A DNA stretch of 63,571 nucleotides, the filler included, from Collodictyon triciliatum (lineage: Eukaryota), in assembly GCA_043381765.1 (NCBI GenBank). It is 5 parts of 5 records of this genome, joined end to end, with 100 filler letters (N's around TTAATTAATTAA, not from the genome) between each part and the next. Parts side by side here need not be neighbours in the genome. Positions count along the whole stretch, not along the records: positions 32,339 to 55,147 come from JBHJMP010000178.1; 4 more parts are not named here. The stretch is one strand, 5' to 3'. Below are positions 1-63,571 of this stretch, in pieces (position 1 is the stretch's first letter; each line of letters starts with the position of its first letter). The position numbers were made by a program, and so were the translations under genes. A model generated the notes under the pieces. The model searched no databases. It was not told the DNA's origin and was given only the letters and a program-made list of their open reading frames with translations.

Positions 1-111
1 AGACAAAGACAAAGACAAAGACAAAGACAAAGACAAAGACAAAGACAAAGACAAAGACAAAGACAAAGACAAAGACAAAGACAAAGACAAAGACAAAGAC
101 AAAGATAAAAA

Positions 112-3100
112 CCTTGTTTCTGAGTGGAACCGCGCTGTATGTGATTGTTTTGGTGACTCCTGCTTGGGTTGGTAAATTATATACATAATCTCCGGATGTC
201 ACAGGCTGTTGTGTCTCAAAAACGCTTGTAATGTCATCCATCATATCCTACATTTCAGAAAATCGAAGAACGCTCATATTTAATGAATCCTTTTTCTTGT
301 CTATGTGGAAAAAACTTTCTTTCAAAGAATAGTAGATAATGTGTTAACCTTGTTCGAGGCACTCATCCAATCAGTATATACAATCTTTTTCATGTCTTCC
401 TCGCTCACACCAAGGATGGAATCTGGAGGCTTATTTGACGTGTAAAGCTTTCCGTTGCCTTTCAGATTTATAACCAGACTTGTAATACTTCCAAGAACCT
501 GAATGTGGTTAGATTCGATCAACAGGAAACCAACCCGAAAGCTTGACAAGTAAATATACATAGAGAAATAAGTATGCAATTTCCTGCTTCTTGGAATAAA
601 ATATCGTTTGCACATGATTTTTACTTGTTGCAAATGCGTCCTTGCTTTAATAGACTCTCCGAATGATATCGAGTTTTCGATCGCAACGCCTGCCTATGTG
701 ATGATATTTTTTTTGGCTGTAATTATTCATTCATCTTTGTGTAACATGATGAGTGTTAGAGTGTTTCATTTATATATGCGTTCTGTTGAAATGTGGCTTT
801 AAGACATACTTGGGCACTAAATGCCTGGAGAAGGTCCTCATCAACTTCATCAAACTTCTGCCCGCTTAACTGAGTCCAAGAAGTGAGACAATAGATTTGA
901 ATTTACATAGTGTTATTATTTTTTCAGTTGTATAAGACCTTTTGTTAAAGGAGGTAGTATCAAAGTCCAATCACAGGTAAATGAGCATTCACTAGATGTG
1001 GCAAACCCTACCTTATTAATCATCTGTGTCACACCAACAATTTTTTGCTGCATTGGATTAATGATTGGCATACATAAGATTGTTTTTGTTCGGTATCCTT
1101 TATGAAGAATATATTAGTTGAATCAATTTCTCACAACCAGTTACATATGATGCAAGGGGAAAGTTAACATCAACATGAATTTATAATATGCTTTGTCTAC
1201 AAGTTTAGTATAAAAAATGAATGAAAGAATAAAGGGATAGCTTATGCTGCAGAAAAATTCTCACCGGTCTTTCTATCTATTTCCGGATTGAAACGGGAGT
1301 CTTCATACGCTTCTGGTATATTTAGTGTTTCTCCTGATGTTGCGACATGGCCAGCTATACCTAAGTTCATAGGAAATCGAATTTCGGCTGCTCCTTCTGC
1401 TACCTGCGACCAAAGCTCTTTCCTCTCCTTTAAATTAATAGTATTGTTTATATCACCTTCGTCCATTTTTCTTTTCTTTTCTTTTCTTTTCTTTTTTATG
1501 GCAATATCTCGAATATTGTTAAATGATGTTAATAAAACCACCGGCTCCTCTTTTTTTTCTCTAATTTGATGTAAATAAAGTATTATCTTGATGTATTTGT
1601 TGGTTTATGATGCTATTCTATCGGCTATTCGAGTTATTCGTTTATACTTCTGGTGTGTATGTGTAATGTATACCTGGTCCACCAGGAATAACGTACATCG
1701 ATCTGCTTTCAGTAACTCTCTTGCCTTCTGCATGATAACTCGACACAAAGCCTGAGTACAAAATGTTTCAATGGATAAAGAGAAGCAGGAAACAAAAAGA
1801 TTTTTTGGATAATTCGACTGTGCATATTTTTTAAAAGAAAAAAGGTTTATCATGCCACTCAGCACCAATAACCTTAAGATTCAACTCTGATGAAAGTTGT
1901 CTTGATAACTCCAATATTACAGATATTCTATGTTGTGTTGTAACAGAGGCCTTGTACAGTTTTGCATTCCGAAGGAATACTCCTATGTTTTTTTGATGTA
2001 ATAAACTACTTAAAATGTGATACTTTAAGATTTTTTTTAACTACGTGATTGGTTAATTACAATTATATTCCCTATTATTTTGGTTAATGTCTTTGATACA
2101 TAGATAATTAGATGCAATCTAACCTGTTTGTGAAGCAATTATTTGAAGACATTGGTCATCAAGTGAATTAAATGGCTACAGACGAAGTTTCCGCGAATAT
2201 TTATTTTATTTATTTATTTTTTTTGCGTGGGACAAAGGAAATAATAGATAATCAGTTAAATGCTGTCTAGTTATTCTAATTATTTATGTCGATAATCACT
2301 AGCTTAAAAATGTTTATTATCTTTTGAATCAATATTACTTGATTTGATGGGAATCCGTCATGATTCAACTTATTGATGGCCTGAACAATCCCGACAACCT
2401 ACACGGAATAAAAAAACTGTTATATGAAATAATTATGCGTTTGTAGTATGTGCACGCTATACTAATTTTTCAAACTTTGAATAACATAGAGAATTATAGT
2501 ATGAACAATTGGCATCTCCTACTTTTCCGCTAACAGGGTCCTTGATGGGAGTGGAAAGTACACTTGTTATTTCAGAGCCAGAAAATGGCTCAATTTCATT
2601 TAAATATCTTGAATCCTTAAAAAGAAAAAATTAGAATATGATAAAGGGTTAAGTATGAAAAAATGTATAAAAAAAAGAGTACGTTTTTTATCATTATCAA
2701 AAGTAGTTTTATTGAATTATTTACCTTAGATGCATTGGGAGTATTCAAGCTTTTTCCTAACTGCAGTGCGGCTCCGGCTAACCCCTGAATAAATGACACA
2801 TTAGTATTTCAGAGAAATATTCAGAAATGACATGTTTAATGTAGATACCTGTCCTATCTGGAGTCGGATCTCTTTTTCCTCATTTTTGGTGTCTATCGAT
2901 ACCAAGTCTTTTGTAATATCATCAATTTCGTATACTAATGCACTGATGGAAAACAATAGTGAACAAATTAGTAAAATATATGGATTGTTTTAAATGTTAT
3001 TGAATGTAAAAAAAAATGTAGTTCCAATTAAATATTTTTTCCTTTTTTTTTATTCTTCCTTTCAATTTTGCGCAGGATGGTGAAAAATATTTTTTCCTTT

Positions 3101-4337
3101 ATTCAATTCAAAGGAAGGAAGGGTTGTTCCCATTAAAATATTAAAAAAAACTATCTTTTATGAAGCTAAAATATACCGCTCTGATTGAAGAAATCGACCC
3201 GCGTCTTCTGATATTTTATCCCTGGCTTTTTCTGCGCTTAGTTCCGCTGCGATGGAGGATGACTTGTTTGTCACTTGAAGTAATTTATTTACTTTCTGCG
3301 TGAAAATATTTTCTTAAAATTCATGCAATTTTTGCGAATAGTACCAGTATTAAGTATGAGTAAAACACGTGGCCATATCTGTATTAGATTTTGTATCAAT
3401 ATCAATTTTCTTTATCAACATAGTTATGTGTTGCTTAATTATTTGAAAGGGTGCCATCGATTTTATTCACGAGAATTGATTTCAAGCTATCGAAATACTT
3501 TAAAAACTGTGGCAAAATCTTCCATAATAGATTTTCGGGCATCCGAGGGGAGAAACTCCAATCTTCCAGCAAATTCCCTCTCTGACATTGTACCTGATAT
3601 GAGGTCCTTCGTTTCCACCCAAACAGAAAGTAAGCAAGTAAGTCAATGGGAGAGGAGGAAATCTTTGAGATATTTTAGGATTACAAGAATGTATGGCGAT
3701 GACGGAGAGTCATCCAAATAGCTTGGCCGGGCGTAGTCATATACAAAAACCCTGGAACAATTGCTATTAATGTTTTAAGTAACGAGTGTGATAAATAAAT
3801 TAAAAAGGGAATGATGAGATAAAATTAAAACTTTTTTCAATTAAAAAATTCCGTAATTATTAAATTCGAAAAGAAGAAAGAAAGAAAAAAAGGAAACTGG
3901 TAAACTCACACTTTAGGACTTTGCGCAACTCGTTCCTTTTTATATAGAGAATTATTAGTATTCGATCATACATCCGTTTTATTTATGAGCAAATAAATAA
4001 GAAATATAAGTTAGATGAAGCGCACCTTTCTTCTGGATTGTTCAGGAATGGCATCTGTAACCCTAGGTTCTGCCAATGGCGGTTGTTCTGCGTTATCATC
4101 ATCTAATTCAAATTGGTATATTTTAGAAAGAAATTGATGGAATTCTCTAAACTCTTGCAAGTGCGCAAATAGCATGTAACGAACTGCTTTTTTTCTCGTA
4201 TTTGGACGTTTTATAAATACTTTAGCGAAAATAATACCAAATCCCATTAACTTATTTGCAGCAAAAGACATTCTCCTTTCTCTTCTCACAGAAAAATCCT
4301 CTTTTACAACGTCTAATTGTGACTTTGCTGTGCTTGC

Positions 4338-4378
<41 letters not shown>

Positions 4379-4548
4379 AAAAAAAAATAAAAAATAAGAT
4401 ATTTTNNNNNNNNNNNNNNNNNNNNNNNNNNNNNNNNNNNNNNNNNNNNNNNNNNNNNNNNNNNNNNNNNNNNNNNNNNNNNNNNNNNNNNNNNNNNNNN
4501 NNNNNAAAAAAAATACTAATAAAAAAAAAAAAAATATGATTTCAAGAG

Positions 4549-4582
<34 letters not shown>

Positions 4583-6637
4583 AAGGAATGTGATGGGGTG
4601 AGAGGATTACATATGAGAGTCTAGTTGGCCAGATTTTCCCGTCTCAAAATGATATAATAATAAACTGAAGTTACTAAACTCGGTGTTTGTACTATTTCAC
4701 CTTTTTGGTCCACGCCCGGAAGTATTTGCACGCACTTTTGTGTTGGGCGCTGTCCTTTAGTTTCCCCTGGAAAGCCATCGAATGAATTTTTCTGTATGTA
4801 TAAAATATTTTTATCAGAATAATGAAATATAATTTGAATAATCATATATGTAGCTATGGTTTGACCAAAAAACGTGGTGTATTATTAAAAGTTATATATT
4901 TAGACTTATCAATTTAAATCTGAGTTTTAAGACACTTTGAATCGAATAAAGGAAAAAAATCTCAGTTTTAAGTAATTACCTTCTCACGAGGCTTTTTATC
5001 TCCTAAGATGGGAAGGGATGTATGGCTCGAAACGTTTGTTAATGTTGGTGATTTTGGTGCAGAAAGTAATTGAGAGTTAGTTTGGAACCCATTTGAGTAG
5101 GACTCTGTCCCATGCGACCGGATTCCTGAACCAGGCATAGGTGAAGAGACAGATATTGCTTTAAGGATTCCGTCCAACTGGATAGGTCCATCAGTTATTG
5201 ACTTTCGAGGACCCAGCGAGAAAGACATTCTCTACGAAACATATTGGGATTGTCTCAATTAGCGGAACTCAATCACTCTAGTTGCAGGTAAAGCATAAGC
5301 ATATGTTGATATAGGAAGAAAATGAAAAAAAAATATGGCGAGAATTTTATGTATGAATGTTCACTTATACGATTCATAAAAGTAAGGCAATCATACGTGG
5401 TTCGCTATGAGTGCTTCTCGCTGTTGTGGGTTGAGTGGCTTCCGTGGAGGACGTGGATTTCTATCGCTCTACAGTCAATAAAGTGCATAAATGGTTCACT
5501 ATTATTAAATCCAGCCGGGTTCGTTTTTAAGCATATTTTGTTGCGTATTACTATGGGCATATGTATCTATATATTGGAGAACAAGAATTTAAACACAGGT
5601 TAAATAAAAACCAACGATAGTGGCACCCTCTAAGGAAAACATGATAAAATACAACTGTAAAGAAAATTATAAAGACGCATTACAGAGTCATCTTCCGATC
5701 CAAAGTCATCGCTCGTACTTAATCTATCAGCACCTTGTCTTTTCCCTGATTTATCAAGACGTTTTGCTGTAGAACTTTCGGAACGTAGATTTGAAGTCTA
5801 CAGCAATACAAATGACGCTTTTGAGTATAGGAAATGACAAAATGAATCCTCTTTTTTTTTATAACTATTATTCACATACAAGTTTAACCAGAGCATTAGA
5901 GAGAAAAATGTAATCAGTTGTTCTATTTGGAAGTAAAATTATTAATTCGCCCATGCAATACCTTTTTTTCATCCACAACTCTACCAGGAGAGCGATATTT
6001 TGAGGGATGTCCATCATCAGAGGATGATAGATTTAAAGGCAAGGATGCTTCAAGGAGAAAAAAAAAAAGAAAATTGTTGACGTTATGAATAATGATATCG
6101 ATTGGCTTTAATGGCCATAACTATAGTGCTTTCAATAATTGGAAACCCATGGACATTTTCAAATACATATGAATTCATGTCCGATATAAGAAGATAAGTA
6201 ATCAATTGTATCAATTCCACTCACAACTAGCCATATCTGTATCGAATCTATAGGATATACAAGTTGACTTAATGTAGGTGATATTTGAGGGCATATATAG
6301 CAAATATAATAGAATGAAATATTGAAGAACTATCATCGTGATGTATACAAATCCATGAAGGATATACTATAGATATTAATATCAACATCAAAGATGACTG
6401 AACTTTGGCAGATATAATCTGACCATGTCTGTTGGGCGCGTCGTTTTACATGAGAAGAACCCACCTTATCTCACTCGAAACGTTGTCACAGCCACTTTTC
6501 TTCCAGGAATCAGTCAACAGTTGGTCTTTATATAAAAATATGAATCCATATTTACTTAGAGTCTGGACAGTTTTATATGGGTGTGCGCTTGTTTTCTCAA
6601 TAATTAATTCCCGTTGAAGAGTTTTTGCTTCTTCCAT
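112..6637 (-). CDS. Multi-exon GAF-GAF-PAS signalling protein (probably a nucleotide cyclase or phosphodiesterase; 3' end lost at the contig edge)
   Basis: GAF exons: [16 protein letters not shown] (~1680-1750), [52 protein letters not shown] (~1265-1420), [28 protein letters not shown] (~1012-1097), [15 protein letters not shown] (~810-870). A first GAF lies at ~2120-2950 (LVSIDTK...[18 protein letters not shown]...VGIVQAINK). PAS-like exons at ~348-498 and 112-246. Linkage of the N-terminal exons (3170-6637) is inferred from shared strand and GT-AG junctions. Confidence 0.75.
3037..3125 (-). mobile_element. Family A mini retro-insertion with a nested family B copy
   Basis: Core tttttcctttattcaattcaaagg at 3091-3114. 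Outer duplication gttccaattaaatatt (3021-3036) / gttcccattaaaatatt (3126-3142). Confidence 0.7.
3046..3084 (-). mobile_element. Family B mini retro-insertion (39 bp)
   Basis: Insert ttttttattcttcctttcaattttgcgcaggatggtgaa. Perfect 16-bp duplication aaatattttttccttt at 3030-3045 and 3085-3100. Confidence 0.8.
4932..4956 (+). mobile_element. Family A mini retro-insertion (25 bp)
   Basis: Insert acactttgaatcgaataaaggaaaa between aaatctgagttttaag (4916-4931) and aaatctcagttttaag (4957-4972). Confidence 0.8.
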
Positions 6638-7237
6638 GTATTTGATTCAAATATATACGAGAAAAAAAAAAGGGAGGAATATAGAAAGCAAAAAGGTTTA
6701 TGTCTGGAGCGGAGCTATGTTGCAGTTATGCTGCCCGCGCAGACAGTGATTTTTGCTTCATGTTGTATTATTGTAAACGTTATGAATGTGTTTCTCACTG
6801 AAAGAATTTATTTTTTTAAAAAAAAGTATAACCATAACCTTCAAGACAGTATGAAAAGTCTTATATTCCCTCGCGCGCTATTTGCATCTATCTTTCCATT
6901 TCGACGATGGGGAAAAGATCCGTTTCGCAACAGGGCGAACGCAATAAGGGAAAAGGAGGGAAAAGAATATAAAGAGGGCGATACTGGTATGAGCCTTATA
7001 TATTTCACCTTTAGAAAAACGATGAATAAATCTGCAGTAAATGATAATAAATAAATTAAAAAAAAATATGAAAAAGAAACGCGAATGATATATAAACAAG
7101 AGGCCAAGCTGTATCGACATCAACAACAAATCAGAGTGGGGCAAAATGGCAATGCGTCACACAGCGCCAACTGCACAACGCTCGACACGAACAAAACCCA
7201 CCAACAAAATCCAGACCGCAACCACCTCCTTTCAAAG

Positions 7238-7337
7238 NNNNNNNNNNNNNNNNNNNNNNNNNNNNNNNNNNNNNNNNNNNNTTAATTAATTAANNNNNNN
7301 NNNNNNNNNNNNNNNNNNNNNNNNNNNNNNNNNNNNN
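7238..7337. other. Artificial contig linker (N-TTAATTAATTAA-N)
   Basis: Six-frame stop linker at 7282-7293 inside 100 bp of N; the same design recurs three more times. Confidence 0.95.
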
Positions 7338-7614
7338 TGTTTTTATGATGTTTTTATGATGTTTTTATGATGTTTTTATGATGTTTTTATGATGTTTTTA
7401 TGATGTTTTTATGATGTTTTTATGATGTTTTTATGATGTCTTGTGCAATAACATTTATTCATATCTGCTGTTTATGTATCTTGATTTGGGCTCTCTTTTA
7501 ACTAGTTGTACGTAAATAAGAATGATTGGTCTTACACCTTTATAATTTTTCCGGCAATAAATTATGAGAAAATACTAAGTGGGATTTTTCATAAAAAAAT
7601 AATAATAATTCGTA

Positions 7615-7982
7615 GTCGACACCACTTAGACGAATTAGAACTTGAATTCTGTGAAGCATCACATCTAGCGAGTAAGATGACCCTCGACCGCATCCAAACA
7701 GCTGTATCGTACAGGTAAGTTTTTTTTTTTTATTAGCACACGGGTACGTCTTTGCCTGCGCGATTTTGCGTAGGTATTATTTCGATACACTCTGGCTTCT
7801 GCAATCTAACAAACCGCCCACTATCAGACAAAATGCACCGGGTGGATATAACTCACCTTTGTCTCCGCGGTCTGTGCGCGAAGATGAGAGCGTAGTGACT
7901 GGAGAGTATATTCGCGACCGACTTGGTTCCATCATTTCGTTTGGTCGCCCGGCGCCTTCTGCCAGATCCAAGTTTCAATGTA
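7615..7982 (+). CDS. Partial multi-exon hypothetical protein
   Basis: Exon HHLDELELEFCEASHLASKMTLDRIQTAVSYR ends at donor gtaag (7715); acceptor tag at ~7773 continues in frame with YYFDTLWLLQSNKPP. No family recognised. Confidence 0.4.
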
Positions 7983-8751
7983 GATACTGGCATATAGCAT
8001 CAAGCTTCGTTCAAAATTTTTTTTATTTCTCTTATCCTTTAAACAGTGCCCATCCTTCTTTTCTTTTTCATCCTGTTTGATATTGACCAAGCCGTTTTAT
8101 CATAAGCCAATCGATGGTCCGTGTCTCTGTTCAACCAAGTCGACTTTTCCGAAGTCCAAAGCGAGCGCAGTGTTCACTCAACAACCAGTGGAGCTCATTA
8201 GAAGCTCCCCTGTCAATGTCGCGCTTATGCATCCCAATATCTGCAGTGACTTACATCTTAACACATGCAATCTCGCACACAAACGTCTATAATCTTCTTT
8301 GTTTCCCTCTTTTTATTCTTTCATATATCAGGATATTTGGTGGTGCTGCACTTTCTTCGCATTTCTTTCTTTCTTATTTTAAGCTCATCGCTTGGAAATG
8401 AGGAGAAAAATATATAGACACTTTACAACAGACATACATTGGATAACTTTCCACTTCTTTGATACGGTTTGTGATAATAATAATAAAAAAAAAACCCCCC
8501 CATTCCAAGAATCACACATCGGATACTCCATTTCTCCCAAAATCTTTTAAAAAAATTACTGAACATAAACAATTTTATAAAGTTTGTGCCTGCTTGAAGA
8601 AAAAGAATTATGTGTCAGTTGGTGAATTGTCGAAAATGTACCCAATCAATAGTGGGCGGTGAAAGAAACGCTTTCAATGGCAATGAGTAATCAACCAGGA
8701 ATTTGTAAACAGAAGCTTTCCGTTCATAGAATAATACAAAGGAAAAAGTCG

Positions 8752-10992
8752 CTATTTTTTCTTCTTGGCAGGCTTCTTGGTTTCCTTCGTAACTGGCGTA
8801 ACGACTCTCTATTTAAACACGAAAATAGGTGCAAGAAATAAAAGTCAATATAATACGACAAAATTACAATATAATGGAATAAAATATGGAGATATAGATT
8901 AGACGAGAAAGACTGCTAGTATTCGGATATAAGGCCCAGCGCCTCAATTTTTCTGATTACCTCCACCTTCAAGAATTCAAAATCCAGTTCTCTTTGATTG
9001 GAAACAGCAATATCAAAGGGCATCTTACCCTCCCTTAATTCAATTAGATTTTTGCGTGTTAAATTAGTCCTTCCTAAACCTGTCCCTTGCCATAACTAGG
9101 TCGAAATAATGAAGTTACCCATTTTTTAATTCGATGAGCTGTGGGAACTTCTGAGACAGATTCAAGGCCATCGTAACATTGCCAAGTTTCACAGATATGT
9201 GCAGCGCTGAGTCCCCATTAGGCGACACTTCGAAAGGATTTGCGTGATTGGCAATGAGTATGTTCACGAAAGTCTCATTGTCCAGTAATACTACATAAAA
9301 GTATAAAAAAAAATAGGAAATGAAGGTAAAGATTACAAAGAAATATATAGGCAAAAAATTACCTACAAAATATCAATACACTTGGACTTGAAAACTTTAA
9401 ACTTCTGGCAACAAACCGCAGTAATTGAGGGCTGGTATTCCATCATCCACTTTGTAGTTCGCTATTTCAGAGGCGTCATCCTTAGATAGCTTAACCCTTG
9501 CTATCAATTCATCAAGTAGCCATTTTTTCCCTGCCTTGAATATGTCGGACAATGGGGAATGTTTTAAATGGTCCTTCACGCCCCAATCAGCTCCGTAATT
9601 AATCAAAAATGAAGCGCAATTATCGTGATTGTAATGAAGTGCCTGTTTATTTACGGATTGTTTTCATCATATTTTTATGTCTTAAATTACTGAGCATTTG
9701 AATAAAAAAAAAAGCAAAGAAAAGGGTGCATGAAGTGAACAAAATATTTTTAAAAAGAAATTGAAATAATTTGATATCGATGCAGAATAATTATATCGTG
9801 GTAACATATGCAAACCAGTCCCAAAGCTGTTCTTCCATCGCCACAAGGCTGGTCTATCTGTGCCCCATTTTTTAAAAGAACACTCACAACATCAAGGTGT
9901 CCGTGGGTCTACACCAGGAAAAAATTTAATTTTGGAGTCCAGCTTGATTCATTTAAAAATATTTCCTCATCAAGTGCATGGATATTACTCATCAAAGCTT
10001 ATTTACAGTTTGTTCACTTATTATATTCATAATGATTACGGCAGCCCAATGGAGAGGCGTGAGTCCATCGACTGAAGGAGCGTTTACGGGGCTATGCTGA
10101 CTTATGAGATGGCCACAGCAGACGGACGAACCATTCATAGAGGCGTAATGAAGCGCCGTCCACCCGCGTTCATTGCGGGTGATTACCCGCGCACCCATCT
10201 GGATTAGATATTCCATGATTTCTAGGCGACCTTGTGCAGCCGCATACATGAGTGGTGTATTCCCGTTTGCATCTTTTCCATCCACATCATGACCACCCCT
10301 CACAAATGCCGCAACAACATCCATATCCATCCTTTCAGATGCATAGTGGAGTGGGCTACGTCCGCGACTAAGGCCAGCTGCGGACTTTATTTCCTCGGTG
10401 AGCTATATAATTGTAAGATTATTAAAACGTACATACATCACATACATCACATACATCACATACATCACATACATCACATACATCACGTACATCACATACA
10501 TCACATATGTTATATTTTTACATTTTTACACTTTTACATTATTACATTATTACATATATTATTTTCACTATTTTCAATGTATATACACTGTATTACTTGC
10601 GCGAGATTCATAGGCTTCTTTCGTGGAGATGAGTTCGTTGCAGTTCGTGGGGTTTGGACATATCGAGGGGTCCGGAAAGACTGACCTGCAGTTCGTGGGG
10701 TGTTCGAAGCAGAGGCAAGGGGTGTTCGGGGCGTTCGTTGGGTGCTTTGCATGTGATGGAAGCCGGTTTCTTTGGATGATCTGCGTCGTTTTAGTTGGTA
10801 CAAATCATTACTATCCTACAGTAGAATATTGCTATTATGCGATCCTCTAGTTCGCTGCTTTGTGCATGAGAAGGCCGATAAAGCTCTGCCAGGCTTGCGC
10901 CCCTCTTTAAATCCAACTCCTGAAAGTGCATTGCGGATCTTCTGTGGAGTCTGCATCAAAGAATCACAGGTTTGACAGGTTGGGAATGACAT
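8752..10992 (-). CDS. Ankyrin-repeat protein
   Basis: Ankyrin motifs GNTPLMYAAAQGRLEIMEYLIQMGA, GWTALHYASMNG, GLTPLHWAA, GRTALGL, GDSALHISVKLGN and GKMPFDIA across several GT-AG exons. Last exon ends KKPAKKKK-TAG. Start uncertain. Confidence 0.85.
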
Positions 10993-11382
10993 AGTGTGGG
11001 CGACGACCGAAAGAAGCTGCGAATCAAAAAGGCACCAACCAAACCACTATGACCGAGAAGACAGAGACACGAGACCATGTCACTTTATTTGTTGATGAAA
11101 CGTATTTGACAAAGGTTTCGGAGCCGCGGTTTGGCCCTTGCGTGGGTTGTTGGGAAAAGGAAACGATCGATTATACCCACAGATAAGTGCGGGTATGTCT
11201 TGGAAGGAAATGAAAGAGGAAGAGGAAGAGGAAGAATGAAAAGACTAAAATCCTTCGGAAGGAGGGAAGGGATAGGCAGCGGGCTGACTTGTAACATTGG
11301 CGGTGGAGATATGCTACACTGAGGTATGCGGAATAAAAGCGAAGAGGTTCTGCGTGGCGATGGAAGGATTTCGGAAACACGT

Positions 11383-14300
11383 TTAGCGGCGGGCAAATAG
11401 GAACTGCTTTGTAGCCGATGAAGGAGCGCCGAATATATCTGATGTGAGTTTGCATAAATCGTTTATATTTCTTTTTAATTCCGCAATATGTGTTGTTTGT
11501 TGTCGTAACTTGAACATGGCTTTGATGAAATCCACAACACGAGACTTCAAGGAGAAAGAAAAAAGATTGGGCCAGAATATACCATTCAAGTCGACAGAGG
11601 CAGGAGTATACTCCTTTTTGAAGATTTCGTCGGCATCTCTGCTTTCTGAAGAGACTGTCCGGATGATTTCAGGAGATGAAGCCCACCTATCGATTGATCA
11701 GTATGATTGAAATGAAGTTAAAGAGGGAGAAAAAAAAAAGCGTGGCCCATTGAAATACATTATCTCAGCAAGAAGTCGTGCTTCAAAGTCACACACAAGA
11801 CTATTAGGGTTCCCATCGATATGATTGACTCTTCTTGAGTCGTTTTTGAATAGATAGATGCGCATTTCGTATTGACATTGAACAAACTTGTTGGCCAAAG
11901 AAAAAAAAACAAGCAAACCTTGGGATTCTGTGCCTAATTCTTTCGGAGTCGCTTTCATATAGAAGAAAAGAATGATGAGATAAAGAATATGGATGTTATC
12001 AAACATATTTACGAGGACAGGATTGGGATTGTGCTGTATAGGGGAATATCGGACTTTATGTTTGATTCCATGGTGTACTCATTGGTGTTATGAATAAAAT
12101 TAGGTTGATGTTTTAACAGTATTTCTTACTCCCCGTAGTTGGAAATAGGATACTGATAATCAGTCTGGAGTTGAGGCATTACAAATCTATTGGGAACGTA
12201 AGGTTAATTAATTCGCTCATGAATATATATAAAAAAAATATTTCAGTAAGTCACAATGCGTTGCCTTGGCGAGTGGTACTGTTATTGTATTGCTAAGAGT
12301 AAACTGTTGTATCAGATACGTAGATACAGCAACAGTTTCTTGAGTGTTCGTCATCGGAGGATTTTGAGGTGAGTGTATTAAAAAAAAAGTTGTCTTTCAT
12401 CAAACCGTACTGAGAAGTAACTGGGGGCAAAAATGTGTTCACGGGTGTGGATGTCGTAGACTTGCTGGGCGATTGACTGCTGTTCGGCTGTGTAGAATTG
12501 GCGCTGGAGACCACCATTTGAGAAGACATAGGGACACCCACAGCTTCGTTCACAGTTTTTTCCTCTGTCTCCTCAAGCAGGGGTTTAATAGGCAGCTGGG
12601 GTGGTGGTCTTTGGGGCGGTAAGTGCTGTGGTGGGGGGCGCTGAGGAGGTGGGTATTGGGGTGGCTGCTTTGGGGGTGGATGATTGTAAAGTAGCGGGTT
12701 CGGAGGTGGTGGATATTGGGGTGGTGGGTTATGCGGCAGTTGCTTTTGAGTAAAGGCATTCTGTGGTTGTGGATTGGACTGTATTTGGTGGTTGGGTGAT
12801 GCGTCTCCCTTTGCTTCCATGACCTGACTCTCTTCATCCGGATTACTTTCTTCCATTACTGTTGTGAGCATTGATTCATTTGACGAAGGAAGAAGATTAC
12901 CCAGCGGCTCCTTTTTTTTGAAAAATAAAAATAAATAGAGAAATCACTAGAATATGTTAAAAGATGCGTACAAATTCTTTGTTTGTTTGTTTGTTTGTTT
13001 GTTTGTTTGTTTGTTTGTTTGTTTGTTTGTTTGTTTGTTTGTTTGTTTGTTTGTTTGTTTGTTTGTTTGTTTNNNNNNNNNNNNNNNNNNNNNNNNNNNN
13101 NNNNNNNNNNNNNNNNNNNNNNNNNNNNNNNNNNNNNNNNNNNNNNNNNNNNNNNNNNNNNNNNNNNNNNNNTGTTTGTTTGTTTGTTTGTTTGTTTGTT
13201 TGTTTGTTTGTTTGTTTGTTTGTTTGTTTGTTTGTTTGTTTGTTTGTTTGTTTGTTTGTTTGTTTGTTTTATTAAGGCTGGGTAATCATAGTACTACTAT
13301 GTAGATATATCAATAGCTGCATACAGCCAGGGCTTCAAAGAAAATAATGAAAAGAAGCTGTAATGACTGCCGTCAAAGTTGCTTTTTTCGAAATAAAACA
13401 ATAAAAAGTGTTACATACCACAATATCGGCCTCCCTAACGCCTGACAAATCTTTCCTCGCAGCATTCCTCCTTTTCTGATGGGAGTCAGACATGTCCTTC
13501 AACATTCGCTTTCTTTCTTCGATTTCTTTGCCTACTTTTAGCTTTGCTCCCTCTAGCTTACTTTCTGAACTACCCTTTTCAGTATCTATTCTTTTCAAAG
13601 CATCCATAATATGCGTGTATTTTTTCCCTAGGCTTGAATTGGCTCCTTCATTCTGTGTCACTGTCATTCCTTGCTTATATTGCTCTCGTAGTTCTTTGAT
13701 TATGTCCTCATCAATCGACCTGTCTAAATTTGGGCGATGCAGCCGTAGTCTCTTCTCAGACATTTGACCAGGAAGCGAATCGGGTTCAGATATTAATCCT
13801 TTGAAATCATCCAGTCCAGTTAAACTCACATTCTGTTGTGTGCTCTATCGTTCATACACAAGATTTAAAATCAAGCATTAGTGATATTCCACTTGAAAAA
13901 CAGTGAGACCAAAAAAATATTATTCTATTATTTATGAAATGTGATTCAATATACATGAGATAGTTTAGATGTGGCATACCTTGCCTGTGATTGATGGTTT
14001 TGAGAAGGCGAAAGACTGCGACAAGCTTCTAGGCTGTGGATTATCGACAGTGTTTGGGGGGTTGTAAGTTGTAGTATTTTCGTCGATATGGCTGTCTTGG
14101 GAATCATTCGATCTCTGCAGATGAGATTATTATCGATGATGAACTGTTAAATAAAAAGACCAAAAAAAATTCAAATGTAGAAAAAGGAAGAATTGTATAA
14201 AAATCGAATGAATTTATTAATTTTACATGATTTAGAAGAGATGTGTTCGTTTGTGATTCAATTGAAGAATCATTCTCGACAGCACCACTCGAATTCGTTG

Positions 14301-17300
14301 CTACCTCGATGACCCTCTCATTTGATATTTTCTGATAGGATTTTGCATTTGGTGAATACCCTGCATCCAGGGTCGCTTCATTATCCTCTGACATGCCAGT
14401 TGTGTGTGTGGTGGTATCCGTGGGTAATGTAGAATAGGTTGAAGGATGTGGAGCGTGATGAGGGTCCTCTCCATCTGAATTAGACGTCTTGCCCGACTTT
14501 CTAGATGCCTCAAACTCTAGTGATGTCTGGGGCGATGCATTCGAATTCAGCCCGATACTATCATTATTGACAGCCTCAATCATGATGCTGATGGCGTCTT
14601 CGCACAGAATGCTTTCTTCTGAAACTTGAGGGGCACATTTCTCTGGATAAGGTAGTCTATTAGTTGGGTGTTGGTCATGAAAATATGGTGAATCCTTCTC
14701 AGATTGCATGTAAGACTGAAAACGCCTCGGAGTTGCATGTATCCTTTTCGTGGCCTCTGCGGCTACAAGATTCTCAAAGTTTATTCCTTTCGGGTTGTCA
14801 GCAAAGTCATCGTTTGGCAGAAAAGGGCCACCGACGCCTCGTGATAGCCGCCCTTTTTCTCCAATAAACTCTGGTTCTATCCCTTCAAATATTAAACTTT
14901 TTACATCCATACTATGAGGGAAACGTTTTGTTGTCTTCGCTTTACGTCCAGTTTCAGGCGTTGAATGTTGGCTTCTATTGTCTAATTGTTCCACCTCACC
15001 ATCTTTTGCCTCGGTATCATGAGTTTCGTGGGTATATGATTCGATGTGAGATAAGGATTTGTCAGTGGGAATATTCTCTTGAGTACCATGACGAACTTTT
15101 GGGCTTGTTGAGTTATTTTCATGATAAGACACTCGCTGTTGGTGGATTTCGTGGTCGGGATGTATGACTGGCTCAGAATTGCTATGCTGGTATTCCCCTT
15201 TTTTATCATTCGCGTCTGAATGAGTATCAGTGTAAGGTAATGAGACTTGCCCTGCTTCTTGAGCCAAGCTACTTGAGGCATCGCACAAGTTCTCCCTAAC
15301 TTGTTCATTTGCATCAGAAGGAGCTGAGTGCCTCTTTTCTTTAGTGGTATTTTTGGTGAGGCCTTCTTCAATGGAGTCGTCACCATTATCGATGTTTTCA
15401 ACTGTTCTATTGCCACGGCCTGCTTTTTGAGTTGTTTTCTTTCTGCGACTCGAGGCTGCACGACGTCGACCTCTCCCGCGGGTGCGACCTTTTCCACGGC
15501 CCCGTGAAGTGCCCGCTCCTTTCCCGTGCGCTTTATCGACCTCCTGTGATGACTCTGTTGCGCTTAATGACGAAGCTGGGGCGTCATCTTCGCTCGGAGC
15601 TGTCTCTTCCATTCCAATTTCTTTGTCTCTAGATTCTCCTTCTGCGAGTTCTCTCTCCATCGCTGATTGAAGAAGGATGTTGGATTCAAGCTTCTCAGTA
15701 TCTACCACAGTCTTTTCCGTTACACATGACAGGGTTTGGACGGGTTTGATACTTGCCTCCGAGGTGGGCTGAATAGCAGCAGGGGCTATTTCCAATGGTG
15801 CGTTGCTTACGGGTATACCGACAGGCTCATATGTAAGCTCCATTGACAGCTCCGCCTTCTTGCGCCCACGGGTGACTCTCCCGCCTCGGCCTTTGCCTGC
15901 CGTTGAATCAGTGGTGGCTGTGTTTGTGTCTGGAGTGGCACGTTTGGTTTCTGCCACCACTATGTTTTCAATCGCAGGCAAAAGTGATGCGGAGGCGACT
16001 GATGAGTCCAGCATGTTGGCCAATAACATCTCCTGGGACCGGTTCAAAGCAGCCGCACGTCGGCGGGTTTTGACTCCTTCCGAGGGCTGTGCGATGGAGA
16101 GGTTGAGGGTTTCGCCAAAGGATGACATATTTGGCATGAATGACATGTTCGTTATATTGACGGCCGTGATGTTTGAGATGGTTGAGATGTTTGACAGGTT
16201 GGGGTCGGGGCAAGCGAGGAAGTTGACTGAGGATTCATTCATGGTTGAGTTCATCCATTCCATATTTGATGTTGGCGGGGCTGCTTTGCGGCCTCGGCCC
16301 CGTGTTGGTCTTTTTGGGGATGTTGGGAATTCGATCGATGTCGCCAAGGCGAGACTTTGGTTGACTTGACCTGGAGCGAAAAGGCAATTGTGTATTTTTA
16401 AGTTCTTTTAATACCGTGAAATATCATGGACTGAAATATCTTTAGTATACTTCATGGGTTGCGTTGAAAAACAACGCATGGGGGGAAAAATATTATTTAT
16501 GTGAACAGGAAAGTTGTAATCATAAGTGTATGGTTTACTTGCCTTTGTTGGCATTAGAGCGGGTTGATCTTGGGGCAGGGACGGCCCAGTTCTCGTTTAT
16601 TGCATTTTCTTTGTTGTCAACCTGTGTCGGTATTAAACATGCATTATTTTTAATTAGTTCACAGTCATTCTGGTTCGTCATAAAAAGTTAAAAAGGAACT
16701 GAAAGGACATGTAGCGAAATAATCGATTGCATTAAGGGGTAAAAAAGAAGGAAAGAAAGAATGAATGAAATGTGAAAAGTGAGGAACCCCGAGTGCCGTA
16801 TGTAGGCTGTGTTTATGATATGGTGTGGAAGTTTTGTGCTGACCTTTGGGGCTGATGCCTTCCCTCGTCGGGTAGACCGAGTAGTATTTTGAACAGAGTC
16901 ATTTAGGGATGTCGAGGATTTGTTGTAACTGTAAGGGTTAATATATAATTAGACGAGTTCACATCAGGTACTCGGTGGACGTGCCAACCATTCTGAAGCC
17001 GTATTTTCGTTATGTAATTGGGTTGAGACGTCATAATAAGAAAGAAAGAATTGAGAAAGAAAAGAAGAAACGATGATATTATGTACCAAACCCCAACTGT
17101 CATTAAAAGAGAAAAAATCGCTGTGAAGATTACAGAGAGGAAGGATATCAAAGCAAAGGAAATATATACATATGCAAATAACGATAAATGCAAGTGAACC
17201 TTTTCATCTGCTTGGACAACTCGGCTCCCTTCATGAGAATCGCCTGCACCTCCGTCTGAAAGTTGTCCTCCAACTCACTGCAGAGTTGCTCGGACGCAGT

Positions 17301-17360
17301 CCTGAGGAATTGGACCACAGAGCCAAGGTTAGGCAACGATTCCGCGGCTCGTTCTGACAT
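11383..17360 (-). CDS. INCENP: Inner centromere protein (chromosomal passenger complex scaffold) with C-terminal Aurora-binding IN-box
   Basis: N-terminal helical exon (17198-17360), long disordered exon (14230-16370), coiled-coil exon (~13420-13845). Spliced C-terminus YPISNYGD..SDSERIRHRIPRWASSPEIIRTVSSESRDADEIFKKEYTPASVDLNDIFG matches the IN-box pattern (IPxWA...DpdeIF...LedIF). Confidence 0.75.
12978..13268. repeat. (TTTG)n microsatellite spanning a gap, intronic
   Basis: Direct tandem repeat. Confidence 0.95.
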
Positions 17361-17917
17361 GGCTCCTGATTCTGCAAAGTCTAAATCAGAAGAGTGTTCC
17401 TTTTTCCTCTTCTTGATTCTTTCTGCTTCTGATTTGGTTGAAGTAAGGGATGTTTGAGAGGAATAGCGAATAGAGCGGCGACCAAAACCGACAAGAAAAA
17501 AGCTACTGCTTTATAGAACCAAAGAGGAGTGAAAATAATAATAAAAAAAATGTTATGTACGAGAGAGAAAAAAAAACGTAGAAGGTAAAGCGACTGAAGC
17601 AAGTGAGGGCCTGCCCCATTGTTTCATGAAAGGCTCTGTATCAATGTCTGAGCCTCTCTTTCTCTATCTTTTCAGGTGCTATTTCTTGTGTTTTACCGAT
17701 TCTTGTGCGAGGCAGAACACGACGTAAGACATAACAAAAAAAGGAAAAATGGAAAAATGGAAATGGAGTTGTCGAAGTTTTCGTTGCTTATGTTAAAGTA
17801 TTCAAATATAGTGTAATGGCTTTGCTGAAACATGAGTGCGCAATTCTTCCAGACAAACTTGTTTTCACTCATACAGGCCGGCCGAGTGACAACCCAGTGT
17901 TGCGGTCAAACTTTGCG

Positions 17918-18012
17918 CTTTCGAATCGTGGCTGATTGGATCACACGGCAAGACCAGCAGAACTCAACCCGGTGGCTTTGAATGTTTGAATTCATATTTT
18001 TGAATTTTTGAA
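17918..18012. promoter_or_regulatory. Candidate cell-cycle promoter: CCAAT box plus a cluster of CHR-like TTYGAA sites upstream of INCENP
   Basis: ctgattgg (inverted CCAAT) at ~17932; TTTGAA at 17977, 17985, 17999 and 18007; TTCGAA at ~17920. Lies in the divergent INCENP / CIMIP1-like intergenic region. Confidence 0.4.
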
Positions 18013-18318
18013 AATATGTCCCATTTTTTTCTTTTTTTAAATGAAAGAGTCCTTGAAAGGAAATTGGAGGAAATTAGGAAAGAGCACCATCTGAAGTCCA
18101 TAGGCTGTATATAGAATTATATCTATATAAAATACATATACCATAATAGTGATAATCTAGTGAATGTTCTTCAGTTACTTTATCTCCAGATTTGGGCTCG
18201 AGTGTGTGGATGATCAAGCAAGATCAATCAGGATCAAGCAAATCAGACAAAGAAAAATCAACCAAGCAGCAAAGGAAGTAGGTAAGAAGACAAGGGCTCT
18301 GCAAAGGAGGCACGAAAG

Positions 18319-19515
18319 ATGGTGAGTCGCGTGTTCATCAGTGTATCACAACCATTGAATCGAATAAAGGAAAAAATCAATGTGTCACAAAGAAAGCGTC
18401 TCTATGGCCCTCAGAGGCCTTACCTGCCACAACAGAGTCAAACTAACTCGCTCCTCAACCACCCCGAATCCAGTCGAAACCACGGTCAGCAGCCGACAAA
18501 CTCCCCATGGGCCAAAAAGAAGGCAAAAACTATGTATGGGCTGGCAAGCCTTCACTAATCTTTCCTTGTATATGGCCGCTAGTGCGCACATATTTTACGC
18601 AACGTGGCGACGGATGTTTATTTTGTTAAGCCTGAAAAATTGCCAAAGAAGTTCCCATGCGCCTTAACTTTAACCTGATTTATTTTTGTTTTCCTAACTT
18701 CATTGTCAGGTTCATGAGGACCGCATCCACGAGGTGGCTGTCAAATATGAGATGGAGAAGGCGAAGGTATGGGAGCGTGACTGGGGATTTCTACACGAGG
18801 AATATGTAAGGATAATATCTCCCCTTTACGATTCCTTTTTATAGCTTCATTCTTCTTTCAGTATTTCCTTCTACCTCTTTTTCTTTTTCTTTTCCTTTTC
18901 CTTTTCCTTTTTTCTTTTCCTTTTTTCTTTTCCTTTTTTCTTTTCTTTGTCTTTATCTTTTTTCTTTTTGGTATTTTTTTTTTGGCCATTCTTTGTTTGG
19001 GTATGATAGTATCTGAACCATCCTCCATCTTGGCATGCTGAGAACTCTTCCACCAAACTGAGAAGCAGACTAACTCCCCTTCATTCTGTGCATGCTTCCT
19101 TGGTAAACGGAAGGACTTTTTACACAGTGATAATGTTGCTCGAATAGGGTGGTGCTGCTCCAAAGAAGACTCACGACGAATACACCGAGGAGGAGCTGAA
19201 GAAAATGAAGAGCGCTACTTATGTAAAGGAGGTTTGTATTGGGGATTGTCTAAGTTCTTGACTGTTGGCATAAACTTTCCACGCCTTTTTTATGCTAATT
19301 CGAACTGTTGTTTTGATTTTTTCCTGATAAATACATCCCTTGCCTTCTTTTTCTTTTTTTTATCACAGTCTGAAAAAATCGGCAAGCTTCCTGCGCAAGG
19401 TGTCAGTCTTGAGGTCTTCCCAAACACAGAGCACCGTCGAAAAAAGATGGACTTATACAACGACCGCTTCGACGTCGAGTTTGACCGCCAGCGAAACGCA
19501 AAGTCAAGCAACTGA
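18319..19515 (+). CDS. CIMIP1/C20orf85 (LLC1 family)-like ciliary microtubule inner protein
   Basis: Four in-phase exons (18319-18321, 18710-18805, 19148-19231, 19369-19515) give MVHEDRIHEVAVKYEMEKAKVWERDWGFLHEEY...SATYVKESEKIGKL...SLE. The V-x-x-D-x-I...E...W-x-x-x-WGFL pattern is characteristic of this family. Confidence 0.65.
18352..18375 (+). mobile_element. Family A mini retro-insertion (24 bp) in intron 1
   Basis: Insert ccattgaatcgaataaaggaaaaa between atcagtgtatcacaa (18337-18351) and atcaatgtgtcacaa (18376-18390). Confidence 0.75.
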
Positions 19516-20028
19516 GTCACTCAAAAACGCAATATCAGCAACCATTTCTCGATGGATGCGTATGTGCTACCCTTACATACTCCCTCACAAAATGCCAGAC
19601 TGCCGAACATCTTTCAACACAACCCTCCGTTCTGGTCTATGTCTGATGTTCTGTGTGTAAAAGCGTCGAATGTATAAAGACGAGAGCGTACTGAAAGGAG
19701 GATGCTCCTTGCTCTGATACTCTGTTGTTGTTGCTTCTTAAGGCTGATAAGAAAAGCAGAACGAAGCCCACAACTTTTTTTTGTTTTTTTGCGTATGAGT
19801 TGCCTCTACTCTGAATCGCTATTCTGCTCGATTTTCTGTACTCTTTTTCTCTTCTCTTTTTTTTTGGGGAGTACTGTAATAACTTGCTAGAGAAAGAAAG
19901 AAAAAATCATGGTCTTAAGCAAAAAGACCCTTATGAGGGACACTACCGGGCCTGAGGTTGTATTATTTGTTGTGACTGAAGAGCAATTCTAACAAATCGC
20001 CTCGTCGCAATCCAGAGTCACGAAGCAG

Positions 20029-20130
20029 ATGGCCACAGCAGGTTCCAAGTTTGCCTTCGGTGTCGGTCTGGCCAGCATATGCGGAGGAGTGTATGCTGGA
20101 TGGTCGACTCAACAGGACATAAAGCAACAG
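20029..20130 (+). CDS. First exon with a hydrophobic helix; probably exon 1 of the GH3/GHDC gene on the last contig (alternative: Pet117-like)
   Basis: MATAGSKFAFGVGLASICGGVYAGWSTQQDIKQQ, then a phase-0 GC donor (cag|gcatgc) and (TTTTATGTGTC)n to the contig end. Confidence 0.55.
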
Positions 20131-20146
20131 GCATGCTGTTTCACGT

Positions 20147-20246
20147 TTTTATGTGTCTTTTATGTGTCTTTTATGTGTCTTTTATGTGTCTTTTATGTGT
20201 CTTTTATGTGTCTTTTATGTGTCTTTTATGTGTCTTTTATGTGTCT
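20147..20246. repeat. (TTTTATGTGTC)n 11-mer tandem repeat at a contig end
   Basis: Same unit as the reverse complement of 63479-63571. Confidence 0.95.
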
Positions 20247-20346
20247 NNNNNNNNNNNNNNNNNNNNNNNNNNNNNNNNNNNNNNNNNNNNTTAATTAATT
20301 AANNNNNNNNNNNNNNNNNNNNNNNNNNNNNNNNNNNNNNNNNNNN
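20247..20346. other. Artificial contig linker
   Basis: TTAATTAATTAA at 20291-20302 within N. Confidence 0.95.
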
Positions 20347-20402
20347 TTTTTTTTTGTCTCCCCCACACACTTTTTTTTTTTTTTTTTTTTTAATTCTCCC
20401 CT

Positions 20403-20442
<40 letters not shown>

Positions 20443-20455
20443 AAATAATAATCAG

Positions 20456-23400
20456 GTTGCTTCATCAAACTCACGGAATCTTTACCAGGCATTCCAATTC
20501 GTTGTGAATAGCCAGATTATCCAATGGAAGTGTTTTGAAGTAGCCAAAGGCAGTTTAACAGATTACTCAAGGTATACATCTCAGGAATAGTTCCGAAGCT
20601 CATTTACATTATTATATTTCGCTTGTTGATTTTTTCTATTCTGATTTTCTGATTCCTTTTTTTTTTTTCTTCTCCCCTTTCCTCTGTCCCTCAATATTCT
20701 CTTCCAGATAATCGAATTTAACATGATATGCTTAAACACTCATCCATACCTATATTTTCATTATTTTGTGCCGAAAGGTCTGTTTTTTTGGTCATGGATA
20801 AATTTACTGCTGATATGGATACACAACTCTCTAAACATGGTGAGCTGTGTGCAAATTTTGAAGAATACATGCACAAGGTGATGAGCATTTATATCAAATA
20901 AATGATTTGTTTACGTGTGCACCAGATACTCAATCATACTTCTCTGTCTTACTTTTTTCCTTTCAATATTTTCTACACACAGCTTGGATTCTTTTGGCCT
21001 CAACCATCTCGAATTGATCATTGCTCCAACTTTTACGTCTATAGCTCTCCAGAATCTCAATCCAGCCTGTTCTCCAGACTCCCGACAAGAAAATGTTAAT
21101 AGACGTTGTTCCCGAAGGAAAACTTCGGAAATGGGCCGATGAATGCCGTCTATCATATGGTCATCCCACAATCCCTCCAATTTAATATGTCTTTAATCTA
21201 TCTATTTTATTTTTCCATGTAGAGAAAAGTTATCTAGAATTGTTTCTGCTTTCCCTTAGAAAGATACTGTCCAGGTACATGTGATGCATTTAAATATTCA
21301 TGTGTCTTTTTATATCGCAATTTTCTTACAGATATGTTTCTTGGACGCAAGTCAGAGTTGCACAAGTATATAAATACGCTTAGAGATGTAGTGGAAGGTG
21401 AAATCAGGTCTCCACCGCCGGTCGAGTAAGAATTTCAATTTTTTTTTTATTTTGAAAAACGTGATATTTTGATTATTATTATTATTATTTTTTTTTTTTT
21501 ACCTATTCATAATATTCGGATAAACTTAAATGAAACAACCTTTTTAAAGAAGTGTGGTTTACAATATTTCTCCAAAATAAATATTTATCCTTCATTTGCC
21601 CGTAATTTTATCTCAATATTTTTTCCTTTTTCTTCTTTGTATATTTTAATGACATGATACACTTGAATAGTTTTGCACAGCTTACAGACTACATACAATC
21701 AGCGGAGAGACTAGTTCGAGATATTGAAGAGCGGTCAAATAAACTGACTCAAGGTATCAATAGCGCATATTAGTGCATATCCTTTGGAAACTTAATCATT
21801 TCTCCACTGCAAACAAACCCCTCAGGAAAGAGCAATATTTTCATTTTTTTTAAATTACAGACTATAACCGTTTTCTGGCAGATGAAGGTAGGCAAACAGG
21901 CATTTCTCAAATAGACTTTGAACAGGTTAATTAGATTACCTATACTTTTTTTCTTTTTCTTTCATCGAAGTTCCAAATTTTTCTTTTTAATTTTTCAATA
22001 AACATCCAATTATTTTTTCATCTCAAATATTTGTCAATTAAGACTTTTTCCCCTTTTCATGTATTAATCGTGTTGATATGGTGTAATGACACTGGTGCAA
22101 ATAATAGATCGATCGATTCCACACAAGTGTTATCATTCCTGAAATCTTGACGAGAGAAAATGAACTCAAAAAGGTTTCTGCTAAATGCATTGAATGCAAG
22201 GTAAATACCATCCGCGCCTTAATTGAACCAAACTAATTATGTTTACATTTCCTTTTCCTTTTCCTTTTTTTTTTTTTTTATTCCATGTCTTTTTTTTTTC
22301 TTCTGATGGGCATGGCTTAGTGATTGTTCTCAAAAATAAATACAAGTCATATATGTTGTTTCCACTTTATTAAAAGCCGCTTGAAATAGAATTATGTCGC
22401 AGATTATGTAAGGGAGCATCTCCCATACATCGGCAAGTATCAAGCAGAACTCAGAGACCTAAAAATCAATCGGATGGTTCTATTTCATGAAGCCCTTGCG
22501 CGTCAGAACTCTGCATTTTCTGAACTATCCCTGGTGAAGAGGCTACCGGGTATTTTGCTCCATTTCTTTCTAGATTAAACCGACATTATTGTTTTAGTGT
22601 GATATTTTGGGATGCAATTAAAATCTTTTTGAAACTAGAATGAAGGGATATTTAATACTAACATACAATTCATATTGTTCACAAAGTTATTTACCACCTC
22701 GCCATCATGGAGGTGGTTCGCCGAAGAGAGTACAGCAGAGATTTGATTATCATGTTGTCTCGTATTACCGATTATTTGGCGAGAATAAAAGACGAAGAAT
22801 CTATGCTCAGAGATAAGTACTTCTTTCAATCTCATTTTTCCCTCATTTTTTTTTTTGCATCAATGTCACAGCACAGAGAGGGTCAAATTATGAGACCTCA
22901 CAGTTGTCACTCACAATTCAAATGACCGAAAACAATTCTAACTTTTTTCAATTACTTTAGTTTTGGGAAGCGTTACTATTCCGCCATCAGAGCTTTTCTC
23001 CCATCCTTGATGGGTGCCCCACCTTCAGTAGATGTAAAATTCAATCAGAGTGCGTTCGATATGGAGCTGCCTAAAGTATGCTGCCCATTATTTGTTTTAA
23101 AACTTTACTTTCTGATATGAGACTAAGATTCATGAGTAGTACTGAAATTCTAACACTGTGATGTTTAAACTTAAGATCGACCGAGGTGACATCGACCCAG
23201 AGACAGAAAATGCGATAAGGAACGAATTCGGACAGGATGTCTTGGATTTTTACGGTACTTTGAGTCGAGAGATAGCAATTTGATTGAAAAAAATGGTTCC
23301 ATAATAAGTTTAATGGGGTTGTAATGTTGCATATCACTTTTTTTATTTATAATTTTTTTTTTTATCACTCGTTAAATTAGGAAAGGACCGGCTAAGACTT

Positions 23401-26055
23401 CAGGCATTCAATACGTTACAAACCCTGTTCAAAAGCCGAGAAAGTAGAATTCATCATTTTTTCCCCCCTTATTGCTATGGCATTTGATTTTTTTTTTCCC
23501 CAGACAATCAGATAGCATTAGTCTAGACGTTTTTTTTCCCCCTTTTTTTCCCTTTTAGTTTACAAAGAACTAAGTTTATAGATTCTCCATAGCTCTCCTC
23601 TATTTACCTCTCTCATTATTGTGTTTGATGTTCTTATTTAGAGATTCTACCAGACGGACCACCCGGCTTACCCAGAAATCGTATTCAATTACCTTCGCTT
23701 CTAAACCTTCGCATTCATTATAGCCATTCACCACCTAAGAGTGCCCTGACTCATGGTTTATGGAACAAGAAGAATTTATTTCAATTTTTCGGTATAATCT
23801 GACAAAGTAATATAAAATATACCTTCTAGCTAGTTACGAGCGAATGCGAGGAAACATGCCCACTCTATTTTCGAGGTCATTGGAAAATGAGGGACCGGCC
23901 CGTTATTACTCCTCATCTTCGTCCATTCATGAGTCTGTGAATAGACCGTTTGCAACACAACCATCACAAACGTCACAGACGATTCTTAAGGAGTTAAAGC
24001 AACCCCAAAATGAAAATGAAGGGAATGTAAGGGAGACGAAAGAAACCCCAACAGCTACTCAGAACGTGAATCGAGCCCAATATGACGAATTGGAAGCACA
24101 ATCTACATCTCTCCGTTCAGAAATCAAAACACTTTCCGAATCCTTTGCACAGGAAAAGGCTGCCCTAGAAAAGGAGAACAAGCGACTACTTGAATTGAAT
24201 GCCTCCTCTAAACATGATGCCGAACAGCTTCTCCTTCTCAACAAGTCACTTCAGGAAAAAGTTGATTCCTTGGATGTACAACTGGACATCCTAAAGAGAG
24301 AGACCCAACAGGTGCGAGACGAATGCAAAATCTCGATAGCAGGCATGGAACATCAACTAAAAACCTTGCAAGACACAGTCCACACCTTATCGAACGAAAA
24401 CTCGGGACTTTTGCGCAGGATTCAAGCACAAACAGAAGCACTTGAAGACACCACGAAGGAGAAAGGGCAACTGGAGCTTAGCCAGAGCCAATACACATCA
24501 ACATTGGAGGCATCATTGAGAGAGGCTCAGCAGCAAGTCAAGGATTTACAGGAGGCCTTGACTGCGATGCAGAGACGCGGAGCCGATTGCGAGTCAGAAT
24601 GGAGAGGGCGATTGGATGCAGCGCAAAGAGAGACTGATGCGAAAGCCGCTGCGATTGCCAAGCTGGACGAGAAACTGATTCGCCTTGAGCACCAAAGGAG
24701 CGAGCTTTCCAATGCCCTTCAATCAAAGCAGATGGAGCACAACACGTCGATATCGGCTCTGATACGCCGCATCCAAGACGCGTTGAGCGATGCTGAGCGA
24801 GACTCATCCAGAGCGCAGGTACAAGACACAGCAGGCAACGAGTCGCAAGCAGAGGACATGATCCGGGCAATCCGGCATCTGCACGAGACTCACAAGCAGC
24901 ACAGCGCCCAGGCCAAAGCATACCAGCAACAAAACCACGCACTCAAGCAGCAAATGCTGCAATTCACAAAGGACATCACGGCACTGAAGCAGGCCCTGTC
25001 AAAGACGCCGCAAGGGAAAGGCGCCATGTCGGCGAGCCTCACAGAGCCAAGCAAAGCAAACGCCAACGCGGCCTCTCCAACCTCCTCTGTGTTCCATCTG
25101 CAGAGCAGCAAAGCAGAGTCTGAGCACAGCCGCCTGCTTGCCGAGATTCACGGGCAACTCGAGCGCGTGACAGCACAGCGGAATCAGCTGTGGGAGGCCA
25201 GCGGCTTGGACATGGCCTATGTGGAGCAGGCGGCTGCTGTGTTGGGCGGAAGCGTGGGCCTGGGCGACTGGGCCGCTGTTCTTGACGGGCTGCGTGGGCG
25301 GACGGACGCGGAGCAGAGTCTGCAAGTAGTTGCGGTCGATTCTGTCCGGAAGGCTGCGAGTCAGCTGCGCGAGGCAATCGGCGAGGTGGACGAGCTCAAG
25401 AGCAGGATTCTGGTTCTGTCCTCGCAAGTCCCGCGAGAGCAGCCCGAGCTGAGCCTTGTTCAGGGGCGAGTGTAAGTCGCAGACGCTGATCATAACCCAG
25501 TCCCGCGAGTGGAGTCTGCCGGTTCTCTGTTTCTTTTTTTCTTGTTTATTCCTCGCTTCTGCTTGGGTCTGATGCGAGGGCGTCTTTGTTGCAGGCTGCA
25601 GCCCAAGGACCGGGTCGTGTTCTTTCGGCACAAGCGCTTCTTTGTTGCAGTCAGCCACGGATCTGCGATTCATGTCCTGCATGTTGACTGTGCCCGTGGG
25701 CTGGAGCGCGCTGCCGGGTCGATTGCGACGGTGCTCGGGTCTGTTTTGTGTCCTGCTTCCCTCTCTACGTGCGTCTTCTTATTTTTGCGCAGTGGGGTTC
25801 TGTTTTTTTCTTGTTCTCGGGACTAACGCGATTCGTGGGTGACAGGCAGGAGTTTGTTCTAGGCGAGGTTCTGCTGGTTCAGCGACTGACTGAGCAGAAG
25901 CAGGTTTGTCAGTTCCTTCAAGCAAAACGTTTTTCTGTTCGGCAGACGGATGGGCTAACTTGTTGCCTGTGCTCCAGTTGGAGGCGTGGTCGAGGGAGTT
26001 TCCGCCGACGGTCTCGGAAATCCACGTTGTCACCGCGGTGTTTGCACGGCACTGA
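20456..26055 (+). CDS. ATG11: Autophagy scaffold ATG11/RB1CC1 (FIP200), 5' partial
   Basis: YHLAIMEVVRRREYS...EESMLRDK...PPSVDVKFNQSAFDMELPKI resembles the FIP200 YxLAVVEVVRR...FDxELPxI block. Long coiled-coil exon (23830-25470). Claw-like C-terminus LQPKDRVVFF..FVAVSHGSAIHVLHVDC..EFVLGEVLLV..EIHVVTAVFARH-TGA. Confidence 0.85.
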
Positions 26056-26943
26056 TTCGAGGCGCCCCCTTCAGCGCTTCTCCTTGGCTTGATAAAGGGA
26101 CACATACAAGAGTCGAGTTATTTGTTGAGGCGCGTGTTTATTCATATGCGGTGGGAGTGTCGGCAGGGGCGGAGTGTGGAGCGTGTGACCAACCAACCTG
26201 GGGCTGTGATGTTGTTAGAAGATGGAATACACTTTTTCTGCACGTGGGTTGACTTTTGGGTATTGCGTCAGGTTCTATGGATGGATGTGGTCTTCATCGC
26301 CGTTGGTTCGGCTGCGGTATTGATTCTTTCTTGTTTTTCGTCATTGCAATGCGTGGGTGTGTGAGGCCTTTGGCTCGGAATGTAGGCTCTTACCAGTTCG
26401 TGTCGGTGTGCTGGCGCGTATGGTGGTGGCAGTCTCTGTGTGGCGGCTCCAAGTTGATTTTCAATTTCAATTAGTTTTTCATACAAAATCAAAGGTGGGT
26501 AAGCGCAATTTATAAGAGACTTTTCTCTGCACTAGAACATTGGACAAATAAAATACCAAATATAGATAAAATAATCTATATCTAAATACATATATGAATA
26601 TTATGATAGAATACTCATAGTAAAATTGTCTTATTGGATTTGGTTGTGGTCTTACTATGAGAGCTATTATAGCTAAAAATACCTAAATTGAGCTATAATA
26701 TATGATATTAAATATATGGAATATGTCAATTAAATCTGTATCGGTAACAGTGATTTGTTCGTGCATTGAGTCGCCGCTCTAAAAAGGAGATCCACATTCA
26801 CCCGAAAGATAGTTTCCAGAATAAGATAATAGTATATTTAACTTTGGATGCCTTTAGGTGGAGGTTCGAGTCTGGTGGGTGGACGCAGAGCTTTTTGCAA
26901 CCCTTTCGCTTTTATTACCGCCAGAACGACAATATAACAACAC

Positions 26944-29900
26944 CTACTTTCGCCGTAGGAAACTGAGAGATGGCCAGTTGAATGCAGGCTTCCTAGCATC
27001 TTGTTTTGCTTCGGATTGCTGCATTTCATCAGGGCATTCTTCCGAGCTTATCACAGGCATTTGACTGCGAAAAGGCACGATGCTGACGCCGCTGTCTACA
27101 CTTTGCAGAAGATTCAGGCGCTCCATGAGCCAACGGAAATCCTCAATCGCATTCGAGTTGCATCTATGGCAAGGAGAAAACGGATGAATGATTAGAATGA
27201 GCGAATGAATTGTTTTATCGGAATCGAAAGATAGAAATAGAGAAAAGAAAAATTCATTCAACACAGAGTTTGTCCTTCAAGCCAAAATCATACCCATGCC
27301 AACGAGAGCGTAAGACATCGGTCGTGACCAAGTCACCTTCGTAACACCCGTCTTGAAACAAACTGTAGGCAATATCACCGAACCAATCGGGTCTCAGAAT
27401 GCACAACAAGCGCGATACTGAGCAGAAAGCGGGATAAATCAGAAATATCAATTCAAGAGTGCTTATTTTGAATAATACAGATTTTAGTCAAGGCACATGA
27501 AGTATATTTTATGGAAAACTTTACAATCGTTTGCAATTTCCCCGTTGTCTGAGCGATAGTTTGTGTTTGTTAAAAGAATTTGCCCGGAATCCTCAATTAG
27601 CTTTAGAAGAGCGTATAGGGTATCCAGACTTGCTGAAACACCACACTTGTCAGCCACAATCATCATCGAGGGCAAGTCAAGCACAGGAAATGCAAGTGTG
27701 GAGCCTACACACGAAATTTTAGCTCATGAAAGACACAATTTTAAAAAAAAGTATGTGCATTAATAGTCGTTTGAAAAGGTTCTTTGCGTGTTTCTCTTCT
27801 AAAGATTACAAAAAGAAGCTAAAATAATGACAAAAGCTAGTCATTAGACTATTTTAATTTTATACGCAGTGTAGTTACCAAGATAAGCCAAGTGATTCTC
27901 AAGGTTAATGAACAGAGACGGGAGATTTTCGATGTTCTGAGCTCGTGTCGAAGCAAGATTCGCAATACGGAGGCTAAGTTCTGTGATATTTTAAGTAATG
28001 ATTATGATATATACATGAAAGTAACTCTTCCTTCTTTTTTTTTTTTTAAAAAAAAGAAATCAGTGGGAAGGCTTGAGGGGCAATATAAATTATATTCCTA
28101 TGTTATATTAACCCAGAATCCACAGCGACTAGATTTCGCCATTCGTAAATTCAGACAAGCAGCTTGTCACAAAAAAATAGTGGATCATACCTGGAATGCC
28201 TATCATGGTCTTGTTGCTGGCGTATACAGAGCCGGACATATTGATTGATGAGAATTCTTCCTGAGGAAAACGACAATAATAAAAAATAAAAAAGAGGCAA
28301 ATGTAACAGAAAAATTGCGCCCTATCAATTGTTTACATGCAACTCGTTTATACAGAAATCTCGTAACCTGGCACTATTTCTACACCCGCACAAAGTGAAA
28401 TTACCTGCAGATGGAAAAAATCCAACATCGGCGCAGAGGCACCTGCTGTTGTCCGGCTTCGAGCATTCTCCATTTCGTCAAAAAATGTACCGACCAACAA
28501 AACAGATGACTGAACGGAGGAGCGTTCGATGATATCCAACCAATAGCCGATGTACATCTCAGTTTCGGTACGGAGGCTTTCATCGTACGATGCTATAGCA
28601 TTCCACAGCACGATGAATATGCAGCGACTCTTTATAAACATCGAATGCACCAATTCCATTTCCTCTTTTCCGTGAATCTCCCATGCAGTGACCGAACAAT
28701 ACTCTGCATCATCACCCAACTTCTCACCCCCTACCCTCGGTCCTTGATTTCTGGCTTTTGGTAGCACGGGCAAATAGAATCTAGAAACAGGGATACCTTT
28801 TGCTGACTGTTCAGAAGAAAAAATAGCACCAGAAGTAGAAACTTTGGAAATATTTTGGTTGATTACTCCATCACAATCCATGATAGATTTGATTAGGGAT
28901 GTTTTGCCAGAACCAGGCGGTCCGACGACCAGCAGTTTGATGCGTTTTGGTGTGGCAATTTGGAGTCCGTAGCCTTCAGGTATCTTATAGCCTTTCTCTA
29001 AACTCGGGATTGGGTACCGAACCTTTACTAGGGTTTCTCCAATCTTTGCCCTCTGCGACACCTCTGCACAAGCCGACAACAGACGGCTGGTTTCGAGGCT
29101 TACTGACCGACCACGCCGAGGTGCTTGGGTGGGTATTTGAACATTTGGTATACTGAGCGACTGTTGATAAATTATATATGTTAGCTTCGTACTCATCTTG
29201 CATAAATTGAAAGGAATAATAATAAAGGGCTGTAATGACTTGTTCATCAGAAACTCTCTCTAGTGACAGCTGAACGGATTATTCAAAATGAATTCACGAA
29301 CCACTAGCTGTCCCCATCCTATCTTCAAGTATGGAGGCGAAATCAAATCGGTATTTGAGCGCAGGTCGATGCTCCGCAGATTCAGAAGACTTGAGAATGA
29401 TACAGGCAGGGCTAGATGAGGAGTTCTGTCAATCGACGATAACGCAGAATCCATTTTTTTTTTAAAAAAAAACTGGACTATAAAAATATCAGCAAAGGAT
29501 TATGAGCATTCGAGTCAGTATATAGACCTCTGATGAAGTTATGTTGGGCTCTTAAATCAGCAAGATTAACAAGGAAGCCGATGTTGATAGGTAAACCTGA
29601 TTGTATCAGTATTAAGGTATTTATACTTTTCTTTCTCTCTTCATTTTTTTTTTATCAAATGTAAAAATAGATAAAATGAAAAAGGTTAGGAATAAGTCGT
29701 TTGTCTATAGATAAGTTGCCCACTCGAAATGCTGTTGAACGATATATCAAAAAACTGCAAGAGCGAAAGATTGCCAAAAATATCAGGAAGCACTAAAGGA
29801 AAATAAATAATTTAGTTAATTAATTGCTCTACGTATATACTAACGAAGCAAATTGCATGATAATTAATTTTTTTATAGCAATCATCATGAATGTGATTTT

Positions 29901-32067
29901 CATAATAATTACTACTTGATATCATATTTTTGCCGATGTTCAAATGAGTCAGACGAGTTATCGAAGCTATAAGAGCTGCATCTATAACGTAGAAGTTTTA
30001 AGTCAGTGTCTAGCTACATCCTATTGAAGTCGCATAGCGTAAATATTATATCATGGAAAGAAAAACCTTTTATTCTATTTCCCCACAAATTGAAGTGCTC
30101 CAAGCAACGCAAGCGAGATACTTCTTCCGGAATCGCTTGATGGATCGAAGATGGGTTAGAAACAGGTACATACATTCATGCCCGAATATCACCAAATGAT
30201 TGTAATCTCTGAACAAACTAAAATACAAAGAAAGAAAAAGAGAAAGAAAAAGAGAAAGAAAAAGAGAAAGAAAAAGAGAAAGAAAAAGAGAAAGAAAAAG
30301 AGAAAGAAAAAGAGAAAGAAAAAGGAGAAAAAAGAGAAAAAAGGAGAAAAAAGAGAAAAAAGGAGAAAAAAGGAGAAAAAAGGAGAAAAAAGGAGAAAAG
30401 AGAAAAAAGAGAAAAAAGAGAAAAAAGAGAAAAAAGAGAAAAAAGAGAAAAAAGGAGAAAAGAGAAAAAAGAGAAAAAAGAGAAAAAAGAGAAAAAAGAG
30501 AAAAAAGAGAAAAAAGAGAAAAAAGAGAAAAAAGAGAAAAAAGAGAAAAAAGAGAAAAAAGAGAAAAAAGGAGAAAAAAGGAGAAAAAAGAATTGATAGT
30601 AGTAATCATAAATACATGTGATTTTATTGTTCGAGAACTCTAGCTTAGTCACTTGCGATAGACAACTGATTTCCGGAGGAATGTCTTTGTTATTATGCGT
30701 GAGTTAATTTTTCTTATGGTAATGCAGAAAAAATAATTACATAAAATTAATTACAGATTTTAGCATAAGGATATTAAGATAAAAAGGGCAATATCACTTC
30801 AAAACACAGTCATTTGTGATTTCACTGTCTATCATGTCATTACACGTCAGGTCATTGGAGTCCATGTCCAATACGACGAGATGCCGGAGTCTCATTAGCC
30901 TCTGAGGAATCTCTGTTGTTGGTTCACACACAATGAGAGAATTGATCAGTTTGTATCACAGAGGGAAAGATGGAATAAAAAAAAAANNNNNNNNNNNNNN
31001 NNNNNNNNNNNNNNNNNNNNNNNNNNNNNNNNNNNNNNNNNNNNNNNNNNNNNNNNNNNNNNNNNNNNNNNNNNNNNNNNNNNNNNNNNNNNNNNNNNNN
31101 NNNNNNNNNNNNNNNNNNNNNNNNNNNNNNNNNNNNNNNNNNNNNNNNNNNNNNNNNNNNNNNNNNNNNNNNNNNNNNNNNNNNNNNNNNNNNNNNNNNN
31201 NNNNNNNNNNNNNNATATATATATATATCTAAACTTATACAAGTACCAGCGAGCTTGTTCAAAGCCAGATAAACACCAAAGCAACAGTCCTCCACAGAGG
31301 CCACTGCAGACTGCACCATCTGCAATGTCGCATCCTTGCCCACCAAATCCACCCACACACCTTCGGACTTGACCTCGTCATGCAGCAGAGCCTTTTCCTT
31401 CGGGCCAGACTGAGCCGTGGGACTCGAGACAAGAGCAGCCAAAGAGCCAAACTGCCCCGATCCGGGCCTCTGCAGCGGCGACTGTATCTTTGGCGCAGTC
31501 CTCTGGGCCGTGGGGCTGCCTCCAAACGGGCTGTACGAAGGCAGAAGCAAACTCGGATGCACATGGCCCGCTGAGCTTTTGCCCGAAACCGCGGCGTCGG
31601 CCGAGAAGGCTGCTGTGTTGTTTGCCGGTGGCGACTGAGGCCCAGTCTGATTCGGGGAGGCCGTTGAGCCTGCCGAGTCCGTGGGCGTTTGGTTGAGCAG
31701 CCTGGAGACGAGATTCGGCGAGGGAGGCCGGAATCCGCGTCGAAAGCTGCTGCTGCTGCTGCTGCTGCTTGAGAGGCTTTGAGGATTTGTGGGTGGGCCT
31801 GCTTGTGAATTGCTTACTTGGACGATCGCTACAGACTCGCGGCGCTTTGATGCGTGTGGGGTTTGTGCTTCTGGAAGCGCCGTGTTTGGGGCGATCTCGT
31901 CGGTTGGCGAGAACGCTTTTGTTTGCGGTGGAAGCATCTGTGTGCAGCCTTTGCTTATTGGTTTAATGGTTGGTTATGTGGTTTCGAGCATGGTTTGTTT
32001 TAGGGTTTCAGTTCTTTGTGTGGGTCTTGTCATTCGAGTGGGAGTATCCTCGGGTTTTGACGTGTCT
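26944..32067 (-). CDS. LRR-Roc-COR (ROCO) protein, 5' partial
   Basis: LRR exons at 29260-30930 (LPDIFGNLSLLQFFDISFN, LVNLADLRAQHNFI, LLNLRSIDLRSNTDLISPP). Roc exon IKLLVVGPPGSGKTSLI...VTAWEIHG...HSMFIKSRCIFIVLWN...YWLDII...LLVGTFFD. COR-like ILRPDWF and LMERLNL. Confidence 0.85.
29185..29226 (+). mobile_element. Diverged family B-like insertion, intronic
   Basis: cttcgtactcatcttgcataaattgaaaggaataataataaa resembles family B; no clear TSD. Confidence 0.4.
30228..30590. repeat. Purine-rich compound microsatellite, intronic
   Basis: Tandem A/G-only units of 9-12 bp. Confidence 0.9.
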
Positions 32068-32172
32068 CTGCCAGCAATAATAATAATAAAATAAAAAAAC
32101 AAGGTGAAAAGGACAAATGTAAAAATATTTTCCAGATTCGCAAGACTTTATATGGCATCGATACGGAGATGG

Positions 32173-32214
<42 letters not shown>

Positions 32215-32238
32215 TTTTTTCGTTTTTTTTTTTTGGTT

Positions 32239-32338
32239 NNNNNNNNNNNNNNNNNNNNNNNNNNNNNNNNNNNNNNNNNNNNTTAATTAATTAANNNNNN
32301 NNNNNNNNNNNNNNNNNNNNNNNNNNNNNNNNNNNNNN
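32239..32338. other. Artificial contig linker
   Basis: TTAATTAATTAA at 32283-32294 within N. Confidence 0.95.
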
Positions 32339-32594
32339 CCTTCCTTCCTTCCTTCCTTCCTTCCTTCCTTCCTTCCTTCCTTCCTTCCTTCCTTCCTTCC
32401 TTCCTTCCTTCCTTCCTTCCTTCCTTCCTTCCTTCTCAGTATGTGGTGGTGCTCATTTTATTCTATTAATGACTTCAATTTTCGCTTTTCTTTCTTTTAA
32501 GTATTTCATTTTCAAACAGATACCCAGCAATATTCGAATAGAACTTAGGAGAACATAAGCCCACTTACTTCTTCATTTTCCCCATTCGCTGTAG

Positions 32595-33179
32595 GTGCTT
32601 TTCTGGTGCATGCTGTGGAATGGTTTATGAAAGCCTTTCTTCTGCAATCAGAGCTCAAGCCAGATAGAAGTATGAACATATCTATTCACGCATCAAATTC
32701 CTCAGATATTAGAGCATACTTAAAACAATATTCACAAAACCAGACAAGTATTTAAGCGAAGAAATATGCCGTAAAATGGCACCGTTTTGGGACTGTCTGC
32801 ATGGATACAAGCTCCAAAAAATTATAAAATCCACCGTAAACTTCATTCTTTTGTATTTCACCTTTTCTATGTAATTCACGGAATTCTTATTCCTATACAC
32901 ATCTATATCTAATTTGCTTTTAAAAAAATTAATTTTTTATATACCAGAACGAAATCGTACATGATACCAAATATCCTGAGTTGTCAATCCCGAACGCTAC
33001 ATACGCTCAACATCTTTATATGTAAGCCTTTTGTCCTTGTACCATGGAAAATACTATCACATGAGCTTGTTTGCATGGCTTGAAATTCTTTCTATGTTTA
33101 TTTTACCTCATTTTCCCCCTCAGAATTTTTGAGGAGAATGTAGATGCTACCAACTCATCCTTTCGAGATGAATTGCTTT
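32595..33179 (+). CDS. Partial hypothetical multi-exon gene
   Basis: Short exon-like segments with GT/AG boundaries (DKYLSEEICRKMAPFWDCLHGYKLQKIIKST; NEIVHDTKYPELSIPNATYAQHLY; IFEENVDATNSSFRDELL) run into a gap. Confidence 0.35.
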
Positions 33180-34184
33180 NNNNNNNNNNNNNNNNNNNNN
33201 NNNNNNNNNNNNNNNNNNNNNNNNNNNNNNNNNNNNNNNNNNNNNNNNNNNNNNNNNNNNNNNNNNNNNNNNNNNNNNNNNNNNNNNNNNNNNNNNNNNN
33301 NNNNNNNNNNNNNNNNNNNNNNNNNNNNNNNNNNNNNNNNNNNNNNNNNNNNNNNNNNNNNNNNNNNNNNNNNNNNNNNNNNNNNNNNNNNNNNNNNNNN
33401 NNNNNNNNNNNNNNNNNNNNNNNNNNNNNNNNNNNNNNNNNNNNNNNNNNNNNNNNNNNNNNNNNNNNNNNNNNNNNNNNNNNNNNNNNNNNNNNNNNNN
33501 NNNNNNNNNNNNNNNNNNNNNNNNNNNNNNNNNNNNNNNNNNNNNNNNNNNNNNNNNNNNNNNNNNNNNNNNNNNNNNNNNNNNNNNNNNNNNNNNNNNN
33601 NNNNNNNNNNNNNNNNNNNNNNNNNNNNNNNNNNNNNNNNNNNNNNNNNNNNNNNNNNNNNNNNNNNNNNNNNNNNNNNNNNNNNNNNNNNNNNNNNNNN
33701 NNNNNNNNNNNNNNNNNNNNNNNNNNNNNNNNNNNNNNNNNNNNNNNNNNNNNNNNNNNNNNNNNNNNNNNNNNNNNNNNNNNNNNNNNNNNNNNNNNNN
33801 NNNNNNNNNNNNNNNNNNNNNNNNNNNNNNNNNNNNNNNNNNNNNNNNNNNNNNNNNNNNNNNNNNNNNNNNNNNNNNNNNNNNNNNNNNNNNNNNNNNN
33901 NNNNNNNNNNNNNNNNNNNNNNNNNNNNNNNNNNNNNNNNNNNNNNNNNNNNNNNNNNNNNNNNNNNNNNNNNNNNNNNNNNNNNNNNNNNNNNNNNNNN
34001 NNNNNNNNNNNNNNNNNNNNNNNNNNNNNNNNNNNNNNNNNNNNNNNNNNNNNNNNNNAAAAAAAAAAAACTTTAATTATTCACCCTGGTCAAAGAAGGC
34101 ATACCAGCTAAATCCTTCTTTCACGGATTCTCATGTGCGTTTGTTTAAGAATCATGTTTAAGAATCATGTTTATTTTGAATCAG

Positions 34185-37100
34185 GGAAACTATACTATGT
34201 GTGTGTTCGCACTGTACCTCGCTCCACTGGCCAATCTGTGTTCTTTTCAATGGACCATGAGCTTACATATATGCGCTTTTTCAATGACTTTGGCCCGCTG
34301 AATCTCGGTCAAACTTATCGTTTTTGTGTTACATTACACCATAAGATTAAAGTATATTTCTTTCGAATAACTTTGCAATCAAAGGGCCACAGATAATTAG
34401 ATACGATTCTTAAGTCCAAGTTGCAATTGCATTCAAATAGAGTTGAATCATAAAGCATCTGATTGATTTTCATGCAAAGGAAGCAGGTGGCAAGCCCTTG
34501 TACTACTATACCGGCCACGAACCACAAAGACGTGCAAACATCGCGTGTCTCATTAGCATTTATTTGGTGAGTTTTTTTCATATTTGATTTCTTCATGGCA
34601 TAGTAAAATCTTATTGCCATCCTATACTCAATATATCCAACAATAGATATATTTGACTCAGAATTTCTTCTCTTTTTTTCTTTTTCCTTTTAATACTTTG
34701 AGCAGGTCCTCGCACTAGATTATGAACCTGAGGATGCTTTTGCGCCTTTTATGAAAGCACATGCAACTTTTGTCCCCTTTCGTGACGCATCGATGAATCC
34801 GTCCACTTTCAACCTCACCATCATTGATTGTTTGCGAGCTGTTGCAAAAGCAAAGCGAAATGGATGGATAACTATGACATCCTTCAATCTTCAAGAGTGA
34901 GTGGGCTTTATGATTATAACGATTACGACCCCTTGACAAAAAGTGTGAATGAGGATTAGTGTAAAATTGTATTTGAATAAAGAGTGATCTACAAAAACCA
35001 AATAAAAATAATCCTGAATACATTAACATACCTTAAGGTTTGAGTACTATGAAAAAATGGAAAATGGAGACATGAGCTGGGTGCTCCCAGGCAAGTTCCT
35101 GGCGTTCAGTGGCCCTCAAGCGATGTCCTCAAAAGCAGCATTTCGAACACATCCACCTGGTTTTTAAATATTGATTGTTCTTTCATTTTTGTGGAGATTT
35201 TTTTGTCCATACAATCACATGAGGCTCTATCTATGTCAATATTCGTAAAGAAGCTAGGAATTCATATTATGTCTCCTTTCTCTAGAATTTTATGTTCCAA
35301 GCTTCAAGAAGCTCGGTGTTAACACCGTCATCAGATTGAATAACAAATGCTACGATAGAAAGAAGTTCACAGATTCGGGTATACTCTAAAACTCGATGAA
35401 TTCACTATTTCACAACTGCATTTAAATTATATTTTCAAGCCCATACTTCTTAGTAGACTAATAATATAATACAGGAATATCACACTACGACTTATACTTT
35501 CCAGACGGTAGCACCCCGAGTGATAGTATCCTGGCTCGCTTTTTAGAAATAGCTGAGAAGGATATGGGTAACTGTCTTCATCTTTTGAATCTGTCATGTC
35601 CCCTGATTTCCCTTTATTCTATCGTTTTTTATATTTTAGATTTGAGTATATATTTTTTTCCTTTATTCGATATATTAGATTTGAGTATATGAATATTGCA
35701 TGAAATTAGGGGGGATAGCCGTGCATTGCAAAGCTGGCCTTGGTAGAACAGGAACATTGATTGCGTGCTATATAATGAAGCACTATCGTTTTACAGCCCA
35801 TGTAATCCTTTCATACTTGAATATGTCCAAGTCGTATTGTTCATGATATAAATTGAAGAAGCCCCCTCATATTGTCCATCTTATAACTAACCTTTTGGTG
35901 TGCAATTATGACTCATTTTTGTGTATTGTACCAAATGATACAGGAAGCAATCGGATGGCTACGGTTGTGTCGCCCGGGAAGCATAATTGGTCCACAGCAA
36001 CATTTTTTGCAAGGGTATTGTAATTTTTGCCTCTTATATATCTCGTAGTGCTCCCTTTAAGTTTGCACCAAATTGAAAATCGCATGGTGTTTTCCTATAT
36101 TAACTAATATTTAAAAAATACATCCTTCTCAATTCTACACATTCTAAAATATGACATGCACTTTCAATCAGAATGCAAACCAGACTATGGAAAATGGGTA
36201 AGTTGAGACAACATCATATCAAAACCAAAAAGAAGGATAAAATTTTAATGGTTTATTTGTTAGGTGAACTCACAAACCCCGATGTCCTTCCTGGTAAAAT
36301 ATGACCTATATATTGGATAGACTTTGATCATTATTATTTTTACTATTATCTTATGAATTTATTTGTGCTGTCAAATCATTAATTCAATAATCCCCAACCA
36401 CCTTTGTATGTATCTGCAGCGGAGAAAGAAAAGGAAAAATTGGTTAGTAATTTTGGCATGTGGATTTTTTTTTGTGTCTCTCAATTTGTGCTTATTTCTA
36501 TCTCTTTGTCTCTCTTAAGTTCTCAATCTTGTCAACAACAGACCCCTCCTTCATCTGCACTGAACGACGCAGGCAAAAAGCAAAGCAGTCTTACTCAGGT
36601 TCCTGACACATCTGCATTTTTTTGACGTTGTATATGATTTTTCCCCTTTATTCAATTCAAAGAGACTTTGTATATGGTAGTTCATATATGAACAATTCCT
36701 TTTTTCGTAGCTCTTTGATGATTATTCTTTCCTTCCACCATCCGTTTCGAAAAAGTCTTTGTCCTCGTCCATGAACGAATCTCAGATGCCAAAAAGAGGT
36801 ATAATTGTGCATCGCCAAAGTATTCATAGATTATTTCCTATCCACATCTAACTCCTTTTTTAGGACACTTTAATAGTTTTATCAACACAGAATAAAATAA
36901 AGAAACTAATGAACTCATTCTTAGAGCTGACATCACCATTAAGCATCCACAGTTCAACCTCGTGAGTCACAGAAATCTTCTTTTTTTTCTATTTTCATTA
37001 AAAGTATTTGTTATCTCATAAAAAATCGTTTAGATTATCTACAAGTGCAAAGTCGGATTCTCTCCAGTATGATATACGAAGAAGCAAAGAAAACACTGGA

Positions 37101-37260
37101 AATACTGCAGACAGAGTGTAAAAATACATCCTCTTCACAGATATTATTATCCACAGCATATAAATAACTAACAGGGGAAAAATCTAATCATACCTTTTCA
37201 TATGCTAGTCGAATGCCTGTTATTCCAACAAGTCGTGGTAGCTCTCCCTCATCAAAGTAG
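34185..37260 (+). CDS. CDC14: Dual-specificity phosphatase CDC14 (start probably in the gap)
   Basis: [77 protein letters not shown], catalytic [37 protein letters not shown]; Ser-rich C-terminal exons. Confidence 0.97.
35652..35674 (-). mobile_element. Family A mini retro-insertion (23 bp) in a CDC14 intron
   Basis: Insert atttttttcctttattcgatata between perfect copies of ttagatttgagtatat (35636-35651 and 35675-35690). Confidence 0.8.
36637..36663 (-). mobile_element. Family A mini retro-insertion (27 bp) in a CDC14 intron
   Basis: Insert atttttcccctttattcaattcaaaga between gacgttgtatatg (36624-36636) and gactttgtatatg (36664-36676). Confidence 0.75.
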
Positions 37261-38353
37261 CGCTAATCTCTTAATTTTTTTTTACGGTATCTAATTGCGA
37301 TTTTGCAAAAATGTAGTAATAAAAGTTATTTCTACTATAGTTTTCAAACATCCATGGTCGGACGCCCGAAGCCTAGTTTTGAGGCTATATCGACAGTATC
37401 GGCATCGAGAAGCGTGTATGTTTCTTATGTCGCAAATTATGGTATTGCTGTTTGTGTTAATTTTTTCAATTTGTGTCAGGTGAAGTACATCCTGAGTTGG
37501 TTTCATCTTTTTTTCTATACATCGTATATAACTGAAAACGTGAGGTTGTACTTTAGCATTCTTTGTTTGATGATGCGGTTATACATTTTATAGGTCTGTT
37601 CCGTACCGAGGGAGACCTAGACAGAGTGCATTTGCAGGCCCTGAGATCTATGGAAGATCTTAGCGGCTTTTGCAATCCTTGCACGAGTTTAACTCTTCTA
37701 TTATTCATAGCGATTCTATCAGCTTATCAGAAGAAACAGAAAAGAAAGGTCATTTATTATTGACTCATCCGACCATCCATATTGGTAAATAAAACTTCAA
37801 GTAAGCTATTAAATTTTGTTGTCACTTGCCTATGTATTTTAAAAAGTAACTTAAGAAAGGGGGAAAAACGTAAGAAGCCATTCTGCTGCTATAGCTGCGA
37901 AAGTGAGATGGCGTTGTATGACCTTTCCCTGACCTTCCTTAATGTATACTCTTGTTGTAAGGTGGTCAAATAAACTTCATCGCTCGTGCTTCACGTTGCG
38001 TAGCAAAAATATCTAGATTGTTGGGCGTCTTTGGACTATCGAGTTCGGGGCGATATCCTTTTTATGGAACCAACGTCGGATTGATTATTGGCTATTTGAG
38101 AAAACACTTAAGAGTAGCGTATCTTTCGAAAGAGAAAAAAAAATAATCATTTGGAGACGGTTTTTGCATTACTTATGTCTCACTGATTCTCTTAAATGAA
38201 GAGCCCTTCCGCCTATACTTCACAAGCGAAAGCTATGTTGCTCATTCGTTACCGTAGTAGCCATTCCTGGACATCCCTTCTTGCATCCTCGGACTCCCTC
38301 CTACGCTTGTCTACAACGCCTCTTTGATTATTTATTTTTCTTCATTGGCAATA

Positions 38354-38401
<48 letters not shown>

Positions 38402-38412
38402 AGCGCAGTCAG

Positions 38413-38436
38413 TCCCTTGAATGGAATAAAGGGGGG
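38413..38436 (+). mobile_element. Family A mini retro-insertion (24 bp), intergenic
   Basis: Insert tcccttgaatggaataaagggggg between aacatagcgcagtcag (38397-38412) and aacatcgcgcagtcag (38437-38452). Confidence 0.8.
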
Positions 38437-39426
38437 AACATCGCGCAGTCAGCAGCTTCCAAAAACAACAATAATAATGTAATCTAATGCCTGTGGGAAA
38501 AGGTCACGTTATTGTGCCGCGTCGCCCCATCCTCACTCACCACCACATAATTGCGTAGGAGCTAAAGTCCTATATACGTTTGTTAATTCTTTGGCAATGT
38601 AACATCAATAGTATTAAATACACATAAATATGCTAAATGTATGTAAAAAATAAAATTATAAATGATTCAAAGTGAACTATGGTGAGGTAAGAATAATATA
38701 GTATATTTTCCACATATAAAATCAAAGGAAACCTATTAATAGAACGCTATTTTTAGCTAAAGTATAAAAATAGATTCCGTTGAGATTTATGTGGGCAAGC
38801 AATAAAATCAATTTATGCGTTCACACGAGGCTATTAATAGCATTTTCTTGTTCTTGGGGCTGAGGGCCAAAAATAGCCCCAAAGTCATGGTCATAAATAT
38901 CCCCAAGGCAACCGGAACAGCAAACGGGGCCGCTCCAAACCCAATCGTGTTATCTACACTGCCCGATTGAATGGAGATTTGTGAGCTACATAACTGATCT
39001 AAATATAAACATGATGTCGATGGTGGACTCACCGTAATATATATAGGAGCAGTGCCAGACAAGGGCGAGTTGGATGTGCTGGTGGGCTTTGCTTCGAGAT
39101 GGACAAACACAAACACAAACACAACAAACATCCCCGCAGTGGAAAATGTCACCTTCGCAATCTCCTGTGACAGCAGTTGGATTTTACAAAGCATCCGCAC
39201 ACGAGATATCAAAACCTCTGATGACCCGATCAAATTTCACATGCCATGTCGCTCAAAATTTGAATATAAGATAGAATAAAGTATTATAGTGAACATACCC
39301 ATGAAAAAGCTAAATATTGCGAAGCCTTCATACTCTAACCATAACAATCATATCCTCGGCAGTGCGGTAGGTTACAAGGAACTACAGTGCGACACAAACC
39401 AAGCTAAGAAGAAAAGACACCCAAAG

Positions 39427-40128
39427 ATGAGCCTGTTTTCCATCAAGAGGGTCGCCCGTCAAGGCTTCAGCCAGTCCTTCAGCTCTCTACGAGTGGATAC
39501 TGCATACCCTAACCAAACTAAAAACGTTCAGCTTCATCCGCCAGCCAAGCCCAAGTCTAATGCACCGGCCAGCAGAGAAGAATACCACCGTCGAGTGTTA
39601 CTTCATCTTTATAGATGCCTTTCTTCTAAATCTTCGTTCACAAATTATCAGCCGGCTGGTAGCCAAACAAGTAATTTAACTCCTTTTGACCGCGTACTGG
39701 TCCCACAGCCTTTGGAAGTAATTTTTGGCCGAATCAGAGACTATAAGCTCCTACCTGATGAGTGCATTGCGGTGGCTCTTGCATACGCACGTCGGTATTT
39801 ACGCGCAAGCGGAGCCCTGTGGACCTCCGATAACTTTCGGGCATTATTTCTTGTCTCTTTGATGATTTCATCAAAATATTGGCTGGACGACAGCTTCAAT
39901 CTCTTAACCTTTGCTCGTCTGGCTGATGTCCCTGTCCGCATCTTGAGTCATTTGGAGCGACACTTTTTGTTTGTAGTGGATTATCGTCTATCTATCACCG
40001 ATGATGAGATTCTTCAGACACAAGAGCTGATTCTGTCCCAAGGGACACTGGTAATCTCCCTGGCCAGTAGCCCGAAAGAGACAAACTGGGAGATGCATAT
40101 CGGTAACTTGTCTGTGCACGCAAAGTAG
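39427..40128 (+). CDS. PHO80/P(U)-type cyclin, intronless
   Basis: Cyclin box ECIAVALAYARRY...NFRALFLVSLMISSKYWLDDSFNLLTFARLADVPVRILSHLERHFLFVVDYRLSI. Confidence 0.85.
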   Translation: MSLFSIKRVARQGFSQSFSSLRVDTAYPNQTKNVQLHPPAKPKSNAPASREEYHRRVLLHLYRCLSSKSSFTNYQPAGSQTSNLTPFDRVLVPQPLEVIFGRIRDYKLLPDECIAVALAYARRYLRASGALWTSDNFRALFLVSLMISSKYWLDDSFNLLTFARLADVPVRILSHLERHFLFVVDYRLSITDDEILQTQELILSQGTLVISLASSPKETNWEMHIGNLSVHAK

Positions 40129-40612
40129 TTCACCCCGCATCAATAAGGCAAAATGGGTTCGAATGTTCTCAGAGAATTAGAGAATATATAATGCTGCGTT
40201 GATGAAAAACTTACCGCCTCCATAGTCTACAGCCCGTCTACCTCATTAACCAATCCCTAGTGTAAGATACAACTCAACGAAAAGAAAAACCAGCTTCTGA
40301 CGAAATGTCATGGTGCTTTATTACTCTTTTAAAAAAGGACTCCTCGCTCCAAACTCCACCCCACCGAGTGCCTGATATTCATTACAAAATAAATAAATAA
40401 AAAGTTGAAAATCCCTTCATGGTTGATGGCTGTCTATTTTATAAACCAAATATGATGAAAACACTTGATAAAAAAGAAAAAAAAAGGAGTACATGTACAT
40501 ATACATAATACGAAGATGGTGATTTTCTATCATAAAATAATGAGAGGAACAGGAACAAGGATAGGTGCACCCTAGAGGAAATCTTATGAATGCTGCTAAC
40601 AACGATTTATTA

Positions 40613-42293
40613 TTATTTGGTTTTCTTCGCCGAGGGTGTCACATTTTTTTTAACCGTCTTTGGTGTCTGTTTGACAGGTTGTGGGGACTTCTGACCCTTC
40701 GGTTCATTTGGAATTTCAGTCTTTTCTGAATTATGTTTTTGCTTCTGCTTTTTCTTTTCTACTTTCGCTGGTTCTTCTTCTTCTTCTTCTTCTTCTTTCC
40801 TCTTTCTCGAAGATTGTAAGTCCTCATTAACGGGGAACGATTTCGCAAGAAACTCACGAAAGGACGTCAGTTTGTCATCAGAGTCATCGAATGGTGTTGA
40901 CGGTATGAGTTTTGGCAGGTTGCTAGAGAATAAAAAGGAGATAAGAAAGAGAAAAATAGTTTAAGACATTATTGAAACCAAAATTTTATGGCAGGAAGAA
41001 AAATATGTAATCTCTAGTATTTATGACCAAAGTCAACATCCCCACCAACCTGCACAAAATTGAAAGGAAGAATTAAAAAAAAAGAAGAACGTATTTAGAT
41101 GATTGGCATGTATAAATATGACTCTAGCGAACCTTCCAATCAGCTTCAAGCTGTATGCTATAGAAAAGCATTCTTGAAAGACTCTCATTCCTTCGACATC
41201 ATCGGCATCTGGTTGACATTTATTTGCCGTCAAAAAATGCTGGACTAACTGAATGACCTATTATCCAGGTGTTTGTTTAAGGCAAAAAGAAAAAAAAAGA
41301 AGAAAGAAAAAAAAAGGAGTGATGGAAGAAGTGATGAGTATACCATGAATATCTTTGAAAAGAACATAACAATTCCAATCGTGAGGATCAATCAATGGAT
41401 CAATACCCTCTCTGATGGTAAGCTCAAAGCTGTCTCCAAAAACTGGTTCAGGTCTCGTATCTCTGAGCAATTGGAACAAACAGCCTAAAAAAACAGTGAA
41501 ATAATATGTTCATAAAAATTATAATAGGCAGTGATTCAGATATTGCGTAGAACTGATGATGCTCACCACGATTCGAGAGAGGGAAAACTTCTTTGCATGA
41601 AAATCTAGATCCCAATCGGTTGAAAATCGGAAGCGAGTATCTTGTTGGGCAGCCTATATAGAAAGATAGGCAAATAAATATTAAGGCAGGCGAGCATTAT
41701 CATTTCTGATTGGTTCAAGAGGAGGTAAAATACTCATACCCCATCAACAAAACAATATCCTGGAACTTTGCAAAAACTGCAGTGGGTGATCTATGAATAT
41801 TTGGAATTAATCATCGACTGAATAATTATATGACATGAGGCAACTCTAACAAAAGTAGTATACAGCGTATGTTTTTAATTAAGGAATCATAATACTAATA
41901 CTAATAAATATTGGAACCTGCTTCCCACATTGCAGGATGAGCTCTGTAACCTTCGCGTGATCCTCCACAGCAAACAGATTCAACAAAAGTGAGAGAAAGT
42001 CTTCCGAGTCAAGGACATAGCCGCGTGGCGCGATCAAAGGCCGCAGATTTGGGGCAAGGCTCTGCTTGATGTCAGTAATTCAGATGAGTTAGAAAAGAAG
42101 AAAAAAGATAGAAAAAAAAAGAACCCTACACAGCCCATTGCCAGCAGAAACAGCCTATCCTGTCCGCAAGAACTTTGGATGCAAAAGACTGTTGTTTTCC
42201 TTTTTTTTCTTTCTTTTTTGTTTTGAAAAATAAAACGATTTTCACCTGAAGTCGCTGTTGCAGCTTATAGCACGTGTCTTCCACCGATCCCAT
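40613..42293 (-). CDS. Zinc-binding protein with a degenerate HNH-endonuclease-like fold and Lys-rich tail
   Basis: In-phase exons give MGSVED...FCWQWASLAPNLRPLI...HCSFCKVPG...FSTDWDLDFHAKKFSLSRIVAVCSNCSEIRDL...HFLTANKC...FQECFSIAYSL...KRKEEEE..KKKQKQK..KKTK-TAA. Confidence 0.55.
41034..41083 (+). mobile_element. Family B mini insertion, intronic
   Basis: caacatccccaccaacctgcacaaaattgaaaggaagaattaaaaaaaaa, near-identical to 48383-48425; TSD not clearly resolvable. Confidence 0.7.
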
Positions 42294-43328
42294 CCTATGT
42301 CTTTGTACGCCAGGTTAACTTTTTGCTCTTCCCAACAGTCCAAGCAACTTGCTTCTGATGCAGACAGAGAAAACTTTTGACGACAGTGGGCAACATAGTG
42401 GAAGAACAACGAAACAAAAAGGCGAGAAAAGACCACGAGTTACGGTACTTATTTCATCATACATTATTTATCAAGACAAGTCGTGTTTTCTACTACATCG
42501 CCTCTGCAAAAGCGACCAAAACAAAGATTCAGTTTATAGCGAGAGTATGCCGAGGTAGTATGAGGCGGTGGGACAGGGTTGGGAGTAGGTCTATGAATCG
42601 AAAATCGGAGCAAGCTTTTCTCTCCAAAATAATATGGACATGGCTCGCAAGTCCATTTATGAATGGATATAAGAAAGGAAGTAGAGAAAAGAAATAGTTC
42701 TTCAATACCAAGAACCTGTCGGCATGAATCCGAAATTTAACAAGGTGGCCATTAAAAAAATAGCATATATACAGGACACATTCCCACTTCAGTTAAGCAT
42801 TGTTTCTACCGGCCGGGCATGGCCCCGAAACCATGAGTCAGTCAAGAGTTACCTCTCGATACAGGTCGAACGATAATATATTTTTCTTTCAGGGTTGTCC
42901 AACGAGAAATATCAAGAAAGTTACCCGGTTGTCTCCTAAAGACATAGATCAAATATAATGAAGTATGGTTTAAAAATTCTCGGAGGCGGACAGTGAAAAG
43001 AATTCGTCCGAATATATATCGAGAAGTAACTGCCATTTGTATACCTTCATCAACCCCGAAAACTTAAACTGTTCTCCTCTCAATCCCTACCCAAACCACG
43101 TGGTGCGTTGGAGTTTAACCATCAAAGGTAGAATAGTTGGCCTGGGAAAGTACTTTCTCTCCCGTGTACTTCACTGTATTTATTTGTATATACAAGCAAG
43201 AGTACCCGTGCTTCGCAGCGGGAATGGGAAAAGAAAAGAAAAGAAAAAAAGAAAAGAAAAAAAGAAAAGAAAAAAAAAGAAAAGAAATCACTGAGGAATG
43301 AATCAGAGTAACTAATACTCAGCACTAT

Positions 43329-43350
43329 TTTTTTCCTTTATTCGATTCAT
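43329..43350 (-). mobile_element. Family A mini retro-insertion (22 bp) with an empty paralogous site
   Basis: Insert ttttttcctttattcgattcat between ctaatactcagcactat (43312-43328) and ctaatactgagcactat (43351-43367). The paralog has a single ccaatactgaacactat at 58293-58309. Confidence 0.9.
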
Positions 43351-43420
43351 CTAATACTGAGCACTATATTCGTACTTATCTTGCTGCCCGTGGGTCGATG
43401 GCTAGAGCTCGCTCCGTCTT

Positions 43421-43452
43421 TTTTTTCTTTCCCTTTATTATTCGTTTCAAAT
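43421..43452 (-). mobile_element. Family A variant mini insertion (32 bp)
   Basis: Insert ttttttctttccctttattattcgtttcaaat between agctcgctccgtctt (43406-43420) and agcttgctccgtctt (43453-43467). A decayed version is present in the paralog at ~58420-58470. Confidence 0.7.
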
Positions 43453-44373
43453 AGCTTGCTCCGTCTTATTCATAGGTTGTTATACTCACGGGTTGGTGTA
43501 GCCGGTGTCTTGATCGTCGGTGTGTTTCGGTGCATAACATGTGTTGTAAAGGATGTGGTAAAGAGACCTTTTCGCTCTCTGAGTCGGCTGTGTCGGCCTT
43601 TTCAGTTTGCGTTCGGTTGGTAGGCATTCCATGGGGCGGGGCTGTGGCGCCGGTCTCCTGGTAGGCGGTCTCGTCCTTCTGGGATCGCTCTTTCCGAGAC
43701 CTTGCTTGCTTTTTGTTTTTGTTTTTTTTCGGCTTCAGAATGAGGCAGCTGGAGAGAAGAAGGAAAGAACCCCAGTGTAATAATATTATTTTCTGGGGAA
43801 TGTGTCTTTTGTCTCTCCCAGTGAGATCGTTTCTCTGCAAAAGGCTTTTTCTTATCCATTTTGTTTTTTTATTTTTCCTCTCGACTCTGTCTGTTAGTTT
43901 GGTCACTACACTTATTCACATTTTGTGGTGTAGAATATATCGATCTTTGGGACTTTGTCTCACGAAAACAAAGCAAACAAACGAACTTGGCCTGCAAGTT
44001 TATTTTTTCCATTGGTATTTGACATTAATATCAATCATGGCTATTGATATCAGCTATAATTAAAACAATCAAAATTGAAAATCGTGCATGTTAGATAGAT
44101 GAAAAGATTCGACAGAGTCAGACATTACACATGCAATCCCAACGATTAGATGCGATTGGCCAAAGTTTTTTTTTTTTTTTTGTATTTTGTTTATGTCCAT
44201 CGTTGTTGTTCTTATTTTTCTCTGTGCCTCCTCCTTCAATCCTCCTCAAGCGCCATCTAGTCACCATTCTGTGATTTCCAATCATCAGCTGTTTTGTCTT
44301 TTCATCCATTCATCCAATCATTCTTTTCCTTCTTTTTTTTTCTCACGACTTCAAAAACCCATCGCCCCAAGTT

Positions 44374-44760
44374 CTATTCACTGGCACCATCAGTAGCCAT
44401 TTCTTCCTCATGCTGCAAAGCCGCCAACTGCGCTTGCCGGGCCTGCTGCAGCTGAATCTTCTCCAGCGTGGGCCAGCCTTCCACAAGGGCATTTGTGCGC
44501 AGCTCGTCGAGAACTGTCTGCTTCCTAACCTGCAGCTTGGCCTTCAGCGGGGCAGCCAGAGAAGGATCGATGACAGACCGCAGCAAAGAAAGTCGCAGAG
44601 CCTGCGGCGTGACTTGGGAAGCCACGCACATAAGCGCAAACTCTTCGCTGCGATGCAGCGCCGTTACTCCTTGCTGGACTAGCTGTCGATGTTGCGGTCG
44701 TGCTTTGTACTCAGGCATTCCAGATCTTGAGCAGTCCTGCCCCGCTGCTCCTTGGCTCAT
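44374..44760 (-). CDS. Hypothetical single-exon protein (128 aa)
   Basis: GC-rich ATG-to-TAG ORF set in AT-rich flanks, helical composition; no family recognised. Confidence 0.5.
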   Translation of the reverse strand: MSQGAAGQDCSRSGMPEYKARPQHRQLVQQGVTALHRSEEFALMCVASQVTPQALRLSLLRSVIDPSLAAPLKAKLQVRKQTVLDELRTNALVEGWPTLEKIQLQQARQAQLAALQHEEEMATDGASE

Positions 44761-45430
44761 TCTGCCTCCTTTCTAGGGTTGCAATGAGGGTCGGTCGGTC
44801 AGTCGCGGCCTTTGTCTCAGATCCAGACATCTTTCGCTGTCAATGATTCACTCAATCTTCGCGCTATGCGCCTGCTGCTGGAACCAGATCAAAAGAGAGG
44901 GCAATCCACTGAGAGTATTCATACCAAAAATGAAAATTCTATTGTGGAAGTTATACTATCCCTCACCACGCCATCATGTCTGGCCACCTTACAAGGGACT
45001 GCAGAAAGGCAGACAAGCACAGCACAAGGCACGGTTGCAATGGGCCGGAAAACAACCCTAACTCTCCCATAAAGGCTTTTGACGTGCTCTTTTAAAAGAT
45101 ACAGATGGAGGAAACAGAAGGGAAAGGAGTGGCAGAAGTTTGCAATGGAGTTTTTTTTTCGGCATTGTTTGCAAAACATGGGAGAAAAGAAAGGGAAAAA
45201 GGGAAGAGGGGAAAAAGGTATGTGCTCATTATGGATGATGCTTGGCTTGTTTTGGGACTCGACTCGGGAATGCATCCAGGCAATAGAACGAAATCGGGAC
45301 ATGTCTTGCTGGATACCAGAAACGCCAAGATTTTTGATAACTCTCCTACAGATGATATTGGTTTGGCCATAAGATACCTTGCAATGTGTATATGTAAGTT
45401 ATTTTCCCATTTACAGTACTTGGGCGGTTG

Positions 45431-49393
<3,963 letters not shown>

Positions 49394-49579
49394 ATTGACT
49401 ATAAAGTGTGATTCAAGGTATAGTCATTGCTGCATTTTAGTTCTGTTGTTGTGGTACAAGAAAAGGAGATGAGGGGTAAGGCTTAGTCAGATCCATAGAA
49501 AAAATACCATATAGACTTGGAAATATGGGTGTTTTCTAGGAAGAAAAATAGAATAAACTTGTAGCAAGGATGGAGGCAG

Positions 49580-49765
49580 AGAGAAAAAAGAAAAGAAAAG
49601 AGAAAGAGAAAGAGAAAGAGAAAAAAGAAAAGAAAAGAAAAGAAAAGAGAAAGAGAAAGAGAAAGAGAAAGAGAAAAAAGAAAAGAAAAGAGAAAGAGAA
49701 AGAGAAAGAGAAAGAGAAAGAGAAAGAGAAAGAGAAAGAGAAAGAGAAAGAGAAAGAGAAAGAGG
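49580..49765. repeat. (AAAGAG)n microsatellite
   Basis: Direct tandem repeat. Confidence 0.9.
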
Positions 49766-50143
49766 AGAGAAAGAGAAGGAGGAAAGAAGAAGAAAGTTGG
49801 CCACTGCTCTGCTTTCATCGCTTGGTTGTTCTCTTATGCTTGGAAATCCTTTGATTGCCCAACATCCGACTACGTTACACTTTCGTTTTGTTGTCCGCCA
49901 AAGTTGTTTTTGCGGTTTTTCGTTGATCGAGGTGTTTAGTAAAATATTTCAATGAATACTAGTTTATGCGGAAAAAACAATTTTGTAACGTCCTCCAGTT
50001 TGAGAAAATTATTCCACTGTCATTAAAGTACGGTATAACTAGACTTTCAAAAGATTTATGGCTCCCCAAAACCCACCTAAGAACGAAATGATTGATGGAT
50101 TTATATCTAGACCCGACCCACCTCGACTGAAGGTATCCATATG

Positions 50144-50660
50144 TCCTATATTCAATTCAAAAAGAAACTGGGATTTTTCATACAAAGTGGCGAGATAGCT
50201 GCGCATGGGAGAGAGCAAACGAGAGTAACAGAAGATGCTACCGTGGAGAGACTAGCACTGGAAAGAAATCAGTGATAGCGAGCTGGTCAGACGGGCGTCC
50301 CAACTGGTTGATTGGTTGTGTGGGTAGCAGTGGTTGGATATGCTGTGGGAGATAACGCACGACACATTCCCACATCCCTCTTCGCTTGCGGTCAGAGTAG
50401 CGAAGAATGCGAGCGTGTTTCAGCAGGCTGTTCAGGAAGCTGTATTGCACGAGGCTCTCGAGCCTGGATACATTGATTTCTCGTTCGAGTGAATCATTGG
50501 AGCGAGAGAATGCACACACATTCCATAAGGCCCACAGCATATGTCCCCTTGTGACTGTCCAGAGTATTCTAGAGTCGTGGGTCATTTGGTATTGTGGGCC
50601 AAGCAGGATGTCAGACGCGCTGAGTCGGTTGGGGACATAATCAAGCTCAGGGAGCATCTT
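50144..50660 (-). mobile_element. 5'-truncated non-LTR retrotransposon remnant (ORF2 C-terminus-like plus 3' UTR)
   Basis: Intronless GC-richer ORF 50238-50657 with DILLG...LWTVTRGHMLWALWN, resembling the Trp-rich tail after the zinc knuckle in L1/Tx1 ORF2. About 75 bp after the stop comes tttgaattgaatatagga, one mismatch from the family A terminus. Confidence 0.5.
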
Positions 50661-51339
50661 GTGGGTTAGATTCTGTCACTTTTTGAGCACGTGGGCAGTT
50701 AACGAATGTCATCACCCTCTTGATTCCAATTTCGCTTTTGGCATGATGATGAACTATACGAAAATCGATTCTGGAATTTATACATATAAATAATTTATAA
50801 GTGAATTGAAGTTTCTTTATCACTTGTATAACTATATTATATGTACAGTATGATATTTTAATATATTTATTCTTGGTAAGTAACCACCTCCGACCCCATT
50901 CACGGATTCCGTGCAGACCAGTAGCGCAGACCGACACATATATATGTTGAATCCCTCCATAGTCTTCCTCGCCCATTCATTTTTTCTTTGACAGAATTCT
51001 CCCTCGCACAAGACACGCCAACGCCACAACCCACAACAGCCAGACGAAAGTCAATTGCCAAACACAAAAACGAAGACTTTCTGGAAAGGCGAATGTCATT
51101 CCATTCCTCACATCCCCTACAATTCCCAAGCCTCTATTCACTTAACGCAATCGTTATTGGTCGATTACGAGAATGGCTTAGGAACCAAAACTGTCCTCGA
51201 GCATATATATACAGACACACCCACCACCCACACTCGGATCACTCCAATACTCACAACCAACTCCAACCCCCAACCGAGCAGCAGCCTGCTTGAAACAACC
51301 TCACTCATCACACCAACGCAGATAACGCCACGCCTCCCG

Positions 51340-53627
51340 ATGAACCAGCACGGACACCTTTGTGGACTCCCGAACGAAGAGTATGGATGCACATGTATGA
51401 TCTTCCCGCAGGATATGGGATTGTGCCCCGTGCACTTCTCCGCCTTGCAGTCGCCCTTCCAATCCCCGTTCAGCCTCCCCTCGACGCTGCTTGGCCACTC
51501 CAGTCTCCCAGGTGTGTTTCTCTTTCTCTTTCTCTTTCTCTTTCTCTTTCTCTTTCTCTTTCTCTTTCTCTTTCTCTTTCTCTTTCTCTTTCCCTTTCCC
51601 TTTCCCTTTCTCTTTCTCTTTCTCTTTCTCTTTCTCTTTCTCTTTCTCTTTCTCTTTCTCTTTCCCTTTCTCTTTCTCTTTCTCTTTCTCTTTNNNNNNN
51701 NNNCACTCACTCACTCACTCACTCACTCACTCACTCACTCACTCACTCACTCACTCACTCACTCACTCACTCACTCACTCACTCACTCACTCACTCACTC
51801 CTCGCCTCACCATGCTGCATCTGTCATGGCTACACGTTACTCCTTTGTATGCCTCCTTGGTCGATCTTTTCCGCCTACTCCACTTCTCATAGCGCCTTTC
51901 TCTTGCATAACTTCTTTTCTTTCTTTTTACAGAGCCGCGATATGCGCGCACCATGAGAGTCCTACCGGACGAGCCTGCTTACATAGCGAAACAGGAAATC
52001 CCTGCGAGTTCACCCGAGGTAAGAAGCGCGGTTTCCTTGCAAACCTCTTGTGTTAGTTTTTCTTCCTTTATTGGTCTGCAATATACTTATAGTTGGTTTG
52101 CTTGTGTTCTCTAAATTATATTCTGCATATTGACAGTACGCTTTGCCTGATGGAGCCGATATGGTGTTTTCTGGGTAGAAATCTTATCTTCTTTTCTTTT
52201 TCTATGCTTTGAACAATCCCGATCGACTATATCCTACTTTTTTTCCTCGTGAAGGCTAATGTATGCTTTCCATTATGTTGATAAGTTGGCTAACAGCAGC
52301 CTTACCTAACAGGGGCGATTTCGGGTTTAACTCACCGGGTGTTGATATCTTTGGTCTTGATGGGAACCTCCTCAGTTTCCCTGAGCAGTATTCTGACGCT
52401 GAGCAGGTACCTATCTATATCCCTTAAGCATTCTTTAACCATAGTCAACCCCTTCCGTCTTTCCGATAATTTTGTCCAGCTTCCACCCTGACACAATATT
52501 CTGATACCATAGAGACCAAGAATCAAACAAGATAAGGAGCTGCACTCTGAGTAAGCTTGTCTTTTCATTCTCTTATATCCCTGTATTTTACTCTGCCACG
52601 TGAGCGGGAGCGAACAACATGTTAACGCCCTTTTCATATTCTATAGCCTCGTACCCTCCCTCACGGTGACCCCGAATGAGCAGGTGCGAGAGCAGGTGTG
52701 TAGTATAGTTGACACCTTCTTGCCCACAGTCTCTTGATTATTGTCCTTCGTAGATTCCACTAGATTCTATACATGGTCCAGAGCTAAACTCTGTTTATGT
52801 TCGTCTCTCGTTTCACAGATTCATCCCCTGATGGTTCCTGAGGAGCAAAAGTGGCACCCGATAGAGCCCGCCTCTCTCGGTGGTCCTATTCTCCATCTGG
52901 AGCCTTTTATGATGTCGAAGGCTGCGGCCGGTCCAGTGTGTTACACTGAGGACCATTCCGACGCCCAGACCACTACCTACTCTGAAGCGTAAGCCACATT
53001 GCCTCTCATTCCTTCTTTCCTTCTTTCCTTCCCCTGGTGCATTTTTCTTGCTATCCATGTCTATTGTGAGCACAATATGCATGTCCTCCGCCAAGTCTTT
53101 TTTTTTTTGTCCACGCATATGCCCAGTACCTGGACACATGCAAACACGTCTTCGTTGTCCAATTGACTCACATATCCCATGCATTTTAGAGCACCCCACT
53201 GCGATACGCAATCTGTTGCTTCGGAGACCAATACACAATTCGGCCGCCGCATCGGCAAGAAGCGAGTAAGCATTTCTTTCTAACGCACCCTTTGGACTCT
53301 CCACACACCGCTCACATAACGATGATGATATCTCTTCGCAGCACCTCATCTCCTCTCTTCAAACCACTAGGGCCCCTACCGAAAGAAGGAGCGCCGCCCT
53401 TGCGAGAGTTGTGGCACTACAAAGTCCCCCCAGTGGCGCGGTGCCAAATTCAACCGGCAGTAAGTCGCACATCCCATCCCATCCCATCCCATCCCATCCC
53501 ATCCCATCCCATCCCATCCCATCCCATCCCATCCCATCCCATCCCTCGCACAGGACTAACCCGCTCTCCACCCCTGCGTAGCCTGTGCAACGCCTGCGGC
53601 CAGAAGTTACTGAAGACGCAGGAATAA
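51340..53627 (+). CDS. GATA-type zinc-finger transcription factor
   Basis: The last two exons (53371-53459, 53582-53627) splice to RPCESCGTTKSPQWRGAKFNRHLCNACGQKLLKTQE-TAA (C-x2-C-x17-C-x2-C). Upstream exons and start are tentative. Confidence 0.8.
51517..51800. repeat. (TTTCTC)n and (CACT)n microsatellites, intronic
   Basis: Direct tandem repeats. Confidence 0.95.
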
Positions 53628-54812
53628 CGCCGATCCAACCGGATCCCTGTCGTGCCCCTAGGAACACGGCAGAAGGGCCCGGCAGCCAAAGAGCGGGCTC
53701 CCTCCCCTCCCTGCCGGGCCAGCCCAGCCAGCCCTCTCTCCCTCTCCTCTTCCCGCCTCCTCTCTGCATCTCCTCCCCTTCATCCAAAAAACTAACACAT
53801 AGCCTCGTGACAACGTCCCGCCATAACCCCGGCGTGACTATCTCCTCCCAGCTGCCTCCCCGGCCACGCAGTCTGCCCGTCTCTTGCCCGCCTCGCTCCC
53901 CCACCAAAGCGCACAATGCAGAGACGGCGACTGTGGCTCTCCCGATGCCCCGCCCTCCTCAGTCTCTCTCTCTCTCCCTGTACCCATCCGGCCTCTATCG
54001 CCCCCTTTGATTATCGTTCTGGACCATCCTCCGCGGAGGGCGATACGCGAATAAAACACATATCACTCACCCCTCTCCTGAGAACGACGCGAACCAGTGC
54101 GAGTTGGGCAGAGGTCATCTCATCCTGGCCAACCGCCCCTCTGGGAACCCCGCAAGAGCAAAAGGAAGATACAGAAGGTCCGAGGAGCAGGGGAGACGGA
54201 TGCAAGCTCCTCCCTTTCTCTTTCCTTTTTTTTTTTGTATTTTTTCACTTCCAGAAGCGGATAGTATGCTGAAAGGGTGCGCCGTTGGTTCCGCTGTTTT
54301 CTTTGTGCTCGCGGTTTGGGGCTCTTCCGTTTGATAATTGACAAGTTTGAAGCCAATTTTTGTTTTGTTTGGTATAGTACTGTTTTGTTTTGTTTTGTTT
54401 TGTTTTGTTTTGTTTTGTGAGCTGGCAATTGTGTGTGCGTGTATTCAATGAAGAGAAGTCTACAAAACCTCAACAAGTACAATGATGGCGGCAGCAAATC
54501 CGTTCACGTGTTTCTTTTCTTTGTGTCTCACTTTCTTTTGGGGTCCTGCGTACAAAAGCAGCGTGCGCGTTGATGAACTGTCTCCTCCCGTGCTCTTTTT
54601 TTTTTTTTTAGTTCGTTTTTTTCTTCTTTCTTTCGATCTTGTCGCTTCAGCGATGCTTCAGAGACTGAATGTTGCAAGAAGTTGCACACCTGCTCATGAC
54701 CAAAATAACAAACTTGCACAAATCGAAAGGAATAATTATAATAAGAATACACCGCATTTACATTCAAGAAAGCCATGGCCATCCCATGACTCATAACTCA
54801 ACTATGCGCATT

Positions 54813-54844
54813 TCTCTTTCCTTTCTATACATTCGATTCAAGGC
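54813..54844 (-). mobile_element. Diverged family A-like insertion
   Basis: tctctttcctttctatacattcgattcaaggc between degenerate repeats ctcaactatgcgcatt and ctcactgtccgcagtt. Confidence 0.45.
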
Positions 54845-55147
54845 CTCACTGTCCGCAGTTGATAGTTGAATAGGATGGACAGCATATCGAGCAGTTGGTC
54901 GGTTGGCGGCCTCCTGTTTTCGTGTGACTTTGAGTGCGGAAATCTTGGGAAAGTGACCACGTGTGATAACAGTCGAACATTTTGTTTGTGGATTCGTTCT
55001 GATAACGCGGGTATGATATACTTCGTAAAGCATGTCCAAAAACAAAACAAAACAAAAAAAAACAAAAAACAAAAAAAACAATGATATCTATATATACTTA
55101 ATATTAAGTATATATAGATATCAAACAAAAAAAACAAAAAACAAAAA

Positions 55148-55247
55148 NNNNNNNNNNNNNNNNNNNNNNNNNNNNNNNNNNNNNNNNNNNNTTAATTAAT
55201 TAANNNNNNNNNNNNNNNNNNNNNNNNNNNNNNNNNNNNNNNNNNNN
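55148..55247. other. Artificial contig linker
   Basis: TTAATTAATTAA at 55192-55203 within N. Confidence 0.95.
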
Positions 55248-55342
<95 letters not shown>

Positions 55343-55409
55343 TGACTCTGCATTGTCAAATCATGACATCATTCTAAATACGATGGGCATGATTTGCATT
55401 TACCAACAG

Positions 55410-57435
55410 ACACGAGCTTTGCCAGACTGCAGACAATCGAATACATCAATCCGCCCATCAAGCACGACCCTCTCGAGCCATATCTGGCTGAGCATCTTAA
55501 AATCCTCAACGGAACACTAGTGCATATATTGAATAATAACTCAAATTTTTCTTACAGATTTCTACCATGTTATTGTTCTCTTTGAAATAGTAAAACTTTA
55601 TATATAAAAATTAAGAAAATTGGCGATACTCTAATAACTAGGAACTTCCGAAACCTCCACCATTTCGCCCACCTCCCGACTCGATCCCATTTCCAACAAA
55701 TCCGCCTCACATAAAATACACACCCATTTACGTACCAGAGGACCAAACCACACGCATGTTCTCCAAAATGGTGCTACATTTTTCTATATTCAAAACGAAA
55801 TATATTGGCTAAGGCAATAAAGAACATATGGTCCATATTTCACTCATATTATTTCAACTATGCGCGTATTTGAATATCATATTGAAATGAATGGACGTAG
55901 CCCCGTCGAATTCCAAACAGAACCGTGGAGCCTCCAAAGATGCCACACGAACCACATGCATATAAGATTCTCAAGGAGCCCTGTAATAAATCATTTCATA
56001 TAATTTCATATTTATTGGCGTTCTATCAAATAGATAAAAAAAAATTCTTTTTTTTTATTGCAACCACCAATTTTAGCAAACTAAAACAATAAATAATTGT
56101 CCGATAGCAAATCCGTACCTAATGCCTGAGTTGGCTGCACCTTTTGAGTCACCCTCAAACCCGATTCCCGACAAAATCATCGATTCTGGAGCATGCTTTC
56201 CATGCCGAACAAACGAGAGTTTCCCCAAAGACAAACCCATCAACCAGCCACCTGAGATACTTGCCTCCTTTCCCTTCGATCCGTCTCCTAGCGTACCGCC
56301 ATTGGACCTGAACGGAAGCCGTGGGGTTGATTTGGCTCTGGTCTGGGATTTCTTCGATGGGCTTGAAGAAGTGTCAAGCGTATTGTCTCCCTCTGCAATA
56401 CTACCGCGGATGCCTCCACCGCCTGTCCTTCCGTTAGAAGAGCCCGAGCCTCGCTTTCTGCCATCACCGCTGGCCCCTAAGGCCATGAAGCAGCCTGTTG
56501 CGCCGTCAGGATATGTCAACGTTCCCGCGCGCGAACGCTATGACCGCTCAGGCAATCCGCACTACTATACCGTGTGCAATTTTGGGTGCCTGGAAAAGGA
56601 CAAACGGCCTCGCAAGTCTTGGATGAACCGCCTCCCTGCAACCGTCCACTGGCAACACCCCTCCGAGGAGATTTGGGAGGAATTACTGAAGTAAAAAGAA
56701 AAAATGGACTCCATTTCTTCTTCTTTCTTCTTTCTTCTTTCTTCTTTCTTCTTTCTTCTTTCTTCTTTCTTCTTTCTTCGCCTTCCAAATAATGCCAATA
56801 ACTATATTCTTTCTACAGCTGTTTGTTGAATGTGTTGTACATATTATATATATAATTGCGACTTCTAATATATATTCTCTTCCTATGCACATCTTGATGC
56901 GAATATTGCCAGCTTTATTCGAATGTGAACGTTTGCGAGGAATCTAATTATTCATTGAATGATATTGTGCAGCGAAAACAATCTCCGTTGGATGCCTCAC
57001 GAGCCACCTCTCGACAAGGATGACGTTGCCGCTAAAGCCACGGCAAGAGGAAGCAAAGGTCTGCCTGTAGCGTCGCCGAAGAAGAGCTCAAGGGCAAAGC
57101 CATCTCCGCCCCACACCGCATCAAAAATTGCGAAGCCAGTCATGCCGCAAGACCTTCCGGGTGATGTGCCGTGGCCCACTTCGCTTGGCATGGTAGCACA
57201 ACCACAGAAACCCAAATCCCAGCAATCACTGTCATCGTCAAAGCAATCTCGACAAAGCCCGATTGCGTCTCTGAATCGTGCGACATCATCAGCCTCATCA
57301 GCCCGCTCAAGCACCCCGCTATCGCACTCGCTTTCTCTCAGCGATTCACACGGCGAATCTATCTCTGGGAAGGCTGAGCTGGACAGCGTTCTGAGAAAGT
57401 ACCTCAGTGCACAGATGAAACCCGCGTCGTCCTAG
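55410..57435 (+). CDS. Pro-rich multi-exon hypothetical protein, 5' partial
   Basis: GC-richer exons (~55410-55520, 55642-55770, 55901-55982, 56108-56690, 56973-57435) separated by AT-rich GT-AG introns; no family recognised. Confidence 0.6.
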
Positions 57436-57570
57436 AGATAAGCTTTAAGGGAAAATGAGAGAGCAGGCTCCCCAGAGGTCAGCAAATAAACGAATGATTC
57501 CCCTTGCTCTCCGACACCCATAAGAAATTGACACAACTCGATTCCTTAATTATTATTATTATCATCATCA

Positions 57571-57647
<77 letters not shown>

Positions 57648-58274
57648 GGATTCATTTGAACAATTAATTGATAAAAAAAAAGAAAAGAAACCACAAATAA
57701 ATAAAGCCGAGGAAAATGCCTTCGCCTCTAGGACAAGGAATGAGCTGTGGACAAGACAGTGGGAAAACCCCGGATTTTGTGGTTGGAGGTTTTGTGTTTT
57801 GGGTGGAAAGAAGAGAAAAGAAAAGAAAAAAAGAAAAACAAGATAGGAATGAGAGAATATGTTCTCACACGCTGACTTTTCTACCCAAAGTGAATCAGCT
57901 CCAACGCGATTTCTGGTTGTATTCGAGACTGACAGGAGAGCGGATAAAGTTGTCGGGTCGATGAAAGTACGCACATGGCAGTTACTTCTCAAATCGATTC
58001 CGACGAGTCCTTTCAACCATCTATCTCAGACAAGATTTACATCCTATTTCATTCCACTGCATGAGTCTTTTGAGGGGACAACGGGTCACTTTCCTTACGT
58101 TTCTTGCTGTGCGACTCAGATAGAAAGCGACACATCGTTGTTTGTNNNNNNNNNNAGAAAAGAGAGAGAAAAGAGAGAGAAAAGAGAGAGAAAAGAGAGA
58201 GAAAAGAGAGAGAAAAGAGAGAGAAAAGAGAGAGAAAAGAGAGAGAAAAGAGAGAGAAAAGAGAAGATAAACGG

Positions 58275-59085
58275 ATGAACGAATCCTAGCAACCAATACT
58301 GAACACTATATTCATACCTATCTTGCTACCTGTGGGTCAATGGCTTCAGCTTGAATCATATAAACCCTTTCTCCAGTAGCTTCTTGCTCCCTCGCTGCTC
58401 GTGAGTTGATGTTTTGTTGCCTTTTTTGCTCCCCTTAATTATTATTATTATCATCATTCGTTTCAAAGAGCTCGCTCCGTCTTATTCATAGTTTGTTGTA
58501 GTCACAGGTTGGTGGTAGCTGGCAACCTGTTCTTCGGTGTGTCTTGGTGCATAACCTGTGTTGCAAGGGATGTGGTCAAGTGACCTTTTCGCTCTCTGCG
58601 TTGGCTTCGTCGGCCTTCTCGGTTTGCGTACGGCCAGTAGGCATTCATTGGCGCCGGTCTCCTGGTAGGCGGTCTCGTCCTTCTCGGAGTCGCTTTTTCC
58701 GATCGCTTGCGTGTTTTTGTTGTTTACCTTTTTTTTCGGGTTCAAAATCTGGTGGGTTGAGTGAAGAAGGAAAGAAAGAGCGCCAGTTTAATAATATTAT
58801 TTTTTGGGGAATGTGTCTTTTTCACTCCCAGTGTGCTTATTGTTTTTCAGCAACGGAGACTATTTCTTATTCATTATGTTTTTTTCTTTATTGCTCTTCT
58901 CAAGTCTCTCTCTCTGTGTGATCACCTTATTTATTCGCGTTGTGAGGTATAGAATATATCGATTTTTGGAAAAATCCTTGGCACAAAGAAACAAAGAAAC
59001 AAAGAAACAAAGAAACAAAGAAACAAAGAAACAAAGAAACAAAGAAACAAAGAAACAAAGAAACAAAGAAACAAAGAAACAAACA
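58275..59085. repeat. Dispersed ~0.7-kb repeat, copy 2, ending in (AAAGAAAC)n
   Basis: Collinear with 43295-43985. Confidence 0.85.
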
Positions 59086-59572
59086 ACTCAAATTTACAGT
59101 ATTTACAATTTACAATTATGATTATTATTATTCCACAGGAAACGGAAAAGAATTTTTGACAAAGTACTCGGATGCCTACAGACAAGTTTCAATTTAAATA
59201 TCGGAGTCTCTTGTCTAGTTTTTCGCTTCCTCGAATTGCGTTTTCTTCATCCCATTTAATATTTTTTCGTAAGTTGGAACAGCCTTTCGTATCTTGAACG
59301 CAACAGAGCGAGAAGAAAAAATTGAATGCACAAATGTGTTAAGAACCTACTCCCTTCCTTTTTGTCCCCTCCGAAGCTGAAATTCATGGTATGTCATTGT
59401 AACATGATATAGTAATTGCTCACCAAATATAAGAAATACATTACACAATTTTGTATTCACCAAACCCGATACTCCTTGCCGAATACTTTTTTTTTTTTAC
59501 CAATAGTTATGTAAGTAACTCCAATTCAACTTATTTTAAGATTTATTGACTGTGAGTTTTTAACCCCCGCTT

Positions 59573-62500
59573 TCATGATTGAGTGATTTGGGCGATATCA
59601 TTTGAGGTGCGGATGATTCTGGGGATACTCACTTGGGTTGGATGAGAGCCTTTAAGTGAATATATATTTGAGTATAGCGATGACTTAGGCACAGTTACCG
59701 GGACAAAAATCAAAATCAAAATCAAAATCAAAATCAAAATCAAAATCAAAATCAAAATCAAAATCAAAATCAAAATCAAAATCAAAATCAAAATCAAAAT
59801 CAAAACAAACAAACTTATGTATGAAGCAAAAAAATAAAATAAAAAATAAATCAAGATGAAAAACTGGGTTATCTTAAACCCTAAGGTTATTTCATCAATT
59901 TGCATACCTGTCTCGATTAGATGCTGTCTCCAACGCGCGAACGAACCTGGTGGAACGACTATAATTTCAACAGGCATTATGGAGCCATGCTTACGGAGAT
60001 TTCCGTACTCTTTATTCTGCTGGATAATTGCATTGTCTAGTGTATCTCGGTCCCTGTCATTTATATATGGCCTTGGTTTTTCTGTGTCAGCATATGGGTC
60101 ATTTGGGGTGTCTATTTCAAGAAAAGCAACATAATGTGTTGATTTTGCCGAGTTATCAACCAAGGAGGAATAACAAAACGAGAAGTCCTTGATTATTCGC
60201 CCGTCCTGAGCCCAATCCAATTCAAGACCATCTATCGCCTTTGTTATCTCATTCTCTGTGACTTTCTCTCCTGCCATTGCCAGATATTCAGATACTCTGT
60301 AGAGAAACTCAACCTTCAAAGCCTGAGCAAGTTAACATTAGCAAAAGAAATTGCAGACACATAAATTACAGATACCTATTTGGTGTGGAGCAGAAATAGA
60401 ATAGTGGAAAAATCAAAATCAAAATCAAAATAAAAAAAAAGCAGAAAAAGTCATACACAAATAAATTTTGATTTTTTTTAAAACAATCACCTGATTCATA
60501 TGATTTTGAACTTTTACAACCTCTCCCAGCCTACAACGATATAATCCTGAGCTATTGGTAAGAACAAGTTCGTATGCCTCATTTTTCTTAGTTTCATGTC
60601 CAGCCACTACGATAGGTGCCTCTTTGTTGATATCAGATTCTGGTATGAACTCAAAGAAATTTGTCTTGAAATCAAGCACAAAAGTCTTTTCCGAAGGCTC
60701 GTAATTTAGCTGATGTTTCAGATGCCATATGAATATGTGACAATAAATTGATAAATTAAGAAATATTCATGGTTGGATGATTATAAATTCTTTGAATTTT
60801 TTTAAATAATAGAACATCAAATAGTGTACTAACAATTCTTTCAAGTTCAAAGGAAGTAATTGTGGTTGTAAGAATTTCAACTTTTACACGGCAGGCATGT
60901 AATGGGTAAAAAATGGCCTACCGCAATCAATCCTTCAGGAACATGATAGCAAGTTGATATTATCGGCAGCCCACGAATATATTTCTTGATTAGTTTCGTT
61001 CGATAAAATGCCTGGTCTCCCGTATCATTTGTTATAACTGCTTTTAAACTTGGCCAAATGCGGAGGATTCCACGCCCACTTCCGTACCCATCGCAGCATG
61101 TAAAGGCAGTTGAGAGCTATCAACATATTTTGAACATTTCTTTTCTTTTAAAAAATGAAAGGCCTCAATCAAATAGTTTTGTAATTAAGAAAATTATATA
61201 CTATCATGCTGTTCTTCATGCCCGAGGCAAAATTGAAATTTTTTTTGTCATCTTTTGAAAAAAGTCGCTCATATGCAAATAACAGGACTACATCACAAAG
61301 TTACAGACCTTATCTAACTCGCTCGCTCTTGCTGGGTCAGGTTGAATGAGTATCTGCAAGTCTTTTCGTAATTTTTCAGAAATATTGACTGTTTCCGATA
61401 TGGTTCCATTACGTATATCTTCAACAAGGGATTTCCAATGTCGCTCGAGGTCCATGAAAGCATAGTATAACCCGCTAGCAGTATTGCTCTGAAATAGCAC
61501 CCATGTTAATTTCGCTTGCAAAATGTATACAAAAATGATTTGAAATAAATCTTTCGTAGTTATACTATCGATTATTTGATTTCAAGATGATTTCAAATTC
61601 TTTTCTATGGCTCTAACCTCTATGAATGACAACTGTTTGTCTCTCAAAGCAAAAAGAAAGTGAAGGTAATTAGCGCTGGGCTCATCTTCCACTTGACCAA
61701 TAGTCGAGGGTGATGTGTAGAAGCTCAACAAAAAATCAGAGTTGGCTATTTCATGACGTCATAGTTTTTAGATGAAATATTCTGCTACTTTGAATCAAAT
61801 AAAGGAAAAAAAATATTCTGCTACATCTCTGCCAGGGACTTCAGGACTTTAAAGGATGAATTTTTTTTTTTTGGAAAATAATGAAAGATAGATAGATAGA
61901 TAGATCAGTTAATAAATTGCAAAAGATACACGTAGATCTAATCGATGTGACATTTTAAAAATTTAACACAAAAATACCAGGTGATCTACTGTTCGGGCCA
62001 GTTTTCACACCGGCTTTAGAGGTGGTCAAGTTAGTGTTGTAAAAAAATCGAAGAGATTTCTTTAATTCGCCTTTAATTACAGGAAAGGCTTTTACAGTGT
62101 TTATATAAAGCATTATGTTTTCAGTCATAAATGCCTCCTAATTAATATATTTGTATTTAAACTAAGTCTCACAAATATTTATTTAGCGATTGAATATCAG
62201 TATTCAAGAATATTCTCAAATTAAATTAACGTATTTCCATGTTGGTTATGGCTTTTTTTTTTATTTTTACATGAAAGGCTTATCAAATAGTTAAATGGAG
62301 AATCTTGATTACCAATGCAGATGTGAAGGTAACTGGAACCATTCTCTTGGATCCATCTGATTCTCTGGTTGTTACAATCTGTGCAATTGCATCGGCAGAT
62401 AGGATGTTTTGGGAACCCTTATCGATTTTTTCTATGGCAGCCTGTTATTTAATTTGATTTGTAAACTAATTTGGAGAGTCATATAAAATAAAGTTCATGT

Positions 62501-63336
62501 ATCTTAGAACAACTATTCATATTTCGCCTATATTACACAAATCAAAAGCAATGACTTTTATGTAGGTTCTGATTGTTAATGAAAAAAAAAGTTGAACAAA
62601 AATCAAGTCGCATATGTTTCGAATTACAAAAAAAGATAAATTTTCCATGCCGTTTCTCCATTTAGATACTGTTAAGTTAATATAAAAAAGAGAGGAAAAA
62701 TATTATGCTTTCTTTCCCCTTTTACACGATAATCAGAAGGCTTCGTGAGAGGAACAAATTGGGCATAGTTTTCGTAATTCCTTATCAGGTCGAATCCATA
62801 TCTATCAAGTTCAAGAAGGTTAAGAAAGCAAGAGTGCGAAACCGAGTGGGATATAGAGTTACAATATCCTAGTTCTTAGATTTAATGCAATTTTGGATAA
62901 TTTACTCTTTCCCGTATTCTGTTTTTTCATTTGTGCGCAGAATCTTTTGAAGGAGTTCATCTTGTACTTTGTTGGCTTCTTTGGATGCTTTTAAAAAGTC
63001 ATCCTCCTGGTTATATTGGGTAACATAGCATAGTTTATTTTAACAAATAATGAGCCGTAGTTACTCTCTTTTCTTGAGTTTTTAGGGCTAAAGAACATAT
63101 CGAATGTTCGATTATTTTTTCTTACATTCATTCGCGTCAATAAGCAAATTATTTCATGGGTAAGGCTATACTCTATGCAAGAGAAAAATAAAGGAAAGAA
63201 GAAAAGCAACAGTATTTCCACCAGTGAGTTAGTTTAGAGGATTCAAACAAACATTATTGGCTGCTGTGGCGTAAGCCAGCTTCTTGGAGAGATAAAGCTG
63301 AGTCGCGCTTTTCCAGTCCAGGAGAGGTGACCAAGG
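59573..63336 (-). CDS. GH3-family (GHDC-like) acyl-adenylate-fold protein; first exon not on this contig
   Basis: KVQDELLQKILRTNEKTEYGK, FVPLT, NYLHFLFALRD, WKSLVEDIRNGTI, PDPARASEL, RIWPSLK, YHVPEGLI, NFFEFIPE, YELVLTNSSGLYRCRLGEVVKV, VEFLYR, GEKVTE, PGSFARW, QVSIPRII. Confidence 0.92.
61789..61810 (+). mobile_element. Family A mini retro-insertion (22 bp) in a GH3 intron
   Basis: Insert tttgaatcaaataaaggaaaaa between perfect copies of aaatattctgctac (61775-61788 and 61811-61824). Confidence 0.85.
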
Positions 63337-63478
63337 CTGCAAATTGAGAGTGTATTTGAGCTCATATAGGAGCCATTTAAAACAACAATAACAACAATAA
63401 CAACAATAACAACAATAACAACAGCAATAACAACAACAACATGAAATAACACACACAATCATACGAAAAGACATAAAA

Positions 63479-63571
63479 GACACATAAAAGACACATAAAA
63501 GACACATAAAAGACACATAAAAGACACATAAAAGACACATAAAAGACACATAAAAGACACATAAAAGACAC
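63479..63571. repeat. (GACACATAAAA)n 11-mer tandem repeat at the window end
   Basis: Reverse complement of the unit at 20147-20246. Confidence 0.95.

Follow-up and report, generated by a model that had tools for sequence, protein, structure and literature searches.

Family A in the genome of Collodictyon triciliatum (GCA_043381765.1) is a set of very short A-tailed insertions, each clear copy of which is flanked by its own target-site duplication. These inserts are probably retroposed copies produced by target-primed reverse transcription (TPRT), with a length set by the template and an enzyme coming from an unseen LINE. Their length clusters tightly, one of them has a matching empty site, another carries a nested insertion, and their nick sites are biased in sequence. 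The window, by which we mean the whole stretch of DNA analysed (63,571 nucleotides with filler), amounts to 61.7 kb of fragmented assembly, consisting of five contigs with internal gaps, and long repeats could be under-represented in it.

Dispersed copies of family A

Nine clear copies of the form ...TTGAATCGAATAAAGG+(G/A)n were found on four of the five contigs, four in plus and five in minus orientation. They confirm the A-tailed inserts that an earlier examination of the sequence alone (hereafter the sequence-only reading) had located there, and its estimate of one copy per 6 kb also stands for this window, where about 10 copies were counted over 61,744 non-N bases. With at most one mismatch, the core GAATYGAATAAAGR matches eight times against 0.35 expected, the maximum over 100 shuffles being two.

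Four copies lie on the plus strand. Copy 4932-4956 (site 4916..4972) combines 18 templated nt, 3 extra 5' nt and A4, between the two halves of a 16-nt duplication with one mismatch (4916-4931 and 4957-4972). Copy 18352-18375 (site 18337..18390) has a 19-nt core, A5 and a 15-nt duplication with two mismatches. The 20-nt core of copy 38413-38436 (site 38397..38452) ends in a tail made of G only; its duplication is 16 nt long with one mismatch, and its nick site comes directly after a 41-nt T run. Copy 61789-61810 (site 61775..61824) shows a 17-nt core, A5 and a perfect 14-nt duplication.

On the minus strand, the longest copy, 3091-3125 (site 3021..3141), has a 30-nt core followed by A5, and its duplication (3126-3141 and 3021-3035), a 15/16-nt repeat, shows one mismatch and one indel. 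The shortest copy, 35652-35669 (site 35631..35690), has a 10-nt core, a tail A7T and a 21-nt duplication with one mismatch; this parse, an 18-nt insert with a 21-nt repeat, fits best and replaces the insert 35652-35674 initially delineated. A decayed motif-like stretch adjoins this copy at 35607-35625. Copy 36637-36663 (site 36624..36676) comprises 18 templated nt and 1 extra, with a tail GGAAAAAT after AAAGG and a 13-nt duplication with one mismatch. Copy 43329-43350 (site 43312..43367) has 15 templated nt, 1 extra and A6, within a 17-nt duplication with one mismatch, and copy 43421-43452 (site 43406..43467) is an older variant, TTTGAAACGAATAATAAAGGG..., with a 15-nt duplication and one mismatch.

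Target-site duplications and nick sites

The direct repeats bracketing the nine clear copies measure 13 to 21 nt, a wider range than the 13-17 bp first proposed, and are mutually unrelated. For eight copies their lengths are 16, 15, 21, 13, 16, 17, 15 and 14 nt, with 8 mismatches over 127 positions. The claim that every insert has its own repeat holds for these nine clear copies and does not extend to the diverged copy (54811..54844, minus strand): a decayed 13/14-nt repeat abuts both of its ends, with two mismatches and one indel, and scores no higher than background.

A repeat score of at least 9 was reached at six of the seven motif sites scored in the window, versus 1 of 49 chance motif matches in unrelated contigs, and at 18 of 481 random window positions; an excess of flanking repeats over control motifs is present in this window. 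These controls were the only use made of matches to the 20-nt pattern in public collections (39 loci in metagenome contigs, 23 in prokaryote genomes, 0 in viral contigs), which are single chance matches lacking flanking repeats. An unbiased scan for repeats of at least 12 nt, 12-120 nt apart, returned 17 pairs: seven bracket family A, one consists of two neighbouring cores and nine are unrelated. A stricter scan retained four short A-tailed inserts, whereas none came out of any of the 10 shuffles.

Of 10 insertion events, nine gave a duplication that begins with A (p 1.4e-4) and six one that is preceded by T (p 0.053), a start bias that resembles the L1-type nick site. Copies 4932, 36637 and 43329 also bear 1-3 unmatched extra bases at their 5' junctions. 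All inserts are polar, and no terminal inverted repeats are visible in family A. An origin other than reverse transcription, whether as a miniature DNA transposon, as repair-templated filler or as an artefact of assembly or amplification, would accommodate the fact that RNA and reverse transcriptase were not observed, but is very hard to credit. A DNA transposon should end in terminal inverted repeats and duplicate a target of constant length instead of one varying between 13 and 21 nt; filler DNA would be copied from sequence nearby, whereas here a single conserved motif recurs on four contigs; and the polar, A-rich tail and the T|A-biased nick site speak against this whole group of explanations.

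Empty site and relative ages

Copy 43329 can be compared with a site lacking the insert. In a paralogous segment on contig 5, a single 17-nt target (58293..58309, plus strand) leads directly into the shared flank, and the alignment gap of 39 nt equals exactly the 17-nt duplication plus the 22-nt insert. This empty site is a paralog, not an allele. Copy 43421 has a decayed counterpart in the contig-5 paralogous segment (58436..58469, minus strand); since both flanks are homologous, its insertion is older than the segmental duplication, whose paralogs share 72% identity. Age agrees with sequence: copy 43329, the younger, shows the consensus core, and copy 43421, the older, is diverged. Family A was active both before and after the segmental duplication. 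An artefact is excluded by the substitutions within the target-site duplications and by the insertion of one copy before a segmental duplication of this divergence. The paralogous segment itself has no preferred reading frame.

A nested insertion and a second family

Copy 3091 turned out not to be bracketed directly, as had been described, because its tail is interrupted by a 39-nt insert (3046-3084) of another family, family B. This nested insert has its own perfect 16-nt duplication (3085-3100 and 3030-3045) and entered at GAAT|AAAGG, a T|AAA site. A template-switch chimera was considered for the composite at 3021-3141 and rejected in favour of nested insertion, which sets this locus apart from chimeric retrocopies.

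Two other family B copies lie on the plus strand. One, at 41034..41085, reads CAACATC...CACCAACCTGCACAAAATTGAAAGGAAGAATT followed by an A run and has no convincing duplication; the other, at 48381..48425, is located inside an (AAT)n microsatellite, so that its duplication is unreadable. Family B copies measure 36-46 nt plus an A run. Their 3' module, TTGAAAGGAAGAATAAA, is related to that of family A, which probably points to specific recognition, and family B has probably been mobilised in the same way.

Insert length and tails

The templated lengths of the nine clear copies are 30, 20, 19, 18, 18, 18, 17, 15 and 10 nt. With six of nine at 17-20 nt, they do not form a random truncation series: under a model of geometric truncation, p lies between about 4e-4 and 1e-3, in a post hoc calculation on nine copies with a single long reference copy. 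The tight, ultra-short length noted by the sequence-only reading accordingly holds in the window, including its count of seven copies of 22-27 nt when its own boundaries are used. Instead of a continuum up to kilobases, lengths cluster, and no family A copy exceeds 35 nt in the 61.7 kb. Screening for A-tailed elements with duplications up to 8 kb yielded one 14-nt pair, 2,044 nt apart, where shuffles yield 0-4. At the other extreme, no poly(A)-only insert was seen among 32 A/T runs of at least 10 nt, and the family tail occurs in none of the 12 short-gap pairs examined for very short fillers between repeats.

These lengths bear on the possibility, which we consider rather unlikely, that the inserts are extreme but ordinary 5' truncations of an autonomous LINE whose longer copies exist and are missing from these contigs. 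On this view each insert would be the terminal bases of an element kilobases in length, with copying usually cut short by the enzyme or by host repair. An A run placed immediately after AATAAA is typical of the 3' ends of LINEs and mRNAs, and family A ends in this way; one copy extends to 30 nt, 5' ends differ among copies, and the assembly is fragmented into five contigs with internal gaps. What disfavours truncation is the concentration of six of nine lengths within 4 nt, improbable under the geometric model, together with the lack of both shorter tail-only inserts and copies above 35 nt in the window. Moreover, family B has a different typical length, and contig ends and gaps abut simple repeats (microsatellites or homopolymers) rather than the family A motif. 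Should there be a LINE that shares this end and whose copies span all lengths without a break, family A would be an extreme but ordinary example of 5' truncation.

Two origins had been offered for the short length, an enzyme that nearly always aborts after about 20 nt and a tiny RNA template. The copy that reaches 30 nt implies that template length is not fixed at about 20 nt and, taken with the 36-46 nt of family B, makes the stop look template-specific. The first proposal is weakened by this, and a template-set length or a very short template is favoured.

Tails are very short (4-8 nt). Their A run spans 4-7 nt in seven of the eight tabulated copies; one tail consists of G alone, and two have a terminal T. 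Such very short, G-only or T-ended tails are unusual for fresh poly(A)-primed copies. A terminal hairpin as a strong structure was dropped as a candidate: it is weak, only the longest copy folds (35 nt, -5.8 kcal/mol, z -2.0, with 9 of 200 shuffles folding too), and most short copies do not.

Search for a source

Pfam detected no transposon domain, be it of a reverse transcriptase, an APE endonuclease or another kind, in the 48 of 108 ORFs of at least 100 aa that were scanned. Likewise, the window contains no longer element sharing the family A 3' end, no source gene ending in the family A sequence, no tRNA gene and no Rfam match. It does include a GH3-like ORF, for which no homologues of greater length turned up, and gives no signal of an alternative genetic code. 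As to taxonomic affinity, the search yielded only a transcriptome protein with 50% identity. Part of the stretch was found in five of the seven sequencing runs listed, none of which is listed as RNA. In titles and abstracts of the literature, no retroposons of this size are described, and the motif strings appear in no paper at that level.

We regard it as improbable that the inserts are tiny processed-pseudogene fragments, mobilised in trans from the 3' ends of one or two abundant host transcripts, either mRNAs or non-coding RNAs. The AATAAA signal and A tail do fit an mRNA 3' end, and two different sources, A and B, have been copied. LINE-mediated processed pseudogenes and chimeric retrocopies similarly arise when a polyadenylated 3' end is mobilised in trans, and they too have target duplications. 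If any mRNA could be used, however, many different short A-tailed inserts from many genes should be present, whereas our scans find only family A and one B, that is, one or two specific dominant sources. The related 3' module of A and B, pointing to specific recognition, and the lack of a source gene with such an end in the window add to this argument.

Proposed mechanism

The retroposition that we favour can be outlined as follows. An L1-like (APE-type) endonuclease would nick the bottom strand where the sequence is T|A-rich, and the freed T-ended 3' end would anneal to the short A run of an RNA whose 3' end reads ...(CC)TTTGAATCGAATAAAGG(A)n. Copying would cover the last 17-20 nt alone (range 10-30), and a second, staggered nick 13-21 nt away, followed by repair, would create the duplication. 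The length would be set by the template and not by random fall-off of the enzyme, in one of two ways: either the template is a very short RNA comprising little beyond a 3' recognition module, or copying halts at one preferred place, the 5' arm of the weak terminal hairpin. The enzyme would be provided in trans by an unseen autonomous LINE. We infer the RNA intermediate, the reverse transcriptase and the nature of the template.

A more specific version is that what moves is a stand-alone RNA, about 20-30 nt long before its few A and so comparable in size to a small RNA, consisting only of the 3' module that a LINE enzyme recognises. Family A would then be the smallest retroposon family described and belong to a class that includes family B. 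We propose this only tentatively, and think it is rather less probable than its opposite.

Comparison with known systems

Family A shares with L1-type TPRT an A-rich tail, variable duplications of 13-21 nt, T|A bias, extra 5'-junction bases, both orientations and nested insertion into an A-rich tail. Retroposons dependent on an APE-type element typically have duplications of about 7-20 nt that differ from site to site. These marks, together with the empty site, agree with the sequence-only reading, which had attributed the inserts to TPRT by an APE-type element. Family A departs from the L1 type in its tails of only 4-8 nt, sometimes G-rich, and in that no coding element is seen. In addition, 5'-truncated L1-type copies show a broad spectrum up to kilobases, whereas the templated part of family A covers 10-30 nt, most often 17-20.

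Like SINEs, family A is dispersed, non-coding and A-tailed, has target duplications, and is probably recognised via a 3' module, here common to A and B. Unlike them, it has no room, in a unit of 10-30 nt, for a tRNA-, 7SL- or 5S-derived head and an internal Pol III promoter. Platy-1 of the marmoset, at about 100 bp, has been described as the shortest SINE known from primates (PMC4864456); family A is 3-5 times shorter than this element, the sole SINE length used for comparison. MITEs also are small, abundant and non-coding, with direct repeats at their flanks; family A differs from them by its lack of terminal inverted repeats, its polar A tail and a duplication length that is not fixed.

Implications

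The dated copies make up a small natural time series, with one copy older and one younger than the segmental duplication, and the nested insert adding a third relative date. If the template truly measures about 20 nt, it defines how little RNA a LINE-type enzyme requires for inserting DNA, and such a minimal template bears on the long-standing question of 3'-end recognition and the origin of SINEs. A template of this size would also show that genomes can hold thousands of mobile inserts below the detection of repeat finders. Each insert brings AATAAA and an A-rich, endonuclease-prone tail, and could thereby give rise to polyadenylation sites and to new hot spots of insertion. Should the reading as a stand-alone RNA be true, the genome of C. 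triciliatum would be spreading a whole class of micro-retroposons missed by standard repeat finders.

Family A copies and their flanking repeats

The core of family A (GAATYGAATAAAGR), the ultra-short A-tailed inserts that end in an AATAAA-type module, occurs 8 times in the window against 0.35 expected. All nine copies listed by the sequence-only reading are present, 4 on the plus and 5 on the minus strand; we name them by start coordinate. Eight have a simple structure which, in sense orientation, comprises a target-site duplication around a short insert: copy 4932 (duplication of 16 nt with 1 mismatch, insert of 25 nt), 18352 (15 nt with 2 mismatches, 24 nt), 35652 (21 nt with 1 mismatch, 18 nt), 36637 (13 nt with 1 mismatch, 27 nt), 38413 (16 nt with 1 mismatch, 24 nt), 43329 (17 nt with 1 mismatch, 22 nt), 43421 (15 nt with 1 mismatch, 32 nt) and 61789 (14 nt with 0 mismatches, 22 nt). 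Mismatches affect 8/127 positions of these eight duplications. Copy 3091, which carries a nested insert, is treated separately. A profile of the nine copies recovers all nine and then a diverged copy at 54811-54844, below which rank only weak matches (58436, 6622, 50140 and 35607).

The enrichment of flanking repeats implied by that reading holds against several controls. In an unbiased scan, direct repeats of at least 12 nt were sought at spacings of 12-120 nt; once low-complexity pairs were removed, 17 pairs remained, of which 7 bracket a family A insert, 1 corresponds to two neighbouring family A cores and 9 are unrelated; it missed copies 18352 (two mismatches) and 3091 (an indel). When an A tail was also required, four short inserts were found, compared with 0 in each of 10 shuffles, and the sole long candidate, with repeats 2,044 nt apart, lay inside the shuffle range (0-4). 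As an outside control, the 20-nt family A motif was sought in metagenome and prokaryote contigs, giving 62 chance matches with 49 distinct flank pairs: a flanking-repeat score of at least 9 was reached at 6/7 window sites versus 1/49 chance matches, and at 18/481 random window positions. Separately, a perfect 15-nt direct repeat (TGCAGTTCGTGGGGT) at 10639-10701 (+), with 33 nt between its arms and within the ORF 10226-10681, has no A tail and is unrelated to family A.

The single CpG is the most variable position of the core, its variants being mostly transitions: three copies have T (T is seen, for example, at 3091, 36637 and 50140), one has A on the opposite side (61789) and one has G (38413). 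With a CpG observed/expected ratio of 0.84 in the window, this could be a sign that cytosines in the copies, or in the genome, are methylated. Two stretches, 22260-22300 (-) and 30960-30986 (+), contain ATGGAATAAAAAAAAAA, similar to the GGAATAAA portion of copy 38413 with a long A run behind it; neither showed flanking repeats, and chance or another decayed variant could account for them.

An empty site in a paralogous segment

Segments 43217-43986 of contig 4 and 58196-59008 of contig 5 are paralogous (72% identity over 830 columns) and, as no reading frame is preferred, probably non-coding; an inverted match also links 42883-43161 to 57851-58126. In a global alignment exactly 39 nt are missing from contig 5, the combined length of the insert (22 nt) and duplication (17 nt) of copy 43329. 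A single copy of the target is present at 58293-58309, a precise empty site for copy 43329. Copy 43421, its neighbour, is common to both paralogs; the contig-5 version (58436-58469) is decayed, and the sequences to either side of it are homologous. Family A thus inserted both before and after the segment duplication, in agreement with the consensus core of copy 43329 and the status of 43421 as the most diverged copy.

Genomic setting and search for a partner element

The five contigs, 63,571 bases in all, are joined by artificial spacers (44 N, TTAATTAATTAA, 44 N) at 7238, 20247, 32239 and 55148, and also contain internal N gaps. The source organism is eukaryotic and its introns are ordinary: between 26953 and 29115, a gene with a Roc domain aligns to a transcriptome protein in five pieces separated by gaps of ~100-140 nt. 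Public sequencing runs with parts of this sequence come from coded organisms and from freshwater or subsurface metagenomes. Cyclin, GH3-C and ankyrin domains were also found; the window has no tRNA or Rfam matches, and nothing in it points to a variant genetic code. Of the 108 ORFs of at least 100 aa, 48 were scanned and most of these have no Pfam match, so that the lineage looks poorly sampled among eukaryotes; the two longest, 14104-16347 (-, 747 aa) and 23844-25475 (+, 543 aa), are among the unmatched.

None of these 48 ORFs carries a domain of a reverse transcriptase, an endonuclease or a transposase. Wherever the motif occurs, its duplication lies at most 35 nt upstream, and hence the window contains no long element with the family A end. 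The motif is absent from contig ends and gaps, where microsatellites and homopolymers are found instead. Long simple repeats adjoin the contig ends and most of the internal gap edges shown (for example 1-90, 4340-4405, 13000-13260, 20160-20246, 32174-32238, 32339-32440, 38352-38396, 48295-48530, 51600-51800 and 55248-55343), including (AGACA)n, A/T runs of up to ~45 nt, (GTTT)n, (CCTT)n and (AAT)n. Such repeats are unusually plentiful in this genome and probably limit its assembly. Abstracts in the literature disclosed no retroposons of family A size, nor was the motif found in any paper.

A nested insertion and a second family

We dropped a reading of 3021-3141 as a two-part chimera, as a perfect 16-nt repeat (3030-3045 and 3085-3100) around the inner 39-nt insert, 3046-3084 (-), indicates a nested insertion. 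This insert represents a second family, B, made of TTCACCATCCTGCRCAAAATTGAAAGGAAGAATAAA and an A run, sometimes with CAACATC in front, and it entered the tail of copy 3091 at GAAT|AAAGG; the two arms of the copy's own duplication (3126-3141 and 3021-3035) differ by one mismatch and one indel. The family B sequence is found again at 48390, in a copy that spans 48381-48425 (+) inside an (AAT)n tract, and, with mismatches, at 41041, in a copy that spans 41034-41085 (+); a diverged relative lies at ~29190-29229 (+). One family B copy has no clear duplication. Family B measures 36 to ~46 nt ahead of the A run and has a 3' module similar to the one in family A. Copy 43421 looks intermediate between the two families, as does the 29190 stretch.

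Mechanism of insertion and length of the copies

The first base of the duplication is A in 9/10 events (p = 1.4e-4 at 30% A) and the preceding base is T in 6/10 (p = 0.053). L1-type endonucleases make a T|A nick, and the observed bias fits such a nick. Family A tails are short (A4-A7, sometimes after an extra G; one is G-only and two end in T). We consider it very probable that family A arose by a staggered-nick, A-tail-primed process, that is, target-primed reverse transcription (TPRT) by an enzyme acting in trans; the process agrees with L1-type retroposition in every feature testable in the window. DNA transposition, repair filler and artefact, even jointly, retain only a minute probability, because the inserts have no inverted ends, their duplications vary in length and have accumulated substitutions, and the tail is polar. 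Nor is the unit a SINE, since SINEs by definition have a small-RNA-derived head and family A has none.

With the longest copy as reference, templated lengths (the copied core without the tail) are 30, 20, 19, 18, 18, 18, 17, 15 and 10 nt, 6/9 falling within 17-20 nt; the 5' junctions of copies 4932, 36637 and 43329 have 1-3 unmatched bases. A geometric fall-off model, conditioned on which lengths are detectable, gives a tail probability of 4e-4 to 1e-3; the test is post hoc and uses few copies and a single reference. In the window the lengths do not follow the usual series of truncations, and a long LINE RNA truncated at random is a possible but doubtful source. Shorter family A products are not hiding in the window: flanking repeats were found at 0/32 A/T runs of at least 10 nt, and a tail fragment in 0/12 repeat pairs 0-14 nt apart.

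The sequence-only reading had proposed TPRT with tightly clustered short lengths, both supported in the window. Family B copies of 36-46 nt and the 30-nt family A copy weaken its suggestion that the enzyme nearly always aborts after ~20 nt. Within TPRT we favour a length determined by the template, which could be a very short RNA with little beyond the 3' module or could impose a fixed stop just past that module. A source in the 3' ends of host mRNA seems distinctly improbable. The preferred 5' end falls in the 5' arm of a predicted 8-bp hairpin, which is within reach of the 35-nt copy alone (-5.8 kcal/mol, z -2.0; 9/200 shuffles fold likewise), which we regard as a lead only. As an observation family A is well supported, and it bears on the question of the minimal template.

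Follow-up and report, generated by a model that had tools for sequence, protein, structure and literature searches.

A 22-bp target-duplicating insertion in Collodictyon triciliatum, probably a member of a family of very short, retroposon-like units

Results

Gene content and repeats of the window

All results come from one window, that is, the whole 63.6-kb stretch of Collodictyon triciliatum DNA that was analyzed (61,792 non-N bases), in which contigs are joined by linkers of the form N44-TTAATTAATTAA-N44. The window harbors intron-split genes for a GAF protein, an ankyrin protein, a ROCO protein, a CDC14-like phosphatase, a cyclin, a PP2A B56 protein, and a GH3-family protein. The ROCO ORF has one relative, with 52% identity, from a transcriptome, and an Atlas search with the GH3 protein gave GH3_C clusters alone. 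A search with the GH3 exon gave no match, and the B56 exon is too conserved to indicate an affinity. Of 8 sequencing runs listed, none of them from RNA, 6 contain part of the window, with 0.34 as the best share of words. GC content spans 19 to 54%, and the window is very rich in simple repeats. Comparable pyrimidine-rich and homopolymer repeats have been described for the Physarum genome (PMC4758236), a parallel that extends to likeness with the window only. Pfam analysis of three sets of ORFs (13, 67, and 23) detected no reverse transcriptase, LINE, or transposase ORF in the window, and tRNA and Rfam scans over its whole length gave 0 matches.

The insertion that is the subject of this study lies in one of two copies of a dispersed repeat of ~700 bp, which is bounded by simple repeats (Table 1). 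No third copy of this repeat is present in the 63.6-kb window. A linker (55148–55247) falls between copies 1 and 2, and the apparent 15-kb spacing between them is therefore meaningless.

Table 1. Positions of the short units, their flanking duplications, and the dispersed repeat along the window
Feature	Position	Strand	Details
Copy 1 of ~700-bp dispersed repeat (filled site)	43290–43985	+	without consistent ORF
Copy 2 of ~700-bp dispersed repeat (empty site)	58275–59005	+	about 77% identity with copy 1 (566 bases aligned)
22-bp unit	43329–43350	-	nhmmer E 0.0037; plus-strand letters TTTTTTCCTTTATTCGATTCAT; A-rich reading ATGAATCGAATAAAGG + A6 on the minus strand
Target-site duplication, A-run side of 22-bp unit	43312–43328	.	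17 bp, CTAATACTCAGCACTAT
Target-site duplication, 5' side of 22-bp unit	43351–43367	.	17 bp, CTAATACTGAGCACTAT; 16/17 identical to 43312–43328
Empty site in copy 2	58293–58309	.	single 17-mer CCAATACTGAACACTAT, unit absent
Older variant unit, copy 1	43406–43467	-	insert 43421–43452, 32 bp; 15-bp repeats 43406–43420 and 43453–43467, 14/15 identical
Older variant unit, copy 2	58422–58481	-	insert about 58422–58466, ATT run expanded, extra sequence at left; right repeat 58467–58481
Unit copy with 14-nt 5' extension	3030–3130	-	unit 3090–3111; A-run end hit by nested family 2 insertion
Unit copy	4916–4972	+	repeat 4916–4931, insert 4932–4956, repeat 4957–4972; 15/16 identical
Unit copy	18337–18390	+	repeat 18337–18351, insert 18352–18375, repeat 18376–18390; 13/15 identical
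Unit copy, shorter 5' end	35636–35690	-	repeat 35636–35651, insert 35652–35674, repeat 35675–35690; 16/16 identical
Unit copy	36624–36676	-	repeat 36624–36636, insert 36637–36663, repeat 36664–36676; 12/13 identical
Unit copy, G-run instead of A-run	38397–38452	+	repeat 38397–38412, insert 38413–38436, repeat 38437–38452; 15/16 identical
Unit copy	61775–61824	+	repeat 61775–61788, insert 61789–61810, repeat 61811–61824; 14/14 identical; antisense to minus-strand GH3-family gene
Family 2, nested in the A-run end of the 3090 unit	3043–3084		own duplication 3030–3042 and 3085–3097, 13/13 identical
Family 2 copy	41017–41102	+	40- to 50-nt unit (41027–41090 span) ending ...TTGAAAGGAAGAAT + A-run; 10/12-bp repeat, one indel
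Family 2 copy	48380–48426	+	within (AAT)n tract, intron of minus-strand PP2A B56 gene

A filled and an empty site in two copies of the repeat

In copy 1 the 22-bp unit is flanked on both sides by near-identical 17-mers, which occur, with up to three mismatches allowed, at just three places in the window (43312, 43351, and 58293), compared with 0.11 expected from shuffled sequence. The initial annotation had described this arrangement as a filled/empty site pair with a 22-bp insertion and a 17-bp duplication, and had called for the two regions to be aligned. In global pairwise alignments under each of three scoring schemes, copies 1 and 2 differ by one 39-bp gap (22 + 17) in copy 2, with both flanks aligned, and the sequences quoted in the annotation match those of the window. 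A sensitive BLASTN search returned a high-scoring pair between 43348–43409 and 58290–58351, with 83.9% identity across 62 bp. MAFFT misplaced a short stretch around the duplication, so that the gap was not clean there, and the pairwise global alignment was used instead. Thus, the sites at 43312–43367 and 58293–58309 are homologous, the unit is absent from copy 2, and the filled/empty description is correct, the empty site being known at one locus, and there from a paralogue, not from an allele or an orthologue. The accompanying proposal, that the motif inserts and in doing so duplicates its target, is supported at this locus by the gap, which is exactly the unit plus one copy of the repeat, and more strongly by the recurrence of this architecture at seven other, unrelated loci of the window.

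The order of events at this locus is addressed by the divergence of the duplicated sequences. The two 17-mers differ at 1/17 positions, and the copies of the dispersed repeat differ by 16% locally and by 23% overall. By a binomial estimate, one difference or fewer in 17 positions has a chance of about 0.085 at 22% divergence, that is, for a duplication as old as the split of the copies. Taken alone, the divergence of the 17-mers is a modest fit to an insertion at 43329–43350 that came later than the duplication of the ~700-bp repeat, in which case copy 2 would simply have kept the empty site. Over the family as a whole, the repeat pairs differ at 7/122 positions (5.7%) compared with about 23% between copies 1 and 2, and the low divergence of the duplications relative to that of the dispersed repeat is consistent with these relative ages.

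The same pair of sequences could in principle have arisen in the opposite direction, from an ancestor that had the unit, with later loss from copy 2 through recombination or slippage involving the two 17-bp repeats. A deletion of this kind would yield exactly the sequence of copy 2, and the window contains no outgroup copy of the repeat. However, a duplication older than the split should have diverged at least as much as the copies themselves, and a difference of 1/17 against 16% or 23% is a modest argument to the contrary; such a loss is very unlikely in our judgment. Moreover, loss from copy 2 would leave the nature of the element unchanged, because seven other loci show the architecture of an insertion.

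A second, variant unit of the same kind is located 70 bp from the 22-bp unit, at 43421–43452, and was described in the initial annotation as decayed in both copies and older than the split between them. Its greater age is supported by the presence of the variant in both copies of the repeat; this older unit would have entered before the ~700-bp repeat duplicated. In copy 1, however, the variant is not strongly decayed, its flanking repeats being intact at all but one position, and in copy 2 only the right-hand one of its duplication copies is clear. The duplications of this older variant in copy 1 (14/15 identical) are fresher than predicted for an age beyond that of a 23% split, for which chance or gene conversion is a possible explanation.

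A family of short units flanked by duplications

Read along the A-rich strand, the unit has the sequence (TCCT)TTGAATCGAATAAAGG with about six A at its end. A search of the window with the 22-mer, allowing up to three mismatches, gave 6 matches compared with 0.00 expected over 100 shuffles, and an nhmmer profile recovered 8 copies at E ≤0.024 together with about 4 decayed ones, which corresponds to roughly one copy per 5–8 kb. Core matches, defined by no more than two mismatches, were examined for adjoining direct repeats, with at most 10 nt allowed between the left repeat and the unit and at most 8 nt between the unit and the right repeat. Seven of the nine core matches carry imperfect direct repeats of 13–17 bp directly at both sides, and the repeat scores of the nine are 16, 14, 13, 11, 11, 10, 8, 3, and 0. 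The two matches that lack adjacent repeats are those at 3096 and 50145. At 3096 the A-run end is interrupted by a nested insertion, described below, which explains the failure; the match at 50145 is a decayed or chance one.

Control sites rarely show this arrangement. A score of at least 9 was found at 1/112 sites where unrelated contigs, from metagenomes and bacteria, match the motif exactly. It was also found at 77/3000 random positions of the window, and these 77 lie mostly in microsatellites. The control sites include 105 metagenome loci that match a 19-mer, all of them chance-like and without an adjoining duplication. Scans of bacterial and archaeal genomes for the unit motif gave 7 chance matches, and a viral scan gave 0. 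The family also emerges from searches that make no use of the motif. In a motif-blind scan for direct repeats, units of this family make up 5/9 short-range candidates (13 passed, of which 4 with inserts of >150 bp were left out), and in a motif-blind scan for the order repeat, insert with an A-run end, repeat, they make up 4/5 candidates. In eight copies the duplications measure 13, 14, 15, 15, 16, 16, 16, and 17 bp, with the 5.7% mismatch given above.

These observations bear on whether the 22 bp could be filler within a local duplication, that is, a 17-bp tandem made by slippage, or by templated insertion of the polymerase-theta type, with 22 bp of junk at the junction. Short tandem duplications with filler are frequent at repaired breaks, and simple repeats prone to slippage abound in the window. 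Against this, the 22-bp sequence, with 0–2 mismatches, separates the duplications at 8 loci that have unrelated targets and lie on different contigs, and templated insertions copy nearby sequence rather than a constant motif found genome-wide. We therefore regard the filler reading as scarcely credible. A library or assembly artefact was rejected because the copies and their duplications have diverged.

Anatomy of the unit

The two ends of the unit differ in character. At one end an A-run of about 4–8 A adjoins one copy of the duplication in 7/8 copies; in the eighth its place is taken by a G-run (38431–36), and a long T-run precedes the target of this copy (38397–38452). This A-run, short and of nearly constant length, is unlike a long variable poly(A) and thus atypical of a LINE-dependent insertion. 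The opposite, 5' end is ragged, with 0–5 extra bases beyond the core in all but the 3090 copy. These extra bases agree between copies, with C at −2 in 5/5 copies that are long enough and T at −1 in 3/5. It follows that the template extended past 22 nt (...TCCT before TTGAAT) and that the copies are shortened at their 5' ends. Seven copies have inserts of 22–27 bp; the insert of the older variant measures 32 bp, and that at 3090 about 36 bp.

On the A-run side, a pyrimidine occupies −1 of the target junction in 7/8 copies (T in 4/8), and A occupies +1 in 7/8, the latter being partly an artefact of tail A's that are assigned to the repeat. A clear TTTT|AA target is evident in just two, the 38397–38452 copy (38397 / 38417) and the 3090 copy. 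Within the unit, AATAAA is found two bases ahead of the A-run, and the opposite strand presents a pyrimidine tract. The longest copy, at 3090, is predicted to form a hairpin (−5.8 kcal/mol) of an 8-bp stem and a 7-nt loop, with the A-run after it, and 7/200 shuffles fold equally well. One further copy folds better than its shuffles, by borrowing bases from the flank, and the remaining copies do not. All other copies have their 5' ends inside what is presumed to correspond to the 5' arm of the hairpin of the longest copy.

The A-rich strand runs antisense to the host gene in all three cases for which the strand of that gene is known. These are the unit at 35652–35674, in an intron of the CDC14-like gene just upstream of the DSPc exon (35685–35843), the unit at 61789–61810, by the GH3 gene, and a copy of the second family described below, in the B56 intron. 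Such an orientation would be expected if a sense AATAAA within an intron is harmful.

The location of several copies in introns or gene regions is also what a mobile mini-intron would display. Introner-like elements duplicate their targets and sit in genes, and the duplicated target could supply the splice sites. However, neither strand of the unit has a GT, and unit and duplicated target together yield no consistent GT...AG pair; the 39 bp of unit plus repeat gives no precise excision frame in three copies inspected by eye (43329, 4937, and 18355); and the copies reside inside introns of ordinary size instead of forming them. The probability that the unit is an introner is, in our estimate, minimal.

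Two classes of mobile element were considered and rejected. The unit is not a MITE or DDE transposon, as its ends (TTGAAT... / ...AAAAAA) are not inverted repeats and its duplications vary in length between 13 and 17 bp; DDE transposases produce target duplications of 2–11 bp. MITEs and other cut-and-paste DNA transposons are likewise short, abundant, often intronic, and flanked by target duplications, but they differ from the unit, which has no terminal inverted repeats, asymmetric ends, and longer, variable duplications. Nor is it a canonical SINE, because inserts of 22–36 bp have no room for A and B boxes, and the tRNA and Rfam scans of the window were empty. To our knowledge, an insert of 22–27 bp is far under any described SINE size.

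A more general form of insertion at the DNA level has to be weighed separately. A short double- or single-stranded DNA oligonucleotide could have been joined at staggered breaks 13–17 bp apart, by an integrase or transposase (casposase-like or otherwise) or by break repair, with no RNA involved. The duplications and the filled/empty pair show a staggered cut and fill-in alone, whatever molecule went in. In addition, the short, nearly constant A-run resembles a DNA-templated end, and the window contains no reverse transcriptase. On the other hand, a transposase ORF is missing from the window as well, the unit is devoid of terminal inverted repeats, and the duplications vary over 13–17 bp, whereas transposases and integrases give a fixed length. 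The asymmetry of the unit, one end ragged with extra bases held in common and the other always formed by the A-run, is the polarity of reverse transcription from a 3' end. We thus consider insertion of DNA improbable.

A second family and nested insertion

A second family of units, family 2, ends in ...CTGCACAAAATTGAAAGGAAGAAT followed by an A-run, and its three copies have different 5' ends, with lengths of about 33, 43, and 47 nt. Family 2 shares the build of the 22-bp unit: it ends in an A-run, its 5' ends are ragged, and it has duplications at its flanks. One of its copies is inserted in the A-run end of the 3090 unit, and the 13-bp duplication of this nested copy is made partly of the tail of the 3090 unit. 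Similarly, a decayed older unit at about 35606–35621 adjoins the younger unit at 35652–35674. The A/T-rich tails of old copies seem to attract new insertions.

Discussion

Taken together, the features of the insertions point to target-primed reverse transcription (TPRT) of a very short or early-aborted RNA. We consider it probable that the 22-bp unit is one copy of a very short, retroposon-like insertion family made by LINE-type TPRT, an interpretation drawn from sequence comparison. In such a pathway, a LINE-type endonuclease and reverse transcriptase would nick the target, priming would occur on the A-run of a short RNA, and only about 20–35 nt would be copied. A second nick, 13–17 bp off, would let the cDNA join, and gap filling would then duplicate these 13–17 bp. 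The short A-run, the one G-run, the small size of the inserts, the clustering of their 5' ends, T at −1 in just 4/8 copies, and the occurrence of TTTT|AA at only 2 sites are counterpoints to a LINE-type origin.

The comparison with L1-type TPRT products is instructive in both directions. Human L1 insertions have discrete duplications of 12–18 bp and junctions adjacent to poly(A), and 5'-truncated insertions have wider ranges of duplication length (PMC11702581). The C. triciliatum units resemble L1-type products in their variable duplications of 13–17 bp, in the A-run that adjoins one copy of the duplication, in ragged 5' junctions with few extra bases, in A/T-rich targets that include older tails, and in their antisense bias in genes. 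They differ in that the inserts are only 22–27 bp (one about 36, one 32), the 5' ends are clustered, the A-run is about 6, the canonical TTTT|AA is present at 2 sites, and the window is without a LINE. Overall, as judged from these sequence features, the unit behaves like an L1-type retroposition product and not like a canonical SINE.

The template was probably the 3' end of a longer RNA, and it may have been a 3'-terminal hairpin and A-tail of the sort recognized by a stringent-type LINE; reverse transcription or joining would then usually end inside the 5' arm of the hairpin. The predicted fold of one copy suggests that the unit is the 3' recognition hairpin of such a LINE. A partner LINE would be expected to share the 3' end ...GAATAAAGG / ...TCCTTTGAATCGAATAAAGG plus the A-run. 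Stringent LINE/SINE pairs, such as eel UnaL2/UnaSINE1, have a 3' stem-loop tail in common (PMC1636434, PMC4176376). Their reverse transcriptases recognize this part, and the unit with its shared upstream bases could form a comparable 3'-terminal hairpin and short tail, the hairpin here being predicted from one copy and its recognition proposed by analogy. The unit differs from the SINEs of these pairs in that the tail module alone is dispersed, without a SINE head or body and without room for a Pol III promoter. Platy-1, at about 100 bp, is termed the shortest known SINE in primates (PMC4864456), and like the unit it is non-autonomous, dispersed, A-tailed, and flanked by target duplications. 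However, the unit is about a quarter as long as Platy-1 and has no recognizable promoter-bearing head. A literature search with the unit motif string gave no match, the Repbase and Dfam repeat libraries lying outside that comparison.

Within a LINE-type origin, two readings of the unit can be distinguished. The mundane one, that the units are extremely truncated copies of an ordinary LINE, is likely. The tightly clustered 5' ends are unlike random 5' truncation, and the partner LINE is hypothetical. The bolder one, which we hold to be rather unlikely, is that the unit is a tail-only nano-retroposon, in which a LINE 3' recognition hairpin and A-tail are mobile by themselves at about 25 nt, sense copies make RNA 3' ends, and the family seeds repeats. 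According to the tail-only reading, because AATAAA precedes the A-run, a sense copy in a transcribed region could end an RNA at the unit, and an RNA that ends there would regenerate the template without a promoter of its own. In addition, the opposite strand offers a pyrimidine tract, which in one copy lies some 30 nt upstream of the DSPc exon (35685–35843), and the unit family could seed the pyrimidine and ATT simple repeats that are abundant in the genome.

The biological weight of the finding depends on which of these readings holds. If the units are ordinary, extremely truncated LINE copies, the locus is a neat but unremarkable filled/empty site pair. If the tail-only reading is true, a unit of about 25 nt would be the shortest retroposed unit described. 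If the units are a family of retroposed sequences far shorter than any SINE, as proposed here, they would bear on how little RNA a LINE reverse transcriptase needs for a heritable insertion. Insertions of 22 bp would slip beneath the reach of most repeat finders and thus evade repeat annotation. Such micro-insertions would also feed the growth of simple repeats, and possibly give poly(A) signals or pyrimidine tracts to genes.

Contig structure of the window

The linkers, of the form N44-TTAATTAATTAA-N44, contain stop codons in all six frames, and their presence indicates that the window is a series of contigs assembled separately. Spacing across the linker points is therefore not real. The ends of two contigs harbor a perfect inverted match of 94-96 nt, which is composed of an 11-bp tandem repeat, and these two ends are probably one simple-repeat array reached from two contigs.

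Coordinates of linkers and repeats in the window
Feature	Coordinates	Identity
Linkers, N44-TTAATTAATTAA-N44	7238-7337, 20247-20346, 32239-32338, 55148-55247	
Inverted match at two contig ends	20147-20246 vs 63471-63571	perfect
Dispersed repeat, ~700 bp	43290-43985 (copy 1) and 58275-59005 (copy 2)	77%
Inverted match, 200 bp, left of the dispersed repeat	42883-43085 vs 57927-58126	70%

The dispersed repeat and its older variant unit

The dispersed repeat is bounded by purine-rich simple repeats and contains some very conserved blocks, for example around 43775-43820 and 43925-43950. Neither a consistent ORF nor any Pfam match was found in its two copies, and it may represent a regulatory region, a non-coding RNA or an unclassified element. 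The inverted match to its left adjoins an N10 gap.

Both copies of the dispersed repeat, themselves ~23% diverged, share the older variant of the 22-bp A-tailed retroposon-like unit (43406-43467 in copy 1, flanking duplications included). Despite this divergence, the duplications flanking the older unit in copy 1 are identical at 14 of 15 positions. Inside the unit, ATT is repeated roughly twice in copy 1 (43437-43445), and in copy 2 this run has grown into a longer ATT/ATC run (58435-58459), which looks like a microsatellite that arose within the retroposon-like unit.

Other copies of the unit

In two copies of the unit, the first bases of the A-run, the short A tail at one end, are G (GGGGGG at 38431-38436 and GGGGAAAAA at 36638-36645). 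These bases may reflect slippage, a template in which A had changed to G, or bases added without a template. Another copy, at 35652-35674, is a pyrimidine tract when read in the sense direction of the CDC14-like gene, and the exon encoding DSPc (35685-35843) follows ~30 nt downstream. This unit could be part of the 3′ splice region of its CDC14-like intron.
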